A DNA stretch of 64,000 bases from Dehalococcoidia bacterium (lineage in GTDB: Bacteria > Chloroflexota > Dehalococcoidia > Plut-88900), in assembly GCA_965207225.1 (NCBI GenBank), contig CBDBLV010000005.1, positions 352,001 to 416,000 on the forward strand. Reading direction: 5' to 3'. Of this stretch, positions 1 through 64,000 are shown one piece after another. A program made the position numbers and the translations under genes. Numbering within the stretch: position 1 is the stretch's first letter; each line of letters opens with the position of its first letter. Under the pieces are notes generated by a model, which was given only the letters and a program-made list of their open reading frames with translations, searched no databases and was not told the DNA's origin.

Positions 1-197
1 ACTGCGTTCGGTCTACGCTTCAGCAGCCGTCGCGTGGCGGCAGCGTCTCTTGCGTCGATTTCGTAGTCGCCGGACTCGACGTCGATGACTACGAACGTGC
101 CCCTTTCCACAGAGCCAATTCGGTCTTGGATCTTCTCCTTGTAGATGGATGCTCCAAGGGCCGTTATCTCCCCGGGGCCGTAGTCTCGATGTGCCAT
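1..197 (-). CDS. small hypothetical protein, runs off the window (not in ORF track)
   Basis: ATG at 197 preceded by GGAGGAGG RBS; translates MAHRDYGPGEITALGASIYKEKIQDRIGSVERGTFVVIDVESGDYEIDARDAAATRRLLKRRPNA; the VVIDVESGDYE motif resembles a common small-protein family. Confidence 0.7.
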   Translation of the reverse strand, partial: MAHRDYGPGEITALGASIYKEKIQDRIGSVERGTFVVIDVESGDYEIDARDAAATRRLLKRRPNA

Positions 198-283
198 AGC
201 GCCCTCCTCCAATTGTTCTTTGGGAAGCGTCCTGACGACTCTAAAGATACGCTTCACAGCGTTCTTCAGTCAATCCAATGCGG

Positions 284-541
284 TCAGTCTCCACGGCCCC
301 CGTCGACTTCTTTTTCAATCCCGTCCGTTGCCGTGCCACCGGCGTGCGGAAGGTCCGAGGTGGTGTCCTCCCCCTGCGCGTCCTGACAATCCTGGGTGGC
401 GTATCTGATCATCAGGGACATGAGACGGCGCAGCCGGTCCTCGGCGTCGGGTCCCGGCTTGGAGAATACCCTTACCCTGCCTATCTCCGAGGCTTCGCTG
501 CGGGGCTTGGCCCGCCTTTTGTGTCCGTTGCTATCCTTCAT
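284..541 (-). CDS. small hypothetical protein at the end of the transfer/HTH operon
   Basis: 85-aa ORF co-oriented with the HTH trio. Confidence 0.5.
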   Translation of the reverse strand: MKDSNGHKRRAKPRSEASEIGRVRVFSKPGPDAEDRLRRLMSLMIRYATQDCQDAQGEDTTSDLPHAGGTATDGIEKEVDGGRGD

Positions 542-722
542 ATCCGTCTATTCACTCGGCCAATTTCAGGGCGCAGGTGTACCCCTGCGCTCACCCCATC
601 GGCTTTTCGGAAGCAGCCGCTGTGCGGTATCTGCCTCTCTATCGGTCCTACTCCCTTCTCGCGTCGGTGCGAGCGTTCTTCAAAGGCTGGAGCCGTCCTG
701 CGCGGGGTCTGCGGCCCCGCGC

Positions 723-1028
723 CTACTCAGCCCGGATTTGGTCCGTCGGCCCGTGAATGGGCGCGTCCGCGACTCTCATGGCGGGCAGCAGATGCCCCAG
801 TCCCAGGTCTTGGGCGAGGTCGTGCAGGGCCAGGAGATAGCGGTAGCTGGGCCTGCTCAATCCCCTTCGCCATCTGTGCAGCGTGGTAGTGGTCGTTCCG
901 AGCCGCCATGCGATCTCGTCCCAACTCATCCCCGACGCCTCTTTGAAGTTCTCCAGCACCTGGGGGAAGCCGTAATCCGGGAGAGCGTTTCGGCGGACGC
1001 TCCTCTGAGGTGTCCGCCCATGCGACAT
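723..1028 (-). CDS. XRE-family HTH protein
   Basis: FPQVLENFKEASGMSWDEIAWRLGTTTTTLHRWRRGLSRP; paralog of 30232..30522. Confidence 0.8.
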   Translation of the reverse strand: MSHGRTPQRSVRRNALPDYGFPQVLENFKEASGMSWDEIAWRLGTTTTTLHRWRRGLSRPSYRYLLALHDLAQDLGLGHLLPAMRVADAPIHGPTDQIRAE

Positions 1029-1035
1029 GGGACCG

Positions 1036-1368
1036 CTAGACCCACCGGATGGAGGCCATGTATCCGTTGCCCATGAGGATGTCGAGGCCGCCCGGAATGA
1101 GCGCCGCGATCCTCACGAGGGCGTAGAACCCGTCGCCGTCGGGCTTGATGGGCTTGCGGCCCTTCTTCTTGGGTCTGCGCCACCTGTGCACGCGCTTCTT
1201 GTCGATGCCGATGGCGTCGGCGAAGGCGTTCCAGGTGAGGTTGCTGGCCTCCTTGAGCATTTCCAGCCGCTCGGGGAAGTCCTCGGGCAGCACGCCGCTC
1301 TGGTAGGGCGCAATGAGTCCCGCGACGTTGATGCCGGTCTCGTCGGGGTTGCCGTTACGGTGTTCCAT
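1036..1368 (-). CDS. XRE-family HTH protein
   Basis: LPEDFPERLEMLKEASNLTWNAFADAIGIDKKRVHRWRR; paralog of 29888..30220. Confidence 0.8.
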   Translation of the reverse strand: MEHRNGNPDETGINVAGLIAPYQSGVLPEDFPERLEMLKEASNLTWNAFADAIGIDKKRVHRWRRPKKKGRKPIKPDGDGFYALVRIAALIPGGLDILMGNGYMASIRWV

Positions 1369-1645
1369 CTTGCTCCTCCTCTTCGTCGAGCCTGAACAGC
1401 TCGCTGAAGTCCTCGATGCCGAGGGCCTTGAGCATCCGCCTGCGGATGCGGCCGGAGGGAGCGCGGCCTGCGGTGACCAGCTTGGACATGTAGCCGGAGC
1501 TGATGCCTATCTCCTGGGCGAGCCAGTTCTGGGAGCGGTTCAGCAGCGCCAACCGCTTCCAGAGGGACCGGGCGTCGAGGCGCACGGTCGAGCCTGCGCC
1601 CCGCCTCCGGCGGCCTCTCGGTCGGTCTGTCCTGTTCGATGTCAT
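1355..1645 (-). CDS. XRE-family HTH protein
   Basis: SQNWLAQEIGISSGYMSKLVTAGRAPS; AGGAGG RBS; paralog of 29652..29891. Confidence 0.85.
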   Translation of the reverse strand: MTSNRTDRPRGRRRRGAGSTVRLDARSLWKRLALLNRSQNWLAQEIGISSGYMSKLVTAGRAPSGRIRRRMLKALGIEDFSELFRLDEEEEQDGTP

Positions 1646-1712
1646 GGTTCGAAGACCTCCTTTCTGGACGGGCCGGGAGCCGCCGCTCCACTCCCGCCCC
1701 GTTCCGGGGGAT

Positions 1713-3338
1713 TCATCGGTTCCGCAGGACGTGGGCGGGTTCCCAGTCGTGGGGAGTCCTCCACGTCCTTCCCAGCGGCCCCAGGGACGCGATTGACTCC
1801 CTGTGGGATACCCACAGGGGCACGCCGACGGCGGTGCGGTTTATCTCGCGCCGGGCCACTCTCAGGAAGTTGGCTGCGGCCAGGTCGTCGTCGAAGACGA
1901 TGAGGACGGCGGGCCGTACTCCGTGGTCGTCGATGGGACCGTGAGATGAGTAGTAGCGCAGATAGGGTGCAAGGCGGGTCGCCATGGTCGAGGGTCGCAC
2001 GGCCCGTCGCTCCCACTCCAGGAAGAATGCCCACGCAGCCGGACCTCTTCCGAGGAGGCCAAAGGCGTCGGGGTTGACGGATCGCCTTCGGCCTTCGTGC
2101 CTGAAGTGGCGCGATGCCCTCTTGGGCGGGTCGATCTGGACGACCTGCCATCCCAGGGTGTTGGCCTGTCTCGCCAGGGATGCAATGAAGGCGTGAACGG
2201 CGTCGGTATGCTGGACGTTCCTGAGCAGTTGACGGGTTCTGCCGCCGGACACGTTGCGCCACTCGCACGGGGCGTCGCCGTCCTGGAGGGCGACGCTCCA
2301 TCGCCTTCTCGCCACGGCGACGGAGGTTCGGTCTCTGCGGGCCAGCAGCGCGATCCCCCGGTCAGTGAGGGCCAGGCGTCCGCTGCTCTTGATGGGCCGG
2401 GTCACGAGGCCGAACCCTTCCAGGGGGTTCACGATCTGGGAGACTCGGCGGGTGGAGACGACCATGAGGCTGGCGAGTTCGGTGCGGGACATCCAGGGCC
2501 AGTCGAAGATGAGGTCGAGAGCCCGCTTCTCAGCGGGCCTGAGCAGTACGGGCAGCGCGGGGGCCGTGTTCGTGTCTGAGTCTTCCGGCATGAGCGCCGC
2601 CGACGGAGGAGCCTCAACGGGTATCTCTCCGCCGGGTTGGAGTTGGTCCAGGGCGTTCCGCAGATCCGTCGCTGGGCCGGAGGCCGAGGGAAGCCACACC
2701 GGGTCTTCGGGCGCGGCGAGAACGGCGTCCTGCTCCAAGGCCAACAGCCCGTTCACCCTGCGGGGCGTCATCCTGCGCGCGTGCCTCAACCGTACCTCGT
2801 CGGTGGCGAGGACGAACACCGTCCCGGGCGATTCTCCCTGTCCCAGCTTCCACAGCCGTCGTGAGAATCCCGTCCTGTCGGATGCGTGTCCCTGTCTTGC
2901 GATCCCCAGGGTCCTGCCGCCGGGGAGGGTCATGGCGGCGTCGAGGGGGCCGGAGCGGTAGAGCCGCAGGCCGATGGGGAAGGCGACGGCAGCCACGGTG
3001 GAGGCCAGGCGGTAGACGACGGCGAGGGCGTCGAGCCTGTCCGTCAGGATGCGCAGCCACTGCGCGGAGACAGGCCGTGAGCGCAGAAGGTCATCGAGGG
3101 AAGAGTCCTCGGCTTTTGCAACTGCCCGCAGCCCTGTGCCGGTGATGCGGTAACGACGGGTGGGCGGGGTCAGGTCGGCGGCGTGGGGAATGGAGGCGAC
3201 AAGTCCCGCGGCCTCCAGCCTTCGGACTGTCTCGTACACCGCGCTCCTGGACATGCCCGACATGGCGGCCAACTCCAGCCGGTCGATGAAGGGCATGTCG
3301 ACAAGCTCTTGAAGCAGTTCAAGGTCGGCGGGCCTCAT
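1713..3338 (-). CDS. Replication-relaxation (Replic_Relax / MOBC-like) relaxase with two wHTH-containing halves
   Basis: C-terminal PDAFG-x13-EWERR motif (D...E-x-E); two MarR-like wHTH segments; ATG at 3338 overlaps the upstream stop (TAATG); directly downstream of the coupling protein. Confidence 0.75.
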   Translation of the reverse strand: MRPADLELLQELVDMPFIDRLELAAMSGMSRSAVYETVRRLEAAGLVASIPHAADLTPPTRRYRITGTGLRAVAKAEDSSLDDLLRSRPVSAQWLRILTDRLDALAVVYRLASTVAAVAFPIGLRLYRSGPLDAAMTLPGGRTLGIARQGHASDRTGFSRRLWKLGQGESPGTVFVLATDEVRLRHARRMTPRRVNGLLALEQDAVLAAPEDPVWLPSASGPATDLRNALDQLQPGGEIPVEAPPSAALMPEDSDTNTAPALPVLLRPAEKRALDLIFDWPWMSRTELASLMVVSTRRVSQIVNPLEGFGLVTRPIKSSGRLALTDRGIALLARRDRTSVAVARRRWSVALQDGDAPCEWRNVSGGRTRQLLRNVQHTDAVHAFIASLARQANTLGWQVVQIDPPKRASRHFRHEGRRRSVNPDAFGLLGRGPAAWAFFLEWERRAVRPSTMATRLAPYLRYYSSHGPIDDHGVRPAVLIVFDDDLAAANFLRVARREINRTAVGVPLWVSHRESIASLGPLGRTWRTPHDWEPAHVLRNR

Positions 3339-5902
3339 TACTTCGCCTCCCCGTCCTTGCGTTTGCGCCCACGGCCGCTGGTGTGCTTCCATCGTTCAGC
3401 GCCGTGGGGAGTCTTTCCCTTGGCCTCAGTCGCGGGAGCTTCGTCTCCTTTCAGCTCTCCCAAGCCTCTGCGATACTCGCTCACCTTCCCATCGCCCTCC
3501 GATTCGCCGTGGGCGATCTGCTGGGCCGATAGGGTGTATTCGGATGTTGCGGCGCGAACGCGGGCGGCGACGGCGGAGTCTCCCTCCTCGGGCTTGCGCA
3601 CCTCCATCGAGAAGGCGGGCATCCGCTCGGTGCCCACGGTGGCACGGACGTAGCAGTTATGGACGGGCAGGGACACGACGTCGTCCTCGGACACCCGGTC
3701 CTTGCCAAGCTCCCACACCAGGGTCCTGGCGTCGGAGCCCGCCACCTGGAAGACGGCCAGGCACCCTACGTTGGCGAGGATGGTGTCCCGCATGGTGCGG
3801 GAGAGGTCGTCCAGCTTGGCCAGGCTCTGGGTCGCCAGCACGAAGGACGCTCCGAACTTCCCAAGCTCGCTGAGCATCGACTCGTAGTCCACGCCGGGCA
3901 TGGACTGCATCTCGTCCACGACGACCAGCGCGCCGCGACGTTCCCTGAGAGACAGGCTTCCCTGCTCCCGTATCACGGCGTCCACCAGGTTCAGGAGCGA
4001 CGCGCCCACCAGGGCGGCCACGTCCCTGCCCACCGTTCCCTGGGAGGTGGAGACCAGCAGCACGCCGCCGTCGTGGATGGTCCTTCTCAGGTCGATGGTG
4101 GAGCGGCGCTGCCCGAGGATGGCCCTCGCCCGCTTGGAGGACGCGTAGTAGGAGAGACGGGTCTGGACGGGGGCCAGGGCCTCCGCCTTGTACTGGCGGC
4201 CCCACTTGCCGAAGTCCCTGGCCCACCACTCCAGCAGGTAGGGGTCGGAGACCCTCTTGCGCACCTGCTTGGCGAACTCATCGTCCGAGAGCAGCTTCAG
4301 GCCGTCGAGGATGGTGTACTGCTGTTCGGCCTCCATCTGCTCGTTGGCCTCGTGGAGGGTCTTGACGGTCTGCTCGAGGATGGACTGCATCCTCGGCCCC
4401 CACTGTTCCCAGAGGCCCCTGGCGACCCGGACCACAGAGTCAGCGGTGCGGTCCCGGTCGGTGAAGACGCGGGTGTCCAGCAGGTTGACGCCGGGGGAGC
4501 GGGAGGCGTCGGACAGGTCGAGAAGGCGCACCCGGTTGACGAGGGACTCTGGGACCTGTTCGAGGATGCCCGCCACCAGGTCGGTGTGGGGGTCGATGAC
4601 GACGATGGCGTCGGAGTCCCTGCCTGCCGCCTTCTCCTTCATCTTGTGGGCGACGATGTGGTGCATGAGCGTTGACTTGCCCATGCGGGTGCGGGCCACG
4701 TAAAGGTGGTGCCGCCTGAGCAGGTCGTCGGGGAAGTGGACGGGCATTGGTTTGCCCGCCGTGGTGTCGCCCACCAGCGCCCCGGCTCTGATGCCTCTCG
4801 CCGATGGGATGAGACCCTTCGCTCCCGACCGCTCCACCAATGGCGTCTCGTCGCCCGCTCCGGGCGGGTGCCACAGGCAGGCTGCCTCTCGGACTCCCAG
4901 CACGCTGCGCCTCCCCAACAGGCCGGCGCCTGAGGGGTGAAGCACGTTGGAGTCAAGAACCACCCGCTTGACCTTCCCCACCTTGAGCCTGGCTCCGGCG
5001 GGGTTGTCGAAGTGGCGGTAGGCGGCGGCCACCGGCTCAAGCAGCTCGGCCGCGCGTTGATGTCCCGTGCCGGAGGGCATGATCGCCGTCACCTGTATCT
5101 CTGCGTCGAAGGCGATGCGGGAGACCTTCTCCTTGATGAGCAGGGGGTCTTCAACCCGGTTCCTCGCCTTCTTGAAGCGGTGCCATGCCCAGCCACCGAT
5201 GCCAAGCCCCAGGGCCGTTCCGATGCCAAGCAGCACCGTCTTCCACGTCTCGCCGCCCTGCACCCACAGGTAGCCCTGGAGGGCGGCCAGTGCCCCGATG
5301 CCGAGGACGGCCATGGTCACCCCGTCCATCTGGAGCGGCTTGGTCTGGTAGGTGTAGGAGGGCTCCCGCTGCTCCTGGCCGGGCCGCTTGTGGGCCTTCT
5401 CCATGTGGTGCTGGGACCAGTCGGGGCCGAGGGAGTTCAGCTTGAGTTGAGCCACCACCCGCTCCCCCTCGTGGAGGGACGACAGCGCGCCCATGAGGGC
5501 GATGAGGGGGTCGGAGCCGGGGTCGAGGAGGTCGTCGTCGCGGAAGGTGCGCAGGGGGACATACTCGGGGCCGTCGGCCCTGAGCGTCATCGACCACGCC
5601 TGCTCGCCGTCTCCCAGGCGCAAGGGATCGTTGTTTGGGTCCACCTTCTGTATGCGGGCCTGGGGATAGTGGGCGGCGATCTGGCCGCGTACCACCCGGT
5701 CGTCGATGCAGCGGGCCATCAGCGTCACGCCGTCCATGTCCCCGGCAAGCTCCAGGGAGAAGGGTTCGGGCACGGCGATGGACTGGAGCAGGTTCTCCAC
5801 GCCCAGCAGGGTGCGCTCCCCCGTCCTCGGCGGCGTCACCGCAAGCAGCGCCGGGGTCTTGTCGGGGCCTCCAAACAGTCTTCGTATCGGGTTCTGTTTC
5901 AT
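3338..5902 (-). CDS. type IV coupling protein (VirD4/TraD/TraG-like ATPase)
   Basis: Two TM helices, Walker A-like ARTRMGKST, VVIDPH, Walker B VVVDEMQ, LATQSLAKL. Confidence 0.85.
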   Translation of the reverse strand: MKQNPIRRLFGGPDKTPALLAVTPPRTGERTLLGVENLLQSIAVPEPFSLELAGDMDGVTLMARCIDDRVVRGQIAAHYPQARIQKVDPNNDPLRLGDGEQAWSMTLRADGPEYVPLRTFRDDDLLDPGSDPLIALMGALSSLHEGERVVAQLKLNSLGPDWSQHHMEKAHKRPGQEQREPSYTYQTKPLQMDGVTMAVLGIGALAALQGYLWVQGGETWKTVLLGIGTALGLGIGGWAWHRFKKARNRVEDPLLIKEKVSRIAFDAEIQVTAIMPSGTGHQRAAELLEPVAAAYRHFDNPAGARLKVGKVKRVVLDSNVLHPSGAGLLGRRSVLGVREAACLWHPPGAGDETPLVERSGAKGLIPSARGIRAGALVGDTTAGKPMPVHFPDDLLRRHHLYVARTRMGKSTLMHHIVAHKMKEKAAGRDSDAIVVIDPHTDLVAGILEQVPESLVNRVRLLDLSDASRSPGVNLLDTRVFTDRDRTADSVVRVARGLWEQWGPRMQSILEQTVKTLHEANEQMEAEQQYTILDGLKLLSDDEFAKQVRKRVSDPYLLEWWARDFGKWGRQYKAEALAPVQTRLSYYASSKRARAILGQRRSTIDLRRTIHDGGVLLVSTSQGTVGRDVAALVGASLLNLVDAVIREQGSLSLRERRGALVVVDEMQSMPGVDYESMLSELGKFGASFVLATQSLAKLDDLSRTMRDTILANVGCLAVFQVAGSDARTLVWELGKDRVSEDDVVSLPVHNCYVRATVGTERMPAFSMEVRKPEEGDSAVAARVRAATSEYTLSAQQIAHGESEGDGKVSEYRRGLGELKGDEAPATEAKGKTPHGAERWKHTSGRGRKRKDGEAK

Positions 5903-5950
5903 TTCTGTTACTCCTCCCTATGTATGGGTCTCTTCTGCGTTTTCGCCGTC

Positions 5951-8173
5951 CTATCGCTGTCCGCCCGGCCTCCACTCGATCACTTCCGTCTCCTCCGGGG
6001 TGGCCTCGATGCGGACGGGGAAGCGGTGTCCCTTCGCCAGCAGGAGGCCATCTCCACGGGGGCATGAGAGCAGCCACCTCTGGAGGTCTTCGGGCAGGTC
6101 GAAGGCGTCACCCACGGTGCCTATGGCCGCCGCGTCCTGCTGCAAGAGCAGCTTGAAGGCGGCGTTCTGGAGAAGCGCCCTCCCCGAATGGCCGGTGATG
6201 GTTCTCGACGAGTCCTCGGACAAAAGGTCCTGGACGTCCTGGGTGATGAACTGAAGCCCCAGCCGGTGTTTCCTGGCGCGTTTCGCCATAGACACCATGA
6301 AGGCCGCGCCCTCGGGGTGCTGCATGATGCTCCATACCTCGTCCACCACCAGCAGCCTCGGCTTGGGGTTCTGGGCGGCCGCCGCCCACACCGTCTCGGT
6401 GCAGACCATCGCCGCTGCGGGACGGAGCTCCGGCTCCAGCAGCCGCAGGTCGAAGACGGTCACCAACGCCTCGTTGCCGAGCAGGTCGTCCCCCTCGTCG
6501 GAGAGGAGGTTGCGCAGGCTGCCGGTGGCGAAGGGCCGAAGTAGGTGCGCTATGTCAGGGGCTTCACCTTCCAGATACTTGTAGAAGTCTCGGAAGCCGG
6601 TGCGCTCCCGGCTGTGGGCGTAGTAGCCCGCCAGGGCGTGGTCGAGGGACGCCCTTCGCTCCGCGCCGAGGCTCTCTCCCACCATCACCTCGATGAGCCG
6701 CCTGAGGCTGCCGATGCGCTGTAACAGCTCCTCGTCGTCTCCCCGGTCGATGACGAAGGGGTTCATGCCCTGGCCCTCAACTCCGGGGGACAGCACACGG
6801 CCTCCGGCGGCGCGAGCCATGTCCGCGTACTCCCCTTCAGGGTCGATGACGTAGGCGGTGACGCCGCGCGTCAATCCCCTGAGCACGCCCAGCTTGGTTG
6901 CGAAAGACTTGCCGCTGCCCGACCGTGCGAGGACTGCCGTGTTGGCGTTGAGATGGGTGCCGTCCCAGGGGTCGTAGACCACGGGGGAGCAGGCCCGCAT
7001 GTCGATGCCGTAGAGGGTGCCGCTTCTTGTGTCCAGGTCCGGCGGCGAGAAGGGGAAGAGCCTCGCAAGGCTGGACGTGTCCAGGGTCCTCCACTCGGCC
7101 ACGGCGTTCAGGGCCAGGGGCAATGTCGATAGCAGCCCCTCCCGCTGCCTGAACGCCAGGTTGTCCAGCTTGCCGAGAGTGGCGGCAAAATGGGCCTTGG
7201 CCCTCTGGGTCATCTCCTTCAGCGACGCCTCGTCCTTCGCGTGGAGGGTCACGGATAAAGAGGAGTGAAATAGGCGCTCCCTGCCCCTCTGCACCTCGTT
7301 CCTGAGCCTGGTCACGTCCTCCAGGGCGATCTCGGCCTCGGGCGACATGGTTCGCCCCCGCTTGAAGGAGAGTGATTGCGCCGACTCGAATCTGACCTTC
7401 TGCCATTCGAGGGTGCGGGCCGCCTGCTCGGCGGGGATCGGCCCCAGATGAATGGACAGGTCCATGGGCGCTCCCGCCGCCATGAGTCCTTGCAGGAACC
7501 CCGGGGCCAGCGATCTCGGCCACTTGCCCAGGTGAAGGGAGCGGATGAGATGCGTGCCAATGCGCATGTCGCGCCGGTTGACCTGCACCTCGATCTCTTC
7601 GTTCTCGTCCACGTCAACAGGCGAGCCACCCAGGGCTGCGGCTACAAGGAACATTCGAAGCTGCCTGCCCCTGAGGGGGTGGACGGAGAGTCCGGCCCTC
7701 GCCAGCAGACCCCGCAGCTCGTCGATGCGGGCGTGCCCGCAGACGGCGTAGAAGCGCCGGTCCAGGATGCCGTCCCGGGCCTCCAGGTCGGTCAGCAGCC
7801 GGTTCAGCGAGTCGGCGGCGGCTCTCGTCTGCGGCGGCAGGTCGTCGGGTTGGGCCGCTTGCAGCTTCTCCCGCAGACCGCCAAGGCGCGGCGGGTGCTG
7901 GCGCATGAGCAGCTGCACCGGGAAGTCGAGGGCGTTGAGCGCCCCGGCGAAGGCCCCCAGCTTCGGCTCGTCGATCTCAAGCCCCATCACCTCGCACACT
8001 CCCACCTTCACCCCGTCCAGCCGCACGGGGCCGTCCTCCTCCAGGTGCGACAGCATGAAGAAGAAGGGCAGACCGGGCGGCGGCTTCGGAACCGGAGCGG
8101 TCCCTTCGGGCGGCGCGGCGTCCGCCGTCCGCTCCGTGTTTCGTCTCTTGATTCGTTCAAGCAGCTCTTTCAA
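5951..8173 (-). CDS. VirB4-like conjugation ATPase
   Basis: NANTAVLARSGSGKS, VIDPEGEY, LLVVDEVW, ARKH..LQFITQDV; likely TTG start at 8173 behind an AAGGAG RBS. Confidence 0.88.
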   Translation of the reverse strand: MKELLERIKRRNTERTADAAPPEGTAPVPKPPPGLPFFFMLSHLEEDGPVRLDGVKVGVCEVMGLEIDEPKLGAFAGALNALDFPVQLLMRQHPPRLGGLREKLQAAQPDDLPPQTRAAADSLNRLLTDLEARDGILDRRFYAVCGHARIDELRGLLARAGLSVHPLRGRQLRMFLVAAALGGSPVDVDENEEIEVQVNRRDMRIGTHLIRSLHLGKWPRSLAPGFLQGLMAAGAPMDLSIHLGPIPAEQAARTLEWQKVRFESAQSLSFKRGRTMSPEAEIALEDVTRLRNEVQRGRERLFHSSLSVTLHAKDEASLKEMTQRAKAHFAATLGKLDNLAFRQREGLLSTLPLALNAVAEWRTLDTSSLARLFPFSPPDLDTRSGTLYGIDMRACSPVVYDPWDGTHLNANTAVLARSGSGKSFATKLGVLRGLTRGVTAYVIDPEGEYADMARAAGGRVLSPGVEGQGMNPFVIDRGDDEELLQRIGSLRRLIEVMVGESLGAERRASLDHALAGYYAHSRERTGFRDFYKYLEGEAPDIAHLLRPFATGSLRNLLSDEGDDLLGNEALVTVFDLRLLEPELRPAAAMVCTETVWAAAAQNPKPRLLVVDEVWSIMQHPEGAAFMVSMAKRARKHRLGLQFITQDVQDLLSEDSSRTITGHSGRALLQNAAFKLLLQQDAAAIGTVGDAFDLPEDLQRWLLSCPRGDGLLLAKGHRFPVRIEATPEETEVIEWRPGGQR

Positions 8174-8192
8174 CTCGGTTGTCTCCTTCGTG

Positions 8193-8510
8193 CTAGGGGG
8201 TGGGGAACGGGCCGATGCCGCTGCGCAGCAGTGCGGCGACGGCCTTGGCCAGCAGCACCAGCACAAGGCCCACGGCTGCCATGACCACGGCGGTCCTGGC
8301 CCTGCCGCCGCCACGCTCCTCCGCGCCCTCGGCCATCAGGACGAAGCCCGCCCAGACGACGGCGAAGACGGCGAGTCCGGCGGCGGCGTAGGCCATTGCG
8401 GTCAGCACCGCGTCGAAGGCGGCCAGCATCGCTTCCTTCTCCGCCGGGGCCGCGCCGACGGTCGCCAGCGCAGCCCAGGCAAGGAGGATTGCCGTCCATG
8501 CCCGTCTCAC
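8193..8510 (-). CDS. pilin-like (TrbC/VirB2-type) small membrane protein
   Basis: Signal-like N-terminus plus two hydrophobic helices flanking a GAEER..RAR loop; GTG start overlaps the upstream stop. Confidence 0.65.
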   Translation of the reverse strand: MRRAWTAILLAWAALATVGAAPAEKEAMLAAFDAVLTAMAYAAAGLAVFAVVWAGFVLMAEGAEERGGGRARTAVVMAAVGLVLVLLAKAVAALLRSGIGPFPTP

Positions 8511-10186
8511 CAGGGCCACTCCCATCCCAACCGGCGGAACCAGTCGGTCAGGTCGCCGCCGGGCGTCTGCTCGGCGGGCGGGTCTTCGGGCTCAGGCTGA
8601 GGCAGTGCCAGCAGGGCAAAGGCGTCGTCGGAACCGATTTCCGAGGCCAGCGATAGCGACTCTTCCCTTGTCCTGGTGAGGGGTTCTCGGTCGGTCGTCT
8701 CAGCCTTGACGTGCTCGGGATGGACGATGGTGAGGGTCACGTCCCTCTGCACCGTCTCGCCGGGCACCGACAGGGTGGCGGAGACGGTGTGCTCCGTGGT
8801 AGTTCCGTCATCGTTGGTGACGGTGACCGTTTCGCTGACGGTTTGGGTCGTCCCCGGCCTCCACAGACTCACCGTCTCGGTGCGCTTCTCCGTCCGCTCC
8901 GGGTGGTGGGTGAGCGTCGTCAGCGGAGGGATGGGGATGCGGAGGGTAGCCTCAAGACTCACGTCCAGGCTCACGGCGTGAATCGCCTCGCCGGTGGGCG
9001 CGGCGAGCCGGAAGCTCGTCTCCCCGTCGGGGACGAATGCGACGCTCGCGGTCGATGCTCCCGTCGTGGCAACGACCGTTCCCGTGATGGCAGTCACCCC
9101 GGCGTCCATGAGCGCCGTCTCGGTGACGCTCTCGTGTCCGGCCACCGTCTGAAGCTCGACCGGGTGCTCGACGGCGTCAACGCAGTCGGACTCGACGACG
9201 CCGGTGACGATCCCCGGCGTCCAGCCGAAGGAGATCACGTTCAGGTTGCACAGCTCGCCCTCGACTTCGGGGAGCGGGTACGGTATCCGGTCATGCTCCC
9301 AGGTGAGCGCTCCCGCCTGTCCCAGCGCGTCCTCCCAGGAAACGGCAAAGGAGGGCATTGGTCCGTTGAGGGGCAGCGAATAGTCGATGCTCTCTCCCTC
9401 TGTCAGCGTCGCCGAGCCCCAGAAGCGCAGGGTCGTGCCCTGGCCGCCGCCGAAGGCTCTCACCCGGATGTCCAGGTCGGTGGCCGCTCTCAGGGTCACT
9501 GCGGCCCGGTCGCCGGAGACGGTAAGCGCCTCGACGAATATCCGCCGTCCCTCCACCGGCTCCGTGACCTCGAAGTCGATCTCGTCCCGCCAGGGCTCGT
9601 GGCCGTCGGCAAGGACCGACTGGGGGACGGTCGCGGCCATCGCCACTGCGACGACCGCCATGACCGCTATCCAGCCCTTCGGTCCGTGGCCCTGGCTGTC
9701 GCGGCCCGCCTTGCGGGAACGGCGCTTGCCGAACCAGCAGTGGGGTCGGAATGGCTTTCTTTCACCGTTGCGCTTCTGCTTCCTGCGGCGGCGCAGCCTC
9801 TTGAGGGTCTTTCCGGCCCGCCTCGCCATCAGCCGCAGGGGGCCGGGGCCGCCCTTCACCGGCTGCAACGTGACCGGCGGCTCAGGACGCACCAGTTGGG
9901 ACACAGGCCCGGCGTAGACCCTGGCTCCCAGCCGGTACTTGAGCAGGTCGGCGGCCACCAGCGGCAGCCGCCGACCTCCTATCTTTCCCACCACTACTGC
10001 GATGCCCATCAGCCCGAACAGGACGGCGAATCCCATCCGCACCTCGTTCGGCCCAACGGGGGCGTAGCGGTATGCGCCGTAGGACAGGGCGCACACCGCC
10101 ACCACCGCCACGATCTGCGGGAAGGTGAACCACAGCAGCACCCTGTCCTCGGCCTGCACGTGGGTCGGTACCTCGTGTTCTCTCAT
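8507..10186 (-). CDS. PrgI-family membrane protein fused to a large putative extracellular domain
   Basis: PrgI-type start MREHEVPTHVQAEDRVLLWFTFPQ, two TM helices, basic linker, signal-like segment, then a Thr/Val-rich beta region. Confidence 0.75.
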   Translation of the reverse strand: MREHEVPTHVQAEDRVLLWFTFPQIVAVVAVCALSYGAYRYAPVGPNEVRMGFAVLFGLMGIAVVVGKIGGRRLPLVAADLLKYRLGARVYAGPVSQLVRPEPPVTLQPVKGGPGPLRLMARRAGKTLKRLRRRRKQKRNGERKPFRPHCWFGKRRSRKAGRDSQGHGPKGWIAVMAVVAVAMAATVPQSVLADGHEPWRDEIDFEVTEPVEGRRIFVEALTVSGDRAAVTLRAATDLDIRVRAFGGGQGTTLRFWGSATLTEGESIDYSLPLNGPMPSFAVSWEDALGQAGALTWEHDRIPYPLPEVEGELCNLNVISFGWTPGIVTGVVESDCVDAVEHPVELQTVAGHESVTETALMDAGVTAITGTVVATTGASTASVAFVPDGETSFRLAAPTGEAIHAVSLDVSLEATLRIPIPPLTTLTHHPERTEKRTETVSLWRPGTTQTVSETVTVTNDDGTTTEHTVSATLSVPGETVQRDVTLTIVHPEHVKAETTDREPLTRTREESLSLASEIGSDDAFALLALPQPEPEDPPAEQTPGGDLTDWFRRLGWEWPW

Positions 10187-10204
10187 TGCTTTCTCTCCCT
10201 TCAC

Positions 10205-10489
10205 CTATTCCTCGGGGGTGGGTGTGGCTGGGTTGGGCACGTCGATCTCCACGGGGTTGCCCACCACCGCGTTCATCACCAGCTCGACGACCCCGTAGGC
10301 CACCATCGCCAGGACGATGCCCGCCAGGGCGGTCATCATGGCGCTCTTGCCCCGCTCCATCTGGTGGGGCGCTCCCGATGCCGTCAGGTACAGGTAGGCC
10401 CCGTAGATGAAGAAGCCCACGCCCACGACTCCCACGATCCCCAGCAAAATGCCCACCAGGTTCGATATGGTCTGTGTCAGGTCTTCCAT
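10205..10489 (-). CDS. pilin (TrbC/VirB2-type)
   Basis: FFIYGAYLYLTASGAPHQMERGKSAMMTALAGIVL pattern typical of this pilin family. Confidence 0.8.
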   Translation of the reverse strand: MEDLTQTISNLVGILLGIVGVVGVGFFIYGAYLYLTASGAPHQMERGKSAMMTALAGIVLAMVAYGVVELVMNAVVGNPVEIDVPNPATPTPEE

Positions 10490-10645
10490 CTGTTTTCGCT
10501 CCTCTCGTTCTTCGAGCCTTTCGCTCGTCTCTATCGGTCTCGTTCTCGTTGTCCTTCTAGCTGCACATCTCTCCCCCTCCGTCGTCGCGTTGGTCGGCGC
10601 ACTCTTTGCCGCGCCTTGGTGATTTCGTTGTCCTTGTTGTTGAGG

Positions 10646-11626
10646 TCACTCGTTGGCGCTCCTAGGAGCCTCGCCGCCCGCGTCTCCACCGCCCGACGGG
10701 GTCGCCATCGAAGCCGCCGAGCTGAGGCCGCCAGCCGCAGCCGACAGCCCCGCGCTGGCCGCAACCGCTCCGACCGCAACGCCTCCAGGCCCGCCCGCCG
10801 CTCCCCCAGCCATCAGCCCGATGGTCCGGGCCGACCGCACCATCGACGCGGGCAGGTTCATGCCGAAATAGAGCATCGACAGCCAGCTATCGAAGGTGCC
10901 GGCGTTGCCAAGCAATGACGGCACCCTGGTCGCCATGTAGACGAAGGCCAGACTCATCAAGAGCTTCCAGACCAGGTCCTGCACCGGCTCGAAGGCCGCT
11001 ATCTGCGCCACCTCGTTCAGGAACCCGAACCCCAACGCCAACGCGATGAGCTGGATCGCCTGCTGGAAGGTGGTCGTCATGAAGAGCCTGAGCCAGTGCC
11101 TTCCCCATCCCGCCGTGTGCGGCAGAATCCACAGACCCAGGGCTATAGGAGCCAGGGCGAGAAGAATGTCGATCAACGCAAGGCGTAGGATCATCTGCAC
11201 GATGACGTAGAGGACGAAGAAGCCGTAGACCAGGTAGAGAAGGGCCAGCAGCAACGCCATGCCCACGCTCCCCGCCTGAACTGCGGTGAGCAGAGTCTTG
11301 AGGGTGGAGCGGAGCATGTCCCCGGCGGTGACGTTCAGAGATACCGCGACGAAGCCGGACACGGCGTCGGCAACGTCGATGACCAGCGCGCACCACCACA
11401 GGGAGGACGCGGCGGCCACAAGCCCCAGCACCAGACGGGGGACCATCTCCCGCCATCCGGCCTGACGGCTGCCAAGGTGCTCGCTGACGATGAACGTGAG
11501 GCCCATCCAGCCCAGGATCACAATGAGCGCGCCCGACGTGACGGCCCAGACGACCATCCACGCCTGCTGGACAAGGTCGTGGGCGTAGGTGAGGTCGGGA
11601 GGAGTCCCGGTGAGGATGTCGCTCAT
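10646..11626 (-). CDS. VirB6/TrbL-like polytopic membrane protein
   Basis: About 6 TM helices, RLALIDILLALAPIA..LWILPHT..W..W motif, Gly/Ala-rich tail. Confidence 0.8.
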   Translation of the reverse strand: MSDILTGTPPDLTYAHDLVQQAWMVVWAVTSGALIVILGWMGLTFIVSEHLGSRQAGWREMVPRLVLGLVAAASSLWWCALVIDVADAVSGFVAVSLNVTAGDMLRSTLKTLLTAVQAGSVGMALLLALLYLVYGFFVLYVIVQMILRLALIDILLALAPIALGLWILPHTAGWGRHWLRLFMTTTFQQAIQLIALALGFGFLNEVAQIAAFEPVQDLVWKLLMSLAFVYMATRVPSLLGNAGTFDSWLSMLYFGMNLPASMVRSARTIGLMAGGAAGGPGGVAVGAVAASAGLSAAAGGLSSAASMATPSGGGDAGGEAPRSANE

Positions 11627-11629
11627 GAG

Positions 11630-12244
11630 CTAACTCCCCTCACAGTTGTCGGCGTCCTCCCCCGAGGCCCGCTCAACGACACCGCACAGCGTCCCGTGGA
11701 CTCCCTCGATCACCCAGCCGGCTGCGGCCCTGGCCCAACGGGAGGGGTTGAGGGCGCTCAGAATCTTGTCCCAGATGCGTCCCGGCTCGTGGATGGGGAC
11801 GACGGCATAGAAGTCGCCCCGGTTGCCGTCCTCCGCCACCGCCAGCATGACCAGCAGGTAGGCGCGGTCCGGGTCGAGGTCGGGCTGCTCGTCCAGCTTG
11901 GGATACTCCCAGGAGTACTCCCAGCCGTCGGAGTGCTTCTTCTCGCCGCCCCGGACCCGGTACATGGCGGATATCCAGTCGCCGGTGTCGGCGTCTCTGA
12001 CGGCGTAGAAGAGGTCTTGGAGCTTGCGGTCGAAGAGGGGCCGTGCGACGAACTCGCCGCCCTTCTTGCGCTCGACGAATTCTCTGTCGGTGTTGACCAG
12101 GGTGATGTCGCCAGCGGGCGGCGATTGGGCCAGGGCGAGGTTGCTGGTGGGGACGGCCACAAGCGCCGCCAGCAGCAGCGCAATCGCCGTCGGAATGAGC
12201 CGCCCTGCCGGCCGGAGCTTCGATTTCTGCGCCAAGACGTTCAC
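11630..12244 (-). CDS. secreted hypothetical protein, first gene of the transfer operon
   Basis: Signal peptide ending ALA-Q; AGAGAG RBS; co-oriented with the operon. Confidence 0.7.
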   Translation of the reverse strand: MNVLAQKSKLRPAGRLIPTAIALLLAALVAVPTSNLALAQSPPAGDITLVNTDREFVERKKGGEFVARPLFDRKLQDLFYAVRDADTGDWISAMYRVRGGEKKHSDGWEYSWEYPKLDEQPDLDPDRAYLLVMLAVAEDGNRGDFYAVVPIHEPGRIWDKILSALNPSRWARAAAGWVIEGVHGTLCGVVERASGEDADNCEGS

Positions 12245-12511
12245 CTCTCTGCGGTTTCGTGCGGCCTATCGGTTTGGGCCGCCGCAGGAGAGTGTGAACA
12301 AATCAAACGCCGAAAAAGACCCCACGCATGGTGGCACCATCCATGCCCTCTTATCTGAGGCCCGTTTCGTGCAGTATTGGGGGTGTACAGGAAATGGACT
12401 TTTGTGACTGAGTGGTCAAAGTCGTGATTTCGTAGCTAAATCAGGGGCAAAACCCCCTCTACAGGAGGTGAACGGTGAGCAATCTGATGAAAGGGCGGAG
12501 TCCGGTCTCCA

Positions 12512-12617
12512 ATGACAAAAAGAGGCTTGAGGTGGGGGTGCATGACGCGGCCAAAATCGACGGCCCGATGACAAAAACGGCCGAAAAGTCCGCTTGAGGT
12601 GGGGGTGCGTTACGCGG
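12512..12617 (+). repeat. 17-bp direct repeat GCTTGAGGTGGGGGTGC x2, each preceded by ATGACAAAAA
   Basis: Copies at 12525-12541 and 12592-12608, both followed by a near-identical (A/G)T(G/T)ACGCGG. Confidence 0.85.
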
Positions 12618-12693
12618 GGCGAGAGATCGGGCGAATCACGGACTTGGTGGAATTCATAGCTGGAACGAGTTTTCGGAGAAGGAGGAAATTGCC

Positions 12694-13551
12694 ATGAAGA
12701 CGACCGAACACGGCATCGAGGACAGCAGAGACGTGGAGAACATGTACCACATGAGGCTCATGACGTTGCTGCAAGAGCTGGTGCGGGAGCGGGGATACAA
12801 GGGCGCGGCGCGGGTGTTGGAGATCGACCAGCGCACGGTGGCCGAGAGCGCCAGGACGGGACGGCTGTCGCGGCGGATGCGGGAGGCCCTGGAGCGGGCC
12901 TTGCAGGAGGGCGTGGGTTCTGCGGCGGCCCGCCAGCGAGAGCGCAACGACGCCTTGGAGGAGCGCCTGGGGGAGTTGGAGAACGCGGTGGAGTCGCTGG
13001 GCAAGGAGGCGCGCAGGCGGCTGTCCAGGGTGGAAGGCGCGGTGGAGGCTCTGGCAAAGGAGGGCACAGTGAGTCCGAAGACGACCGGGGCCGGTCACGC
13101 CGGCGCCGGTCCCTCGGAGCAGAGCGCTGATAAAGGAGAGGATGCAGGGTCAGTGAGCGAAGGAAGTCCTGCGTCAAAGTCCTCGATGCGGCGCGAGTAC
13201 CCCGAGCTGGTGACCCTTGAGCCCGCCGATGACGACGAGGAGGTCTTCGGAGACGCCTGGTCCCTGATCGTCCGGTGGCGGGCGTTGAAGGAGTCTCACC
13301 CCAACGAGGGAAGGGGTTTTGAGTGGCTCGTCGAGCGAGAAAGTCTGCTGGAGGTAGAACTGGCGCTCCTCGAAGAACACGGGATGACGCTCCCCCCGGA
13401 GAAGCAGCCCCTGCACGGCCTCGACCGCAGCGGCCAGGTCAGCTGGCGCAGGAAGGCCCTCTTCGACACGCGGAGAGCGCGGGCCAGGCGCGAGGTCGTG
13501 ACCAAGGTGTGGCGGGCGCTCACTCTGAGGTGGCGGCGGCCCTCGCAGTAG
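12694..13551 (+). CDS. hypothetical protein with HTH-like N-terminus and coiled coil
   Basis: GGAGGA RBS; GYKGAARVLEIDQRTV HTH-like segment. Confidence 0.7.
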   Translation: MKTTEHGIEDSRDVENMYHMRLMTLLQELVRERGYKGAARVLEIDQRTVAESARTGRLSRRMREALERALQEGVGSAAARQRERNDALEERLGELENAVESLGKEARRRLSRVEGAVEALAKEGTVSPKTTGAGHAGAGPSEQSADKGEDAGSVSEGSPASKSSMRREYPELVTLEPADDDEEVFGDAWSLIVRWRALKESHPNEGRGFEWLVERESLLEVELALLEEHGMTLPPEKQPLHGLDRSGQVSWRRKALFDTRRARARREVVTKVWRALTLRWRRPSQ

Positions 13552-13747
13552 CGCCCGGCGTTGCGGATGCGGGAGTGAACTTTGAAGCAATTTTCGGGGT
13601 GGGGGCATGCGTGGGGTCTTTTCGGCGTCGGAGACCTGCGATAATTGCCTCACTGTTTGGCTTTCTCCAAGGTTTCCGACCACAGAAACCTGGGTGCGTG
13701 ATCCCTGTTGCACGGGCTTCGCCCAAGAGGGAATGCTGGCAATGCGG

Positions 13748-13852
13748 AGTTTGACGTTGGTCCTTCGCAACCAGCGCGGGCCGATTCGACGGAGTTGACG
13801 CAAGGGCCTCCGTCCCCGGCTCAGTCCGGCGGTTGAAGTTTGACGTTGGTCC
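13748..13852 (+). repeat. 16-bp direct repeat AGTTTGACGTTGGTCC x2
   Basis: Copies at 13748-13763 and 13837-13852; partial GGAGTTGACG at 13791. Confidence 0.8.
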
Positions 13853-13948
13853 CTCACCCGCAGGGCATAGGTCTGACGGCTGGGGTTGATCGCCGTATCC
13901 GTCGGGCAAAAGGGGACGGGTGCGCGTTCAGCGTATCGCCCCCCGCAA

Positions 13949-14170
13949 ACTGGTCGAAAGCGCGTCTGTCGCTTCGACCGGTTCAGCACGTCTGCGGCAC
14001 AACCGACATGCGGTTGGGTCGCAGCTTCGACACGCGCCGGTCTGCCGTCTCAAGCAGGCTGGCCGCTTCACGTCTCGCAGCTCTTCCCCACTGACCGACT
14101 TCACCTTGGGCGAGCTGCGTCTTCTTTCACCCCGGTCTCCCCTGCGTTCGCATCGCTGGCGGCCCGGGTG
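13949..14170. other. cluster of consecutive stem-loops in an intergenic region
   Basis: Imperfect stems at about 13949-13982, 13993-14023, 14037-14062 and 14076-14119. Confidence 0.65.
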
Positions 14171-14220
14171 CGTCTTCGGAACGGAGTCAACGGCACACAA
14201 CACAGAAGGAGGTAACGCAC

Positions 14221-14736
14221 ATGGACGAATCAAGGACACAGGACAACGGAGAAGGAGGTACGAGCATGGCGGAACGGTACACCGGACCCAGCGCGGCGCG
14301 GATCGCAGACCTGCTGGCGCATCGCGTCAGCTTCGACAGAGGCTGGTTCTGGACCAGCACGGCGGTGTGCCACGGCGGGAAGTCCGACGGGCTGGCGTTT
14401 CGGCAGCGACCCGACGGCAACGGCATCGACGTACGGTGCCACACACGGGGCTGCGGTCGCGGCGTGATAGTCACCGAGCTTGAGGCCCTCACCGGTCTGC
14501 CGATCTGGACGGCCTACGAGCCGGTCAGGGACGCGGCGGTTGGGGCTGAGGCCAAGAAACCCTGGTGGAAGCGGAAGAAGGTCGTGGTGGCCGGGGTCGT
14601 CGCCCTGGTCGTCGCCGCGCCGCTGCTCACCCTCGACCTGGAGCTGTTCTTCCTGAACCTGTTCGGTCTGGGCATCGGCTGGCTGCTGCTCAGGCGGTTC
14701 ATGCCCCGTCGTTCGGCGCGGAGGTTCCGTCGCTGA
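14221..14736 (+). CDS. CHC2-like zinc-finger domain protein with C-terminal TM helices
   Basis: AVCHGG...VRCHTRGC pattern like primase zinc-binding domains; two hydrophobic helices; AAGGAGG RBS at both 14221 and 14266. Confidence 0.65.
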   Translation: MDESRTQDNGEGGTSMAERYTGPSAARIADLLAHRVSFDRGWFWTSTAVCHGGKSDGLAFRQRPDGNGIDVRCHTRGCGRGVIVTELEALTGLPIWTAYEPVRDAAVGAEAKKPWWKRKKVVVAGVVALVVAAPLLTLDLELFFLNLFGLGIGWLLLRRFMPRRSARRFRR

Positions 14737-14865
14737 CGGCTTCGGGCTTCTCACAACCCATCACAACACGCAGGGGTCGCTCTCTCCGAGGGCGGCCCCT
14801 ACTTCTTTGCCCGAAAGCGGGCGTAACGGATTCAAGGCAACACACAGGCACGAAGGAGGTGCGAA

Positions 14866-15369
14866 ATGACGACGGCGACATTGGCGACTCGCGGACAGAC
14901 GATGGACACGGAGACAGAGCGGCCCCGGCGCAGCTTGGAGGAACTGGTGGACCGGGTGTTCGCGGCGATGGGATTCACGGGGGAGACGGAGACTCAGCCG
15001 GTTGAGCGGAGCGCAACCCGCTCCATCCACGAGGCCCGACGGCTCAGGCAGGCCGGGGACATCGACAACGCGCTGGCGGCGCTGGGCAGTGCGAACGTGG
15101 CGCAGGCCACGCCGAGGGAGGCTCGCTGGGCCTTCTCCGAGTGGAAGCAGATGGTCAGGCGGCGGTTCGAAGACCGGGGCGCCGTGCTCTACAGCCAGGG
15201 CACGGGCAGGGCCTCGGCGCTGGTTCCCCACGGCGACGGGACGCTGGAGGTGGCTGCGGTCCTGGGGATGCGCTGGCGGCCCGGCAAGGTCGTTTCGGGG
15301 CGCAGCCTCCGGGGCCTCCAGCCTCTCGTATCGAGTACGAGGCAGGCTCTAGCGAAGGCTTGCCCTTGA
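14866..15369 (+). CDS. hypothetical protein
   Basis: GAAGGAGG RBS, 167-aa ORF. Confidence 0.7.
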   Translation: MTTATLATRGQTMDTETERPRRSLEELVDRVFAAMGFTGETETQPVERSATRSIHEARRLRQAGDIDNALAALGSANVAQATPREARWAFSEWKQMVRRRFEDRGAVLYSQGTGRASALVPHGDGTLEVAAVLGMRWRPGKVVSGRSLRGLQPLVSSTRQALAKACP

Positions 15370-15829
15370 TCCGGCTCTCCGCACCCTCCTCGGTCGCATC
15401 GGCGGCGCGGTTGTTCTTGCAACCCCTGCGAGGACGCGCTGCCTTCTTACACCTGCTTGCTTGGGCCGAGTGCGCCGCTAGCTAGCGCTCCCCTCGTCCC
15501 GGCTCTCCACATCGTTTGCCACGCCGGAGCCTGACCGCTCCGCCCCCTTGCTTGCGGGACCCAGTCCCGCACCACCCATCCACTAACCCACCCAGGAGGA
15601 ACTATGCCCAACGCACGGCGGGCATTGACATTGCCCGCGCACGGCTTCCCCACGTAGAGCCTGCCCAGTACAGCGATACGGAGGACGCCGCAGCCGGCCA
15701 TCGGCCACAACGACAACACAAAACCCAAGGAGACAGTCCCGGCCATTCGGGACGCCAATTCAGAGCGGGACTGTCTCCACCCCACGGGGGTGGCGGCCGT
15801 CCCGCTTCTTCATTCAAAGGAGAAGCGAC

Positions 15830-16978
15830 ATGACGACGGCAACCGCCACGACGATCAACTCGACGAGGACAACGACGAATGCGGCAGCGTCCGAAGAGCG
15901 CAGGGGCAGGCCGGAGAGCGAGCTCAGGGCCGCCGCCAGGAAGCGCGGCCTCACCTTGAAGGAGCTTGCGGCCCTGATGGGCGTCAGCGCAAGCCACCTC
16001 TCCCAGGTCGGCACAGGCAAGAAGCCCTGGACCCCCAACCTGCGGGAGAAGGCGATGGCCGTGCTGGGCGAGGTCCCTGGGCAGGGGATCGTCTACCGAC
16101 AGACCCGCGAGGTAGATGCAGAAAGTACCTTCATCCGGGAGCGCGCACGCGAGATAGGAATCACCATGCTGGAACTGTCCGACCGGTCGGGAGTGAGCTA
16201 CGGCTACCTGACGCAGGTGGCAAGGGGACGCCGGAACATGGGACCCAAGGTGCAGGCCAGCATCGAGTCGGCGCTTGGGGTGGCGGCCAGGGTCGCCCCC
16301 GCACAGTGCGCCAACCGCCAGGGCGACGTGATCGAGAGTGAGGCCAGCAGCTTCATCAGGGAGACCGCCCGCGCCCTCGGACTAACCATGAGGGAGCTGG
16401 CCGAGAAGGTCGGTGTGTCCGCCGGGTACCTCAGCCAGGTGTCCAGAGGGCACCGTAGCATGGGGGTGAAGCTCCAGGCCAGGGTCGAGGCCATGCTTGG
16501 GGGACGGGCGAAGATCGAGTCCGCCCAGTGTCCCAACCTCGACCAACAGGCCGTCTGGGACCGGATGAAGGAGCTCGACGTCAGCCAGAACGAGGTGGCG
16601 CGTAGGGCGGGCATCAGCTCCGGTCACCTCTCCCAGATCATGAACGGCAGAAGCACCCCGTCAGCCGTGGTTCTGAGGAAGCTCCACGGGGCGCTGTTCC
16701 AGCGGACGAAGGCCGATGAGCGGGTGATGCCCGCGGCCTTGAAGGTGCTGGGCTGGAAGAAGGGGGAGCGCAGCGGCATGGTGGTGCACGGCGCTCGCGG
16801 TAGAGACGGCACGGCCAGGGGCGGTGCGGTGCGCGTCGGCGGGCGCGTGCCCTGGGGCGCGGAGGTGGAGTACGCCTTCCGCACCGGATACGACGGCACG
16901 GGGAAGGTGTCGGTGGACCACGTGGTGGCCCCGGGCTACTCCGCACTGCTGATGCGGCCGGGGGCGGCGACCGCTTAG
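15830..16978 (+). CDS. protein with four tandem XRE HTH domains
   Basis: Four repeats of the type GLT..ELA...GVS..(H/Y)LSQV..G; AAGGAG RBS. Confidence 0.85.
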   Translation: MTTATATTINSTRTTTNAAASEERRGRPESELRAAARKRGLTLKELAALMGVSASHLSQVGTGKKPWTPNLREKAMAVLGEVPGQGIVYRQTREVDAESTFIRERAREIGITMLELSDRSGVSYGYLTQVARGRRNMGPKVQASIESALGVAARVAPAQCANRQGDVIESEASSFIRETARALGLTMRELAEKVGVSAGYLSQVSRGHRSMGVKLQARVEAMLGGRAKIESAQCPNLDQQAVWDRMKELDVSQNEVARRAGISSGHLSQIMNGRSTPSAVVLRKLHGALFQRTKADERVMPAALKVLGWKKGERSGMVVHGARGRDGTARGGAVRVGGRVPWGAEVEYAFRTGYDGTGKVSVDHVVAPGYSALLMRPGAATA

Positions 16979-16983
16979 GTACA

Positions 16984-17022
16984 AGAGAGGGAGGCTATCC
17001 GAATTGGATGGCCTCCCTCTCT
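16984..17022. terminator. stem-loop between convergent genes, likely terminator
   Basis: AGAGAGGGAGGCTATCC-GAATT-GGATGGCCTCCCTCTCT. Confidence 0.7.
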
Positions 17023-17152
17023 ACCGGCATGTATCCCGCTCTCTTTGCGTTTCACCAAGTCCGCATCGGCACCGGCGCGTTAGCGTCCAATGGTCGGCAG
17101 CCGAACTGCCGCCTTCAGCCCATGGCCCCGTGGGGACGCCGACCGGTTGCTT

Positions 17153-20100
17153 CTAGTCAATGATGGTGATGGTGAGCTCGGTGGGCTCCTCGACGGTGTA
17201 GCCCGGGCCGTTCAGCACCCGGAGAATAACCGTCTCGCCGCCTTCCCGCTCCTGGTCTCGTATCGGGTCGAACGTGAACCTGGCCCAACGGAAGCCCGCT
17301 TCCCTGTCGGAGTCGTGGGGGGACTCAAGGGACCGGACCGTGAAGGTGTCGCCCACCTTCTCGATCTGACCGTCTATGTTGAACAAGCGGAAGTCCTCGT
17401 CCAGGGTCGCCGTTCCGCCGACGTACTGGAAGATCACATCCTCCGCGAAGTTCCCGGTCACGTACCACGTCGGGATCCGCGTATGGCCTTCGTAGACTTC
17501 AAAATGTGTCGAGCCCTGCCCGTGGGCATGGGGATGGTCGCGACTGGCCACCGGGGTGTTCTCGTCCGCGTCGTTGTCCACGATGGTCAGCGTGTACTCC
17601 GTGGGCTTGTCCTGCGACAGGGAGTACCCCGTGCCGGGCTCCAGCGTCAGTACGACCACCTCGTCGGCCTCGTTGAGGTTGTCGTCGGTGATGGTTATTT
17701 CGATCTCGGTTTCGAGCATCCCCGCCGGAATCATAACGCTGCCGGGAATGGGGCTGTGGACATCGGTGTTGTCAGAGCCGATATTGGGCGGGAAGCTGAC
17801 GTTGACGCCCACTGTCACCGGATTGTCCGTCTGCCCGTCCAGCCTGACCAGCACCACGTGCGTGCCGGAGCCCTCGCCCGGCTCGCCCGAGGCCGCCGTG
17901 AACGATACCTCCGGCGCGTCGTCGTCCAGGATGGTCAGTTCGTAGATGGTCGCCGATGTATCGAGGGCGTAGCCGTCGCCGCTGTCCAGCGTTAACGTCA
18001 GAGTCTCGTCGCCCTCGGCGTCGGCGTCGTTGACGATGGTTATCGGCACGAAGACCTGGTTCCGCCCGCGCGGGACCGTGACCGTCCCGGAGTTGCTGAT
18101 GGTGAAGTCGTCGCCCGGGCCGTGCTGGCCGTGCACTCCCTCCGTGGCCGTGCCGCTGCTGTCAACGGTGTAGCCGATGGTGATGGCCTCGTGGGGCGCA
18201 GGCTCCAGGGTGATGACCGCCCGGTGCGTGCGGCCCGTCTCACTCACGCTGGCCTCCGCCGTCTCAAAGGCGACCATAGGCAGGTTGTTGTCCGTGATGG
18301 TCAGCGTATGCACGCTTTCTTCGCCCACGTTGTTTCCCGAGCCGACCCGCAGCGTCAGCTCCACCGTCTCGTCCGGCTCGCTTTCGCCGTTGTGGATGAT
18401 CGAAACCGGAATGTCAACGCTCTCGGCGTCTTCCGAAACCTGCACCGTGCCGGAGGCGCGGTAGTCCCGGTTGCGCGTGGCCGTGCTTCTCACGCCATAG
18501 CTCAGGGTCAGGCCGCCCGCGGGCGCGGCAGGGCGGAGATTGACCGTCACGGGGTGCGTGGTGTCCGCCTCGACGACGGTGGATTCAGCGGAGGCAAACT
18601 CCGCCCGCGGCCGGTCGTCGTCCAGGATGGTCAGCGTGTGCGTCCGAGTCGTCCCGACGGTGTAGTCCGAGCTGTTCCCCAGCGTCAGCACCACCGTCTC
18701 GTCGGGCTCGGAGTCGCCGTCGGGGTTGATGGTTACCGGGATGCCGACGCTGTTGATCCCGGCGGAGACCGTCACCGACCCGGAAGAGCCGGTTAAGCCT
18801 TCGATGCTGTAGTCGCCGCTCTGAGCCGTGCCGCCGCCAAGGGTGTAGTTTATGGTCACGTCCTCGGTGGGCGCCGGGACCAGGTTGACGGTGACGCCCA
18901 CGCTCCCGTCGGACTCGCCAACCTCGCTATCGGCCCGGGCGAACTGCGCCCCGGGGCCGTCGTTGTCGGTGATGGTCAGCGTGTAGCGGGACGGAGTTCC
19001 CACGTCGTAGTTCTCTCCCGCGCGCAGGTAGATGTCCACCCACTCATCATCCTCGCTCGTACCGTCGTCGCTCAGCCGCACCCGGATGGGAACGCTGCTT
19101 TGCCCGGGGCCGGCGGTGACCGTCCCGAAGCCGTTGCTCAGGCCGCCGATCGTGAAATCCTCGCCGGCCTCGGCGACGCCCCCGATCTGGTACCTGATGG
19201 TGGTGGCGGCGTGGGGCGCCGGAACCAGGTTGACCACCACGTCGTAAGTGCCATCTCCCTCGCTCACGGTGGCCGTGGCCGGGTCGTCGGCGAAGGACAC
19301 CTCGGGATTGTCGTTGTCCCTCACCTCGACACTGGCCGACCGGTCCGAAGACGCCGTGTAGCCCTCGCCGTTGTTCAGGGTGACGAATATCTCCCCGTCG
19401 GCGTCGTCGGTATCGTTCCCCACGGTGGGCACGGTTATGGTGGCGCGGCCGCTGTTGCCTATGGTCGCCTCCTTCCGGCCCAACTCTCCGGCGGCTACGT
19501 AGCCGCCACGCTGGATCACCGTGTAGTGGAAGGTGAGGCTGTCGTCGGCGGCGGGCGCCGGGGAGGCCCTGACCGTGAATTGGGCGGCGTCGCCCTCGTT
19601 GACCGGATCGCCGCCCCGCACCCATAGTCGCGGCTGGCCCGGGATCTCGTCGGTCGCCATCACGGGCTCCGACCAGAAGCCGGGTGTGCCGTCGTTGTTC
19701 ACCGCCCGCACGGCGTAGCAGGTGGGGGTGTCCGGGTCTATGGAGTAGTCCAGGTGGATGGTTATACTCCGTTCCACCACGGCGTCATCCTCCCCGGGGG
19801 TCTGGCACGGCGCCGGGGCCGACCACACCTCGTAGTGCGACACCACTAGGCCGTGCACCGACTCCAGCTCGTCCCACAGCACGATGGCTATGGGAGGGTC
19901 GGGGTAGAACTGCGCCCGCAGGCCGTGCGACTCTCTCTCGCCCGTTCCGGTGCGGGACTGGATGAAGGCTTCGTTGTTGTCGTCTACGTAGTCGAAGTAG
20001 TCGGTGGAGTGCCAGCTGTTGCCGCTGGTCGCCTCGCAGGCTGTCTGGCTCGCCGGTTTCGGCAACACATCACGGCCGTCGCCGTCGATGATGCACACGG

Positions 20101-22117
20101 TATACTTGGAGGCAGCGATGGCGGCCTGGATGCGGTTGACGACCTCCACGCCAAGCGGGGGGATGAGGGTCAGTGTCGGTAACAGCAACTGGTCTCTGGG
20201 GGCTTCGGCCGGGGTGACGGGCACGCGTCCGATGTCCCAGACCGCATCGCAGACTCCATTTGCGCAGGACACTTCCCGGTACGTTCCGTCAGTGGTAATG
20301 GCCTCCACGCCCTTGGGCACGCCGGTGAGGGTTACCACCGCCGGGGGCTCGTCCGGGCCGTTGTTCGCCGCCTTGATGGTGTAGGCTCGCTGGTCCGATA
20401 CTACTAGCGGGCTGTGCCCTCCGTCCCGCACTTCCAACTCCGCTATCGGCCCCACGCGGAAGGTGTAATTGCCATCGTCTTCATATTCCGTTCCGTCGGT
20501 GCGGGTCGCCAGCGCGTGGAAGTTCACCACGTAGGTGCCCAGGCTGTCGAACTCCATGAAAAAATCAGTATGCCTTGTGACTGGCCTTGTCAGATTAAAC
20601 GTTCTCGAGGCCGTGGGGTTGGGATCAAGTAACGTACCTGCGGTTAAACTGTCAAAGCGGGCTTTGACCCTTCCCGGGGCAGCCGCGCCGTTCAGTCCGC
20701 TCACCGTCATGGTCCAGACCGTATCGCGCCAGTCGGCTAAGTTGTCGTTGAAACCCATCCTGGAATACCAAATCCGGACGCCTGACTTAGCGAGGTGGGC
20801 GGGCGCCTCCTTCCGTGCGGTCTGCCACGAGACAGTGGTGCTGTCCGTTACACTATCGCTGTCGGCATCAATTTCGCGCCCAACGCGGTCCTGTACATGG
20901 AAGAGCATTGACCTCGGTTCATAGTAAGACCTCGGTTCAGAGTAAAAGGCACTAGGCAGCCGGTGTAAACTGGGCACATCGAAATCATCACCGTCCGTCC
21001 ACGCGAACAGCTTAATGCCACCATCGTCTCCGCAGGGGTGGGCCGTAACGCCCACGCAGTCGTGGAGCCACCATAAGAGGATCTCGCCTTCGCTGATCGG
21101 CGGCAATCCGCTGCTCAAGCACAAAATGGCTACGTCGTTCGCCCGCTTGCGTGTGTCCAGATCGAAGGGGGGAAAGACCTCCTCCACCGACGCGGTCAGG
21201 CAGCGTTGCCCCAATGGCATATCTTCCAGCCCGAGACTCACCGGAATCTCTAGATATCCCCCACTCCGATCCAACGTGCCCACATCCCAGAGCCCTGTGA
21301 TGGGGTCAAAGTGGGTTCCGTCCGACGCATCTACACTTCCGGCGAGCCGTAAGCCCTCCAACTCGACATGGACCACTACGCCATACGAAGTGAGATCAAC
21401 ATCGCTGCTAGTTATAAGGCCTATAGCGTGCCTGTCTCTCAAACGCTTGTTAAATACATTCACGCGGAAGGTCATCAGGCCATTCTCATCAGGAACTAGG
21501 CGATCAGTACGGATATCCACGCCCGTGTCGCCGAATGCGTAATCCCCTCCCCACGGGTTTGAGAGACTTTTAAAGATGAACCATTGCTCAATCGCATTGT
21601 TCGCAGTTAGCTCTGGAGGCTCCCTCGGCACGGAATCGATTATGGCGGCCTGCAAGTGTAGCGGAAACACACCTTCAGGGGATGTCTCTTCGTAGGGGGA
21701 TCTTTGGAACAACTCCTGCCACCATCTGCTCCGAGCGCTTTCTCCTGATCGAATGAATGGGATCGTCCATATCCCCGTTAAAGGATCGAACGTCCCTGAC
21801 GACAACTCTAACTCTACATCGCAAAAGTTTCTTGGACAGTTCGTTACTTGCAGCGGAGTGATCTTGACCTTGACGTTCCACACGTCAACCGCTTGGCCAT
21901 CGATGGCATTGTTCCAGACGGTCAATTCCCAGCGTGGGCTGGACTGCCTCTCATAAGCTTGCGGATTCGATTCCAAGGAAAGGTCGAAGCGCAAAGGGGG
22001 CGGCGAGGCCGCCGCCGTGTCAGCGGTCGTGGTCGCCATCAGCGCGGCCAAGACGACTGACAGGCATAGAGCAACCAGTGTCCTGTGGGCGCGAATCTCT
22101 GAAAAGGAGTGTCTCAT
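17153..22117 (-). CDS. large secreted adhesin-like protein with DUF11-like, FnIII-like and about 7 Calx-beta repeats
   Basis: Signal peptide; repeats P.V.F....V.E...DD..E.DET..L.L...Y......LTI.DDD; GTFDPLTGIWTI / FDPITGLWDVG DUF11-like motifs. Confidence 0.85.
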   Translation of the reverse strand: MRHSFSEIRAHRTLVALCLSVVLAALMATTTADTAAASPPPLRFDLSLESNPQAYERQSSPRWELTVWNNAIDGQAVDVWNVKVKITPLQVTNCPRNFCDVELELSSGTFDPLTGIWTIPFIRSGESARSRWWQELFQRSPYEETSPEGVFPLHLQAAIIDSVPREPPELTANNAIEQWFIFKSLSNPWGGDYAFGDTGVDIRTDRLVPDENGLMTFRVNVFNKRLRDRHAIGLITSSDVDLTSYGVVVHVELEGLRLAGSVDASDGTHFDPITGLWDVGTLDRSGGYLEIPVSLGLEDMPLGQRCLTASVEEVFPPFDLDTRKRANDVAILCLSSGLPPISEGEILLWWLHDCVGVTAHPCGDDGGIKLFAWTDGDDFDVPSLHRLPSAFYSEPRSYYEPRSMLFHVQDRVGREIDADSDSVTDSTTVSWQTARKEAPAHLAKSGVRIWYSRMGFNDNLADWRDTVWTMTVSGLNGAAAPGRVKARFDSLTAGTLLDPNPTASRTFNLTRPVTRHTDFFMEFDSLGTYVVNFHALATRTDGTEYEDDGNYTFRVGPIAELEVRDGGHSPLVVSDQRAYTIKAANNGPDEPPAVVTLTGVPKGVEAITTDGTYREVSCANGVCDAVWDIGRVPVTPAEAPRDQLLLPTLTLIPPLGVEVVNRIQAAIAASKYTVCIIDGDGRDVLPKPASQTACEATSGNSWHSTDYFDYVDDNNEAFIQSRTGTGERESHGLRAQFYPDPPIAIVLWDELESVHGLVVSHYEVWSAPAPCQTPGEDDAVVERSITIHLDYSIDPDTPTCYAVRAVNNDGTPGFWSEPVMATDEIPGQPRLWVRGGDPVNEGDAAQFTVRASPAPAADDSLTFHYTVIQRGGYVAAGELGRKEATIGNSGRATITVPTVGNDTDDADGEIFVTLNNGEGYTASSDRSASVEVRDNDNPEVSFADDPATATVSEGDGTYDVVVNLVPAPHAATTIRYQIGGVAEAGEDFTIGGLSNGFGTVTAGPGQSSVPIRVRLSDDGTSEDDEWVDIYLRAGENYDVGTPSRYTLTITDNDGPGAQFARADSEVGESDGSVGVTVNLVPAPTEDVTINYTLGGGTAQSGDYSIEGLTGSSGSVTVSAGINSVGIPVTINPDGDSEPDETVVLTLGNSSDYTVGTTRTHTLTILDDDRPRAEFASAESTVVEADTTHPVTVNLRPAAPAGGLTLSYGVRSTATRNRDYRASGTVQVSEDAESVDIPVSIIHNGESEPDETVELTLRVGSGNNVGEESVHTLTITDNNLPMVAFETAEASVSETGRTHRAVITLEPAPHEAITIGYTVDSSGTATEGVHGQHGPGDDFTISNSGTVTVPRGRNQVFVPITIVNDADAEGDETLTLTLDSGDGYALDTSATIYELTILDDDAPEVSFTAASGEPGEGSGTHVVLVRLDGQTDNPVTVGVNVSFPPNIGSDNTDVHSPIPGSVMIPAGMLETEIEITITDDNLNEADEVVVLTLEPGTGYSLSQDKPTEYTLTIVDNDADENTPVASRDHPHAHGQGSTHFEVYEGHTRIPTWYVTGNFAEDVIFQYVGGTATLDEDFRLFNIDGQIEKVGDTFTVRSLESPHDSDREAGFRWARFTFDPIRDQEREGGETVILRVLNGPGYTVEEPTELTITIID

Positions 22118-22200
22118 GCTTCGACCACCTTACGGTGAAATGCAGCACCAAGACGCACATCGAATCGGGCGGCGTGGTAAGCGCCGCCCGATTCCAGGCG

Positions 22201-23883
22201 TCAGTTGCCCCAGGTCACCCGGACTTCCTGGGTAGTAATGAACTCGAGATGGTCTCCGTCTTGGTAGTTGATTCTTACGTGGTAGGTGTTGGACACGCCT
22301 CCTGATTCGCTGGTGGACCACTGGGTTGTGGGCCGCGGATTCACTTCGGGAGGCAGATCATGCCATTGCGAGCTATCGCCCCGGCGGATTCGCCAATCGT
22401 AGTGAGGAATGGTACCCGAGGGCAGTTCGAATACGGACACCGAGAAATGCACCGTCTCCCTAGCCGCCGGGGATTCGTTGTCAACGCTGAGGGTCACGTA
22501 CGGCCCCAGGTCTTCCAATTCGATCCTCACCGCCAGCGTATGGTCCACGCTGTGGTCGGGATTGCTCTCGTGATCTATCGTGTTGGTCACCCCCAGGGTG
22601 AGATCGTAGGTCGCCTTGGTCTCGTAGTCCAGGTTGGCGCCCTCGGCCACACTGATTTGGACGGAGTATGGATCGGCGTCCGTCGTGGATGCTACGGCGA
22701 AGTTCTCGTGGCCGTCGCCGGAGAGGCTGTACTCCAGATTACTCGATTCCGAGAAGACCAGGATCGGGTCGCCGACGTCGGTCCCTGCCGGGGAGTTCTC
22801 CGGCACGCTGCGGATGACGCCAAACGTAGGCGGCTCCACCTCGGCCAGCAAGTCGCCGACGTAGACGACGTACTTCTTCACCTCGCTGGTCACGGTGACA
22901 TTATCGCTGATCGGAGTCCAGTGCTCGTCGTAATCCTCTTCCCCAGGTTCATGAGGGTTGTCTTCGCGCACGTATGCAACCAGTTGTACCCAAATCTCGT
23001 AGGTGCCGGACTCGGTGAAGATCCACTGTAGGTTCTCTATTTCTGTCCCAGGCTCCATCTGCATTTCGCTGATGCCGGGCGCTGTGCTGGACCACACGAA
23101 TTCAGCGTGTGCCTGTGCGCCGTCGTTCGGCTTGGGGGCGCGGTAGGCCACGAAGCCCGGATGATTGCCCGGGTGTCCGGGATACCGCTCGACCACCAAT
23201 CGGTAGCGCAGGGGCGGGGCGCCGTCGTCCGCGTCCCAGTACTGGTCGTCGTCCAGGTGTCGCGTCGAGAATCCCAGGGTCAGGTCCGAGGTCTCGTTCT
23301 TGTCGGCGGTGTCCGGGTCGTCCAGTTGCAGCCACCAGACCTGGGTTCCCTGGGGTACCGGGTCATTCTTCCCAAGACCCAATAGCTTGCGGACCTCAGG
23401 ATACTCGTCCAGCACCAACTGTCCGGCGTTCGCCTCTGCGTTGGTGGCGACCACATCCACCTGGTAGTGTTCGTTCCTCACATGGAAGATGGCCTCTCCG
23501 ATGTCGATATCGGAGTCGGACAGGGTGGTGACTGTAATCTCCGCGCCCTCGTCGTCATACTCGGTGGTCGTGACCAACTCTGGCGGACACTCATTGAGGT
23601 GCAGGTAGTTCGCGTCCTCGCGATCGTCTTCGGAATCGTCCTCCTCGGTCACCCATTCCCAGTAGGCGTCGAAGAGGTAAAAGTGGCCCTCGGTGATCTC
23701 GTGGGGCTCTTCCATGAAGGCGTCCCCGGCACCGGGGCCGCAGGGCTGGGGGTCGGTGTAGTCGTTGTCCGGGCTCTGGGCTTGGGTGGGGGTCACCACT
23801 AAGGCGGCCACCGCTACAAGAGCCAGCGCCAGGACGACGCCGAAGAGTTTCAGGGGGATTGATGCGTTGGTAAAGCTGTTCAT
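22201..23883 (-). CDS. secreted surface protein with a cadherin-like domain
   Basis: Signal peptide; RSVPENSPAGTDVGDP...LEYSLSG...LDYETKATYDLT cadherin-like motifs. Confidence 0.8.
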   Translation of the reverse strand: MNSFTNASIPLKLFGVVLALALVAVAALVVTPTQAQSPDNDYTDPQPCGPGAGDAFMEEPHEITEGHFYLFDAYWEWVTEEDDSEDDREDANYLHLNECPPELVTTTEYDDEGAEITVTTLSDSDIDIGEAIFHVRNEHYQVDVVATNAEANAGQLVLDEYPEVRKLLGLGKNDPVPQGTQVWWLQLDDPDTADKNETSDLTLGFSTRHLDDDQYWDADDGAPPLRYRLVVERYPGHPGNHPGFVAYRAPKPNDGAQAHAEFVWSSTAPGISEMQMEPGTEIENLQWIFTESGTYEIWVQLVAYVREDNPHEPGEEDYDEHWTPISDNVTVTSEVKKYVVYVGDLLAEVEPPTFGVIRSVPENSPAGTDVGDPILVFSESSNLEYSLSGDGHENFAVASTTDADPYSVQISVAEGANLDYETKATYDLTLGVTNTIDHESNPDHSVDHTLAVRIELEDLGPYVTLSVDNESPAARETVHFSVSVFELPSGTIPHYDWRIRRGDSSQWHDLPPEVNPRPTTQWSTSESGGVSNTYHVRINYQDGDHLEFITTQEVRVTWGN

Positions 23884-24251
23884 CGATTCTCCTAGCTTCC
23901 TTGCTTTCGAAATCTAGATCGAGTTGGTTCGTTGTTCTTTGCCTCGCGCCCAAGACGGGTGCGTGTTTCTACACTGGTTTTGCTCCGTGCGGGACGACTG
24001 ATATCACAATCGTCAGCTATCGTTTCCGCCATCGTGTTGAGTCTTAGTATCATTGTTCCCTGTCGTCGCCAACCGTGGAGTACGTTCGGATCATTGGTAT
24101 TGAGCTTCGTACGCGTCCAATCGACGAGGTACGGTCTCGACACGGACAGTGGGCAAGGCCACCATTACGTTGATAATTGAGATATAGTATCATTACTATC
24201 CATCAGTCAGCATAAACCACCGAAGCGGATGTTGTCAATAGCGCCGACCAA

Positions 24252-26139
24252 CCCAAATCCACCGCCTAAAGGTAGGAATCTGATTTTCTGACCTTTCGGT
24301 TGGGCCGGTGGGGGCGTCGATTGGCTACTGACAGGGTTAGCAGTGGTTTGGCGGGGCCGATGGTGGACGTATGAGGGTCTTGGGGTGCTGCTTTACGATG
24401 TTTTGCGTCGATTTTGAGCCGTTTGGCCTCGTAGGAGGACGCAGCGTCCCTACGACGGTTATCCACGTCGCTTGACCGATAGGCTGTGGCGCGGACCGTC
24501 TCAGATTCAGGGAGGGCCGTGAGCCAGCGCCGCTATTCTCCGGTGTGCCCCGACCAGCAGCGGGAACGATGGATGACCTCGCGCCAGTCGGATCAGCAGC
24601 TTCCTGGCATGGTAGACCACTCGACCGGCAAGGTCGATCAGAGCGAAGCGCACCGCCTTGAGCCGCTTGGTCACCCACTCATCACCCAGCGCCAACTGCT
24701 TGACCGCCGAGTTCAGGTTGAACGCCAGCACCGTTATCGCCCACCACGCTGCGTTGGCTCCGAACTGTCCCGACGGCAGTCTCCCGCCCGCCAGGTCCTC
24801 CTTCAGCACACTATGGACCTCCTCGCCTTTCCCGCATCTCTCACGGTACCACCGCACAACCTCGTCTCCCGGAAGCTCCCGGTTCGTCACTATCCCGCTG
24901 ATCTTGTACCAGCCGTGGTTCGGCATCTGCATGACCGGAACCGACAGCTCAAACTCACTCTCCATGCCCGGTAGCGGCGGTCGCCTCAGAGGTTCTCTGA
25001 CGGCTATGAAACGGTAGGCGGGACCCTCCTTGTAGCGACCTAATCGACTGGACATGAAGCCCACCTCGGCCCACTCCTGCCCCGTCTCCACCTCGAACTC
25101 CCCCATCATCCGGGGCAACTGACGCCACTCGCTCTCTTCCACCAGCGCCGCCTCATGCTTGAACTCGTCCGTGACGCGTACCCCAATCGCGAACTCGATC
25201 ACTCCGAACCGTTCGTCTCTCCCCTCGGCGCAGTACTCCAGAAGATCGTTCTGGTAGCCTGCCGTGTCGGACCGCAGCATCACCCGCTCCACTCCCTCGG
25301 GTACGCACTCCAACGCGTCTCGCAACACTCGTAGCTGCTCAAATCCCGCAGGAACGTTGCCGTCTCTGAACTCCGAGTGGACGACCAGGTCCGCCTCGGC
25401 CCAGTATGTCGTTAGCGGCTGATAGGCTTTGAATCCCTTGTAGCAGTAGAGCGCCTCCTGCTTGTGAGTCTCGACCAGCGTCGCGTCCATATCCAGTGTC
25501 GCCTGCCTATGCCCGACGTGGCCCTGGACAAAGCCCACCATCTCGGCGTTGACCTTCCCAAGTCCGTCCAGCGCGTCGTTGGCCTGGGGTATGAACGCCG
25601 TATGAGGCTGCCTCGCCTCCTCCTGGGATGCGTCGTGGAACTGGCTCAGATACCGGAACACCGCCGATGGAGACGGCACATAGCGGTGTCGGTCACGCCG
25701 CCACCGGTTGCGCACCGCCCTGCGCTCCGAAGCTCGCTGCCGGTGGGTCTCCACCCTTCCCAACATCCGGCCAAGGCCCTCGTCCGCCTCCAGCACGCGA
25801 AGGTCGTCCACCCCTTCGCCGCCCGCCAGGTTCAACAGCGTCAGTGAGGTGACCATCTGACGGTCCGTCCAACCCTGGCCTCCCTCTCTGACCCTCACGT
25901 GGCGTCTGATCGACTCGCCAAGGCCGATTGCCTCGGCCATCTCCAGGTAGACTGCCAACCCCGATAGCGCCGTCATGCCCCCGATGCGGTTCTCTGCCCT
26001 GTACTGGAACGGTAGGACTCCATGTTGCATAATAACTGCACCTCGTTGGTGATGGTTTGGGATTGTCACTTACCATCTTAGTCAGCTTTGCAGCCGACTC
26101 CAACGAGGTATTCTCATTCAATTAGGCGGTGGATTTGGG
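24252..26139 (-). mobile_element. IS1380-family insertion sequence, complete (1888 bp)
   Basis: Perfect 18-bp terminal inverted repeats CCCAAATCCACCGCCTAA (24252-24269 / 26122-26139); 4-bp target duplication CCAA at 24248-24251 and 26140-26143. Confidence 0.92.
24507..26069 (-). CDS. IS1380-family DDE transposase (alternative start 26030)
   Basis: TLDMDATL, YQPL, FRDGNVPA, LRSDTAGY, YRERCGKGEEVHSVLK, FGANAAW motifs. Confidence 0.9.
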   Translation of the reverse strand: MTIPNHHQRGAVIMQHGVLPFQYRAENRIGGMTALSGLAVYLEMAEAIGLGESIRRHVRVREGGQGWTDRQMVTSLTLLNLAGGEGVDDLRVLEADEGLGRMLGRVETHRQRASERRAVRNRWRRDRHRYVPSPSAVFRYLSQFHDASQEEARQPHTAFIPQANDALDGLGKVNAEMVGFVQGHVGHRQATLDMDATLVETHKQEALYCYKGFKAYQPLTTYWAEADLVVHSEFRDGNVPAGFEQLRVLRDALECVPEGVERVMLRSDTAGYQNDLLEYCAEGRDERFGVIEFAIGVRVTDEFKHEAALVEESEWRQLPRMMGEFEVETGQEWAEVGFMSSRLGRYKEGPAYRFIAVREPLRRPPLPGMESEFELSVPVMQMPNHGWYKISGIVTNRELPGDEVVRWYRERCGKGEEVHSVLKEDLAGGRLPSGQFGANAAWWAITVLAFNLNSAVKQLALGDEWVTKRLKAVRFALIDLAGRVVYHARKLLIRLARGHPSFPLLVGAHRRIAALAHGPP

Positions 26140-26268
26140 CCAAGAAAAGGCAGCGTTTCCATTGATGATCAGCAGCCATCAGGAGTATGATGAGGGCAGA
26201 ACGGTCTTGAGCACACATAGGACGCTGAGAGTTGCCCGAAGGCCGTAGCCATGTCAGAGGGGAGCGTC

Positions 26269-26535
26269 ATGATTGCGAACGTGAAGGCCAAGTACTCCAA
26301 CGGCGTTCTCACGCCCCTGGAGCCCTTGGACATTGCCGAGGGAGCGGAAGTGGCCCTGGTGATTGAGGAGATTCCCGTTCAAGCCGCGGCGAAGGGCGCG
26401 AATGCTATCGGAGACATGTCAATGTTGGCCAGGCACCTCATTGAGAAGTACCCGGATGACGGACGAGACCGACCCACCGATGGCTCTGTCAACTACAAAC
26501 ACTACATGTACGGTCATCCGAAGAAGGAACCGTAA
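26269..26535 (+). CDS. antitoxin (DUF104/AF2212-like)
   Basis: AKYSNGVLTPLEPLDIAEGAEV motif; TAATG overlap with the PIN gene. Confidence 0.8.
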   Translation: MIANVKAKYSNGVLTPLEPLDIAEGAEVALVIEEIPVQAAAKGANAIGDMSMLARHLIEKYPDDGRDRPTDGSVNYKHYMYGHPKKEP

Positions 26536-26957
26536 TGCGTGTGGTGTTCGCTGACAGTGGATATTGGATCGCACTACTCGACAACCGAGACGACCTTCAC
26601 GCCCGCGCACTCGACTTGAGCTCAGAATCCATCGCGGACCAACTGGTCACGACCCATATGGTTGTGGTCGAGGTACTCAATTTCGCATCGACCCGTGGCG
26701 AGTACATGCGACAGCGTGCAACTGAATGGGCGAAGAGTCTTCGTGGCAGACCAAGCATTGAGGTTGTCTGGCTTACTGAGGACCAGTTTTGGACAGCGGT
26801 GGGACGATACGAGGCACGCCAGGATCAGACCTGGAGCCTAACGGACTGCGCGAGCTTCCTCATAATGGAAGAACGTGACCTGACTGAGGCGCTCGCCTAC
26901 GACCGAGACTTTGAGCAGGCTGGATTCGTCGCCCTGCTGAGAGGCAGTCACGAGTGA
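26535..26957 (+). CDS. vapC: PIN-domain toxin
   Basis: VFADSGYWIAL...D.LH, E, SLTDCASF..M, ALAYDRDFEQAGF. Confidence 0.88.
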   Translation: MRVVFADSGYWIALLDNRDDLHARALDLSSESIADQLVTTHMVVVEVLNFASTRGEYMRQRATEWAKSLRGRPSIEVVWLTEDQFWTAVGRYEARQDQTWSLTDCASFLIMEERDLTEALAYDRDFEQAGFVALLRGSHE

Positions 26958-27071
26958 CGCAAAATGCTGGGATTGTGAATGCGTGCGCCCCATTGAATAT
27001 GCTGGAAGCCACGATAGGCGCAACGCTGGTAGGCAGCCCAAGAGAGACCACGCAACATCGTTTCGGTGGGT

Positions 27072-28709
27072 TTACAGACTGCCCAGCCTCAATTCGAAGA
27101 CGGTTCTGTCTACCGTCAAAATAGGCCCACCATCACGTTCTGTACTCATAACTCGTCCGGTCAGATCGACTTGCGCGGAATCCGCTCCCTTGATTGGACT
27201 ATCCTCTGGCGTCGGAATCGAGTAGACAATGACGGCCTTGCCCGGCCTGACTTCTATTTCCTTGACGAAGGACTGGACGAAGGCTCTGGTTTCTGTCACC
27301 TCGCTGCTCTTGAGGAACTCGCTCATCTCTTCTGCGAAGGCGGCGATGGTGTCGGCGCTGTCCAAAAACTGGCGGCGCTCTACCAATATCTTCCTCGCCT
27401 CCTCAGCGGCTATCTCCAGCCGCTCCTTGTTTGCCCGGTGCTCCCTGATGCGGTCCGCAGCATCTGTCATCTCGATGTCGCTGGTCTCTATGACATGCCA
27501 GATGCGGCCCAGCTTGCGCTTGACACCCTCCAGCTCTTTCTCCAGGGCCTCAAGCCTCTTTCTTTGCTGTCTCGCCACCCCATCCATCTCCTCGTCCAAT
27601 AACCTCACCAGGTCGCGGATATTCGACTCAGTGAGAACATTATTCCTGATCTGGTCGATTATGAGTTTCTCGAAGATCCTCGCGTTCAGCCTGGGCGTAT
27701 CGCAGGCCTCCGGTCCCTGCTTGAGCAAGGTTTGGCAAACATAGTAGTTGTACCTGCCACTCTTGGCCTCGCCCGCGGTCAGGGCCTTGCCGCAAACATC
27801 GCACCTCACCATCCCGCTCAACAGGTAGGGGCTTGAGGCCTGCCTGGGGTGCACCCGCGAGGGAGCTCGGGACCCCAAGAGTTTCTTTACACGGCGGTAC
27901 TCAGCCTTGGTCACGATTGCCGGGAAGGCGTTCTCCACCCTCACCGGGGGAGCGCCGTCCCTGGCCTCGGTACCCCACACCAGCGTCCCGGTGTAGACCT
28001 CATTGTCGAGTATGGACTGGATGGTTGTCTTGATCCACTTCCTGCCCTTGCGGGTGGGTATGCCCTCGGAGTTCAGGGTCCTGGTCACGTCCAGGAGGCT
28101 CCTGCCCTGGAGCGCCATCTCGAAGATGCGCCGCACCACGGCGTCGGCGGGCGGGTCAAGCTCCAGCTTGGGCCTCTTCTTTGCCCCGTCCTGGACGTAT
28201 ACCCTCCGGTAGCCATAAGGGGCCGTACCAGTAACCCAGAAACCACGGGACGACGCCTCTCGCATCCCCCTCGTAACCTCCTGGGCCAGATTCTCCGAGT
28301 AGAACTCGTCCACGCTCTCGATGATGGCCTCCATAAGCTTGCCTGTGGGGGTATCGTCGGCATGCTCGGTGATGGACACCACCCTGATGCCTCTCCGTCT
28401 TAGCATGGACTTGAAGGCAACCGCATGTTCCCGCTTGCGGGTGAACCGGGAGAACTTCCAGACCAGGATCTCCCGGAACGGGGCCTCCGGCCTGCCTGCC
28501 TCGTCCAGCATCCTCTGGAACTGGGGCCTGTGGGATATACGCCCGCTCTCGGCCTCATCAACGTATTCGCGTACGACGAGATAGCCGTTCCTCTTGGCAT
28601 GGTCCCTCAGCGCCCTCAACTGGGCGGCCACCGACAGGTCCACGTCCTGCCGGTCGCTGGACACGCGGGCGTAGAGGGCCGCCGGTATCAATTCGCTGTC
28701 TATTCTCAT
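27072..28709 (-). CDS. large serine recombinase / integrase (resolvase, recombinase and Zn-ribbon domains)
   Basis: YARVSS catalytic Ser, SRFTR, APYGY, YLLSGMVRCDVCG...YYVC...C, coiled coil. Confidence 0.95.
   Translation of the reverse strand: MRIDSELIPAALYARVSSDRQDVDLSVAAQLRALRDHAKRNGYLVVREYVDEAESGRISHRPQFQRMLDEAGRPEAPFREILVWKFSRFTRKREHAVAFKSMLRRRGIRVVSITEHADDTPTGKLMEAIIESVDEFYSENLAQEVTRGMREASSRGFWVTGTAPYGYRRVYVQDGAKKRPKLELDPPADAVVRRIFEMALQGRSLLDVTRTLNSEGIPTRKGRKWIKTTIQSILDNEVYTGTLVWGTEARDGAPPVRVENAFPAIVTKAEYRRVKKLLGSRAPSRVHPRQASSPYLLSGMVRCDVCGKALTAGEAKSGRYNYYVCQTLLKQGPEACDTPRLNARIFEKLIIDQIRNNVLTESNIRDLVRLLDEEMDGVARQQRKRLEALEKELEGVKRKLGRIWHVIETSDIEMTDAADRIREHRANKERLEIAAEEARKILVERRQFLDSADTIAAFAEEMSEFLKSSEVTETRAFVQSFVKEIEVRPGKAVIVYSIPTPEDSPIKGADSAQVDLTGRVMSTERDGGPILTVDRTVFELRLGSL
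27103..27132. other. att-like site A within the integrase 3' end
   Basis: GTTC-N17-GGCCCACCA, same spacing as the motifs at 52976 and 61594; GGCCCACCA resembles a tRNA 3' end. Confidence 0.6.
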
Positions 28710-28773
28710 TGATTCACTCCCCTCCCTGAATCAGGATCGAAGGTTTTGATCTTCCATTCCTCTCTGGTTCCGG

Positions 28774-29205
28774 TCATTCCAGCAGCTTCTTGTTGGTGAA
28801 TCGCTCGTACATCTCTACTATGAAGCGCTTGGCACTGAGGGAGAGGGGACCGTATGGCCGGGTCCCCACCCGGAATACGGGGTCGTCTAGAACGTACCGG
28901 TAGGCCCGCTCCACCTCCAGGGCTTCCTCGCCGTAGGGGTCGGGTCTGCGGGTGTGTCCTGCTCGTTTCATCAGCTCCCCCCGGTCCACGTTGTACACGT
29001 CGGCCAGCTTGCCGATGATGTTAGAGCCCGGCCTGCGGTCTCCCCTCTCTATCTGGGAGAGGTAGGATGCGGAGATACCAGTGCGCTGCATAATGTCCCT
29101 CAGGCTCAGTTCTCCCCGCAGCCGCCGGAGCAGGGGCCCGATCTCCTCGTTGCCCTCTATCTCCCTGCTGACTTCAGGGTCCCGGTTGTCGCCAGGTTCG
29201 TCCAT
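28774..29205 (-). CDS. XRE-family repressor (ImmR/CI-like position)
   Basis: LRRLRGELSLRDI...GISASYLSQIERG; upstream of the integrase and divergent from the HTH operon. Confidence 0.85.
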   Translation of the reverse strand: MDEPGDNRDPEVSREIEGNEEIGPLLRRLRGELSLRDIMQRTGISASYLSQIERGDRRPGSNIIGKLADVYNVDRGELMKRAGHTRRPDPYGEEALEVERAYRYVLDDPVFRVGTRPYGPLSLSAKRFIVEMYERFTNKKLLE

Positions 29206-29481
29206 GGTGGTTCCCCCTGCGCCGCCTCATGAGCGGACGTTTATGGTATAAAGCCTCCTGCTGGAATGATGCAATATAATTGTTACACAGTTGGCACTAA
29301 TTGGCAAGCATTTTGGAGCATAAGCTTCAATACAGCGGTTATCATCTTGTGAATCACACTGCTAATTATTACACTTACGCTAACATAGTAATTATTCTAT
29401 ATGGTTCATTCCAGTATACGGCAGGAAAGGATTTCCGGGCTGCCCTCGCGGCGGTCCGGACCATCGGGAGCACCGGATCCA

Positions 29482-29655
29482 ATGAGCGGCAGGCGGAAGC
29501 AAAGACTCACGGCGAGGCAGGAGCGCCAGCGCATCGAAGGGCTGCGAGTCCTGGCCCGCATTATTGCCCGCCACTACCTCTCCAACCCTCGCCTTTACGA
29601 CAACGGGGCGGTTCCGAAAGGGCTTGAGGCGGCCCGCAAGGAGGAACAACCATGA
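29482..29655 (+). CDS. small basic hypothetical protein
   Basis: MSGRRKQRLTARQERQRIEGLRVLARIIARHYL; ATGA overlap with the next gene. Confidence 0.6.
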   Translation: MSGRRKQRLTARQERQRIEGLRVLARIIARHYLSNPRLYDNGAVPKGLEAARKEEQP

Positions 29656-29891
29656 AGCGCAGGCAACCCTCATCAAAGGTCCGGCTCAACACGCGGAGGG
29701 TCTGGGAGCTGCTAAACCGGCTCAACATGTCCCAGAACGAGCTGGCTGCCAGGGCAGGCACTTCCTCGGGCTACCTCTCCCAGCTTATTTCCGGTACCCG
29801 TCGGCCCTCGCCGTCCCTTCGCAAGCGGCTCATGGAGGCATTGGGCGTCACCCGGTTCGACGACCTGTTTATCCTCGAGGTCGTGGAGTGA
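29652..29891 (+). CDS. XRE-family HTH protein
   Basis: MSQNELAARAGTSSGYLSQLISGTRRPS; GAGGA RBS. Confidence 0.85.
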   Translation: MKRRQPSSKVRLNTRRVWELLNRLNMSQNELAARAGTSSGYLSQLISGTRRPSPSLRKRLMEALGVTRFDDLFILEVVE

Positions 29892-30220
29892 GAAGCGGCC
29901 TCCTGCCTCCCCACCTTATCATCGAGGACGGCCTCTTGCCGGAGGATTTTGCAGGGCGCATCGAGGCCTTTAAGGAGGCGACCGGCCTTTCCTGGAATGC
30001 ACTGGCCGCCTGCCTGGGAGTGGATCCCCGCCAGCTTCAGCGCTGGCGCAGGGGCACCAAGCCCAGCGGGGACGGCCTGTGCGCCCTTATCCTTCTTGCC
30101 GCCCGCATACCGGGCGGGGTTCGCATCCTTATGGGGGTGGACGTGATGCAGCCCTTGGAGACGCATCAACCTTCCTACGTTCTGGGACTCGGCCGGTATG
30201 GGAACCATCGGGAGGGTTAG
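29888..30220 (+). CDS. XRE-family HTH protein
   Basis: GTG start overlapping the upstream TGA; LPEDFAGRIEAFKEATGLSWNALAACLGVD...RWRRGTKPSGDG. Confidence 0.8.
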   Translation: MRSGLLPPHLIIEDGLLPEDFAGRIEAFKEATGLSWNALAACLGVDPRQLQRWRRGTKPSGDGLCALILLAARIPGGVRILMGVDVMQPLETHQPSYVLGLGRYGNHREG

Positions 30221-30231
30221 GGCCTTTGGGG

Positions 30232-30522
30232 GTGCAGCATCGGGTCCGCAGACCCATTCAGTTCGACTTCCCGGCCGACTTTCCCGAGCGTTTGGCACTC
30301 TTCAAGGAGGCCAGTGGGCTGAGCTGGAGGGAACTGGCCCGGCTCCTGGGGGTCAGGCCCTACCGGCTCTGGCAGTGGCGGAAAAGGAGGGTGGTGCCCA
30401 ACGCCACCCACCTCTTCCTGCTGTTGACTGTGGCCGAGGCGATGGGGCTGCGGGACGGGGCCCTGATGTGTGCCGAGCGGGACCTGCCCGCGGGTGGGGA
30501 CCTGGGGGACCCTCAGCGATGA
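30232..30522 (+). CDS. XRE-family HTH protein (start approximate)
   Basis: FPADFPERLALFKEASGLSWRELARLLGV...WQWRKRRVVP. Confidence 0.75.
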   Translation: MQHRVRRPIQFDFPADFPERLALFKEASGLSWRELARLLGVRPYRLWQWRKRRVVPNATHLFLLLTVAEAMGLRDGALMCAERDLPAGGDLGDPQR

Positions 30523-30983
30523 TGTGTCTGATGGAAATCGGCCCTGCCGGTCTGAGCAAAAGAGCCTATCCCTGTGGAATTGAGAATGAGGTTGAACTCG
30601 TCGTCTGTCTGATTTTTCTTGTCGGGCCTTTGCTGCACTCGAATGGTCAATCGTCCATCTCCCGCAACGGCCAGAGTGGGGTTTAGGATATCTCGGCTTT
30701 CCAAAAGGCTCTGTACCGAGAAGTCTAGTGTCGGGAGGGTGCGCAGCAGGTGGTGCCGCTCCAGGGAAATGCCTGAAATGATCAACTCGCGACCATGTCC
30801 ACCTTCATCGAAGACACCGACAGCCCCATACCGGGCGTTGGTCAGCGAATGGGCCCCTTCCACGACCTCCTGAAGCACGGTGTCGAGGTCCCAACTCTCG
30901 GTGATGCGACGGTTGACCTCGCTTAGCTTGGCAAGCCGAGTGCGCAACTTGTCAATCTCCCGGACTTCCAAGTCATTCCACAT
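30513..30983 (-). pseudogene. truncated copy of the GAF sensor kinase
   Basis: RRITESWDLDTVLQEVVEGAHSLTNARYGAVGVFDE matches 59090..; similarity ends near 30730 and is followed by unrelated sequence. Confidence 0.85.
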
Positions 30984-31039
30984 AATTGACGGTTTCGCTT
31001 CTAATCTATTGCACGGAGCTGCGATGGTACGTGAAGAGC

Positions 31040-31110
31040 TTTCACAAAAGTACTCTAAGTTTTCACGGGCTCTTTCACGTAAAAGGGGTTGATTTTCACG
31101 CCTATTTCAC
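31040..31110. promoter_or_regulatory. five-box TTTCAC array (OmpR-type binding sites), copy 1
   Basis: Boxes at 31040, 31061, 31073, 31094, 31105 (spacing 21/12/21/11). Confidence 0.75.
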
Positions 31111-31158
31111 AGCCCTCCTCTATGTTGAACGACATCAAGATTCCAGGAGGGGCGTCAG

Positions 31159-31242
31159 ATGAATAGATTGTTAGTCAGAGACCAACGTATCCGGCCAAGG
31201 CCATGTACCTATCTAGGCTCCTGCAAGACGAAGATTGATTAA
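31159..31242 (+). CDS. putative 27-aa peptide MNRLLVRDQRIRPRPCTYLGSCKTKID
   Basis: AGGAGG RBS; overlaps the hairpin GGCTCCTGCAA...TTGCAGGAGCC (31216-31278). Confidence 0.35.
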   Translation: MNRLLVRDQRIRPRPCTYLGSCKTKID

Positions 31243-31333
31243 TGATCGTGTTACTTTGCTTCTCGCTTTGCAGGAGCCGAACAACAAAAGATGAAGGACA
31301 TAGGCAAATGAGGCTTCAAATACCTAGTCGAAA

Positions 31334-32197
31334 ATGAGAAGTCCAATGAGTACAACGATCAAGCTCACCGCAATTCTGACACTAGCAATAGCTGTGATCT
31401 TGGGTTTCCATGTGGTAACCGCGCAGATGGTCGCAGCTGAAGGCCCTGATGAACCTCGGCTCCAAGGAGAGGGTGTAATTACCTATAATCCGCCTAATAG
31501 ACCCGCCTTGATGGACCCTGTTCGCAGTGTCGTTCAGGGCACTCGCGTGGATGGTGAATGCGTCATCACTTACACTGTATCGATAAACTCCAATGAACCA
31601 TCCAAAGTCACTCGTACGGTGGCCTTCAATCCGATCACATGTGAAGAACTTATTGAACAAGGAACATTGAGTCAGCAAGAGACCGAGGTGGATGGGTCCC
31701 CTACGAAGGAAACCACACCGAAGGACGAAGGAATTGGCACAGATTCTCAAGGCGGAGCAACTTATTCTGCGTCCTCTCTCCCAAGAAAGACCAAAACTTT
31801 CAAGGCAACTTGGGAGGATCCCGTTCACCTTGATGTGAATTGGCAAAAGACCAAAATGACATGGGAGTATGACAGCGAGAATAACATTGTTAATTACTTG
31901 AGCGGTCTGTGCACATGGTACTGGCTAACCACCACGGGGTGGACGGCAGACCCGGACGAGGAATGTAAACAATACTCGCAGGCTAACGGGTCTCGGCACG
32001 TAGTTGAGGCGAGTAGAGGATTCACAAACAAAAACTTTCCCTGCTTTATTCTGGGTAATCCCAAGGTAGGCGCGAAAACTCGGATGGACAATCAAAAGAT
32101 TACAGCCAATGCCGATGGAACATACTCTGGCTCAGTTGACTTCTCAAAGAGCGGAGACTGCGCTTGGTTGCTACACAATGAAACAAGCTGGGAATAG
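31334..32197 (+). CDS. secreted two-domain Cys-containing protein
   Basis: Signal peptide, N-domain with 2 Cys, acidic/Thr linker, C-domain with 4 Cys. Confidence 0.8.
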   Translation: MRSPMSTTIKLTAILTLAIAVILGFHVVTAQMVAAEGPDEPRLQGEGVITYNPPNRPALMDPVRSVVQGTRVDGECVITYTVSINSNEPSKVTRTVAFNPITCEELIEQGTLSQQETEVDGSPTKETTPKDEGIGTDSQGGATYSASSLPRKTKTFKATWEDPVHLDVNWQKTKMTWEYDSENNIVNYLSGLCTWYWLTTTGWTADPDEECKQYSQANGSRHVVEASRGFTNKNFPCFILGNPKVGAKTRMDNQKITANADGTYSGSVDFSKSGDCAWLLHNETSWE

Positions 32198-32303
32198 CCT
32201 GGAATTCGTGATGAGTCACAGAATTCGAACGGCATCCGGGGCACAATGGTTAACGTTATTGTTGTCGGCCATAAAAATCTAAAGGTCTCGATAGGCATGC
32301 ACA

Positions 32304-32355
32304 GCAGGGGTAGTCGTAAGAAATAATGTAAGTATCCTGCTACGACTACCCCTGC
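32304..32355. terminator. 15-bp stem-loop between the secreted gene and its partner
   Basis: GCAGGGGTAGTCGTA...TACGACTACCCCTGC. Confidence 0.6.
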
Positions 32356-32378
32356 ACCTTACTCCGTGACCAGTTGTC

Positions 32379-32783
32379 ATGTGCATTAGGTTGAGGAGAA
32401 CGACTGTCGGGATGGAGCTCAGTGAATTGTGGGCCTCGAACATTATCAAATATAGTGCACCTATCGTTACAACGGTCGTGCTCGTCTTGACCGTTTTGTT
32501 CGTCTCCTATTACCTAATGCTGTGGCCATTCCAACCTAGATTGGAAGTGGATGATCCCGTTATCTCCGAATGGCTGCAGCAAGACGGAGTTGTCATTTAT
32601 CGCACTGGTGAAAAATTGGCCGACAGTCGCATGTACATCACTGACGGTGAGAGAATCGAAGGTGGTTGTAGCTGGCAAGTTAGTGTTTCCGGGTCTGATG
32701 ACTATGTAATCATCAGCAGAGAACTGGCCACAAACCACATTACATGTGAAACCTTGGTAGAAGAGGGCAGGCGGCTTGATTAG
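32379..32783 (+). CDS. membrane-anchored protein homologous to the N-domain of 31334..32197
   Basis: One TM helix; G.R..G.C...R..A.N.ITCE.L.E.G shared with the upstream protein; start may be 32412. Confidence 0.75.
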   Translation: MCIRLRRTTVGMELSELWASNIIKYSAPIVTTVVLVLTVLFVSYYLMLWPFQPRLEVDDPVISEWLQQDGVVIYRTGEKLADSRMYITDGERIEGGCSWQVSVSGSDDYVIISRELATNHITCETLVEEGRRLD

Positions 32784-33229
32784 CCTATAGGGCAGGAGTG
32801 GATTATGCGGTTATTGCTCATATTGCCAGTCCATATGTTGGCCTGCACCTCCGGCTCTGGGTCCTGGGAGGCGCGTGCAGAACTGTACCAATACCTTGAC
32901 AGGGTGCGACTATGCACGCAGAGAACAGGGCGCAATTCGAGCATTTGACAACTGTTACCTTTGCCCCGACAGCCTCTCGAGTGAATACTGGCCCCACTGT
33001 GCCCACTCCTACGAATGAGGAGTTGAAACAATACAGCTTTTCTTAGTTTGCGCCCAGGCTGGCCGATCTCTCGCGGACTAGCCGTTTCCTCCAGGGACAA
33101 CTTGACGAGCTAAATGCTATGGCGGTACCGGATGAACATAGAGACCTTCACGGTGACCTAATTGCCATGTGGGAAGCGGACATCGCTTGGGTGGAGGATT
33201 GGCTGGAGCCAACGCAGGACTACGTTGCG

Positions 33230-34190
33230 TATCTGTGGGCGTAAGATTGGGAGAGCATCGAGGAAGGGCCGCACGCCGTTGTCCTAGATGGGCCGGTGGG
33301 TGGAGTAGTAGTGCAGGTAGGGAGCGAGGCGGGCCGCCATGGTGACGGGCCGTCAGGCCCTGCGCTCCCACTCGAGGAAGAAGGCCCACCGTGCGCCGTC
33401 CCGCTCCAGGATGCCGAAGGCGTCGGGGTGTATCGAGCGCCTGGCCCCGAAGTAGCGGAAATACCGGGACGCCCTGTGTGGTGGGTCGAGCTGTGCGGTC
33501 TCCCAGCAGAGGCTGTGGGCCTGACGGGATAGTGCTCCAACGAACCCGTGGACGGCCACCCGTGTGGTTCAAGTTCCTGAGGAGCTGGCGGGTGCGCCTC
33601 CTGGACACGCTCCGCCAGTCTACAGCGTCGTTCGGAAGGGCGTTTCACCTCTTCCTGGCCTCTCCTACGGAGGTGCGGTCCCTGCGAGCCAGCGCCGCTA
33701 GTCCTCTGTCGGCCAGGGCAAGGCTTCATCCCGAGGACGGGGTGCGGATGACCAGCCCCAAACCCTCCAGTGGACGTACGACCTGGGAGGCCCGGGAGCG
33801 GGAGACGCCCATCAGGCCAGTCAGGTCCTCCAGGCCCAGCAAGGGCCACTCGGAGAGTAGGTCCAGGGCCCGCTTCTCGGCGGGCCGCAGCAGGACGGGC
33901 AGCAGGCAATCGGGGACGGCAGCACCTGGGTCGTGTGGGCCGATGGCCGGGGGCATGGATGTCCCCCGCAGTAGTGGTCTCTCGACGGGCAGGGCGCCCC
34001 TGGGCTGCAGTCGTACCAAGGCCTCTTAGAGGGTCACCGTGCGGTTGAAGGATCCCTGGCGCCACACCGAGGCGTCTGGGCCGGCCCGCGGCCGCGTGGG
34101 TCTCTAGGTAAAACAGGGCCAGGACGGTAGTCCTGGCCAACAGACTGCGGGCATGGCGCAGGCGCACCTCGTCGAGCATTATCATGAGAA
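33230..34190 (-). pseudogene. frameshifted, 5'-truncated paralog of the 1713..3338 relaxase
   Basis: Pieces in different frames: DEVRLRHAR, LPVLLRPAEKRALDLL..WP, RTRQLLRNL, SIHPDAFGIL...FFLEWERRA. Confidence 0.85.
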
Positions 34191-34657
34191 TGGCTCAGTT
34201 ACGCGGCGAAACCGGTGACAACCCAAGCCCCATTGGGGGATAAGAGCAGGGCGATTCCACCAGTGAGCCTCTATGTCCAGGCGACGCTGGCAGGGTCTCG
34301 GCTCTGCAACAATTGTCCCGTTTCGACCTGTTGGGGGCTGACACCGTAGGTGTCGGGTGGCCCTTTAGTCCCCCTATAGGAAGCCGCAGGAATGGACTGT
34401 GACCATGGGTCGGATGTCCTCCGGCGGCCATGATGGGGTTATTCATAGAGGTGCCCGGTGATGAGGACGTAGCTACTATCCAAAGCTGACGGGCAATGAA
34501 GAAGTGGGGTTGCCGTAATGTCCCCTGACGTGTCAGTCCTGCACCAAATTGCAGTCGGGAGGGTGCAAGGTACATGAGGGGATGCAAGTTGCAGGAAAAC
34601 GGGCCAGGTAGCCATGCCGGGAGCCCCCTACAGGAAGTGGCGGCAACGGACTGGTGG

Positions 34658-36679
34658 TCATGTTGCAATCTCGTCCAGGGCGGATAGCGGCCTTCTGTCC
34701 AGGGAGTAAGGAGGCGGAAGTATCCATGCCTCCCCGAGGATTCCATGTTTCGCAAGGGTCTCTGTGTTGGATGTGATGATGGGGACTCCGTCCACCGTGT
34801 CGGAAACGTCGAGAAAGGCGTTTTCGTTTTCGGGGGACTCGAAGATGAAGAGCACCCGGGGCAGTAGTCCCTCGTGGTCTTGCTCGGCCCATCCGGTGGC
34901 GAAGTAGCGTCGGTAGGACCGTAGTCTGGAGTGCGCACGCTTCGGGGTCGTGGCCCTCCTCTCGAACTCCAGCAGGTGGGGATGCCACCGTCCTTTGTAT
35001 TCCAGGGTGAAGGAGACGTCGGGGTGGATGACGTAGGTGGTCCAGTCAAAGCGGTAGCCGATGCTGGATCGGGACGTGGGAAGCAGGTCCCACATATCAT
35101 AGTCGTGGGAGCGGGCGACCTCGGCGGACAGGGCGGAGACGAAGTCGATGACGCCGGCATGGTGTTGCATCTGGGAGGCCAGGGCTCGCAATGCGGTTCC
35201 GCCGTAGGCGGTGGGGTTGGAGTACAAAGGCTGTGCACTCCATTGGTCGAGGGTCAGTCCCACGGCGGCACGGTCCCTGCGGGCCAGGTAAGTCAGTCCC
35301 TCGTCGGTGAGCATGTGCAGGGGCCCGTCAGTCCGCACGAGGCCGTGCTGGGCCAGGGAATGGAGCACCTGGTTGACACGGCGGAGGGTGACCCCTCCCA
35401 TGAGTCCTGCCAGCTGCTCCCGGGTGGACAGGGTCCAGGCTGAGAGCAGGTCGAGGGCGTCCTTCTCGGCGCCGCTCAGCTGCACCGAGAGGGCCGGCGT
35501 GAGTTGCTGGGTGGGATCCGGCATGGTGGCCAGCACGTCGGAGGGATAGAGTTCGGCAGAATTCGGATACGAGCTTTTGCCGAGGAAGGAGTAGGACGTG
35601 TCCAGCAGTTGCTCCGCCCAGGCCAGTATGCCGGTAAGGGAGGCGTCGGCGCCGATGCGCACGGGAGGGTCATTGCCCAGGCCGCTCCCGCACTGCTGCC
35701 AAACGACTCCTTTGCGGCCTCCGGCCAGAAGCTTCCCCTCCGTAGTCACGAAGGTTCTGTGGTGCTCCCACGGGTCGCCCAATGAGCGGAAGGCCCTCCG
35801 GGTGGCCTGGTCAGCGTGGGTCACGACAAGGGTGACGAAGGGAGTCTCGCTGCTGTCCAGCCTCTCGATGCTCCTGAGGCGGTAGCGGAGCCTGGAGGTG
35901 GGCAGCGTTGGACCCTGCCGCACCACGCCGATGCTGCGGCCCCCGGAGAGGGTGAGGAGCATGTCGTAGGGGCCGTTGCGGTAGTGGTCCACCCTCACGG
36001 AGTCATCGTGCGGGTCGGCGTCGGCGACCATGGCGGCGACGCGGTGGAGCACGGAAACGGCGTCCAGACGCTCAGCAAGCAGCCGAAACCACTGCTTCGA
36101 CACCGGGTACGACCGAAGCATGTGCTCCTCACCCTTGGTGGCCATGCCTCCGGCGGTCACACCCTTGGCCGTGGGAAAGTACCGGCGCTGCGGACGAGTC
36201 CCCAGGACGCTCAGGTGGTGCAGTACTGAATCCACGAGGCCCCGCTCGGTCAGCCTCTTCAGCCGGTCTCGGAGCGTCGAGGCAGGGATTCGCCCGAAGC
36301 TGGACAGCTCCTCCACGGTGGCCAGGGGCGTGGCGCAAAGCAGCAGGAGCGCCTGCTCAAGGCCCTGGCGCAAGTGACGGAGGGCAGGGTCCGGCCGCAG
36401 GCCCTCCAGGTCGATGATGAGCTTCATAGTGGCGGCTTCGACCGCCCGCACACTGCCGCTGAAGGAGCTCAGGACAGCGTTGGGTACGGCACGCCCTCCG
36501 TAACGCCGTTTGAGGAACCGCCACAGGCTGTGGCGGGACACACCGAGGGTTTCGGCTGTCTTACCTTGTCCATGTAGCCGGACGTGGGCGCGCACGTAGT
36601 CCCGGACCGCTCCCTCTAGGTGCGGTCCGGTCTGTGTGGAACCGTTTAACGGTCGTGCCCGTTGCTCTGCGAGGACCAA
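34658..36679 (-). CDS. Replic_Relax/MOBC-like relaxase paralog with an extra N-terminal HTH
   Basis: HPDVSF...LLEFERRA; two wHTH halves; PVSKQWFRLLAERLDA and ARRDRAAV shared with 1713..3338. Confidence 0.75.
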   Translation of the reverse strand: MVLAEQRARPLNGSTQTGPHLEGAVRDYVRAHVRLHGQGKTAETLGVSRHSLWRFLKRRYGGRAVPNAVLSSFSGSVRAVEAATMKLIIDLEGLRPDPALRHLRQGLEQALLLLCATPLATVEELSSFGRIPASTLRDRLKRLTERGLVDSVLHHLSVLGTRPQRRYFPTAKGVTAGGMATKGEEHMLRSYPVSKQWFRLLAERLDAVSVLHRVAAMVADADPHDDSVRVDHYRNGPYDMLLTLSGGRSIGVVRQGPTLPTSRLRYRLRSIERLDSSETPFVTLVVTHADQATRRAFRSLGDPWEHHRTFVTTEGKLLAGGRKGVVWQQCGSGLGNDPPVRIGADASLTGILAWAEQLLDTSYSFLGKSSYPNSAELYPSDVLATMPDPTQQLTPALSVQLSGAEKDALDLLSAWTLSTREQLAGLMGGVTLRRVNQVLHSLAQHGLVRTDGPLHMLTDEGLTYLARRDRAAVGLTLDQWSAQPLYSNPTAYGGTALRALASQMQHHAGVIDFVSALSAEVARSHDYDMWDLLPTSRSSIGYRFDWTTYVIHPDVSFTLEYKGRWHPHLLEFERRATTPKRAHSRLRSYRRYFATGWAEQDHEGLLPRVLFIFESPENENAFLDVSDTVDGVPIITSNTETLAKHGILGEAWILPPPYSLDRRPLSALDEIAT

Positions 36680-37387
36680 TTGCCTTATCCAGTCGACTAT
36701 CGTTCAACATCGTATTTTGAAGGGGAAATTGGTCAAAAATAAGGCCTTGCAAGACATTGTGTGGGAGGTGGTTTGGTGGTAAAGGCCGATGTCAGGAAAA
36801 GTGTACAGGCTTTCTCACAGAGGGCAGTGGAGAGTTGCATCTTGGAGCCTGGGACTTCCCTAGGCCCTGGAATCAGAAGAGAATAAGCGTGGAGAATGGG
36901 GTGCGGAAAATAGCCGGTTCGTCTGGCTTGGGTCTATCCCTTCATGGTTAGAATCCCTCTGCCGGAATTCTTGGTTCGGAATAGTGGAGTTTCCGCCTTT
37001 TCCAATACAAGAGCCCATCTCCACTTGTTTAACTGGCTGAGCAACCGCACATTCTCGTACACCATGCAAATGGAATTGCCACACGTAAAGAACAGCCTAA
37101 TACCGTCCGCAATGCCTTCATCCTTTGCGACATAGGCGGAGAGATTCCTGCCTGCCTCGGCGGAGTCCAGCATTTCAATGTCGTGCCACTTATGCTCAAG
37201 GCGTGTTAGGTGCAATCCATTTCAGCGGGGCCCCCGACTTTCCCTTTAGTCAAATGTGAGCCGGGCCTATCTGGGCACTCAACGTATCTTGTTCATCGAG
37301 CGGTGTACAATGCAATCGCAGTCATCTCAGGGATTGACCTTAATTCATCCAGATATACACTAATCCTAGCAAGGATATAATGAATAT

Positions 37388-40300
37388 ATGGACTTCAACT
37401 GGAAGGGAATCCACTCGCTAGAAGGCTCTCAAGCAAAGGCATTCGAGGAATTATGTGCACAACTTGCTAGCGTCGAAACACCGGACGGAGCGAGTTTCAT
37501 CCGAAAAGACTCCCCGGATGCCGGAGTCGAGTGCTTCTGTATTCTAACTGACGGTAGCGAATGGGGCTGGCAGGCAAAGTACTTCTGCGAACCACTCACT
37601 CAGTCCCAGTGGTCGCAACTTGACAAATCTGTCAAGACGGCTCTAGACAAGCACCCCGCCCTCGCACGTTATTACGTTTGCATTCCGACGAATCTGCCAG
37701 ATGCACGTGTCCTTGGTAAGAAATCTGCGCTGGATCGATGGAACGATCATGTTACCAAGTGGGAAGAATGGGCTCAAGAGAGGGGAATGAGCGTTCGATT
37801 CATCAGGTGGGATTCATTCGAGCTGGTCAAACTACTCTCCAAACAGAGTGAAGCCGGACGTCGGTTGTTCTGGTTCGGAGATGTCGAGTTCAATCAATCT
37901 TGGTTCAAAGACCGGCTAGCAGAGGCGATTGACTCGGCCGGCCTAAGATACACACCGGAACTTCACATAGAACTGGATATTGCGCGCCAGTTGTATTTAT
38001 TTGCTAGGACCAAGAGTGCTATCGAAGGGGTCAAATTTTTTGCCCGAGAAATAAGGCGTAAACTCCGTGGCATAGCTTCCTTGAGGGCAAGCAATAGTAG
38101 TCTTCCGGATGATGTAGATTTGAGCGAACTCCTACAAGTGGGAGGCGGCATCCTCAAGGGGTTCGAGAAGCTCCACTACGTACCTGTTGGTGAGATGCCT
38201 CTAGCCCACATTATCGATGACATTAACAGAGCCGATTCAATTGCGGAGGGTCTCATAAATCAATTGTGGCGGCTTGAAAGCGACCATGAGGCTCAGCAAG
38301 CGATAAGCAAACAGGAGAGGTTATATCAGTCCAATCCATTCGCGACCTGGACCTACCACTTTTCCCAACTTCAAAATACGTTGAGCGAAACAGGAACTCG
38401 TCTCTCCCAGGCATGTAAGTTCGTTAACAATCGCCTTATGATAATCAAAGGCGATGCGGGCAATGGGAAAACTCACTCGCTATGTGACTTCGCCAAAGAG
38501 TGTCTGGACTCGGGCATTCCCGCTGTCCTGCTATTGGGTCAATGGTTTTCCCGGCCAGGCGAGCCTTGGACGCAGCTGCTCCAACAGGTTGGGCTGAACG
38601 GGAAGTCACCAGACGAGCTTATTGGAGCATTGGAAGCTGCGGCGCAGGCTTCCAACTCCCGTGCCATTCTGATAGTGGATGCTCTGAATGAGGGGCGTGG
38701 CCCTGAGATTTGGCCAGGGCATCTAGATGCCTTCTTGTCTCGTATTGCGCAATCTCCGTGGATAGGTGTCGTAATTTCCATCCGTTCATCCTACGAAAAT
38801 GATTTGCTATCTAGGGCGATCAGTGACCGGGCGGCAGTGGCGATTCACGATGGCTTTTCAGGGCAAGAATATGAAGCTGCGACAGGGTTCTTCTCTCATT
38901 ATGGAATTGAGTTTCCATCCACCCCATTGTTGCAACCGGAATTCCAAAGGCCACTATTCCTCAAGATCCTCTGTGAGGGCTTGCATCTAAAGGGAATGCG
39001 AAGAATGCCGAAGGGGTTCCAAGGCATTACGGCGGTGTTTGGCCTCTACCTAGACGCCGTAAACGAGAGGCTCGCTAAGCGTTCCCGTCTCGACTACGAC
39101 GCGGGAGAGAACTTGGTCCGAAAAGCCTTGAATGCACTTGCAGAAGAGCGAGTCCGGACAAAGAGCGCTTTTGTCGCGAAAACGCGCGCCCAAGAGCTCG
39201 TAGACGAGCAATTACCGGGAAGGACATTCAGTACATCCCTTTACCATGGCTTGATCACCGAGGGTGTCTTAATGGAAGACATCGTCTGGTGGGATAGTGA
39301 GACTTCGGACAACGTTGTCTCCATCACCTACCAGCTATTCGAGGATAATATAGTTGCAGATTTTCTGCTGCGAACATACATAGATAAAGCAAACCCCAAG
39401 GCTGCATTTGCCCCTGACGGAGGATTAGCTTATCTCTGTGACAAGAAGGAATACCCAAACTCCGGTCTTATCGGAGCTCTTTCCATTCAGGTGCCTGAGC
39501 ATACTGGTTGCGAACTTCTCAGGATCGCTCCGAAGCTTTGGGATAACCCAAGAATTGGAAAGGCATTCCTAGGAAGCATAGTTTGGAGGAGCCTTGATGC
39601 CTTTTCTCAGGATACCCTAGACCTCCTCGACGAGCTAATCGACGGCCAAAAGATTTTGGATGACCCTCTTGACTCTATTCTCAGTATTTCGACTATTCCT
39701 GGGCACTACCTAAATGCCACATGGTTGGACGATAGGCTTAGACAGAAATCCATGGCTGAACGAGATTCGAGGTGGAGCATTTATCTGCACCATACCTGGG
39801 GAACCAAGGGCCCGGTGGACCGGATACTCGATTGGGCTTCTCGCCTACCGGCGAATGACCAAGTTGAAGATTCGGTGGTGGACCTCGCAGCCATTACTCT
39901 GACATGGATGCTCACGACTTCCAACCGTGCATTGCGGGACAAGGTTACTAAGGCCTTGGTCACGTTGTTGACCGGTAGGCTTGAGTCCACGGTACGCTTG
40001 GTTGCTCGGTTCTCAAATGTGGATGACCCCTACGTCACGGAACGGCTGTATGCCGCCGCATACGGGGTTTCCATGCGTAGTCATGAATCCAATGAGGTAA
40101 GTGAACTCGCTACATTGGTCTACAACAATGTATTTGGATCAGGAAGACCTACTGCTCATATTTTACTTCGCGACTATGCGCGTGGCGTTGTTGAAAGAGC
40201 CGTGTATCTCGGGGCGCGATTGGACATTGATGAACGGTTAATTCGACCCCCTCATCACAGCGATTGGCCGGACATCCCGAGTGAAGAGTCCCTTGAGTCA

Positions 40301-41911
40301 CTAAGGCCCAATCACAGCGAGGGTACATTGTCTGCTAGCGGCTCAGAATGGGCCAAGCACCGTATCTGGTGGTCCGTTATGGAGGATGACTTTGCCCGCT
40401 ACGTCATTGGAACGAATTTCGGTAACAGCAATTGGCTCTCACTTCGACTCGATGAGGCCCCATGGCATTCCCCTGACGAACGACTCGAGACATTGATTGG
40501 GGAGTTTGACAGGCCTGCAAAAGCGGCTTGGACAGACTGGAGCAATGCGAAATCAGGTCTATCCATGGCTCGCCTCCAGGTAATTCAAGGAGAGTTATCC
40601 GAAGATGAATGGGAAGAAGCGGCAAAGCGAGTGGAAGGGCTTCGTCGGAGAATGATGCGATTGCTCACCGTAGAGCAAGAATCTGCATTGCAGGCCATCG
40701 AGAATGCTAGAAAAGCAAGTTCGCCAAGCTTCGATCTGAGCCAAATACAGAGATATGTCGCCTGGAGAGTATTCGACCTTGGATGGACCACTGAACGATT
40801 TGGGAAGTTCGATACCCGTGGTATCAACTATACTGGCATGGTCGCTCCCAAGACCGAGCGGATAGGCAAGAAATACCAGTGGATCGCATTCTACGAGATA
40901 CTTGCCTATATCGCTGACCATTTTCAGTACCGTGAGCAAACAGCTGATGATGTGCGACCTTATAGAGGGCCCTGGCAGGAGCACCTGAGAAACACTGACC
41001 CATCGTGCACGGTAGAGTCTACGCCTGGCGGCAAGTCTTGGTTGCCCCACGAGCAGTCATGGTGGAGCAAAGCCGCCTACACCGACTGGCAAGAAAACAG
41101 TACTCATGTGGAGTGGCTCAACCGGGATGAGGGACTTCCCAACATTGATGACTTATTGAGAGTTACCCGTCCTAGTGACGGTAGCAACTGGATCAGCGCA
41201 TATGGCAACTTCATCTGGTGGCAACCCCTTACAATTGATATCGAGCCGGGGGAAGCTGACCAGAGAAAGCTGGAAGTGGGAGTCAAAGGCTACCTTGTGA
41301 AACGCCAAGATGCCGACTCATTCATGGAGTGGGCCGAGACAGTTAGTAATTGGGGATTGTGGATGCCGGGTGAACTCCACTCGAGCAGCCTGTTCCTTGG
41401 TGAATACGGCTGGTCGCCGGCCTATAGGCATTTGAACGCTCCTTACTATGGAGGGGGAGATTGGCCTCGACCGAGTGGTTGTCCGGTCGCCGTTCAACCA
41501 CTCGCATGCAAATATTTTGTAGAAGCCAGCTCCGATTTTGCTGTGGACGAAGGCTTTACTTTGCATCTACCTCATCCCGAATTTGTTGACTGGGCCGAAG
41601 TCAAATGGCTTGGTAAGGGCGCTGACTACAGAGACTGGCAAGGCAAAGTCGGGGCTTTCGACCCGACTGCCCACGAGGCAGGCCCTGCGGCTTTGCTGCT
41701 GCGCGAAGATCTGCTAGATACATTTCTGTCCAAGAATGGGCTAGTGCTTTGCTGGACGATTTCTGGAGAAAAGTTGGTATCACTCAAAGGATGGAGACCC
41801 AACGATGTCGGCTATACAGTAATTGCAGGTGCATACCGATATAGTGCGGGAGAGCCGAAGGGTTTCCTCAATTTCGAACATGTGAGGCCGAGCATTGCAA
41901 CTGGAACCTAG
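37388..41911 (+). CDS. STAND NTPase with N-terminal restriction-endonuclease-like domain (AVAST/Avs-like antiphage protein)
   Basis: AFEELC...PDAGVE...GWQAKY nuclease-like motif; Walker A GDAGNGKT; Walker B LIVDALNE; ERD..WS and ERIGKKYQWIA motifs. Confidence 0.75.
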   Translation: MDFNWKGIHSLEGSQAKAFEELCAQLASVETPDGASFIRKDSPDAGVECFCILTDGSEWGWQAKYFCEPLTQSQWSQLDKSVKTALDKHPALARYYVCIPTNLPDARVLGKKSALDRWNDHVTKWEEWAQERGMSVRFIRWDSFELVKLLSKQSEAGRRLFWFGDVEFNQSWFKDRLAEAIDSAGLRYTPELHIELDIARQLYLFARTKSAIEGVKFFAREIRRKLRGIASLRASNSSLPDDVDLSELLQVGGGILKGFEKLHYVPVGEMPLAHIIDDINRADSIAEGLINQLWRLESDHEAQQAISKQERLYQSNPFATWTYHFSQLQNTLSETGTRLSQACKFVNNRLMIIKGDAGNGKTHSLCDFAKECLDSGIPAVLLLGQWFSRPGEPWTQLLQQVGLNGKSPDELIGALEAAAQASNSRAILIVDALNEGRGPEIWPGHLDAFLSRIAQSPWIGVVISIRSSYENDLLSRAISDRAAVAIHDGFSGQEYEAATGFFSHYGIEFPSTPLLQPEFQRPLFLKILCEGLHLKGMRRMPKGFQGITAVFGLYLDAVNERLAKRSRLDYDAGENLVRKALNALAEERVRTKSAFVAKTRAQELVDEQLPGRTFSTSLYHGLITEGVLMEDIVWWDSETSDNVVSITYQLFEDNIVADFLLRTYIDKANPKAAFAPDGGLAYLCDKKEYPNSGLIGALSIQVPEHTGCELLRIAPKLWDNPRIGKAFLGSIVWRSLDAFSQDTLDLLDELIDGQKILDDPLDSILSISTIPGHYLNATWLDDRLRQKSMAERDSRWSIYLHHTWGTKGPVDRILDWASRLPANDQVEDSVVDLAAITLTWMLTTSNRALRDKVTKALVTLLTGRLESTVRLVARFSNVDDPYVTERLYAAAYGVSMRSHESNEVSELATLVYNNVFGSGRPTAHILLRDYARGVVERAVYLGARLDIDERLIRPPHHSDWPDIPSEESLESLRPNHSEGTLSASGSEWAKHRIWWSVMEDDFARYVIGTNFGNSNWLSLRLDEAPWHSPDERLETLIGEFDRPAKAAWTDWSNAKSGLSMARLQVIQGELSEDEWEEAAKRVEGLRRRMMRLLTVEQESALQAIENARKASSPSFDLSQIQRYVAWRVFDLGWTTERFGKFDTRGINYTGMVAPKTERIGKKYQWIAFYEILAYIADHFQYREQTADDVRPYRGPWQEHLRNTDPSCTVESTPGGKSWLPHEQSWWSKAAYTDWQENSTHVEWLNRDEGLPNIDDLLRVTRPSDGSNWISAYGNFIWWQPLTIDIEPGEADQRKLEVGVKGYLVKRQDADSFMEWAETVSNWGLWMPGELHSSSLFLGEYGWSPAYRHLNAPYYGGGDWPRPSGCPVAVQPLACKYFVEASSDFAVDEGFTLHLPHPEFVDWAEVKWLGKGADYRDWQGKVGAFDPTAHEAGPAALLLREDLLDTFLSKNGLVLCWTISGEKLVSLKGWRPNDVGYTVIAGAYRYSAGEPKGFLNFEHVRPSIATGT

Positions 41912-41983
41912 ACCTAGATTAGCGAAGTCCTTTGGTGTAGCCCCCCAAGACTTCGAAACCCAGACTGGTGAATGCCCATAAAG

Positions 41984-42700
41984 ATGAAGGGCAAGGTGGC
42001 AATTGTCACCAGAAGGGACAGGGGAATTGGCGATGCGATTGCGAGGCTCCTCGCCTCGTAGGGAGCCCGCGCCACCATCGGGGATATCCGAGCTAAAGAA
42101 GGCCGGAGAGTGGCTAGGGAAATAAACGACAGTGGGGGGACAGGTCCTGTTCGTCACTCTCGATGTCATCCGAGAGGAGGACCGGGAGGCTGCCATCGGG
42201 ATTGTGGTAAATGAGCTCCGCAAGCTGAACGTCCCAATTAACAACGCCGTAATCCACAGCCCCGAAATCGTGTACGAGACGAGCCTTGATACGTGGGAGC
42301 ACTCGATGGCGGGCCACGTCACGGTCCTCTTCATAGGGACCAAGCTCGCCATCCCGGAGATGAAGACGACCTGTGGGGGCTCGATAGTGAACATGTCCTC
42401 CGCTTTCGGTATTGTAGCGACCTACGAGGCCGCGGACTACACGGCATCCAAGGGAGCATTAAGAATCCTGACAAAAGCCACCGCGGCTCTATAAGGCAGG
42501 TATAACATACGGTCTATTTCCATCCATCCGGGTCCAATAGACACCTGTATGCCGGGTACCAGGACACTCCACGACCTGCCCGTAGGACGAATGGGACGTC
42601 CGGAGGGAATAGCAGAAGGAGCCCTGTACAGGCCTCCGACCAGTCCTCCTTCATGACTGGGATCGAACTGCCCATCGATGGCGGCAAGATCATCGTCTAG
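41984..42700 (+). pseudogene. short-chain dehydrogenase (SDR) pseudogene
   Basis: MKGKVAIVT...GIG, NNA, GSIVNMSS, YTASKG, IHPGPIDT; in-frame stops and frameshifts. Confidence 0.85.
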
Positions 42701-42781
42701 GGCCTGGGACGGCAGATGACGTAGGCAGAAATTACTGCCGGAAAACTCTTACTAAAAAACGTGACAATTCGACGGGGAGGT

Positions 42782-43550
42782 ATGACTAACATAGAAGTTA
42801 ACGGTAAGAAGACCTTTAGCATGTCCGCGAGACATAGCCAACGGAGAGATGCGAGGGAAGGCGGAGGTGCATGTCCACTGGGCTCGGGGTAATTACCTGA
42901 TCTGGAAGCCTCAGCTTCAGGCCCTCGCCCGAGACCACCTCCCCATAGGCATCGACCTTCCGGGCCACGGCGATTCCGAGGGCCCAGGATCGGCCGAAAT
43001 CTCGGAATACAGTGATTTCATCAAGGGTGTAGAAGATTCGCCTGGCCTAGAATCGTTTGTCAAAGTCGGACACTCTATGGGAGGTTCAATAGGCCTGGAC
43101 TACGCTCTGCGCTACTCCGGTGTAGAAGCCCTGATATTGGTTGGGGCCGGGGCCGACTGGGACATAGACCTGGATTTCGTTGAGCTTTTCAGGACCGACT
43201 TCGAACGGGCGGTCAGGGAAGGCCTGAAGATGAACTTTGGCAAGAAGACGCCCTGGTCAATTCGGGAACTGCATGAATAGAATAACCGGACTACACCCGT
43301 GGATTCGCAAGTTGGGGACTTTGTGGCCTGCAACTAGATTGACGTGGAAGCGGAGCTTAGGAAGGTGGACATCCCCGCATGTGTGCTATGCGGCGAGGAA
43401 GACCCTTATGCCCGTGAATCCAGGGGGATGATTAACAAGATGGCGCAAGCTCAGGCCCACTGGCTGCCGGGCATCGGGCATTTCCCGTCCATCGAATACC
43501 CACTCGCGACCAACAAGATTATGCTCGACTATCTCAGATCTTTCTCATAG
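42782..43550 (+). pseudogene. alpha/beta hydrolase pseudogene
   Basis: DLPGHGDS, GHSMGG, GEED, GHFPSIE; frameshift and stop codons. Confidence 0.85.
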
Positions 43551-43804
43551 AAATATTCGGAATCAGCTACTTCGCTGCAAGACACAACCTCGATACGACG
43601 GTAGTGGTCGTAATTGGCTCGATAGTCAAGAGTGGCCCGTAGATTACGCGTTGCCACCGTTGGTATGAACTGCCCGGAAGTGCTGTCTCTCTTTGAAAAC
43701 AACTCGTGTCAGTAGGAAGCACAGGCTTGAAGGCAGGCGATCGTTGACGTAGCATTGGCCCGAATCTTGGCGCCCGTCTCAGAAGCTGCTTAGAACACTC
43801 AAAT

Positions 43805-46800
43805 ATGACAGAGAGTTTCTTTGAATCACCCATCCTCAACTCGCCGTACGAGTACCCGACGCGCTATTGGGAACTCGATGATGACCGCCAGCCCACGAAC
43901 CAGATTATTCAGCAACGCCGACCTGCCGCTTATATCACTCCAGTTCCCCAAGCGAGGAAGCAACGAGGGCGGCCTCAACAACGAGAAATGGTGCTCAATG
44001 AAGGGCGAGGGCTCTCAACGGAAGAGCAGCAGTACGACCCGACTTCGACCATCAATGTGCTAAGGCATCATGTAGACCGATGGCGTGCAATGCCTGAGTC
44101 GCATCAGGGAGTAACGCCCGAGACAGCACGACTTCTGAAGCATTGGAGATATCACAGATTCAGTAACATCCAGCCCTTTTTCTGCCAAGTGGAGGCAGTT
44201 GAGACGATAATCTGGCTAACCGAAGTAGCTCCGGTTCGACGCAGCAGAGAGATTCGCCAACTCCTCGATCAGCTGGACAGAGCTAACGAACAGGCAAATC
44301 CTGGCCTTGCACGCCTGGCGTTGAAGCTGGCTACTGGAGCGGGCAAGACGACTGTTATGGCTATGCTGATCGCTTGGCAAACGATCAACTCCGCGCGACG
44401 ACCTAACAGCCGTAGCTTTACCCGAGGGTTCCTTGTAGTCACGCCTGGCCTCACAATCCGTGACCGCTTGCGGGTGCTATTGCCGAACGATCCAGACAGC
44501 TATTACAGGAGTCGGGAACTGGTGCCGCGGGATATGGTCTCCGACCTAGAGCGGGCAAAAATCGTTATAACCAACTACCACGCCTTCAAGTTACGGGAGA
44601 CGGTCGAACTCTCAAGAAGTGGACGTGCGTTGCTCCAGGGGCGCGGGCCCGAAATCCGGTCAATCGAGACTGAAGGACAGATGTGCCAGAGAGTCATGCC
44701 AGAACTCCTGGGTTTGCGCAGCATAATGGTGTTCAATGATGAGGCTCACCACTGCTACCGGGAGAAGCCTGGTGAAGCTGATGAAGGTGCTCTTGCCGGT
44801 GACGACCGCAAGGAAGCCGAAAAGAACAGCGAGACAGCAAGGCTCTGGATCAATGGCCTTGAAGCCGTGAACCGAAAGATCGGTCTTCAGCGTATTGTGG
44901 ATCTTTCAGCGACCCCGTTCTTCCTTCGCGGCTCCGGTTACGCTGAAGGTACGATGTTCCCGTGGACGATGAGCGACTTTTCTCTAATGGATGCCATCGA
45001 GTGCGGCATCGTGAAACTGCCGAGGGTACCTGTTGCCGACAACGTACCTGGAACCGAGATGCCGGTGTTACGGAACTTGTGGGAGCACGTGCGACCGAAC
45101 ATGCCGAAGAGGGGACGAAGCAAGTCGGGTGCGCTTGACCCCCTCAGAATCCCCGTAGAGTTACAGACGGCGCTCGAGGCCCTCTATGGTCACTATGCGG
45201 AAACTTTCAAGCTTTGGAAGGATGCCGGTGTCGAGGTTGATCCGTGTTTCATAGTTGTTTGTAATAACACCTCTACGTCCAAGCTTGTCTTTGACTATAT
45301 TTCTGGCTTCTACCAGAAGAACGAAGATGGCTCGACGACCCTCCAGAACGGCCGTCTCGAGCTGTTCCGGAACTTCGACGCGCAAGGCAATCCTTTCCCC
45401 AGGCCGCACACGTTGCTGATCGATAGCGAGCAGCTCGAGTCCGGTGAGGGCCTTGACCGAAGCTTCCGCGAGGCCGCCACCGAGGAGATCGAGCGCTTCC
45501 GCCGCGAGCAAGTTCAGAGGACGGGAGATCGCGCCGCTGCAGAGAAGATCACTGAGCAGGACCTGCTCCGCGAAGTTATGAACACTGTCGGCAAGCCAGG
45601 TCAGCTCGGCGACTCGATTCGCTGCGTTGTCTCTGTGTCGATGTTGACTGAGGGATGGGACGCGAACACGGTAACGCATGTTCTCGGCGTGCGGGCATTC
45701 AGTACGCAGTTGCTCTGCGAGCAGGTGATCGGACGCGCACTGCGTCGCCAGTCCTATGAACTAAACGAGGATGGACTTCTTAGTGTTGAATATGCCGACG
45801 TGCTCGGAATTCCGTTTGACTTTACGGCAAAGCCGGTCGTAGGGCCTCCCCAGAAACCGCACCAGACGGTGGAGGTACGTGCCGTTACGCCTGACCGAGA
45901 CGACCACGAGATTTTCTATCCACGGGTCGAAGGCTACCGCATAGAATTACCCAACGAGCGGCTCGACGCCGACTTCAACGACGAGTCGACTCTTGTGCTG
46001 ACACCTGATCTCACCGGACCCACACGAACCCGGAACGAGGGAATCATTGGCGAGGGAGTGAACCTTGACATTGATCACCTAGGAGATCTGCGAACGTCGA
46101 CACTTGTATATGAGCTTACGCGCCGACTGCTGGAGACGAAGTGGCGTGATCCTGCCGGGGAACCGAAGCTCCACCTCTTCGGTCAACTGAAGCGCGTCAC
46201 CCGCCAGTGGCTTGACCGGCATCTCGTCTGCAAGGGAGGTACTTATCCAGCGCAACTCTTGTACCGAACCTTAGCCGACACCGCTTGTGAGCGAATCACA
46301 GCGGGCATAAACCGAGCATTCCTAGGGGAGCGACCCATCCGGGCAGTATTGGATCCCTACAACCCATCCGGGTCGACCCGCTATGTCCGCTTCACGACTT
46401 CAAAGCGAACTCGGTGGAAGACGGACCCGCGCCGGTGCCACGTCAACTGGGTGGTCTGCGATGGAGATTGGGAGGCCGAGTTTTGTCGTGTAGCTGAAGC
46501 CCATCCACGCGTGCGTTCCTACGTCAAGAATCAGGGACTCGGATTTGAGGTTCCCTACCTCTTTGGCGGAGAGTTGCGTCGCTATATCCCCGACTTCATT
46601 GTGCTGGTGGACGACGGAAACGGTGATGACGACCTTCTGAATCTCGTGGTAGAGATCAAGGGGTACCGTGGCGAGGACGCCAAGGAGAAGAAGGCGACCA
46701 TGGACACCTACTGGGTGCCCGGGGTAAATCATCTCAGAAGTTATGGCCGTTGGGCCTTTGCTGAGTTCACCGACGTGTATGCCATACAGGACGACTTTGA

Positions 46801-46894
46801 GACGCAGGTCGAAATTCGCTTCGCCGAGGTTATCAATTCTATTGCAACTAGCAATCAGATCCCTGCGGCAGTCACTACCAATTTGAGGAACTGA
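43805..46894 (+). CDS. res: type III-like restriction enzyme Res subunit (SF2 helicase plus nuclease)
   Basis: ATGAGKT, DEAHH, LSATP, MLTEGWD, QVIGR, YIPDF...VEIKG. Confidence 0.9.
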   Translation: MTESFFESPILNSPYEYPTRYWELDDDRQPTNQIIQQRRPAAYITPVPQARKQRGRPQQREMVLNEGRGLSTEEQQYDPTSTINVLRHHVDRWRAMPESHQGVTPETARLLKHWRYHRFSNIQPFFCQVEAVETIIWLTEVAPVRRSREIRQLLDQLDRANEQANPGLARLALKLATGAGKTTVMAMLIAWQTINSARRPNSRSFTRGFLVVTPGLTIRDRLRVLLPNDPDSYYRSRELVPRDMVSDLERAKIVITNYHAFKLRETVELSRSGRALLQGRGPEIRSIETEGQMCQRVMPELLGLRSIMVFNDEAHHCYREKPGEADEGALAGDDRKEAEKNSETARLWINGLEAVNRKIGLQRIVDLSATPFFLRGSGYAEGTMFPWTMSDFSLMDAIECGIVKLPRVPVADNVPGTEMPVLRNLWEHVRPNMPKRGRSKSGALDPLRIPVELQTALEALYGHYAETFKLWKDAGVEVDPCFIVVCNNTSTSKLVFDYISGFYQKNEDGSTTLQNGRLELFRNFDAQGNPFPRPHTLLIDSEQLESGEGLDRSFREAATEEIERFRREQVQRTGDRAAAEKITEQDLLREVMNTVGKPGQLGDSIRCVVSVSMLTEGWDANTVTHVLGVRAFSTQLLCEQVIGRALRRQSYELNEDGLLSVEYADVLGIPFDFTAKPVVGPPQKPHQTVEVRAVTPDRDDHEIFYPRVEGYRIELPNERLDADFNDESTLVLTPDLTGPTRTRNEGIIGEGVNLDIDHLGDLRTSTLVYELTRRLLETKWRDPAGEPKLHLFGQLKRVTRQWLDRHLVCKGGTYPAQLLYRTLADTACERITAGINRAFLGERPIRAVLDPYNPSGSTRYVRFTTSKRTRWKTDPRRCHVNWVVCDGDWEAEFCRVAEAHPRVRSYVKNQGLGFEVPYLFGGELRRYIPDFIVLVDDGNGDDDLLNLVVEIKGYRGEDAKEKKATMDTYWVPGVNHLRSYGRWAFAEFTDVYAIQDDFETQVEIRFAEVINSIATSNQIPAAVTTNLRN

Positions 46895-46898
46895 ACGC

Positions 46899-49724
46899 AT
46901 GGCCCGAACGACGCAACGCAGTAACAGGAAAGAAGTTGAAACATTCGTACACGATGCGGCGAAGCGGATGAACATACCCACCGCCGAATACCGCTCAGTC
47001 TTGGATGAGAATGAACAGAGCCCTATCGAGGTTGCCTACGCGCGACGTAATCGGGACCTTGACCCCCAACTTGTCTGGCGTGGCAAGAACGCACAGGATA
47101 TCTCCGATCTCATTGTGCAGGCACCGCCGCTGTACATTCAGGAGAAGGTTCATCCCAAGGTGCTCATCGACGATTTGATGAATCGCAGCGGACGAATCGA
47201 GGCTGAGCATGCGTCATCCTCTGAGGGCTTCCAGTACGATCTGTTTTCTGATTTCAATGGTTTGCCTGAGGGTGCAGAACGCACCGATTTCTACGCGCAT
47301 GACGCCAACTGGTCGAACCGCATGATTCTCGGCGATAGCCTGCAGGTTATGGCGTCACTCACGGAACGCGAAGGTCTGCGGGGCAAGGTACAGTGCATCT
47401 ACATCGACCCACCGTACGGAATCAAGTTCAACTCGAACTTCCAGTGGTCAACGACAAGCCGCGACGTTCGTGATGGAAGACAAGATCACATCACACGTGA
47501 GCCGGAGCAGGTGAAAGCCTTCCGGGACACATGGCGAGACGGCATTCACTCTTATCTGTCGTACTTACGCGACCGCCTTGAAGCTGCTCGTGACCTCCTC
47601 TCGGACTCGGGGTCAGTATTTGTCCAGATCGGAGACCAGAATGTACATCGTGTACGGGTAGTATTGGACGAGGTCTTTGGAGAAGAGGGATTCATTGCCC
47701 AGATTACTTTTCGTGTTAAGAGTCCTTTAGGGGTCTCGGATCTTGCGCGCACCACAGACTTCCTTCTGTGGTATGCCAAGGACCATGAAGCAGTAAAGTT
47801 CAGACGGCTACGAGTTCCTAAGGATATTGACACCCATCCTGAGTTCTCGCTAGCGCTCTTGCCGGATGGCAAGATCACCTCGCGTGCACATGCGAATGCA
47901 AGCACGAATGGGGAGGATTGTCGCTTTTTTACGGCACAGAACCTTGGCTCGTCCGGATACACGCCCTCCTGCATGTTCGACTTTTCCGTTCGGGGCAAGA
48001 CTTATTCCTATCCCCGAGGGAAGAGTTGGAAGACGAATGAAACAGGTATGCGTCGGCTTCAGTTCGCTGATCGGCTCCATCCACTTAGGACCAGCCTTAG
48101 ATGGCGGTACTTCTTCGATGATGCCCCCAGTGAGGTTATCACTGATGTTTGGCTCGACACATTCGCCGCATCCGACAAGAGCTACGTCGTTCAAACATCC
48201 GCTTCCGTTATACAACGTTGCTTGCTAATGACGACCGACCCCGGTGACCTTGTGCTCGACCCCACATGCGGGTCTGGAACGACCGCATATGTAGCCGAAC
48301 AGTGGGGCAGACGTTGGATCACTATAGACACATCGAGGGTCGCGCTCGCGCTCGCACGGGCGCGGATAATGGGAGCACGCTACCCTTACTACCTACTGGC
48401 AGACAGTGTCGAAGGCAAGAAAAAGGAGGCAAAGATCGCATGCTCTGAGAACTCGACGGTGCCATCGTATGGAGACATTCGACTGGGCTTCGTTTACCAG
48501 AGGGTACCCCACGTTACGCTCCGCGATATCGCCAACAACACAGAGATCGACGTGATCTGGGAGCAGTTTCGGAAGACCCTGGATCCACTGCGAGAGCAGC
48601 TAAACGAGGCTCTCGGCGAGTTCTGGGAGGAATGGGAGATCCCGCGTGAGGCTGATGAGGAGTGGCCAAACACAGCGCAGATGCTGCACGAACGATTGTG
48701 GTCCGTCCGCAAAGCTCGCCAACGCGAGATTGACGCTAGTATCGCCGCGAATGCCGAATATGAGTACCTCTACGACCAGCCCTATACCGACGACCGCAAG
48801 GTGCGCATTGCCGGCCCATTTACGGTCGAGAGTATTTCACCTCATCGGGTCCTGGGTGTCGACGAGAACGACGAGCTCATCGACGCCGTCCCCGAGTCGC
48901 TGGGCTCCAATGGACAGATCCAGGACTTTGCCTCGATCATTATTGAGCACCTCAAAACTGCAGGGGTACACCAGGCGCACAGGGAAGACCGAATCACTTT
49001 CTCCTCAATTACTCCGTGGCCCGGCTTAATGGTCTGCGCTGAGGGGCGCTACACTGAGGCACACGGCGGTGCCCGTGAAGTAGCGACCGAGAAGCGCGCC
49101 GGCATCTTCATCGGGCCCGAGTTTGGCACTGTATCGCGGCCAGACCTGGTCGAAGCCGCCCGAGAGGCCGCCGACGCTGGCTTCGATGTGCTCATCGCCT
49201 GTGGCTTCAACTACGAAGCCCACGCCACCGAATTCAGTCGACTAGGGCGCATCCCGGTACTCAAGGCACGCATGAACGCCGACCTTCATATGGCCGGTGA
49301 CCTAAAGAACACTGGCAAGGGTAATCTCTTCGTTATCTTCGGTGAACCCGACATCGATATCCTTGACGCATCCAGCGACGACGATGCGGTCACCGGACAG
49401 GTCAAAGTAAGGGTCAACGGTGTGGATGTCTTCCACCCGAACACTGGTGAGGTACGCAGCGACGGGCCTAACGGCATTGCCTGTTGGTTCATCGACACGG
49501 ACTATAACGAGGAGAGCTTCTTCGTGCGCCACGCCTACTTCCTCGGGGCCGACGACCCGTACAAAACGCTCAAGACTACACTCAAGGCCGAAATCAATGA
49601 GGAGGCATGGGAGACCCTGCACAGTGCCGTTTCACGCCCTTTTGACAAGCCTGAGTCAGGTCGTATTGCTGTTAAAGTCATCAATCACCTCGGCGACGAA
49701 GTGTTGAAGGTCTACCGCCTGTAA
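46899..49724 (+). CDS. mod: adenine DNA methyltransferase (type III Mod-like)
   Basis: YIDPPYG motif IV before DPTCGSGTT motif I (beta class). Confidence 0.9.
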   Translation: MARTTQRSNRKEVETFVHDAAKRMNIPTAEYRSVLDENEQSPIEVAYARRNRDLDPQLVWRGKNAQDISDLIVQAPPLYIQEKVHPKVLIDDLMNRSGRIEAEHASSSEGFQYDLFSDFNGLPEGAERTDFYAHDANWSNRMILGDSLQVMASLTEREGLRGKVQCIYIDPPYGIKFNSNFQWSTTSRDVRDGRQDHITREPEQVKAFRDTWRDGIHSYLSYLRDRLEAARDLLSDSGSVFVQIGDQNVHRVRVVLDEVFGEEGFIAQITFRVKSPLGVSDLARTTDFLLWYAKDHEAVKFRRLRVPKDIDTHPEFSLALLPDGKITSRAHANASTNGEDCRFFTAQNLGSSGYTPSCMFDFSVRGKTYSYPRGKSWKTNETGMRRLQFADRLHPLRTSLRWRYFFDDAPSEVITDVWLDTFAASDKSYVVQTSASVIQRCLLMTTDPGDLVLDPTCGSGTTAYVAEQWGRRWITIDTSRVALALARARIMGARYPYYLLADSVEGKKKEAKIACSENSTVPSYGDIRLGFVYQRVPHVTLRDIANNTEIDVIWEQFRKTLDPLREQLNEALGEFWEEWEIPREADEEWPNTAQMLHERLWSVRKARQREIDASIAANAEYEYLYDQPYTDDRKVRIAGPFTVESISPHRVLGVDENDELIDAVPESLGSNGQIQDFASIIIEHLKTAGVHQAHREDRITFSSITPWPGLMVCAEGRYTEAHGGAREVATEKRAGIFIGPEFGTVSRPDLVEAAREAADAGFDVLIACGFNYEAHATEFSRLGRIPVLKARMNADLHMAGDLKNTGKGNLFVIFGEPDIDILDASSDDDAVTGQVKVRVNGVDVFHPNTGEVRSDGPNGIACWFIDTDYNEESFFVRHAYFLGADDPYKTLKTTLKAEINEEAWETLHSAVSRPFDKPESGRIAVKVINHLGDEVLKVYRL

Positions 49725-49755
49725 AGGTTACCAGCGGCAAGGAGGGACCAACAGG

Positions 49756-50808
49756 TTGAGGTTCGACATAGTACCGATAAAGCCGAACGCTTCACACGAT
49801 CTCTTCAAAGCACTCGTCAATGCACTCGATGAGCCTTCTAATCAAGGTGCAGAGGTAAGAGCAGCTTTCGCTTACGCAACAGTAGGTGGGATACATCAGC
49901 TCATAGACACTCTAAGTACCGCCAAGGGATGGAAGTCGGCCAAGAAGCAGATAATGGTCGGTGTGCACAATGGGATCACGGAGCCCGCGGGGCTAAACGA
50001 ATTACGCGGCTTGGAGCGTACCCAGATTCGTGCATTTGTACCGGGGCGGAGACTTACATGGAGAGCATTCGCAATGACACCCGTGTTCCACCCCAAGGTG
50101 CTTGCGCTCGTGACAAATCACGGTTTGACGGCAATTCAAGCTGGATCGGCTAACCTCACTTCCGCCGCGATGGGAGTGAGCCCGACGAACTACGAACTAG
50201 TGCTTTCCACGTTCGCAGCCCCTGCCGCTTCACTTGACGCTCAAGGGAAGTTCGACAGTTGGTGGATGGATCTCTGGGATGCGTCCCGTGTTGTGAACTG
50301 GCGTTTTATCATGCAATACGCCCGTTTGCGCCAGCAGGTACTTGAGGCAAACCCGATCCTGCGGACTATGATAGAAACGCCCGAGACAATCAAGGACGCC
50401 CGCCACCTCTTCTTGGAAGTAGGAGCAGGATCTGGCCCTCCGCACCAACGCCATCAGGTCGAGTTTCCTAAGGCGTTAGCCGAATTTTTTGGGGAAGCAA
50501 CCTATTCGCGCCGGGACCTGAGGATGCGGCAGCGGCAGCAAGTGTGGGACCGGAGGCCTCTCTCGTATAAGAAAACGAGCTACGGAGTTGACATCTGGCG
50601 CCTCGGCATGCCTACGCAGACGACCGGCGGTCCTAGCATTGCTGAAAGGGTGATCAGGTTCACCCGTACCGAAGAACCGAACACGTTTGATTATGAGGTA
50701 ACCGACGTAGATAGCAAAGAGTTCCTGAATTGGGAATCGTCAGCGAATCTGTCGGGACACCTGGGAACTACGCAAGGTCAGCGTGCTCGAAAATATGGCT
50801 TCTATTGA
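49756..50808 (+). CDS. phospholipase D-family (HxK) nuclease
   Basis: AFAYATVGG, FHPKV, GSANLT; NgoFVII/BfiI-like pattern; GGAGG RBS before TTG. Confidence 0.75.
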   Translation: MRFDIVPIKPNASHDLFKALVNALDEPSNQGAEVRAAFAYATVGGIHQLIDTLSTAKGWKSAKKQIMVGVHNGITEPAGLNELRGLERTQIRAFVPGRRLTWRAFAMTPVFHPKVLALVTNHGLTAIQAGSANLTSAAMGVSPTNYELVLSTFAAPAASLDAQGKFDSWWMDLWDASRVVNWRFIMQYARLRQQVLEANPILRTMIETPETIKDARHLFLEVGAGSGPPHQRHQVEFPKALAEFFGEATYSRRDLRMRQRQQVWDRRPLSYKKTSYGVDIWRLGMPTQTTGGPSIAERVIRFTRTEEPNTFDYEVTDVDSKEFLNWESSANLSGHLGTTQGQRARKYGFY

Positions 50809-50839
50809 TCGGTCAAAGCCAGCAAGGTAAACGGCTGTA

Positions 50840-51100
50840 TTGCGGCGCGGAAATGTCTTGGACCAATTGGAGACCATCAGCGCCTGTGCGCGGCACCTGA
50901 GAAGGTCCATGAAGAAGAGCAAGCTGACCGAGCGCAAAGTCTTCATAGACTCCCCCGTGAAGGAAGCCCTTGTCACTCCTCGCCGACGCCCTCATGCACC
51001 ATACCGTCCCCACGCTGGAGGACAGCCCTCCGACCGGCAGGAACGCCGAGGAAATGGCGCGGAATTTCTCGCTTCTATCCACCGTGCTGATTGATGGACT
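50840..51100 (+). pseudogene. C-terminal remnant of a serine integrase paralog
   Basis: RRGNVLDQLETISA...KKSKLTERKVFIDSPVKE / HTVPTLEDSP...LLSTVLIDG aligns with RRQFLDSADTIAA...KSSEVTETRAFVQSFVKE / YSIPTPEDSP...VMSTERDGG; one frameshift. Confidence 0.8.
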
Positions 51101-51363
51101 ACTGACATCGCCCGGTACCCGATGGTCTAGAGGGCAGTGGCGTCTACGTCCAGGAACACAACCGCAGCGATGACCTGTTCGTGCGCACATTCGACGAGCA
51201 TGATCCGCTTCGGTATCGAAGCGGCAACGAGGCCCGTTGGAGCCGTTAGCATGAAGCACGCAGTCAAGCTTGAAGCGACATCGACGCACTGTCCTGCCGG
51301 AGAAGAATGTCATGTTCCCCAGTTTAGTCTTTCGTGTGAAATCGCTTGGGTTGTCTTCACGTT

Positions 51364-51385
51364 TACGCAGATATCTGCGTATAAT
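51364..51385 (+). promoter_or_regulatory. 18-bp palindromic operator overlapping a -10 box
   Basis: TACGCAGATATCTGCGTA (51364-51381), TATAAT at 51380-51385, ATG at 51393. Confidence 0.75.
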
Positions 51386-51392
51386 TATTAGC

Positions 51393-51755
51393 ATGAGGAG
51401 AAAGTCAGGCACCCTTATCCCTATAGAGCAATCAATCCTTGCGGCTGCCATGCAGCTAAGCATTGAAGGTATACGGGAATTTCACGGCTTTGGTATCGCC
51501 AAGGAGATCAAGAGTCAAAGAGATGCTCGTCTCCTTACCGGTCATGGCACCCTATATCGGGCTCTCGGGAGACTCGAAAAGCAAGGGTATCTCGATGGCC
51601 GCTGGGAAGACCCAGTCCTTGCTGCACGCGAAAACCGCCCACGACGGAAGCTGTATAAGCTCACTGCTACGGGCGTCTCCGCTGGCACGGCATCAATCTC
51701 AGATATGCCCCATCCTACAAGACTCCTAAGAGCAGTTTGGGCGGATTTATGCTAA
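51393..51755 (+). CDS. PadR-family transcriptional regulator
   Basis: HGFGIAKEI...GTLYRALGRLEKQGYL..RW...RRKLYKLT..G. Confidence 0.9.
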   Translation: MRRKSGTLIPIEQSILAAAMQLSIEGIREFHGFGIAKEIKSQRDARLLTGHGTLYRALGRLEKQGYLDGRWEDPVLAARENRPRRKLYKLTATGVSAGTASISDMPHPTRLLRAVWADLC

Positions 51756-52696
51756 CCACTTCCCTGCTTATATCATTGCTTGTGCCTTTCATTCTGTTAG
51801 CTGTCTTCGCATTTGCCATGCCTATGGTCAAAGTACTCTTGAGAACATGGACCTGGTTGTACACCTCGGTTGCTCCGGAAGGTGAGCGCCTCAGCCGACG
51901 CGCTGAAATGCTGTCGGACCTGTATGAGCATATCCAAGGCTCGAAGGCAGAAGGCCACAGGCCAGCAGAGATAGCAGTTCAGGTGCTACTGCGCATGGTG
52001 TTTGGGGTTAAGGATGACCTGGCTTGGTCCGCCCCGTATCTTCCAAAGGCGATGGCTGACAGCTTGGAGAGAGGGGGCAATGGTCTCAGCCACTTCAAGA
52101 CACCGACAGTGGTGATTACATCCCTTGCCTTGTTCGGTTTGCTAAATACCTCGCTCGTAGTGTCGGATGGAGACAAGCCCTGGACGTTGTTCTTGGGCAT
52201 GAACGTCGTTGCGAGCGGTGTGATTCTCGTGATGCATAATCAGCAACGCTCCTGGGCCCGCAGAATCCTCCAGGGGTACCTTGGCATAACGACAGTATCG
52301 CTTGTTGGTATTTTCGTATGGGTGGTCCTCCACCACCGCCTGTACGAAATGCCTGGCTTCTACAGACTCATTCTCCAGGTCGCGGTAGCCATGCTGCCTC
52401 TGATTCTGGCCATGTTGGTCAGCACCGAACGATGTCGAGCACGTTTCTTCAAGGATCGCTGGTGGCCAGTCATTGTATGTTGGGGTCTCATCGCAGCGAT
52501 TTCGCTTGCCGCCGCCGTGAATTTGGGACTTTCAACCTTGATCACCGTTTGGACTGGGATGGTTGTGGCGGCTCTGTCTGTCGTGATTGTGTGCGCAATT
52601 TTTCTCGGTTGCGCCGCCATAGTCTGTCATGGTGGTTTGAAAGGAGGCGCGGGTATATTGCGGCTAATGGCGGCAGGAGTTCGACTTCTGAAGTAG
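51749..52696 (+). CDS. polytopic membrane protein (PadR partner)
   Basis: About 7 TM helices; W..LYT...RRAEM.SDL.EH motif; overlaps padR. Confidence 0.8.
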   Translation: MLTTSLLISLLVPFILLAVFAFAMPMVKVLLRTWTWLYTSVAPEGERLSRRAEMLSDLYEHIQGSKAEGHRPAEIAVQVLLRMVFGVKDDLAWSAPYLPKAMADSLERGGNGLSHFKTPTVVITSLALFGLLNTSLVVSDGDKPWTLFLGMNVVASGVILVMHNQQRSWARRILQGYLGITTVSLVGIFVWVVLHHRLYEMPGFYRLILQVAVAMLPLILAMLVSTERCRARFFKDRWWPVIVCWGLIAAISLAAAVNLGLSTLITVWTGMVVAALSVVIVCAIFLGCAAIVCHGGLKGGAGILRLMAAGVRLLK

Positions 52697-52939
52697 ACTT
52701 CGACATGCCCCCTTGTGGATGGTCAACCTGGCTGTAGTCCACATCCAAGTTCCTCCTTGAATACCTCTGAAGATTCCAATCAGTCCCCAAGCGTGATCGG
52801 ACTCTGTACCAGAAAAGGTAACACCCATTCCTTGCTAACCAGGAGCCTATACCTGACTCAAAGCGAAGGTCGGTGTTCACACAGCTTCGGTAGCCCCATC
52901 TAACCGGATTCGAACAAATCTTGTTCCTTATTTGAATGT

Positions 52940-53250
52940 CGTGGTGCTACTTAGATAGCAACCTCCCACCGAAAGGTTCGCAGTATAGTACGTGACGGCC
53001 ATCAATTCGTATCTGAGACCGTCGGGGACTCGAACTTTTCTGAACGTTGAACAAGAGCGGAAGGTTAAGATGGTAGCCGCGGGATGCTATGGCACCAACA
53101 CAACAAGGGGAGGAAACCGAGATCGAAATGTGCTTGAACTGCCGGACCATGTACGCAGTCCTCTTGCGTTGCTGGCCTAATGGGCTATTCCGTGTGGGCG
53201 TTTCTCTAATTCCGGCAATAATAACGAGCCTTAGCCCTCCCTCAACTGAC
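52940..53250. repeat. diverged ~300-bp direct repeat, copy C, containing an att-like motif
   Basis: 30 bp identical to copy D (53013-53042 = 61632-61661); GTTC-N17-GGCCATCA at 52976-53004; further matching patches CAACACAACA and TTAGCC.TCCCT. Confidence 0.8.
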
Positions 53251-53536
53251 CGAATCATCGTGGCGACAGTGGGGGCCAAACACCAGGCCGTCGTGTCCCA
53301 CCAGTCTTGATAAAACAACTGTCAACCTGACCCTCACTTTAGCGCTATAGGTCTGCTTGGGAACTGAGCCAGCTTAATTTCAGGTGGTCCTCCTGCAAGT
53401 TTGTGTAATAGGTATACGCACTGAGCAAGACAGCCTTGAGCGGAATCGGGAAGATTGAATGCACTTAGGCCCATGGCGTCGGTGACGGTGAGCTTGAAGG
53501 TCAGGCCGTCCGGGGCCCTCTACGGGATGAGGTGCA

Positions 53537-53995
53537 TTAAAAGCGGCACCCTGCGTCTTTTAACACCTGGCGATCGGGCTCTGGTAGAGCGCCAATTGCC
53601 GCGACAACTACCACCCGCTTCTCCTTAACGTCAGTGTCCGCCATAAACAATGCCTCATCAACCTTCAAGGCGCGGTCTTGTTCCTCAGCAAATGTCAGCA
53701 GGGTCTCGTAATAGTCCACTGCGGCATCACGAAACTCTCGCATGCCTTGCGGTGGATCATAGCGCAGCAGTTGAATTGCCCACGTTAGATCGCCGGCTAA
53801 GTTGGGCCAACCTAGAGCAGAGTATTCCGGCCTTTCAGGGCCGCAGACATCATCGGCAAACCACATCATCTCTTCCTCGCGACTCATGGGTTCTACCCAA
53901 TCGGGGGTTGGCTCAGGGCTGCTGCACGCTGCAAGGGTAATTGGTAATGCCAAGACGCCCAGCGATAAGAATGTTAAACGAGTCACTTGCGTCAT
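53537..53995 (-). CDS. putative lipoprotein
   Basis: Lipobox-like TLAAC; helical acidic body; start approximate. Confidence 0.65.
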   Translation of the reverse strand: MTQVTRLTFLSLGVLALPITLAACSSPEPTPDWVEPMSREEEMMWFADDVCGPERPEYSALGWPNLAGDLTWAIQLLRYDPPQGMREFRDAAVDYYETLLTFAEEQDRALKVDEALFMADTDVKEKRVVVVAAIGALPEPDRQVLKDAGCRF

Positions 53996-54002
53996 TTCCG
54001 CC

Positions 54003-54041
54003 GGCCCGGGGGCTGCTCCCATGTGGAGCAGCCCCCGGGCC
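54003..54041. terminator. perfect 17-bp stem-loop between the secreted gene and the lipoprotein
   Basis: GGCCCGGGGGCTGCTCC-CATGT-GGAGCAGCCCCCGGGCC. Confidence 0.7.
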
Positions 54042-54048
54042 ACTATTC

Positions 54049-54729
54049 CTACCATGTTATCCAGTACACCGTGTAGGTGTCGCCGAATATCTGCCACAGG
54101 TCGGCCCCATCGCCGTTTCGGAAGCGATGGTCTCCCCAGACGCCGTATTTGTGTCCTGGTACGGCGCCACGAGCTCGGCTGATAACCCTAGCGGGGGTCA
54201 CACCGCACGGCTCGATTTCGTCCGTTGCCGTCCAGAAGATTCTGTCTGAGTCAGGCCATACGCGCTTCGACCGGCCCTTGACCCAACAGTTGTCTATCTG
54301 GCCGCCGTATGTGACCCTTGTGCCTGTCACAGGCTGGATCCAATTGTAGCATTCTTCGGTTCTCCCGGCGTAAAAACCGGCATACCCCTCGGCGGTGCCA
54401 CCGCCCTGTTCCGAGGGAATAGCCTTCGTCCAGTACGTTAGCGTTAGCTCCTGCTGCTCCAAGCAGTCGCCGCCACTGTCCGCAGCGGTGTCGCCGTCAT
54501 CTGGAGTCGTGTGTTGCGGCGTCTTCCATCCGGCCTCGTATTCAGCCAGAGTAGGAATTGGCGGCAGAGGAGGCGGCACGAAATCGGATGGCAGTTCGAT
54601 GAACCCGTCGGCATCGACAGGCGGGGCGGTTTCGGGCTCTTCTGCATGCGCGGGCATGGCAAATAGGACCGCCAAGAGCGTGACGACCGCTAATACAGTG
54701 ACCAGTGCTGCAAATTTCTTGAGCTTCAT
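54049..54729 (-). CDS. secreted protein with Pro/acidic pro-region and Cys-containing C-domain
   Basis: Signal peptide ending AHA-E; GGGAGG RBS. Confidence 0.8.
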   Translation of the reverse strand: MKLKKFAALVTVLAVVTLLAVLFAMPAHAEEPETAPPVDADGFIELPSDFVPPPLPPIPTLAEYEAGWKTPQHTTPDDGDTAADSGGDCLEQQELTLTYWTKAIPSEQGGGTAEGYAGFYAGRTEECYNWIQPVTGTRVTYGGQIDNCWVKGRSKRVWPDSDRIFWTATDEIEPCGVTPARVISRARGAVPGHKYGVWGDHRFRNGDGADLWQIFGDTYTVYWITW

Positions 54730-54782
54730 AATGAACCTCCCAAAGTATCGGGTGTTAAGGGACGTTTAAGACTTGGGAGCAT
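54726..54782 (-). CDS. putative 18-aa leader peptide MLPSLKRPLTPDTLGGSL
   Basis: AAGGAGG RBS; stop overlaps the downstream start (ATGA). Confidence 0.35.
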   Translation of the reverse strand: MLPSLKRPLTPDTLGGSL

Positions 54783-54899
54783 TTCCGCCTCCTTTCATAA
54801 CGTTACCCGGCCAAGAGGACATCGACCATTGTCCGACTGCGCGGTTAGGCCAAGGTGGGGTACAAAGGGAAAGGGAAAAGGGGTGGTCGTGGTTGTCCG

Positions 54900-54965
54900 T
54901 TATGGACAGGTGCATGCGACGGGCGTTACCACAATGACCGGGCGGGGGAATGCCGTCTTGTTCAT
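54900..54965 (-). CDS. putative 21-aa peptide MNKTAFPRPVIVVTPVACTCP
   Basis: TAAGGAGG RBS 6 nt before the ATG. Confidence 0.4.
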   Translation of the reverse strand: MNKTAFPRPVIVVTPVACTCP

Positions 54966-55102
54966 TTCGGACCTCCTTATCATGTCGGGTCGGAGTCCTA
55001 TGATCCTTCGGGGCGTCGGTCAGGGGAGTGGTGGCCCTGTATCAACTTAAACACTTAGCACGTTGTCGGTTTCGCCGAGTGCCAACATCGTAGGAGAGGC
55101 TT

Positions 55103-55174
55103 GTGAAATAGCCGTGAAAAGCAACCCTATTTCCGTGAAAGAATCCGCAAAAAATTTGGGTAGGTTCCGTGAAT
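55103..55174. promoter_or_regulatory. five-box GTGAAA array, copy 2 (two boxes degenerate)
   Basis: Boxes at 55103, 55114, 55135, 55147 (GCAAAA), 55169 (GTGAAT). Confidence 0.7.
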
Positions 55175-55230
55175 GCTTTTCACGGAACTTCCCGGATAGG
55201 TGTCATCGAATCGTAACAAGGCGGATATCT

Positions 55231-55374
55231 ATGACGAGGGAAACGGCAGCCCAAGAGGTCGAAAGGCAGCGGGACCGCCCCGCCACCTTCAGCGAGGTCG
55301 GCCGTCGCATCACCGAGAGTTGGGACTTCGATACCGGGCTTCAGGAAGTCGTGGAGGGGGTCCGTTCAGCCTAG
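55231..55374 (+). pseudogene. short remnant of the GAF sensor kinase
   Basis: EVERQRDR..SEVGRRITESWDFDTGLQEVVEG then stop. Confidence 0.85.
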
Positions 55375-55560
55375 TGTGACGTCGGTCCTAACGGAGAACC
55401 TCTGCGAAGGCTGCTTCGAGGCGGGCGCCGCGGGAGATAGGAGAATTGTGGGCGGCACAGTGGCCCAAGACGTGGTTTTGCAAGGCGCGGGCCGCTCGAA
55501 CTTCGTGATGTGTAAGTTGCACGCAGGCGCGTGCGACAACCTCATTCAGCACCATACCCA
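55371..55560 (-). mobile_element. possible IS630-like transposase C-terminal fragment and IS end
   Basis: Minus frame ...VRAARALQNHVLGHCAAHNSP... ending near ...GTCACACTAG; weak resemblance only. Confidence 0.3.
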
Positions 55561-55720
55561 AATTCCGGGTAATGTCTCAGTTTTAGGGTTAGGAGATTGA
55601 AAGGTGTGCCGCGTACCCATAAAGGTCACTAGAGGCGGTGCCTCTTGGATTCACGGGAGTTTGGGACGCTCGCTTCAGCAACGTTCCAAAGTTGCCGCTC
55701 CCTTTCTCTGACACCAATTT

Positions 55721-55751
55721 AGGCCCTGGGGGTTACGCGACCCCAGGGCCT
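55721..55751. terminator. stem-loop downstream of the protease operon
   Basis: AGGCCCTGGGG...CCCCAGGGCCT. Confidence 0.6.
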
Positions 55752-55809
55752 CTTCAAATTTCTCTATAGTGACGTTCACGTTCTCGCGTTCCGACACTCT
55801 CCGAAGCCG

Positions 55810-56496
55810 CTAGTCAGTGTTGCCCGTCGGCCCCACTTCACCCGACTCGGGCTCGATAGCTCGCCTGATCTCGGACATTGCAAACGTCATCTCCCCAAAC
55901 ATGTCTTCTCTCGTGCCCCTTGGTTTGAGAATAACGGAGTCGTCTACCCTCCCTGTCGGCCCTACCTCACCGATGCCTCCCACAACATCGAACACCCCAT
56001 TATCCATGCTGACTCTAACGTAGTAATCGTCCACCGCGGTTATGCCCGGTGCATCCGCATCGTTGAGAAACAATAGGACCTGGTGCCCATTCAGCAAGGT
56101 TGTACTGTCCTCATCTATATCTACCCTATCCACATCTAGAGCTCCCACTACTATGGTTTTCACATCTTGGCCAAGCTCACCGCGTAGCACCTCGGTCACC
56201 GTTATTTCATAGAACACCACCGGAATGCCCCAGACTGCTCCCTCCGGAGGGTTTTCTTCTCCGTAATCGACGTCTCGGGCCACGACCTCTCCCATTGTTC
56301 CGACAATAACCAGATCAGACACGCTTGACAGCCCTTCTAGAGAGGAGTAGACCGGCATGTCTGCCTCCATAGCGATTCTGGGGCTCTCGACATCTCCCCG
56401 TGAAACGAACCAGATGGAAATAACCAGCAACGATGCTAGCATCGCCGCCATCACCGGCAGCAAAGTTCGGTTCTTCTGGTTGCCAAGCGCATTCAA
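55810..56496 (-). CDS. membrane-anchored extracellular protein
   Basis: N-terminal TM; YSSLEGL...SDLVIVGT...VTEVLRG...QVLLFL pattern. Confidence 0.75.
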   Translation of the reverse strand: MNALGNQKNRTLLPVMAAMLASLLVISIWFVSRGDVESPRIAMEADMPVYSSLEGLSSVSDLVIVGTMGEVVARDVDYGEENPPEGAVWGIPVVFYEITVTEVLRGELGQDVKTIVVGALDVDRVDIDEDSTTLLNGHQVLLFLNDADAPGITAVDDYYVRVSMDNGVFDVVGGIGEVGPTGRVDDSVILKPRGTREDMFGEMTFAMSEIRRAIEPESGEVGPTGNTD

Positions 56497-56610
56497 CAGG
56501 ACTATTTCTCCCTGGCTTGCTAGCCTAATGGTTGCGACGCTGCTTTAACCCAATCCCATTCAATAGGCCGACATCCATTCAACTACCCCGACGTGTTCAT
56601 AAAATTGAGC

Positions 56611-57474
56611 TTATTCGTGCCCTTCATGATCTTCCCTCCCTGTCCCCTGCCCGAGAATGCGTATGCTCCTGAATACGGAGACAGCAGTTCGCTGCTGCTC
56701 CGGCGTCAGGTCTTCGGCCACAATGTGGAGGTGGGGACCACCCGACCTGTGGAAGAAGGCAGCGGTGTACCCGGCCCCGGGTTCCATGGAAATGAGCAAA
56801 CTCGCTCTGACGTCACCTATGTCTTCATAGCCCATGACGTAGGTGTACTCTGGATCATCGGAAGGAGACCGGCTCCAAGAACGCCCGCCGAAATCAAAGG
56901 CCAGCCGGACTCCCTCGCCGGCAATTTCGCCTTTGTAGTACTTGATGTAATCGATCTCCTTGAGCACATTCAGTTCCCACCCGGGAGGTAGGCGCAGAGA
57001 GAATCCCGTCTGGCTCGGCCCTTCTGGAACCTCCACGACCCTCCAGTCCGGCGAGGGTTGTGCGTCTGCAACAGTATGCGGGATCAGTCCTATGATGCTC
57101 ACTGATTTCCCAGTGAGCTTGTCAACGATGGCCCTGTCTCCCAGAGGATCTTGAAGATGGACCTCGACGCCTTCGATGCAGTCATCCTCGCTCTGCCGGA
57201 AATCCGAGTCAACTTTGACTTTAACCTGCACTTCGTCATCCGTCTCACGCAAAAGCGATACGACCGGGTTTCTGTGGCAGGAGTCGGCGACAGTGAGTTC
57301 GAGCCTCTGAGGAGAATATAACCCCGCTTCAACTACCCTTGCTTCCCTTTGAGCCACACTTGCTTCGTTGCGCGACGTACACCCGCCGAGCAAGAACAAA
57401 GATGCGAAGACCAACAGCCCAATTACTACGACTGCTCCAACAATGCGTTGTCTACGGCTGGACCGGTCAACCAT
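56611..57474 (-). CDS. putative lipoprotein (ORF open up to 57594)
   Basis: Hydrophobic stretch ending LLGGC; two extracellular domains. Confidence 0.7.
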   Translation of the reverse strand: MVDRSSRRQRIVGAVVVIGLLVFASLFLLGGCTSRNEASVAQREARVVEAGLYSPQRLELTVADSCHRNPVVSLLRETDDEVQVKVKVDSDFRQSEDDCIEGVEVHLQDPLGDRAIVDKLTGKSVSIIGLIPHTVADAQPSPDWRVVEVPEGPSQTGFSLRLPPGWELNVLKEIDYIKYYKGEIAGEGVRLAFDFGGRSWSRSPSDDPEYTYVMGYEDIGDVRASLLISMEPGAGYTAAFFHRSGGPHLHIVAEDLTPEQQRTAVSVFRSIRILGQGTGREDHEGHE

Positions 57475-57522
57475 AACGTCTCTTAAACTAGCTGGCTGTG
57501 CCTTGTTGTGGGCCAATGTTAC

Positions 57523-57571
57523 GCGTGGCCCCGTGTGTGCCCCATTCAGTATGGCTTGCACAGGGCCACGC
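57523..57571. terminator. stem-loop between the protease and the lipoprotein gene
   Basis: GCGTGGCCC.GTG...CAC.GGGCCACGC. Confidence 0.55.
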
Positions 57572-57580
57572 ATCCCATGT

Positions 57581-58870
57581 TCAGTCGGACGCAACGTAAA
57601 CGCCCTTTAAGGCACTGGGCATGCGATCTGCCCGTGAGAAAACATCTCGCTTAATCGACGAGGTCGGGGGGTCATACACAAAGCCTTGATGAAGACCATA
57701 TGCCGAGTTGCCTAAGTACACAGGTCCGCCACTGTCACCATCCGCAGACAGACGCCCGGCCATTTGCACGAGATTGCACCTATGTCTGCTGCAGACGTTA
57801 AGCTTACGGACTCTTTGGCAGTCTCTGTGGCTCGTCAGACCGTTTCGGCAAAGCAACTGGCCCACTTCAGGAGATGCCACGAAAGATACATCTCTCAAGT
57901 TTACTTCGGTTGCGGAAGCACTGCCAGCATAGAAGTCGTCGGTGTGGGTCCCGGTTCCCGTATGCCACTGGAAGTCGCCGTATGTTCCCTCATACTCTAG
58001 CATCAAAGTCAGACTTATCCCGTCATCAGATAGATCGTCGGGACAATGTCCAGCAGTGGAAATGCCTCTCACACCTGTTGAGGTCTTCGTACCGAATCCC
58101 GATGTGCAATCAGGTCTACGACCTTCAATAAGGTCTTCACCACCACGATGTTCAGTTCTGCTATCGTTCCCTCCCAAATCTGAGCGTTCCGAGTGGGCCA
58201 CGGAGGTTGTAATGTTGTTGACAATGTCCGCCCTCGTTGCATCAGTGAGGTTCTTCACTGCGATGGCCTGGAGACCATCCAAAGTGGAGTTGGCAGATGT
58301 GCGTTCCAACACCACAATTGTGCTTATCTGGCCACTCGCGAAGTCGAAAGAAGTGTTGGCGTCGAGGACTTCTGTAGTATTGAGCACTGCATAGTGGGCC
58401 GCTTCGATCGCTCGTTGGAGCTCCGCTTCAGTGAATCCCTTGCCGGTGCGCACTTCCACTGCGACGCCACTGTGACTGCTCTTGAACGTGTTGATTATGG
58501 CAAGCGCCGACCTCGGGGCGCTGCCTGCGAAAGCGACCCATGCGTTATCGGCGTCTACAATCTCCGCTCCCGTGAAAGATTCAGGATGCGCTTCTCGAAT
58601 TTTCGAGACCGCCAAGGCGAAGTTGTCGTTCCATGCATAACGATCAATAACGGTCTGGAGAGACAAGCCAGATTGGTTGGCGAAGAACTGCAAGTCCTCT
58701 AACTCAGCGGCGCTAATAGTATCGTTGATTCCCGCTGGCGCCACATCCGGCAAATTAGAGGTCCTGTTTCCAGACACCTGAGCGTGCGCTACGCCCACGC
58801 TCGCAGTCACTAGGGCGATGATCATTAACAAAGCCACGAACATTACTTTTATGTCGGTTCTGTCCCTCAT
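57581..58870 (-). CDS. secreted S1-family (alpha-lytic/streptogrisin-like) serine protease with pro-region
   Basis: Signal peptide; CTSGF, TAGHC, GDFQW, GDSGGP. Confidence 0.9.
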   Translation of the reverse strand: MRDRTDIKVMFVALLMIIALVTASVGVAHAQVSGNRTSNLPDVAPAGINDTISAAELEDLQFFANQSGLSLQTVIDRYAWNDNFALAVSKIREAHPESFTGAEIVDADNAWVAFAGSAPRSALAIINTFKSSHSGVAVEVRTGKGFTEAELQRAIEAAHYAVLNTTEVLDANTSFDFASGQISTIVVLERTSANSTLDGLQAIAVKNLTDATRADIVNNITTSVAHSERSDLGGNDSRTEHRGGEDLIEGRRPDCTSGFGTKTSTGVRGISTAGHCPDDLSDDGISLTLMLEYEGTYGDFQWHTGTGTHTDDFYAGSASATEVNLRDVSFVASPEVGQLLCRNGLTSHRDCQRVRKLNVCSRHRCNLVQMAGRLSADGDSGGPVYLGNSAYGLHQGFVYDPPTSSIKRDVFSRADRMPSALKGVYVASD

Positions 58871-58962
58871 GATGCCTTCTCCTCTTTATCATTCCGTAGC
58901 CTTTACGCCACCCAATAGAGTCCTCCCTTCAACTGTGATGCTCGCTATGATGAACCTCCCGT

Positions 58963-59033
58963 GTGAAATATCAGTGAAAATCAACCCAATTGCCGTGAAA
59001 GCATGCGTGAAAATTTGAGATGTTTCCATGAAA
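58963..59033. promoter_or_regulatory. five-box GTGAAA array, copy 3
   Basis: Boxes at 58963, 58974, 58995, 59007, 59028 (ATGAAA); spacing 11/21/12/21. Confidence 0.75.
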
Positions 59034-59089
59034 ACCCTTCACAGAACGGCCTCTTAACGTATGATAGAGTCGAAACGAGGCGGTCATCT

Positions 59090-61480
59090 ATGAGAGACAA
59101 TTCGGAAGCACGAGAGATCGAAAGGCAGCGGGCGCGCCTTGCCATCCTGAGCCGCGTCAGCCGCCGCATCACTGAGAGCTGGGACCTGGACACGGTACTT
59201 CAGGAGGTGGTTGACGGGGCCCGTTCGCTGACCGACGCCCGCTATGGTGCAGTCGGCGTCTTCGATGAGGACGGGCGTGTTCGCCAGTTCATCACTTCGG
59301 GCATTACCCAAGAACAGCGCCGCCTGCTGGGCAGTCTGCCCAAGGGCCTGGGAATCCTCGGCTACCTGAACGAGATACAGGAGCCATTGCGGCTTGCGGA
59401 CCTCTCCGAACATTGCCGATCCGTTGGCTTCCCGGAGAACCACCCACCCATGAAGACTTTCCTGGGCGCCCCCATCCGGCGCCTGGGCAAGCCTGTCGGC
59501 AACATATACCTCACGGAGAAGGAGGGCGGGGAGTTCTCGGGAGAAGACGAAGAAACACTGGTTATGTTTGCGTCCCAGGCTGCCATCGCCATCAGCAACG
59601 CAATACGCCATGAGGATGAGCGGCAATCAAGGAACGCCTTGGAGACGGAGAGGCGTCGGCTGGTGGCCCTGGTGGAGTCCTCGCCGGTAGGCGTGATGGT
59701 GGTCGACGCGGCGACCAGGACTTTCGCCTCGGTCAACCAGGAGGCGGAGCGGATCCTCGGCATGTCGCCCGAGCCGGGATCAACGCTTGTAGACTATCAT
59801 CAGGTGGCGATCTATCGGAGGACGGATGGGAAGAGGTATGAGGATCACGACCGACCTCTGGCGAGGGCGCTGGACCGCGGTGAGGCCGTGCGAGCTGAGG
59901 AGATACTCGTAGATCTCCCGGGCGGACGAAAGGTGACCACCTTGGTGAATGCAACCCCCATCTATTCTGACGACGGGGAAATCGTCTCAGCTATCGCCGT
60001 TGTCCAGGATATGACGCCATTGGAGGAGATGGAACGCCTGCGCAACGAGTTCCTAGCCATGGTAAGCCATGAACTGAGGACTCCCCTGACCACCATCAAG
60101 GGGTGCACGGGTGTAGTGTTGGGCAGCACTGAGCCGATGGACATCTCCGAATTGCTCCAGTACTTCCGGATGATTGATGAGCAGTCCGACCACCTGCGCG
60201 GACTAGTCAACAACTTGCTAGATATGACCCGAATAGAGGCTGGGGCCTTGTCGGTAACTCCCAAACCTGCTGAGGTGGCGTCCCTGGTTAGCGAGGCAAA
60301 GACCGCGTTTTTGCGTAGGGGAGCGCGTCACACGGTAGACGTGGACCTCGACTCCGACCTGCCCATGATCTCAGCGGATGGGCGTCGCATCACCCAAGTC
60401 TTGGACAACCTGCTGTCCAATGCATCGAAATATTCGCCGGAGTTCTCCAGGATCAGGATAACCGGATCAAGAGAGGGGTTTTTCGTAGTCATCTCCGTAA
60501 CGGATGAGGGAAGAGGAATACCTCCTGAACAATTGGCCAGGCTGTTCAAAAAGTTCTCTCGTCTGGACGACAGGGAAACGAAGAAGAAGGTTGCAGGGGA
60601 GGGGCTGGGACTGGCGATCTGCAGAGGCATAGTCGAAGCGCATGGTGGTCGCATCTGGGCCGAAAGCGAAGGAGAGGGCAGCGGCACTCGGATATCCTTT
60701 GCGATTCCTGAAGCCGTCGAAACTTCCCTGGAGGCGGGCACTCCTGCGTTGGTATCGGCACAGGGCGAGCAAAAGAGAATCCTGGCCGTAGACGACGAAC
60801 CTCAGGTGCTCTGGCTCCTACGGAACATTCTATCCAAACAAGGATATAAATTTCTTGGTGCAGCCAACGCCGACGAGATGAAGCACCTGCTGGACACTGA
60901 GCAACCCCATCTTGTCCTGCTCGACCTGATGTTGCCCGGTACCAGTGGGTTCGAGCTGATGGAACGAATTCGCGAGGTTTCGAAAGCTCCAATCATCTTC
61001 CTGTCCGCCAACGACCAGGAGGAGAACGTGGTGAAGGCCCTTGAGATGGGAGCCGATGACTACATGATCAAGCCGTTCTCCTCCACCGAACTGTTGGCCA
61101 GAATCGAATCATCCCTTCGGAAGCAAAGACCGGTCGATACGCCTGTTCCCATTCCGTTCTATCACGTGGATGACTTGCGCATAGACTACGCGCAACGGAG
61201 CGTCTCCCTATCCGGAAATCCCGTGCATCTGTCCGCGACGGAATACAAACTTCTTTCCGAACTCTCGACTAACGCTGGTCGCACCCTCACACAATACCAA
61301 ATACTGCAGCGGGTCTGGGGAAAGACATACTCGACTGAAAGTGAGTTGCTTCGCGCAACAGTCAAAAACCTGCGCCGCAAGCTCGGGGACGATGCTAACA
61401 ATCCAAAGTACATTTTCACCGAGCCCCGCGTTGGCTATCGGATGCCGAGTTCTGTGAAGCAAAAGGAGGGCCAAAAATGA
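59090..61480 (+). CDS. fused GAF-PAS-histidine kinase-receiver-OmpR wHTH protein
   Basis: GAF (GFPENHPPMKTFLGAPI), PAS, SHELRTPL, NLLSNASKY, DEGRGI, GLGLAI, VDDEP, LDLMLPG, KPFS, YIFTEPRVGY; no TM helix; start chosen by comparison with paralogs. Confidence 0.92.
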   Translation: MRDNSEAREIERQRARLAILSRVSRRITESWDLDTVLQEVVDGARSLTDARYGAVGVFDEDGRVRQFITSGITQEQRRLLGSLPKGLGILGYLNEIQEPLRLADLSEHCRSVGFPENHPPMKTFLGAPIRRLGKPVGNIYLTEKEGGEFSGEDEETLVMFASQAAIAISNAIRHEDERQSRNALETERRRLVALVESSPVGVMVVDAATRTFASVNQEAERILGMSPEPGSTLVDYHQVAIYRRTDGKRYEDHDRPLARALDRGEAVRAEEILVDLPGGRKVTTLVNATPIYSDDGEIVSAIAVVQDMTPLEEMERLRNEFLAMVSHELRTPLTTIKGCTGVVLGSTEPMDISELLQYFRMIDEQSDHLRGLVNNLLDMTRIEAGALSVTPKPAEVASLVSEAKTAFLRRGARHTVDVDLDSDLPMISADGRRITQVLDNLLSNASKYSPEFSRIRITGSREGFFVVISVTDEGRGIPPEQLARLFKKFSRLDDRETKKKVAGEGLGLAICRGIVEAHGGRIWAESEGEGSGTRISFAIPEAVETSLEAGTPALVSAQGEQKRILAVDDEPQVLWLLRNILSKQGYKFLGAANADEMKHLLDTEQPHLVLLDLMLPGTSGFELMERIREVSKAPIIFLSANDQEENVVKALEMGADDYMIKPFSSTELLARIESSLRKQRPVDTPVPIPFYHVDDLRIDYAQRSVSLSGNPVHLSATEYKLLSELSTNAGRTLTQYQILQRVWGKTYSTESELLRATVKNLRRKLGDDANNPKYIFTEPRVGYRMPSSVKQKEGQK

Positions 61481-61559
61481 GGACGTTGACGGCAATTTCA
61501 GACAAGGAACGGTCCACTTGACCGAGGTTAAATCAATCGGAATCATACACCGATCATCG

Positions 61560-61860
61560 CAGCGCTAGCTAGATAGGTATCTCCCACCTAAAAGTTCGCA
61601 GTACAGTACGCGATGGCCCACCAGTTTACGCCTGAGACCGTCGGGGACTCGAACTTTTCTGGCCATCGAACAGGTGCGGGAAATCAAGCTGGGCCGTAGC
61701 GGAGTCCTGTAGCGTCAACACAACACTGGGAGGTCGGGGTGTCCTCCCCCTGCCGGGCAACGTATACACTCTTCATATGATGCCGGCTTGGAGGGATACC
61801 GAGGGTCGGGGCTTCATTGCTCTGGCTACGCCACCGATCGTTAGCCTTCCCTTCACCCTC
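61560..61860. repeat. diverged ~300-bp direct repeat, copy D, containing an att-like motif
   Basis: GTTC-N17-GGCCCACCA at 61594-61623 plus the 30-bp block shared with copy C. Confidence 0.8.
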
Positions 61861-61907
61861 CCGGCTCTTCGCGCTGCGAGCCTTCCCGAAATGGGCTTAA
61901 GGCTATG

Positions 61908-62633
61908 CTAGGGCAGCCCTGACGCCAGGGAAACCTCTCCCACCACACGCAACCCCGTCCCGAATAACGATTCACAGCTCACCCTGACCGTCAGCCCCGA
62001 TATCCCAATGCTGTCCCAGCGTAGGCTTGTTTCAACCGTTACCGTACGCGTCCCGGGGGCCGGGTGTCGGCCAAAGTCCCTCGACACGTTCCCCTGGTCG
62101 TCATACAGCCCCACCAGGTATTCGAAATCGCAACTCATGGTGTCTGTCCATCCCACCGTTACCGTCGTGACCGTACCAAAGCTCTCGGTGCGGGGAGCGA
62201 GGGTGACAGTTGCCGCATTTGCCAGGTCCGGCGTAGGGGTGGCAGGAGGAGAAGCCTCGGAGATGCGAAGAATCAGCAGGTCCCCATCATTCCACGGCTG
62301 ACTAGCCACGCTCCACGTGTGAGTGCCCACTGCGGGGCCTTCCACGGCATTGGACCCTTCCAGCGACAGTCCGACAGTCCCGTCCAGCTCTATAAACTCA
62401 ACCCTCTGCCCCGACAAAGACGCATGGGGCGACAAGGTCAGCACGAATGAATCCACCTCCCACTTCAGCCCCGTGATTGACATGGAAGTCCCGCCCACGG
62501 TGAAAGAAACAGGCTTGATGACGCCATTGGACCCGTCAGCCCCCACCTCCGGCCCCACCGTCTCCGGGTCAAAGAACGCCTTGTGCAGGGTCCCGGGGGA
62601 TGAGGTGACAACTCGCCGCGAAGTACCTACCAC
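61908..62633 (-). CDS. surface-protein domain fragment, probably 5'-truncated
   Basis: Beta-rich GTLHKAFFDP...GVIKPVSFTVGG domain and PPATPTP linker; no signal peptide or clear RBS. Confidence 0.55.
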   Translation of the reverse strand: MVGTSRRVVTSSPGTLHKAFFDPETVGPEVGADGSNGVIKPVSFTVGGTSMSITGLKWEVDSFVLTLSPHASLSGQRVEFIELDGTVGLSLEGSNAVEGPAVGTHTWSVASQPWNDGDLLILRISEASPPATPTPDLANAATVTLAPRTESFGTVTTVTVGWTDTMSCDFEYLVGLYDDQGNVSRDFGRHPAPGTRTVTVETSLRWDSIGISGLTVRVSCESLFGTGLRVVGEVSLASGLP

Positions 62634-63128
62634 TGGGACAGAACGTGGGGTTTCTTTGCACCTTCGGGGTGGAGCTGCACAAGGACCGGGCGGAGGAGGC
62701 CGGGGCCCGACTCGAGCATGCCCTGGCCTCCACGCAGTTGGTGCTCACTGCCGAGACCGTCTTTTCCTGTCCGAACCTGTCTGAGTAGATCTCCGTCGCC
62801 GCAGGTACATGTTTACATCGTCGGGACTGAGACTTCGCTTAGCCGATGTGGCGCCTACGATACCCACCTAGGTCGTATCGTCCTCGGAGCTGGCCTATTG
62901 CCAGCTCCTTCCTAGTTTAGTCTCCATGCTGAGCGTTGATGGATTGCTGCCGGTCGGGGCTCCAGTGGTGGGGGAGTGACTTAACTTCTCAGAGTCGACG
63001 TTCGAAGCAAATGCTGATTCCCTCATGCGACCTATTCTCGTGTCTTCTGCCAAGAGAAAGAATAGACGCGAGACCCGAACACCGTGACGTCGGAGGTCAC
63101 AGTTATGGTCATAAACACCGTTGGCTGG

Positions 63129-63827
63129 TCAGCTGAATGGAGCATAAGGATAATTCAAAATGAAGACAATCCAGAAGAACCCAAGGACAACGCACCAGCC
63201 AAAAAGATACGCAAAAGGCTTGAGGTATTGATAGATGTGTTCGCTATAAAACTTATGGGTCCGTAAATGTTCCGCTGTCTCGGGCACCCCAATGGATATG
63301 CCATAAAGTTTCACGGATGACAGTTCATCCGGCGATCTGAATACACCAGTGGACATTCTGGCGTGATGTCTCCATAGTCGCACAGGGGTGATTACCAAGT
63401 GTACGGCGCTTACAATGCCTGCGAGGGAGCACCCAACAATGAGGAATAGGCCGGTATCTGGATTTCTGACGACGTACCATTCCCCCAACAAGGCCATCGT
63501 GCTGCCAATTGACAGGACTGAGAAAGACGTTACGGGTACAATCAGCCAAACTCCGAATAGAAACAGATAGCAGATACGCACGGTTGTTGATGAAGGAGTT
63601 CTGCCTGACATCCTCATTACCAGGTATATCCAGGGCAAGGCAAAAAGGACCGAGCATATGCAACCCAGCCTGCCGTATTCTACTTCTGATAGATCGTTAT
63701 CATTGGCAGCTGAACGGCACAGGACTCCTGCAATGGGAGCCCATAGAATACCGACAACCAATAGGAGGTAGGTAATGATCGAAACTGCCACATATACACC
63801 TGACAATACATCTACTAACGTGGCCAT
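63129..63827 (-). CDS. hypothetical membrane protein
   Basis: 232 aa with about 5 hydrophobic helices. Confidence 0.7.
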   Translation of the reverse strand: MATLVDVLSGVYVAVSIITYLLLVVGILWAPIAGVLCRSAANDNDLSEVEYGRLGCICSVLFALPWIYLVMRMSGRTPSSTTVRICYLFLFGVWLIVPVTSFSVLSIGSTMALLGEWYVVRNPDTGLFLIVGCSLAGIVSAVHLVITPVRLWRHHARMSTGVFRSPDELSSVKLYGISIGVPETAEHLRTHKFYSEHIYQYLKPFAYLFGWCVVLGFFWIVFILNYPYAPFS

Positions 63828-64000
63828 CGTTGTGTGATGTTGGTTCCGACTTATATCACCCTATTGGAATAATAGGCTTTGGCTAACTGGTTGCGGTGCG
63901 GTCCATAGTCCTCCGAATTCTAAATCGTTGGGAATGAACTGTACACCCACTATACTAACCGAAAACAATGCTTCATATGGGTGATACTGCCCCGCGTCGT

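Follow-up and report, generated by a model that had tools for sequence, protein, structure and literature searches.

What are the three copies of a motif that recur on one strand of this 64,000-nt stretch of DNA (the window), and what does it mean that one of them lies within an integrase gene? The reading we favour, at a probability of roughly 0.8, is that large serine integrases moved the elements of a tandem array here and that the three motifs are the attachment-site junctions of this array. GTTC-N17-GGCC(C)A(C/T)CA is present on the + strand at all three sites, and a pattern scan thus bears out the same-strand recurrence at 27103, 52976 and 61594, with 17-nt spacing, described in the first-pass annotation. 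The strict form of that motif, GTTC-N4-TAY-N-GT-N7-GGCCNAYCA, holds at 27103-27132 and 61594-61623 of the + strand (two found in the window against 0.00 expected from 100 shuffles); the site at 52976-53004 keeps GTTC, TAT, GT and the 17-nt spacing and fits only through the bracketed (C), its core GGCCATCA being short by one base. Scans of the window with ARAGORN found no tRNA and with Rfam, at the gathering threshold, no RNA family, so the sites are neither tRNA genes nor known RNAs. Judged from sequence comparison, all three copies are real recombination junctions of mobile islands, here designated E0, E1 and E2, and are built of the following parts.

27072-28709, - strand: large serine integrase of 545 aa (Resolvase, Recombinase and Zn_ribbon_recom)
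27102-27123, + strand: alpha half-site, a P-type arm closing E0 on the right, 0 mismatches to the alpha motif
27124-27132, + strand: core GGCCCACCA of junction 1, putative attL of E1, where 100% identity with three loci halts at 27132
27133-27155, + strand: gamma' half-site, a gamma arm in inverted orientation within the integrase 3' coding end, 4/18 mismatches
52891-52996, + strand: gamma terminal repeat, copy 1, closing E1 on the right (nhmmer E=3.8e-31, full length)
52997-53004, + strand: junction 2, with the damaged core GGCCATCA (one base deleted, one C-to-T change)
53005-53113, + strand: delta arm, copy 1, right of junction 2, 75-82% identical to 61624-61733
61508-61614, + strand: gamma terminal repeat, copy 2 (nhmmer E=4.8e-31)
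61615-61623, + strand: junction 3, with an intact core GGCCCACCA and a strict motif match
61624-61733, + strand: delta arm, copy 2, opening the next unit, recognised by its likeness to copy 1

Copies cease to be homologous precisely at the core, which upholds the earlier proposal of att-type junctions of a large serine integrase. At junction 1, comparison of the genome copies shows one left arm with four different right neighbours: the 993 nt of 26140-27132 recur at three other loci with 100% identity, and the match stops exactly at 27132, although this tract is bordered on its left by an insertion sequence and may thus reflect gene conversion and not recent integration. The minus strand of the alpha arm codes for part of the integrase tail, and the same arm terminates 15 other units. 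On the other side of the core, the gamma' half-site agrees by eye with the gamma arm at 61593-61614 in 16/22 positions. The sites at 52976 and 61594 each terminate a repeat of ~120 nt, the arm of which is an inverted copy of the arm in the integrase 3' end; the P-type arm of copy 1 (52975-52996) has 2 mismatches to the gamma motif and that of copy 2 (61593-61614) has 0, and 52946-53113 and 61564-61733 form one repeat of 75% identity. The genome holds five full and six partial copies of the ~120-nt repeat (E<=1.5e-5), and their similarity ends at the core.

The delta arms that follow 53004 and 61623 match none of the three arm classes, and no integrase remnant follows them. MAFFT aligns delta copy 1 with gamma' weakly and only after an 11-nt gap, and when the delta flanks were compared with the 3' regions of nine integrases (blastn, tblastx), the best match, short and on the wrong strand, had an E of 0.008. 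A tblastn search of the window with the integrase matched the integrase itself alone, leaving no remnants at 52.9 and 61.6 kb. A REP-like or 3'-UTR nature of the ~120-nt repeat was also considered, as it lies just downstream of + strand genes with Pfam-unrelated neighbours, and no shared neighbouring gene was found around its copies; this candidate was dropped on the junction evidence, every copy ending at the core where the flanks diverge.

The scan for further sites proposed in the first-pass annotation yielded 48 att-like sites in the genome, two of them probably false, leaving about 46 that look genuine. At the core GGCCCACCA they bring together arms of three types, alpha, beta and gamma, or else a genuine tRNA 3' end, in the combinations tRNA-alpha' (5), tRNA-gamma' (1), alpha-beta' (7), alpha-gamma' (2), beta-alpha' (8) and gamma-beta' (3), the rest being one-armed. 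Across the whole genome the strict pattern has 18 matches, each of them an alpha or gamma arm; frequency of this kind had been named as a sign against attachment sites, but here it arises from the many elements and not from chance. Sites with two arms have ~22-bp arms around a 9-10-bp core (for example beta-core-alpha'), the att layout of large serine integrases (~40-50 bp, with imperfect inverted-repeat arms on either side of a short crossover centre), and in three elements gamma and gamma' agree by eye at 16-17 of 22 positions.

Arms and integrases go together. By hand count, an integrase 3' end lies within 150 nt of 17/19 alpha' or gamma' arms and a B-type integrase within 150 nt of 13/13 beta arms. 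The next site downstream carries on its left the same arm class that the current site carries on its right in 20/27 evaluable cases and fails to do so in seven, a pairing count that includes three sites added by hand (405004, 589615 and 1990340); for the gamma' integrases, a gamma site follows in 3/3 cases, at 14.8, 18.5 and 25.9 kb. Site order and matched arms thus confirm that units are stacked in tandem, as had been claimed for the window, whose array has its sites at C5:379132, 405004, 413623 and 442112 in contig coordinates; a five-unit array of 78 kb starts at a tRNA-Met gene (C5:1912002-1990340). Near-identical duplications of 10-11.5 kb end at an att core or ~47 nt past it in 3/7 cases, and in relatives the alpha arm and core are followed by unrelated right sides at 5/9 loci checked. 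Contamination of this metagenome-assembled genome stands at 8.3%, and some copies may therefore derive from a second strain, though long near-identical duplicates make up only ~66 kb.

The integrase at junction 1 is a single ORF with all three domains of a large serine recombinase (Pfam PF00239, 1.2e-31; PF07508, 6.3e-22; PF13408, 4.8e-12), and its 545 aa fall within the ~450-700 aa of such proteins; the genome encodes 34 paralogs at E<=1e-50. Junction 27132 falls 60 nt inside the ORF, such that residues 1-526 are coded in E1 and the last 19 residues and the stop (27072-27074) in E0. The earlier idea that a neighbouring unit donates the tail is therefore correct for the left neighbour: with the crossover inside the ORF, whatever stands to the left, a tRNA gene or the end of another element, encodes the last codons and the stop. 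Beyond 27132, identity to the paralogs is only 67-75%. Translation likewise agrees with the tails previously read on the minus strand, GGPILTVDRTVFELRLGSL at the integrase C-terminus and GGPSRTVLRTFRWEIPI at 61.6 kb; the latter would continue the integrase in frame if joined at the core, and in situ a TAA stop lies, by eye, directly upstream of its frame.

Each site consists of a 9-bp core identical to the tRNA 3' end (GGCCCACCA) with a half-site of ~22 bp on each side, and each half-site class, alpha, beta or gamma, pairs with one integrase subfamily. Element ends carry one arm each, inverted relative to each other, so that the circular form would have a symmetric attP such as gamma-core-gamma'. 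Recombination is probably catalysed by these integrases, with the crossover presumably at or near the terminal CCA. The window integrase is of the gamma class, with its attL at 27132 (alpha-core-gamma') and its probable attR at the gamma site 61623, and the gamma site at 53004 would be an older internal junction with a damaged core, where the deleted base would shift the frame of any tail read from it. Junction 3 (61615-61623) is thus likely the working attR of E1 and E2 together, and 61623, not 53004, is probably the live site; 27133-53004 (25.9 kb) brings the integrase, whereas 53005-61623 (8.6 kb), which lacks one, would move only with help. The units and their contents are as follows.

1721-27132, unstranded: E0, the right-hand ~25 kb of a conjugative (ICE-like) element of alpha type, ending in the alpha arm and core
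24250-26140, - strand: insertion sequence inside E0, with a DDE_Tnp_1_4 transposase at 24507-26069 (Pfam)
26251-26957, + strand: VapBC-like pair at the right tip of E0, AF2212-like antitoxin (26251-26535) and PIN toxin (26535-26957) by Pfam
27133-53004: E1, the integrase-bearing unit of 25.9 kb between junctions 1 and 2
28774-29205, - strand: HTH (Xre-type) regulator adjoining the integrase (Pfam HTH_31/HTH_3)
33220-36679, - strand: element-family backbone, a 321-aa protein (33220-34185) and a Replic_Relax protein (34658-36679) by Pfam
43805-50808, + strand: E1 cargo, a ResIII helicase (43805-46894), an N6_N4 DNA methylase (46899-49724) and a 350-aa ORF (Pfam)
53005-61623, unstranded: E2, the integrase-less, CIME-like unit of 8.6 kb bounded by two gamma-core-delta sites

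Pfam assigns to E0 a Replic_Relax protein (1713-3392), a TrwB/TraG-like protein (3338-5902), a TraG P-loop/TraC-like ATPase (5951-8314) and TrbL/VirB6 (10646-11626), and copies of 88-94% identity lie at C4:732239-709009, C5:2028944-2003423, C1:181156 onward and C3:1-11523. Its left end and own integrase were not found within the window; the nearest integrase-like match to the left (C5:347344-348879) has 27% identity. The insertion sequence has seven further copies at 99.9-100% identity, and three sister E0 loci are uninterrupted where it sits; the VapBC-like pair falls within the 993-nt tract shared unchanged with three other loci. Nucleotide copies of the E1 backbone, 65-78% alike, adjoin other integrases. 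The cargo of E1 looks like a defence system from its domains, and a sister element upstream of C5:1944391 likewise encodes a ResIII protein. Near the end of E1 there is an integrase-like relic at 50859-51085, with no recognisable att core beside it, near 51090. E2 carries a hybrid histidine kinase/response regulator (59003-61480, Pfam) and has a paralogous unit of 83-88% identity at C5:1455391-1464577, adjoining another gamma site, while the unit starting at 61624 extends to a further gamma site 28.5 kb on, beyond the window.

The core is the 3' end of a tRNA gene, as had been surmised: the genes for tRNA-Ile(gat), tRNA-Lys(ctt) and tRNA-Met(cat) terminate in GGCCCACCA and are there fused to paralogous integrase genes, and altogether 7/49 tRNA genes (Ile, Ala, Lys, Val x2, Gln, Met) run at their CCA directly into the 3' end of a paralogous integrase gene. 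GTTC precedes GGCC by 11 nt in tRNA T-arms, the distance given in the first-pass annotation, versus 17 nt in the element arms. In large serine integrase systems the outer motif of attP-type and attB-type half-sites differs in spacing by about 5 bp, and the 6-nt offset between element arm and T-arm may be a hint of such a difference. A terminal tRNA, expected to head this array, did not emerge from the window or the examined flank. Among 398 relatives retrieved in a homologue search, an opposite-strand tRNA overlaps the end of the integrase ORF in 53 of the best 80 homologous loci, with 16 anticodons for nine amino acids; the titles of these 80 records name Dehalococcoidia, Tepidiformaceae, Chloroflexi or Chloroflexota, save one from Acidimicrobiia.

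It is possible, if doubtful, that the array is a fossil, in which the junctions record past serine-integrase events, E1, E2 and their neighbours are now fixed, and the integrase with its foreign tail is inactive in place. The damaged core at 53004, the want of an integrase in both E2 and the following unit, and delta arms merely 75-82% alike would all fit, as would the public contigs, in which no alternative joints appear: contigs of the probable source sample span 53004 and 61623 unchanged, and among the matches listed for window positions 44000-63999 (four of five retrieved runs, two studies) there is no joint or loose end at either site, the listed joints being short skips within genes, from other organisms or paralogs, and the run of the second study giving scattered conserved pieces only. 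Yet the integrase ORF is intact with all its domains, the core at 61623 is intact as well, and the 100%-identical flanks and identical insertion-sequence copies point to recent events in this genome. Neither an excised circle nor an empty site was seen in the public assembled contigs, but these drop rare variants, leaving rare circles invisible and the unchanged bridging neutral on excision.

We consider it quite improbable that homologous recombination between dispersed repeats (the 120-nt gamma repeat and the ~60-nt alpha end) made the mosaic without any site-specific step, even though such repeats are long enough for occasional exchange and the 100% tract bordered by the insertion sequence looks like gene conversion. 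The arm classes have the 9-bp core alone in common, yet are joined there at 20 two-armed sites; tRNA genes are joined at exactly their CCA; and the arms mirror each other across the core as inverted repeats, into which an integrase gene reads. Exchange between repeats also predicts same-class junctions, of which there are 0/20 among the two-armed sites (P=4e-5).

Still less credible is the integron-like platform put forward in the first-pass annotation, with one serine integrase capturing successive cassettes at one site. Head-to-tail units at sites with one common core, two of them in the window's array without an integrase, do recall such a platform, but the genome has many integrase paralogs in at least three arm classes, the majority of units come with an integrase of their own, and the units measure 8.6-34 kb and have their own regulators, E0 also conjugation genes. 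Arrays begin at seven different tRNA genes, with no fixed arrangement of integrase, primary site (attI) and promoter, and we have abandoned this part of the earlier reading. Least probable of all is recurrence by chance or as a REP/MITE-like intergenic repeat unrelated to the integrase, for although nhmmer from the 120-nt repeat misses the integrase site, the repeat is mostly downstream of genes and GGCCCACCA by itself is not rare (94 genome copies versus ~72 expected), GTTC stands at the fixed 17-nt offset upstream of 26/94 cores versus ~0.3 expected, homology breaks exactly at the core, and a gamma site follows each gamma' integrase.

Attachment-site junctions of serine-integrase elements have known counterparts. 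Integrons likewise gather successive units at recombination sites, and employ the tyrosine integrase IntI, an adjacent attI and Pc promoter, folded attC sites and small promoterless cassettes at one fixed platform, in place of which we find a serine integrase and units of 8.6-26 kb with regulators. In mycobacteriophage integration-dependent immunity, attP lies within the repressor gene, and a tyrosine integrase brings about a change of the C-terminus with a demonstrated effect; here too attP would lie inside a gene and integration alter a C-terminus, but the gene is that of the integrase and the effect only hypothetical. Streptococcal ICEs and CIMEs have tyrosine integrases and longer identical att repeats, and resemble our units in that integrase-bearing and integrase-less neighbours with common att sites can move together. 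The target of Ccr is a protein gene (rlmH/orfX), and ccrA and ccrB form a tandem pair within the element and do not span its att site. SCCmec resembles the window in that large serine recombinases place islands at a conserved gene's 3' end, and in that cassettes can be composite or tandem. McMurdie et al. (2011, PMC3146451) also draw a comparison with SCCmec, and cite accretion of the ICE/CIME kind. Tyrosine-integrase tRNA islands, as described for Islander (PMC4383910), share the tRNA 3' end, a displaced 3' fragment at the far end and tandem islands; here, by contrast, the integrase is serine-type and the repeated tRNA fragment is the last 9 bp only.

By its published description, the closest parallel is the ssrA islands of Dehalococcoides, a related bacterium, of which the window system can be regarded as a variant. 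There, a serine recombinase of ~540 aa, DsiB, lies on the reverse strand beside attL, its ORF overlapping attL and reaching a stop codon only beyond it, in the target gene or the island upstream; the islands form tandem stacks downstream of a small-RNA gene, and integrase-less ones were read as cis-mobilizable elements gathered by accretion (PMC3146451). The elements here belong to the same bacterial class, going by homologue record titles, and they too have a reverse-strand integrase at attL, the ORF crossing junction 27132 to the stop at 27072-27074, and tandem units of which some (E2 and the next) lack an integrase. As far as that account describes the islands, they differ in targeting the single tmRNA gene ssrA, in contrast to tRNA genes (seven here) or element ends, and in a direct repeat of 20 bp as opposed to the 9 bp shared here; in this genome no catalogue site lies beside the tmRNA gene (C1:198772-199125). 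The six-gene module given in the account (including the small serine recombinase DsiA, RecF-like, ParB and Mom proteins and an embedded tRNA-like gene) was not seen beside our integrase, Pfam finding only the HTH protein and neither a second resolvase nor ParB in the ORFs of 28774-32783, and ARAGORN detecting no tRNA-like gene anywhere in the window. Matched arm classes, mirror-image B-type integrases and the lack of same-class junctions likewise set the present elements apart from the islands as described.

Going further, we tentatively suggest that Dehalococcoidia may carry a guild of serine-integrase elements targeting the tRNA CCA, with at least three arm classes, one of them mirror-image, that would land on tRNA ends and on the ends of other-class elements and never on their own class, such homotypic exclusion yielding mixed arrays; the integrase tail, exchanged with each integration and excision, would report the state of integration and could gate activity. 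In the same tentative scheme, the B-type integrase at the right end of its element would read outward, and the meeting of B and A types would place convergent, overlapping integrase genes across one att site.

Tyrosine integrases classically land at tRNA genes, whereas here a whole family of serine integrases targets them, judging by seven tRNA genes of this genome and by 53 of the best 80 loci from other genomes, the core being simply the tRNA 3' end. As far as its text bears on the point, a 2014 database paper holds that serine integrases were not known to target tRNA genes (PMC4383910); a large 2022 survey of serine recombinases nowhere uses the word 'tRNA' in its indexed full text, and full-text literature searches turned up no account of large serine integrases acting on tRNA genes. 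The matched integrase and arm classes constitute a natural data set for the half-site recognition rules of large serine integrases, and perhaps a route to integrases aimed at a near-universal sequence. Stacks such as the five-unit array help to explain how sizeable parts of a genome arise from mobile units, and the family makes directly testable the idea, raised in the account of McMurdie et al. (2011, PMC3146451), that an integrase with an integration-state-dependent C-terminus is regulated by that state.

The att-like motif that the first-pass annotation placed at 27103, 52976 and 61594, in which GTTC lies 17 nt from a 9-bp core corresponding to a tRNA 3′ end, occurs twice in strict form on the plus strand of the window (0.00 expected from shuffles); the third site keeps GTTC, TAT, GT and the 17-nt spacing, but its core is one base short. 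Half-sites, or arms, of three classes (alpha, beta, gamma; a prime marks an inverted arm right of the core) flank such cores and delimit successive array units E0, E1 and E2.

Features of the window
About 1721–27132: E0, right part of a conjugative element, alpha arm at its end
1713–11626: E0 conjugation genes (Replic_Relax, TrwB/TraG-like, TraG P-loop/TraC-like, TrbL/VirB6)
27072–28709, minus strand: integrase ORF, 545 aa, Resolvase, Recombinase and zinc-ribbon domains
27103–27132, plus strand: strict motif
27133: start of E1, gamma′ arm inside the integrase; E1 genes include an HTH regulator, a Replic_Relax protein within a conserved backbone, a 1507-aa protein and a helicase/methylase pair
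52891–53004: gamma repeat ending E1
52976–53004: third site, core GGCCATCA
53005–61623: E2, without integrase; hybrid histidine kinase, second gamma repeat at its end
61594–61623, plus strand: strict motif

In a blastn search of window 20–40 kb against the whole genome, the 993 nt at 26140–27132 are 100% identical to C5:2004415–2003423, C3:10531–11523 and C4:710001–709009 (contigs of the source genome, C5 being the window's), and this identity stops at 27132, the motif's last base, 60 nt within the integrase ORF; two more loci match just the final 51–60 nt, also ending there. Rightward of this point, the body of the integrase aligns with about 30 paralogs at 67–75% identity, and four different right sides adjoin one and the same left arm. 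By this pattern 27132/27133 is a recombination joint, and the integrase's last 19 codons are part of the left-hand unit, E0. The C-terminal peptide quoted earlier for the integrase is indeed found at the ORF end, and that quoted for 61.6 kb is also present. An IS (DDE_Tnp_1_4, 24250–26140; seven other copies, 99.9–100% identity) marks the very point at which identity with three sister loci rises from 89.7% (23657–24251) to 100% (26140–27132). The 100% tract resembles a conversion tract with the IS at one end and the att junction at the other.

All 94 core copies in the genome were listed and a scan for the three half-site motifs then gave 48 att-like sites, two of them probably spurious, with each class found both left of the core and, inverted, right of it.

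Arm motifs, read toward the core
Alpha: GGTTCTGTCTACCGTCAA
Beta: GGTTCTTGATTTCGTCCA
Gamma: AGTTCGCAGTACAGTACG

GTTC stands 17 nt from 26 of the 94 cores (about 0.3 expected), and the 18 strict matches genome-wide are all alpha or gamma arms. True tRNA genes form the left side of seven sites, Ile(gat), Ala(tgc), Lys(ctt), Val(tac), Gln(ttg), Val(gac) and Met(cat), the element arm following the tRNA CCA directly; the 11-nt distance from T-loop GTTC to GGCC proposed for tRNAs agrees with those of this genome, and tRNA and Rfam scans of the window found no tRNA and no Rfam family. None of the 20 junctions whose two arms are both recognisable joins arms of one class (permutation P=4e-5), which suggests that elements avoid landing beside their own kind or that same-class tandems are lost.

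Arms and integrases are paired. Inverted alpha or gamma arms right of the core have an integrase gene (A-type) reading into them in 17/19 cases, and beta arms left of the core are read into from the other side by a mirror-image, B-type integrase (~50% identical) in 13/13, so that where a B unit precedes an A unit their integrase genes converge and overlap across a single site. Seven such convergent large serine integrase pairs lie outside the window, their A-type members 60–64% and B-type members ~50% identical to the window's integrase, with 3′ ends overlapping by ~50–70 nt across one beta–core–alpha′ site.

Convergent integrase pairs
C3:23303–26403
C3:57433–60557
C3:85308–88420
C4:734112–737236
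C4:871795–874919
C5:1960474–1963574
C5:2030765–2033889

The left arm of the next downstream site matches the class of the current site's right arm in 20 of 27 evaluable cases, a count that includes three sites added by hand, and fails to in seven; a unit in those 20 cases thus has arms of one class at its two ends. Each of the three gamma-class integrases has a gamma site after it, at 14.8, 18.5 and 25.9 kb, and one array from tRNA-Met comprises five matched units over 78 kb.

Within the window, the conjugation genes at 1713–11626 (relaxase-like, coupling-protein, VirB4-like and VirB6-like) identify E0 as a conjugative element; it also holds the inserted IS and a VapBC pair, and at least four other copies of an E0-like element exist at 88–94%. 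Both the 52.9-kb and the 61.6-kb site lie in one repeat (52946–53113 versus 61564–61733, 75% identical). It belongs to a ~120-nt dispersed family, complete in five copies (nhmmer E<=5e-31) and shorter in another six (E<=1.5e-5), every copy terminated by the core. The nhmmer profile of this repeat misses the site in the integrase, and no protein-level trace of the integrase was found at 52.9 or 61.6 kb; an early impression that a 9-mer coincidence was the sole link between repeat and integrase was overturned by the blastn search. Since the core at 53004 has lost one base and a tail read from there is shifted out of frame, whereas 61623 has an intact core and an in-frame tail, we take 27133–61623 to be the unit that may still excise, a span with which the coordinates first noted agree. 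Beyond E2, a further 28.5 kb on and outside the window, there is a third gamma site.

The sequence right of both gamma sites, delta (53005–53113 versus 61624–61733, 75–82% identical), matches none of the three arm classes, aligns weakly with gamma′ only after an 11-nt gap, and matched no integrase remnant; it carries a T-loop-like GTTCGAGTCC on the minus strand, ~31 nt from the core. E2 (53540–61444) has a paralogous copy at C5:1455391–1464577, in three segments at 68%, 84% and 88%, a few kb from another gamma site at C5:1469193. A three-copy repeat (30740–31111, minus; 55083–55367; 58962–59333; 71–74% identity) takes in roughly the first 110 codons of the hybrid histidine kinase gene together with its upstream region; two of the copies, at 30.5–31.0 and 55.1–55.4 kb, are short ORFs, apparently truncated paralogs. 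At 50859–51085 (plus strand), a ~230-nt relic is similar to the 3′ portion of the coding sequence of alpha-class integrases (69–76% nt) in the orientation opposite to the window's integrase, with no recognisable arm or core after it. In three sister elements, the cargo adjoining the gamma end has the look of a defence function: a ResIII helicase and N6_N4 methylase in the window (43805–49724), a ResIII protein at L014:1287–4091, and DUF4420 nuclease-like, Exo_endo_phos and HEPN proteins at L017:3870–7506.

The source genome was assembled from a metagenome (92% complete, 8.3% contamination); its long near-identical duplicates total only ~66 kb, three of seven ending at or just past att cores. 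Duplications of 10.7 kb (C4:725035–735694 versus C4:903396–892737, 100%) and 11.5 kb (C3:1–11523 versus C5:2014937–2003423, 98.8%) each end at an att core, and one of the two reaches a contig end. The head of the window's array was not found, nor was any circle or empty site; the available public-run contigs show the integrated form.

In the species-representative collection, 398 relatives of the integrase were confirmed; 79 of the best 80 bear Dehalococcoidia, Tepidiformaceae, Chloroflexi or Chloroflexota in their titles, and one Acidimicrobiia. In 53 of these 80, the end of the ORF is overlapped by a tRNA gene on the opposite strand, whose 3′ end lies near residue 527–529; the tRNAs span sixteen anticodons and nine amino acids, and the distance to the stop codon varies from a few to >200 nt. 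In related genomes, an alpha arm and core adjoin unrelated right sides at five of nine loci checked. A strong match is present in 56 of 201 genomes sampled from the class, and the present genome has the most first-look candidates (62; next, 38).

The closest parallel lies in the same class. As described in portions of McMurdie et al. (2011), Dehalococcoides carries tandem islands downstream of the tmRNA gene, each with a serine recombinase of 540 aa, DsiB, next to attL. The dsiB gene overlaps attL in every case and has its stop codon in ssrA or the upstream island, DsiB was suggested to be fully functional perhaps only on the circle or beside a suitable neighbour, and integrase-less islands were read as cis-mobilizable elements gained by accretion. 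The system described here works in the same way. Unlike the islands as those portions describe them, it targets many tRNA genes through a 9-bp core, has no DsiA/ParB/Mom module adjacent to the integrase, and displays arm classes, mirror-image integrases and a rule against same-class junctions. A passage of the Islander paper holds that no targeting of tRNA genes by serine integrases is known, and we found no later description of such targeting in the literature searched. The first-pass observation is confirmed and its reading of the sites largely right, but its analogy with integrons breaks down over the type of integrase, the size of the units and the absence of a fixed platform. These arrays should be of solid interest to researchers of mobile elements and serine integrases.

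What the first reader, a model, noticed from the sequence alone, without database searches (positions are those of the whole stretch)
30513..61480. Thrice-repeated regulatory platform driving swappable secreted-protein / partner pairs
Seen at 30.5-32.8, 53.5-55.4 and 55.8-61.5 kb: sensor gene start, five GTGAAA boxes spaced 11/21/12/21(22), a divergent signal-peptide precursor, a strong hairpin after its stop, then a lipoprotein or TM partner. The three cargos look unrelated (two Cys-containing unknowns and an S1 protease). Two sensors are truncated but their boxes persist. Inference: a polymorphic effector-immunity or host-interaction regulon in which one intact fused sensor controls orphan modules in trans and the hairpin sets effector:partner ratio.
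Basis: partly seen in the sequence, partly recalled or inferred. Interest (0 to 1): 0.85.

Follow-up and report, generated by a model that had tools for sequence, protein, structure and literature searches.

The report
Fused sensor-regulator promoter platform with orphan copies
A bacterium of the class Dehalococcoidia carries five copies of a two-way promoter built from short repeats that most likely bind a one-protein sensor-kinase-regulator; three copies have lost their sensor gene, and each copy faces a different secreted-protein gene.

Summary
Three arrays of five GTGAAA-type boxes, spaced 11/21/12/21-22, lie at 31.0, 55.1 and 59.0 kb. Each sits between the start of a sensor gene and a divergent gene for a secreted protein. 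Two sensors are stumps of 84 and 46 codons.

The intact gene encodes a soluble GAF-PAS-kinase-receiver-OmpR-type protein from a large Dehalococcoidia paralogue family.

The tandem box pair occurs only five times in the 4.03 Mb genome, about 0.4 expected by chance. Boxes are far better conserved than spacers. A sister paralogue clade keeps the same geometry with ATCAAA boxes and three changed recognition-helix residues. A -10-like hexamer lies 10 nt beyond box 1 on the cargo strand in 15 of 17 arrays, which is the pho-box geometry.

Best reading: a two-way, self-regulated promoter platform. The adjacent cargo differs between platforms and was replaced once between conserved flanks.

Control of the orphan platforms in trans is plausible but unproven. 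Remnant dN/dS of 0.23-0.42 points to recent truncation, and two other orphans lack nearby cargo.

I found no support for an effector-immunity or host-interaction reading.

The parts
30732..30983 (-). Module 1 sensor remnant: codons 1-84 of a paralogous fused sensor. The open frame runs on to 30513 in unrelated sequence.
   Evidence: tblastn 66.7% over residues 1-84; blastn 72.8% to 58962-59333; dN/dS 0.23-0.26 against intact copies
31031..31110 (-). Module 1 box array: five exact GTGAAA boxes (5' ends at 31110, 31099, 31078, 31066, 31045) and the palindrome arm TTCAC
31121..31126 (+). -10-like hexamer TATGTT on the cargo strand, 10 nt beyond box 1
31334..32197 (+). Cargo 1: 287-aa secreted protein of unknown fold. 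A conserved Cys-containing N-domain is followed by a beta-rich C-domain.
   Evidence: 7 relatives at 51-57% identity to the query by BLASTP; pLDDT 41
32197..32233 (+). Modest hairpin after the cargo 1 stop (-13.8 kcal/mol), no U tract
32379..32783 (+). Partner 1: a single-anchor membrane protein whose C-terminal part is a copy of the cargo 1 N-domain
   Evidence: BLASTP 35% identity, E 2e-7; profile match E 1.1e-6
53537..53995 (-). Partner 2: lipoprotein-like (LAAC lipobox). Its domain recurs at the C-terminus of the 403-aa lipoprotein beside orphan array L001b.
   Evidence: (49% identity, E 7e-44)
54002..54042 (-). Perfect 18-bp hairpin (5-nt loop) between the cargo 2 stop and the partner 2 ribosome-binding site (-45.1 kcal/mol); unique in the genome
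54049..54729 (-). Cargo 2: 226-aa secreted Cys-containing protein of unknown fold
   Evidence: 2 relatives; pLDDT 34
55087..55092 (-). -10-like hexamer TACGAT on the cargo strand, 10 nt beyond box 1
55103..55183 (+). Module 2 box array: GTGAAA x3, then GCAAAA and GTGAAT, plus the palindrome arm. This is the most decayed of the arrays.
55231..55374 (+). Module 2 sensor remnant: codons 1-46, then a stop
   Evidence: A 6.8-kb short-read contig with 0 differences bridges the junction in 4 runs of one sample.
55810..56496 (-). Third gene of the module 3 operon: 228-aa anchored protein
   Evidence: 83.6% DNA identity to L001
56611..57594 (-). Partner 3: lipoprotein-like (LGGC), probable start near 57474. 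Its N-domain is shared with the partners at L001a and G008c.
57521..57573 (-). 15-bp hairpin after the protease stop (-34.1 kcal/mol), kept at the orthologous place in G008
57581..58870 (-). Cargo 3: secreted S1 (streptogrisin / alpha-lytic type) serine protease precursor with a pro-region
   Evidence: orthologue in G008 at 59% identity
58947..58952 (-). -10-like hexamer CATCAT on the cargo strand, 10 nt beyond box 1
58963..59043 (+). Module 3 box array: GTGAAA x4, ATGAAA, and the palindrome arm TTCACA, which doubles as a -35 hexamer
59060..59070 (+). Sensor-side -10: TATGAT, overlapping the extended -10 TGATAGAGT
59090..61480 (+). Intact fused sensor-regulator, 796 aa: GAF-PAS-HisKA-HATPase_c-REC-Trans_reg_C, with no membrane segment

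Best explanation
Each module is a copy of one ancestral unit. The unit has a gene for a soluble, single-polypeptide two-component system (GAF-PAS sensor, histidine kinase, receiver, OmpR/PhoB-type winged helix) and a roughly 110-bp two-way promoter platform in front of it.

Proposed mechanism (inferred). A cytoplasmic signal activates the kinase and the receiver is phosphorylated within the protein or its dimer. The winged-helix domains then bind head-to-tail to the GTGAAA direct repeats. Boxes 1-2 and boxes 3-4 form two tandem sites with an 11-12 bp period. Box 5 lies in a small palindrome.

Boxes 1-2 lie 10 nt from a -10 hexamer that points at the divergent secreted-protein operon, so they take the place of its -35, as a pho box does. 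Boxes 3-5 lie over the -35 of an extended -10 promoter that points at the sensor gene, giving autoregulation.

The platform is the conserved part. The cargo beyond its -10 differs from copy to copy and has been exchanged.

In this genome five platforms share one box type, but only two keep a sensor gene. The three orphans in the genome (two of them in the window) can therefore still be read only by those two regulators, if they are read at all.

Shown: the anatomy, its conservation, its rarity, the co-variation of boxes with paralogue clade, and the cargo replacement. Inferred: binding, the direction of control (activation), control in trans, and the nature of the signal.
For: 1. Specificity. 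The tandem pair occurs only at the five platforms in 4.03 Mb, about 0.4 expected. Genome-wide, the only hexamers repeated four times at 11/21/11-12 spacing are GTGAAA, ATCAAA with its reverse complement, and frames of one unrelated 11-bp tandem repeat.

2. Conservation. Within the array, 23 of 30 box columns are invariant across 8 arrays from two species, against 8 of 42 spacer columns (Fisher 1e-6; the copies are related, so this overstates significance).

3. Link to the sensor.
- Arrays with the same geometry lie upstream of sensor orthologues or paralogues in 6 further Dehalococcoidia assemblies and at 3 more places in this genome.
- The ATCAAA arrays keep the spacer backbone (CAACCC ... 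TTTCC), but all four boxes differ at the same two positions.
- Their 4 proteins carry Q-LLRAT-M/L-R-N in the predicted recognition helix, where the 7 (G/A)TGAAA proteins carry E/D-LLRAT-V/I-K-N.
- Other paralogues carry other repeats with an 11-bp period.

4. Two-way promoter.
- TAnnnT lies at offset 10 (once at 9) beyond box 1 on the cargo strand in 15 of 17 arrays. The other two have CATCAT and AATAAT at that offset.
- This matches the geometry quoted for E. coli PhoB: tandem repeats with an 11-bp period, 10 bp upstream of TAN3T (passage in PMC1906773).
- On the sensor side, TTCACA-16-TATGAT scores 10 of 12. TGnTAnnnT is present in 10 of 12 arrays with an apparently intact sensor.

5. Cargo exchange.
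- Homology between modules stops 0-20 nt beyond box 1.
- Between the window's module 3 and its 92%-identical paralogue, both flanks match (88% and 83.6%). The protease segment 57317-58942 is replaced there by unrelated 267-aa and 152-aa genes.
- Among 17 platforms the first cargo genes are unrelated, except for two orthologous pairs.

6. Differential decay. In 4 of 4 orphans the TG of the sensor-side extended -10 is gone, while the cargo-side hexamer is kept.

7. Family habit. In 6 of 10 paralogue loci of this genome, the nearest divergent ORF starts with a signal-peptide-like N-terminus, judged by eye.
Against: - No binding, transcript or expression data exist. No RNA run holds the stretch.
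- All promoter elements are consensus matches.
- The box/recognition-helix co-variation maps to a single split between two sister clades. It is therefore one evolutionary event and is confounded with descent.
- All the arrays are homologous, so counts across them are not independent.
- Distances from box 1 to the cargo ATG are 223 and 373 nt in the two orphan modules, against 81-93 nt in the intact ones. Their leaders are long.
- Remnant dN/dS of 0.23-0.42 at dS 0.5-0.8 means the sensors were lost late. Box conservation in orphans does not prove selection after that loss.
- The module 2 array already has two degenerate boxes. Its box-versus-spacer contrast is weak (p 0.02-0.29).
- Orphan arrays L001b and G008a have no cargo ORF within about 0.9 kb or more.
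- Repression rather than activation is equally compatible with boxes lying over -35 elements.
Confidence: 0.65

Rival explanations
1. The orphan platforms are inert wreckage. The sensor-cargo units duplicated, rearrangements in a mobile-element-rich region cut off two sensors, and the arrays simply have not yet decayed. Cargo 1 and cargo 2 would then be expressed from other promoters or hardly at all. The intact modules would still be self-regulated units, as in the best explanation.
For: - Remnant dN/dS of 0.23-0.42 points to late truncation.
- The module 2 array has 2 of 5 boxes degenerate and a weak box/spacer contrast.
- Orphans L001b and G008a have no adjacent cargo.
- Module 1 abuts a large serine recombinase and a DDE transposase. 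A relaxase-like gene and a type III restriction-modification system lie between modules 1 and 2.
Against: - Module 1 keeps 29 of 30 box bases against intact arrays in 3 of 4 comparisons (27 of 30 in the fourth), but only 21-23 of 41-42 spacer bases.
- All four orphans keep the cargo-side hexamer yet have lost the TG of the sensor-side extended -10.
- Cargo 1 and cargo 2 are intact ORFs with conserved relatives elsewhere.
Confidence: 0.3
2. This is the first reader's reading: a polymorphic effector-immunity (or host-interaction) system. The secreted cargo is a toxin or effector, the downstream lipoprotein or membrane protein is its cognate immunity partner, and the hairpin sets their ratio.
For: - Cargo is variable beside conserved flanks.
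- Every cargo gene is followed by an envelope-anchored protein.
- In G008 the partner carries a copy of the protease pro-region. In alpha-lytic-type proteases the pro-region is known to inhibit the mature enzyme (this point is recalled, not tested here).
- Hairpins are strong in 2 of 3 modules.
Against: - Pfam, NCBIfam and PADLOC gave no toxin, immunity or defence family for 7 window proteins and 2 paralogous ones.
- I saw no secretion-system or delivery genes in the ORF lists of the modules. This was not searched for systematically.
- Partners share modular domains with cargo and with unrelated lipoproteins of another genome (G116). This looks like shuffling of surface-protein domains.
- Cargo structure models are too poor to support any fold claim.
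Confidence: 0.08
3. The boxes do not belong to the fused regulator. They would be sites for another DNA-binding protein, iterons or ends of a mobile element, or part of a structured leader RNA.
For: - The arrays lie in a low-GC region rich in mobile elements.
- Homology between copies ends close to box 1.
Against: - Every array lies in a fixed orientation 75-130 nt upstream of a sensor start or its remnant. This holds at 5 of 5 places in this genome and at the orthologues in other genomes.
- The box sequence changes together with the sensor clade.
- Rfam has no match in the window.
- The predicted transcription starts lie outside the boxes on both sides, so the boxes would not be transcribed.
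- The replication- and relaxase-like genes are not adjacent to any array.
Confidence: 0.05

Closest known systems
Bacteroides hybrid two-component systems (HTCS) (PMC11253607; search listing and start of abstract only)
   Same: The sensor kinase, receiver and DNA-binding output are in one polypeptide. The paralogue family is expanded. Each copy sits beside the locus it is thought to control.
   Different: HTCS are membrane proteins, as that abstract states. Their periplasmic sensor and AraC-type output domain are recalled from my own knowledge, not taken from the text seen. The protein here is soluble (GAF-PAS, no hydrophobic segment) with an OmpR/PhoB winged helix. Its neighbours are secreted proteases and unknown secreted proteins, not polysaccharide-utilisation loci. 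It lies in another phylum (Chloroflexota).
PhoB / pho-box promoters and autoregulated OmpR/PhoB-family regulators (passage in PMC1906773; PhoP direct-repeat units in Streptomyces, PMC2275107, abstract only)
   Same: Tandem direct repeats with an 11-bp period lie 10 bp upstream of a TAnnnT -10, in place of a -35. The regulator gene is itself preceded by its own sites.
   Different: One array serves two divergent promoters. There are two tandem pairs plus a palindromic fifth box. The regulator is fused to its kinase. The sites are confined to five places, three of them without a regulator gene.
Alpha-lytic protease / streptogrisin-type S1 proteases with an N-terminal pro-region (PDB 1hpg, 2sfa, 1cso)
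   Same: Cargo 3 has the His and Ser motifs, a roughly 190-residue catalytic domain aligned to these chains, and a long N-terminal pro-region.
   Different: Similarity is low (E 2.5e-4) and there is no Pfam hit at 0.01. In the related genome G008, a second copy of the pro-region is fused to the membrane-anchored partner protein.
   Same: It concerns the same family of fused cytoplasmic sensor-kinase-regulators in Dehalococcoidia, back-to-back with secreted-protein genes on a mobile element.
   Different: The few lines returned mention no box arrays, no change of box with paralogue, no orphan platforms and no cargo replacement. These are added here.

Membership tests
OmpR/PhoB-family response regulator | Receiver domain with acceptor Asp, plus a C-terminal winged-helix Trans_reg_C domain | tested here: met
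   Response_reg 3.5e-28 and Trans_reg_C 4e-20. The motifs DDEPQ, LVLLDLMLPG and KPF are seen in the translation.
Histidine kinase (HisKA type) | HisKA dimerisation domain with an H-box, plus HATPase_c | tested here: met
   HisKA 1.3e-16 and HATPase_c 1.2e-29; SHELRTPL is present.
Bacteroides-type HTCS | Kinase, receiver and DNA-binding domain in one polypeptide | tested here: met
   One 796-aa ORF holds all the domains.
Bacteroides-type HTCS | Membrane-spanning protein with a periplasmic sensor domain | tested here: not met
   The maximum 19-residue Kyte-Doolittle mean is 1.52, so there is no clear membrane segment. The sensor region is GAF plus PAS.
Bacteroides-type HTCS | AraC-type helix-turn-helix output (recalled as the defining output) | tested here: not met
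   The output domain is Trans_reg_C, and no AraC hit appears in the Pfam table.
Pho-box-type activator site | Two or more tandem direct repeats with an 11-bp period | tested here: met
   Boxes 1-2 are spaced 11 and boxes 3-4 are spaced 11-12 in all 8 GTGAAA-type arrays and in the ATCAAA arrays.
Pho-box-type activator site | Site placed 10 bp upstream of a TAnnnT -10, in place of a -35 | tested here: met
   Seen in 15 of 17 arrays on the cargo strand; 2 have CATCAT or AATAAT at that offset. Sequence level only.
Pho-box-type activator site | Bound by the cognate regulator, with phosphorylation-dependent activation | not testable with these tools
   No binding or expression data; no RNA run holds the stretch.
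Polymorphic toxin / effector-immunity cassette | Recognisable toxin or effector domain in the secreted protein | tested here: not met
   Pfam found 0 families for the six module cargo and partner proteins it scanned, plus the 228-aa third gene. NCBIfam gave only sub-threshold hits. PADLOC found 0 families in 9 proteins. The AlphaFold models are unusable (pLDDT 41 and 34).
Polymorphic toxin / effector-immunity cassette | Cognate immunity protein that binds and neutralises the effector | not tested
   I sent no complex prediction. The monomer models were too poor, and this report does not claim binding.
S1 (chymotrypsin-fold) serine peptidase, for cargo 3 | Catalytic His and Ser motifs in the right order | tested here: met
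   TAGHC and GDSGGP align with the same motifs of 1hpg.
S1 (chymotrypsin-fold) serine peptidase, for cargo 3 | Significant match to a curated family model | tested here: inconclusive
   No Pfam hit at E 0.01. NCBIfam Rv1815 family scores 18.7 bits against a cut-off of 175. PDB phmmer gives E 2.5e-4.
Intrinsic terminator, for the intercistronic hairpins | GC-rich stem followed by a U tract | tested here: not met
   The stems are present, but no T run follows any of the three. The terminator scan did not list them.

The most novel reading that the evidence does not exclude
The platform is a portable, two-way 'socket', and the regulon grows by the death of sensors. Sensor-platform-cargo units duplicate. 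Copies that change their boxes together with their recognition helix (GTGAAA to ATCAAA) become insulated new circuits. Copies that keep the same boxes make their sensors redundant, and those sensors are lost. The orphan platforms they leave behind stay wired in trans to the surviving regulators. New secreted-protein genes are slotted in at a fixed junction just beyond the cargo-side -10. In this way one cytoplasmic signal comes to command a changing, strain-specific set of secreted proteins. The same pattern appears a second time in this genome, in the ATCAAA clade: pseudo-sensor C4:823324-823890 has an intact array and three exported-protein genes, next to the intact paralogue C4:827679.
Probability: 0.35. 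Interest if true: 0.7.

Novelty: new variant of a known kind. Interest (0 to 1): 0.55.

Why it matters
Dehalococcoidia of this kind are uncultured, and next to nothing is known about how they regulate genes.

This locus offers a complete hypothesis that can be tested from sequence alone. It names the regulator, its likely operator (two tandem pairs plus a palindrome), two promoters, and a five-site regulon.

It also offers a natural specificity switch. The boxes change from GTGAAA to ATCAAA together with three recognition-helix residues. That could be tested by swapping residues in vitro, and it bears on how duplicated two-component systems become insulated from one another.

If the orphan platforms are live, they show a simple way for a regulon to grow and for accessory secreted proteins to be plugged into an existing signal.

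If they are dead, the locus is still a clean, dated example of how such circuits decay.

Tried and rejected
- **Structure of cargo 1 and cargo 2.** AlphaFold2 on alignments of 8 and 3 sequences gave mean pLDDT 40.8 and 33.7. I ran no fold search because the matches would be meaningless.
- **ESM Atlas.** It returned only unnamed 'secreted protein' clusters at 0.90 and 0.85, with low recognition values. These are leads only.
- **Cargo homologues in relatives.** Cargo 1 and cargo 2 were found whole only in this genome among the 12 genomes of the order. Only partial hits turned up elsewhere (G001, G008). With the cargo 1 profile, 3 of 401 class genomes matched, and the other two only over the N-domain. 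I therefore could not test whether these cargos sit beside intact sensors elsewhere.
- **Expression.** No RNA holder is listed for 57500-60500.
- **Read laying.** Only contigs of 4 runs from one sample were available, probably the source sample. They confirm contiguity across 52800-56325 and 57046-59239. The short-sided joints come from paralogues or other organisms and were ignored.
- **Other scans.** Rfam and tRNA scans of the window found nothing. PADLOC found nothing.
- **Hairpins as a repeat family.** Rejected: the stems are unique in the genome.
- **Insertion of a mobile element into the sensor genes.** Rejected as a simple explanation: no 3' sensor parts lie elsewhere in the window.
- **Complex prediction of cargo with partner.** Not sent. 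The monomer models are poor, and this report does not claim binding.
- **Literature.** Searches found no description of this family or of these boxes. One paper looked at (PMC8612252, passages) was irrelevant. Supplements were not consulted.

Full report
**What is there**

The window lies in a 4.03 Mb, 5-contig assembly (60.5% GC). Its closest relatives in public records are titled 'Dehalococcoidia bacterium' MAGs. GC falls from about 67% to about 55% at roughly 20 kb.

The low-GC part holds several mobile-element genes:
- a DDE transposase (24507-26069)
- a large serine recombinase (27072-28709)
- a relaxase-like gene (34658-36679)
- a type III restriction-modification pair (43805-49724)

The three modules of the finding lie in this part.

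**Check of the observation**

GTGAAA clusters on one strand at 31040-31110 (5 exact), 55103-55140 (3 exact) and 58963-59012 (4 exact). The sequence shows degenerate boxes at the remaining expected places. The spacing is 11/21/12/21-22, and the fifth box is one arm of a small palindrome.

In the whole genome such clusters occur at five places only. The tandem pair [GA]TGAAA-N5-[GA]TGAAA occurs five times, against about 0.4 expected.

The gene after the third array starts at 59090. It encodes a 796-aa protein with GAF, PAS, HisKA, HATPase_c, receiver and Trans_reg_C domains. The phospho-acceptor motifs are intact, and there is no clear membrane segment.

After the other two arrays only codons 1-84 and 1-46 remain. 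No 3' parts lie elsewhere in the window. A 6.8-kb short-read contig with no differences bridges the module 2 junction in four runs of one sample, which is probably the source sample.

The divergent ORFs begin with signal-peptide-like sequences, judged by eye. BLASTP finds no similarity among them.

One is an S1 protease precursor: it has TAGHC and GDSGGP motifs and matches 1hpg at E 2.5e-4. Pfam found nothing for it at E 0.01.

The hairpins after the cargo stops are strong in modules 2 and 3 (-45.1 and -34.1 kcal/mol) and modest in module 1 (-13.8 kcal/mol). None has a U tract, and they are not a repeat family. The module 3 hairpin is kept at the orthologous place in a congener.

The observation therefore stands, with two corrections. 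The module 1 hairpin is weak. The genome has two intact sensors of this box type, the second 92% identical and outside the window.

**What the array is**

Three lines of comparison point to operator sites of the fused regulator itself.

*First, conservation.* A sequence profile of eight arrays finds them in 2 of 12 genomes of the taxonomic family: 5 in this genome and 3 in congener G008. Within the arrays, 23 of 30 box columns are invariant, against 8 of 42 spacer columns.

*Second, the link to the sensor.* The sensor belongs to a large paralogue family. It has 12 matches in this genome and 10 in G008, and 7 of 12 family genomes have a match at E 1e-40.

Upstream of the nearest other paralogues (C3:68077, C4:827679 and the pseudogene C4:823324) lies an array with the same 11/21/11 spacing. 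It has the same spacer backbone, but every box reads ATCAAA.

Public MAG loci show further variants upstream of orthologues:
- ATCAAA in 2 loci
- ATGAAA in 2 loci
- mixed or degenerate boxes in 2 loci
- GTGTYAC in 1 locus

The predicted recognition helix reads E/D-LLRAT-V/I-K-N in the 7 (G/A)TGAAA proteins and Q-LLRAT-M/L-R-N in the 4 ATCAAA proteins. The two groups are sister clades (100/100 and 92/93 support). This is therefore one event: consistent with co-evolution, but not a statistical proof. More distant paralogues carry other repeats with an 11-bp period.

*Third, placement.* On the cargo strand a TAnnnT hexamer lies exactly 10 nt beyond box 1 in 14 of 17 arrays and 9 nt beyond it in one more. 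The other two have CATCAT and AATAAT at offset 10, and the 10 nt in between vary freely. This is the geometry quoted for E. coli PhoB: tandem repeats with an 11-bp period, 10 bp upstream of TAN3T (PMC1906773, passage read).

On the sensor side, the right arm of the box 5 palindrome is a -35 hexamer (TTCACA-16-TATGAT, 10 of 12). An extended -10 (TGnTAnnnT) is present in 10 of 12 arrays that have an apparently intact sensor.

I therefore read the roughly 110 bp as a two-way promoter. Boxes 1-2 serve the cargo operon, and boxes 3-5 serve the sensor gene (autoregulation). Binding, the sign of control and the signal are all inferred.

**Swappable cargo**

Homology between modules begins 0-20 nt beyond box 1 and runs into the sensor gene. 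The cargo side is unrelated.

The clearest case is module 3 against its 92% paralogue at C5:1455346. Sensor plus array match at 88%, and the partner genes match at 83.6%. The 1.6 kb in between (the protease and the partner's N-terminus, 57317-58942) is replaced there by unrelated 267-aa and 152-aa secreted-protein genes. G008 has the protease at the orthologous platform (59% identity), so the protease is probably the older state.

Across 17 platforms, the first cargo genes fall into unrelated groups, apart from the protease pair and one other orthologous pair. Two platforms have none.

Cargo 1 and cargo 2 are rare. They have 7 and 2 relatives among 5.8 billion proteins. Among 12 genomes of the order and 401 of the class, they are present whole only in this genome.

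**Partners**

Partner 1 repeats the N-domain of cargo 1.

Partner 2's domain recurs at the end of a 403-aa lipoprotein beside orphan array L001b.

Partner 3 shares an N-domain with the partners at the two other protease-type loci. In G008 that partner also carries a copy of the protease pro-region (49-51% identity).

A lipoprotein of an unrelated genome (G116) joins the C-domain of partner 3 to the N-domain of cargo 1. The C-domain likeness was judged by eye; the N-domain match comes from the profile.

This looks like shuffling of envelope-protein modules. Nothing marks these proteins as toxin-immunity pairs.

**Are the orphans alive?**

*For:*
- All five platforms share one box type that occurs nowhere else in the genome.
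- Module 1 keeps 29 of 30 box bases in 3 of 4 comparisons with intact arrays (27 of 30 in the fourth), against 21-23 of 41-42 spacer bases.
- All four orphans keep the cargo-side hexamer but have lost the TG of the sensor-side extended -10 (0 of 4, against 10 of 12 in intact arrays). Related copies overstate this contrast.
- The same pattern of pseudo-sensor, intact array and exported-protein genes recurs in the ATCAAA clade.

*Against:*
- The remnants differ from intact copies with dN/dS 0.23-0.42 at dS 0.5-0.8, compared with 0.12-0.17 for three intact pairs. The nearly identical G008b/G008c pair (dS 0.05) gives 0.44, which is uninformative. The paralogues are therefore old, but the truncations are late, and kept boxes may simply be inherited.
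- The module 2 array has two degenerate boxes and a weak contrast.
- Orphans L001b and G008a have no cargo ORF nearby.
- The leaders of cargo 1 and cargo 2 would be 200-350 nt long.

I put control in trans at roughly even odds, given that the platform model itself holds.

**Comparison with what is known**

In design this works like a Bacteroides hybrid two-component system: one polypeptide, an expanded family, and each copy beside its target locus (PMC11253607, listing and abstract). It is not a member of that family, because it is soluble and has an OmpR-type rather than an AraC-type output.

Its operator layout is that of pho boxes.

New here are the box arrays, their switch of sequence between sister clades, the two-way promoter geometry, the orphan platforms and the cargo replacement.

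My searches found no paper on this family or these boxes. Supplements were not consulted.

**Verdict**

This is a real, non-random and well-delimited regulatory structure. It is a new variant of known kinds (fused two-component system, pho-box-like operator), with an unusual evolutionary pattern. The effector-immunity and host-interaction readings have no support.

Noticed in passing
G000 C3:255285-255333, C4:458779-458827, C5:603979-604038, C5:1120175-1120223: An unrelated family of 11-bp tandem repeats (TTCAATCAAAG, 3-5 units), each preceded by the same roughly 30-nt leader (AGGCGTCATTCAATCAAACCAGCTACGAG). It lies at four places in the genome and turned up in the hexamer-spacing scan.
   Followed up: no
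window 52946-53113 and 61564-61733; L001 19198-19294: A repeat of about 170 bp at 75% identity lies just downstream of the intact sensor, again beside module 2, and also near the second locus. It has no tRNA or Rfam match. A short-read contig that leaves the stretch at 61600 maps on to 53013 through this repeat (table 5c).
   Followed up: partly
window 33200-53300: A block between modules 1 and 2 holds a Replic_Relax-like gene (34658-36679), a 1507-aa ORF with no Pfam match (37388-41911), and a type III restriction-modification pair (ResIII helicase 43805-46894, N6_N4 methylase 46899-49724). It is probably an integrated mobile element.
   Followed up: partly
window 17153-30522: This stretch holds a giant Calx-beta surface protein (1654 aa, 17153-22117), a cadherin-like 560-aa protein, a DDE transposase (24507-26069), a large serine recombinase (27072-28709) and HTH proteins. 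They lie directly left of the module 1 sensor remnant. GC drops from about 67% to about 55% near 20 kb.
   Followed up: partly
L010 10975-12018 (G008): The membrane-anchored partner downstream of the orthologous S1 protease carries, in its C-terminal half, a second copy of the protease pro-region (49-51% identity). This could be an anchored foldase or inhibitor.
   Followed up: no
L124 1126-2391 and L122 1126-2130 (G116): A lipoprotein of a distant Dehalococcoidia genome joins the C-domain of the window's partner 3 to the N-domain of cargo 1 and a further C-terminal domain. The partner 3 likeness was judged by eye; the cargo 1 N-domain match comes from the profile search (E 4e-30). Two near-identical copies exist, one beside a transposase fragment.
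   Followed up: partly
G000 C5:1490239-1496000 (L033): A more distant sensor paralogue, with ATGAC-type repeats at an 11-bp period, sits back-to-back with ORFs that look like a bacteriocin-type export pair: a HlyD-like 297-aa protein and a 733-aa ABC transporter with an N-terminal Cys-peptidase-like motif. This was judged by eye and not tested.
   Followed up: no
G000 C4:823324-830080 (L032): In the ATCAAA clade, a pseudo-sensor (2 TAG stops, residues 9-204 only) with an intact array and three exported-protein genes lies 4 kb from an intact paralogue that has its own array. This mirrors modules 2 and 3 of the window.
   Followed up: partly
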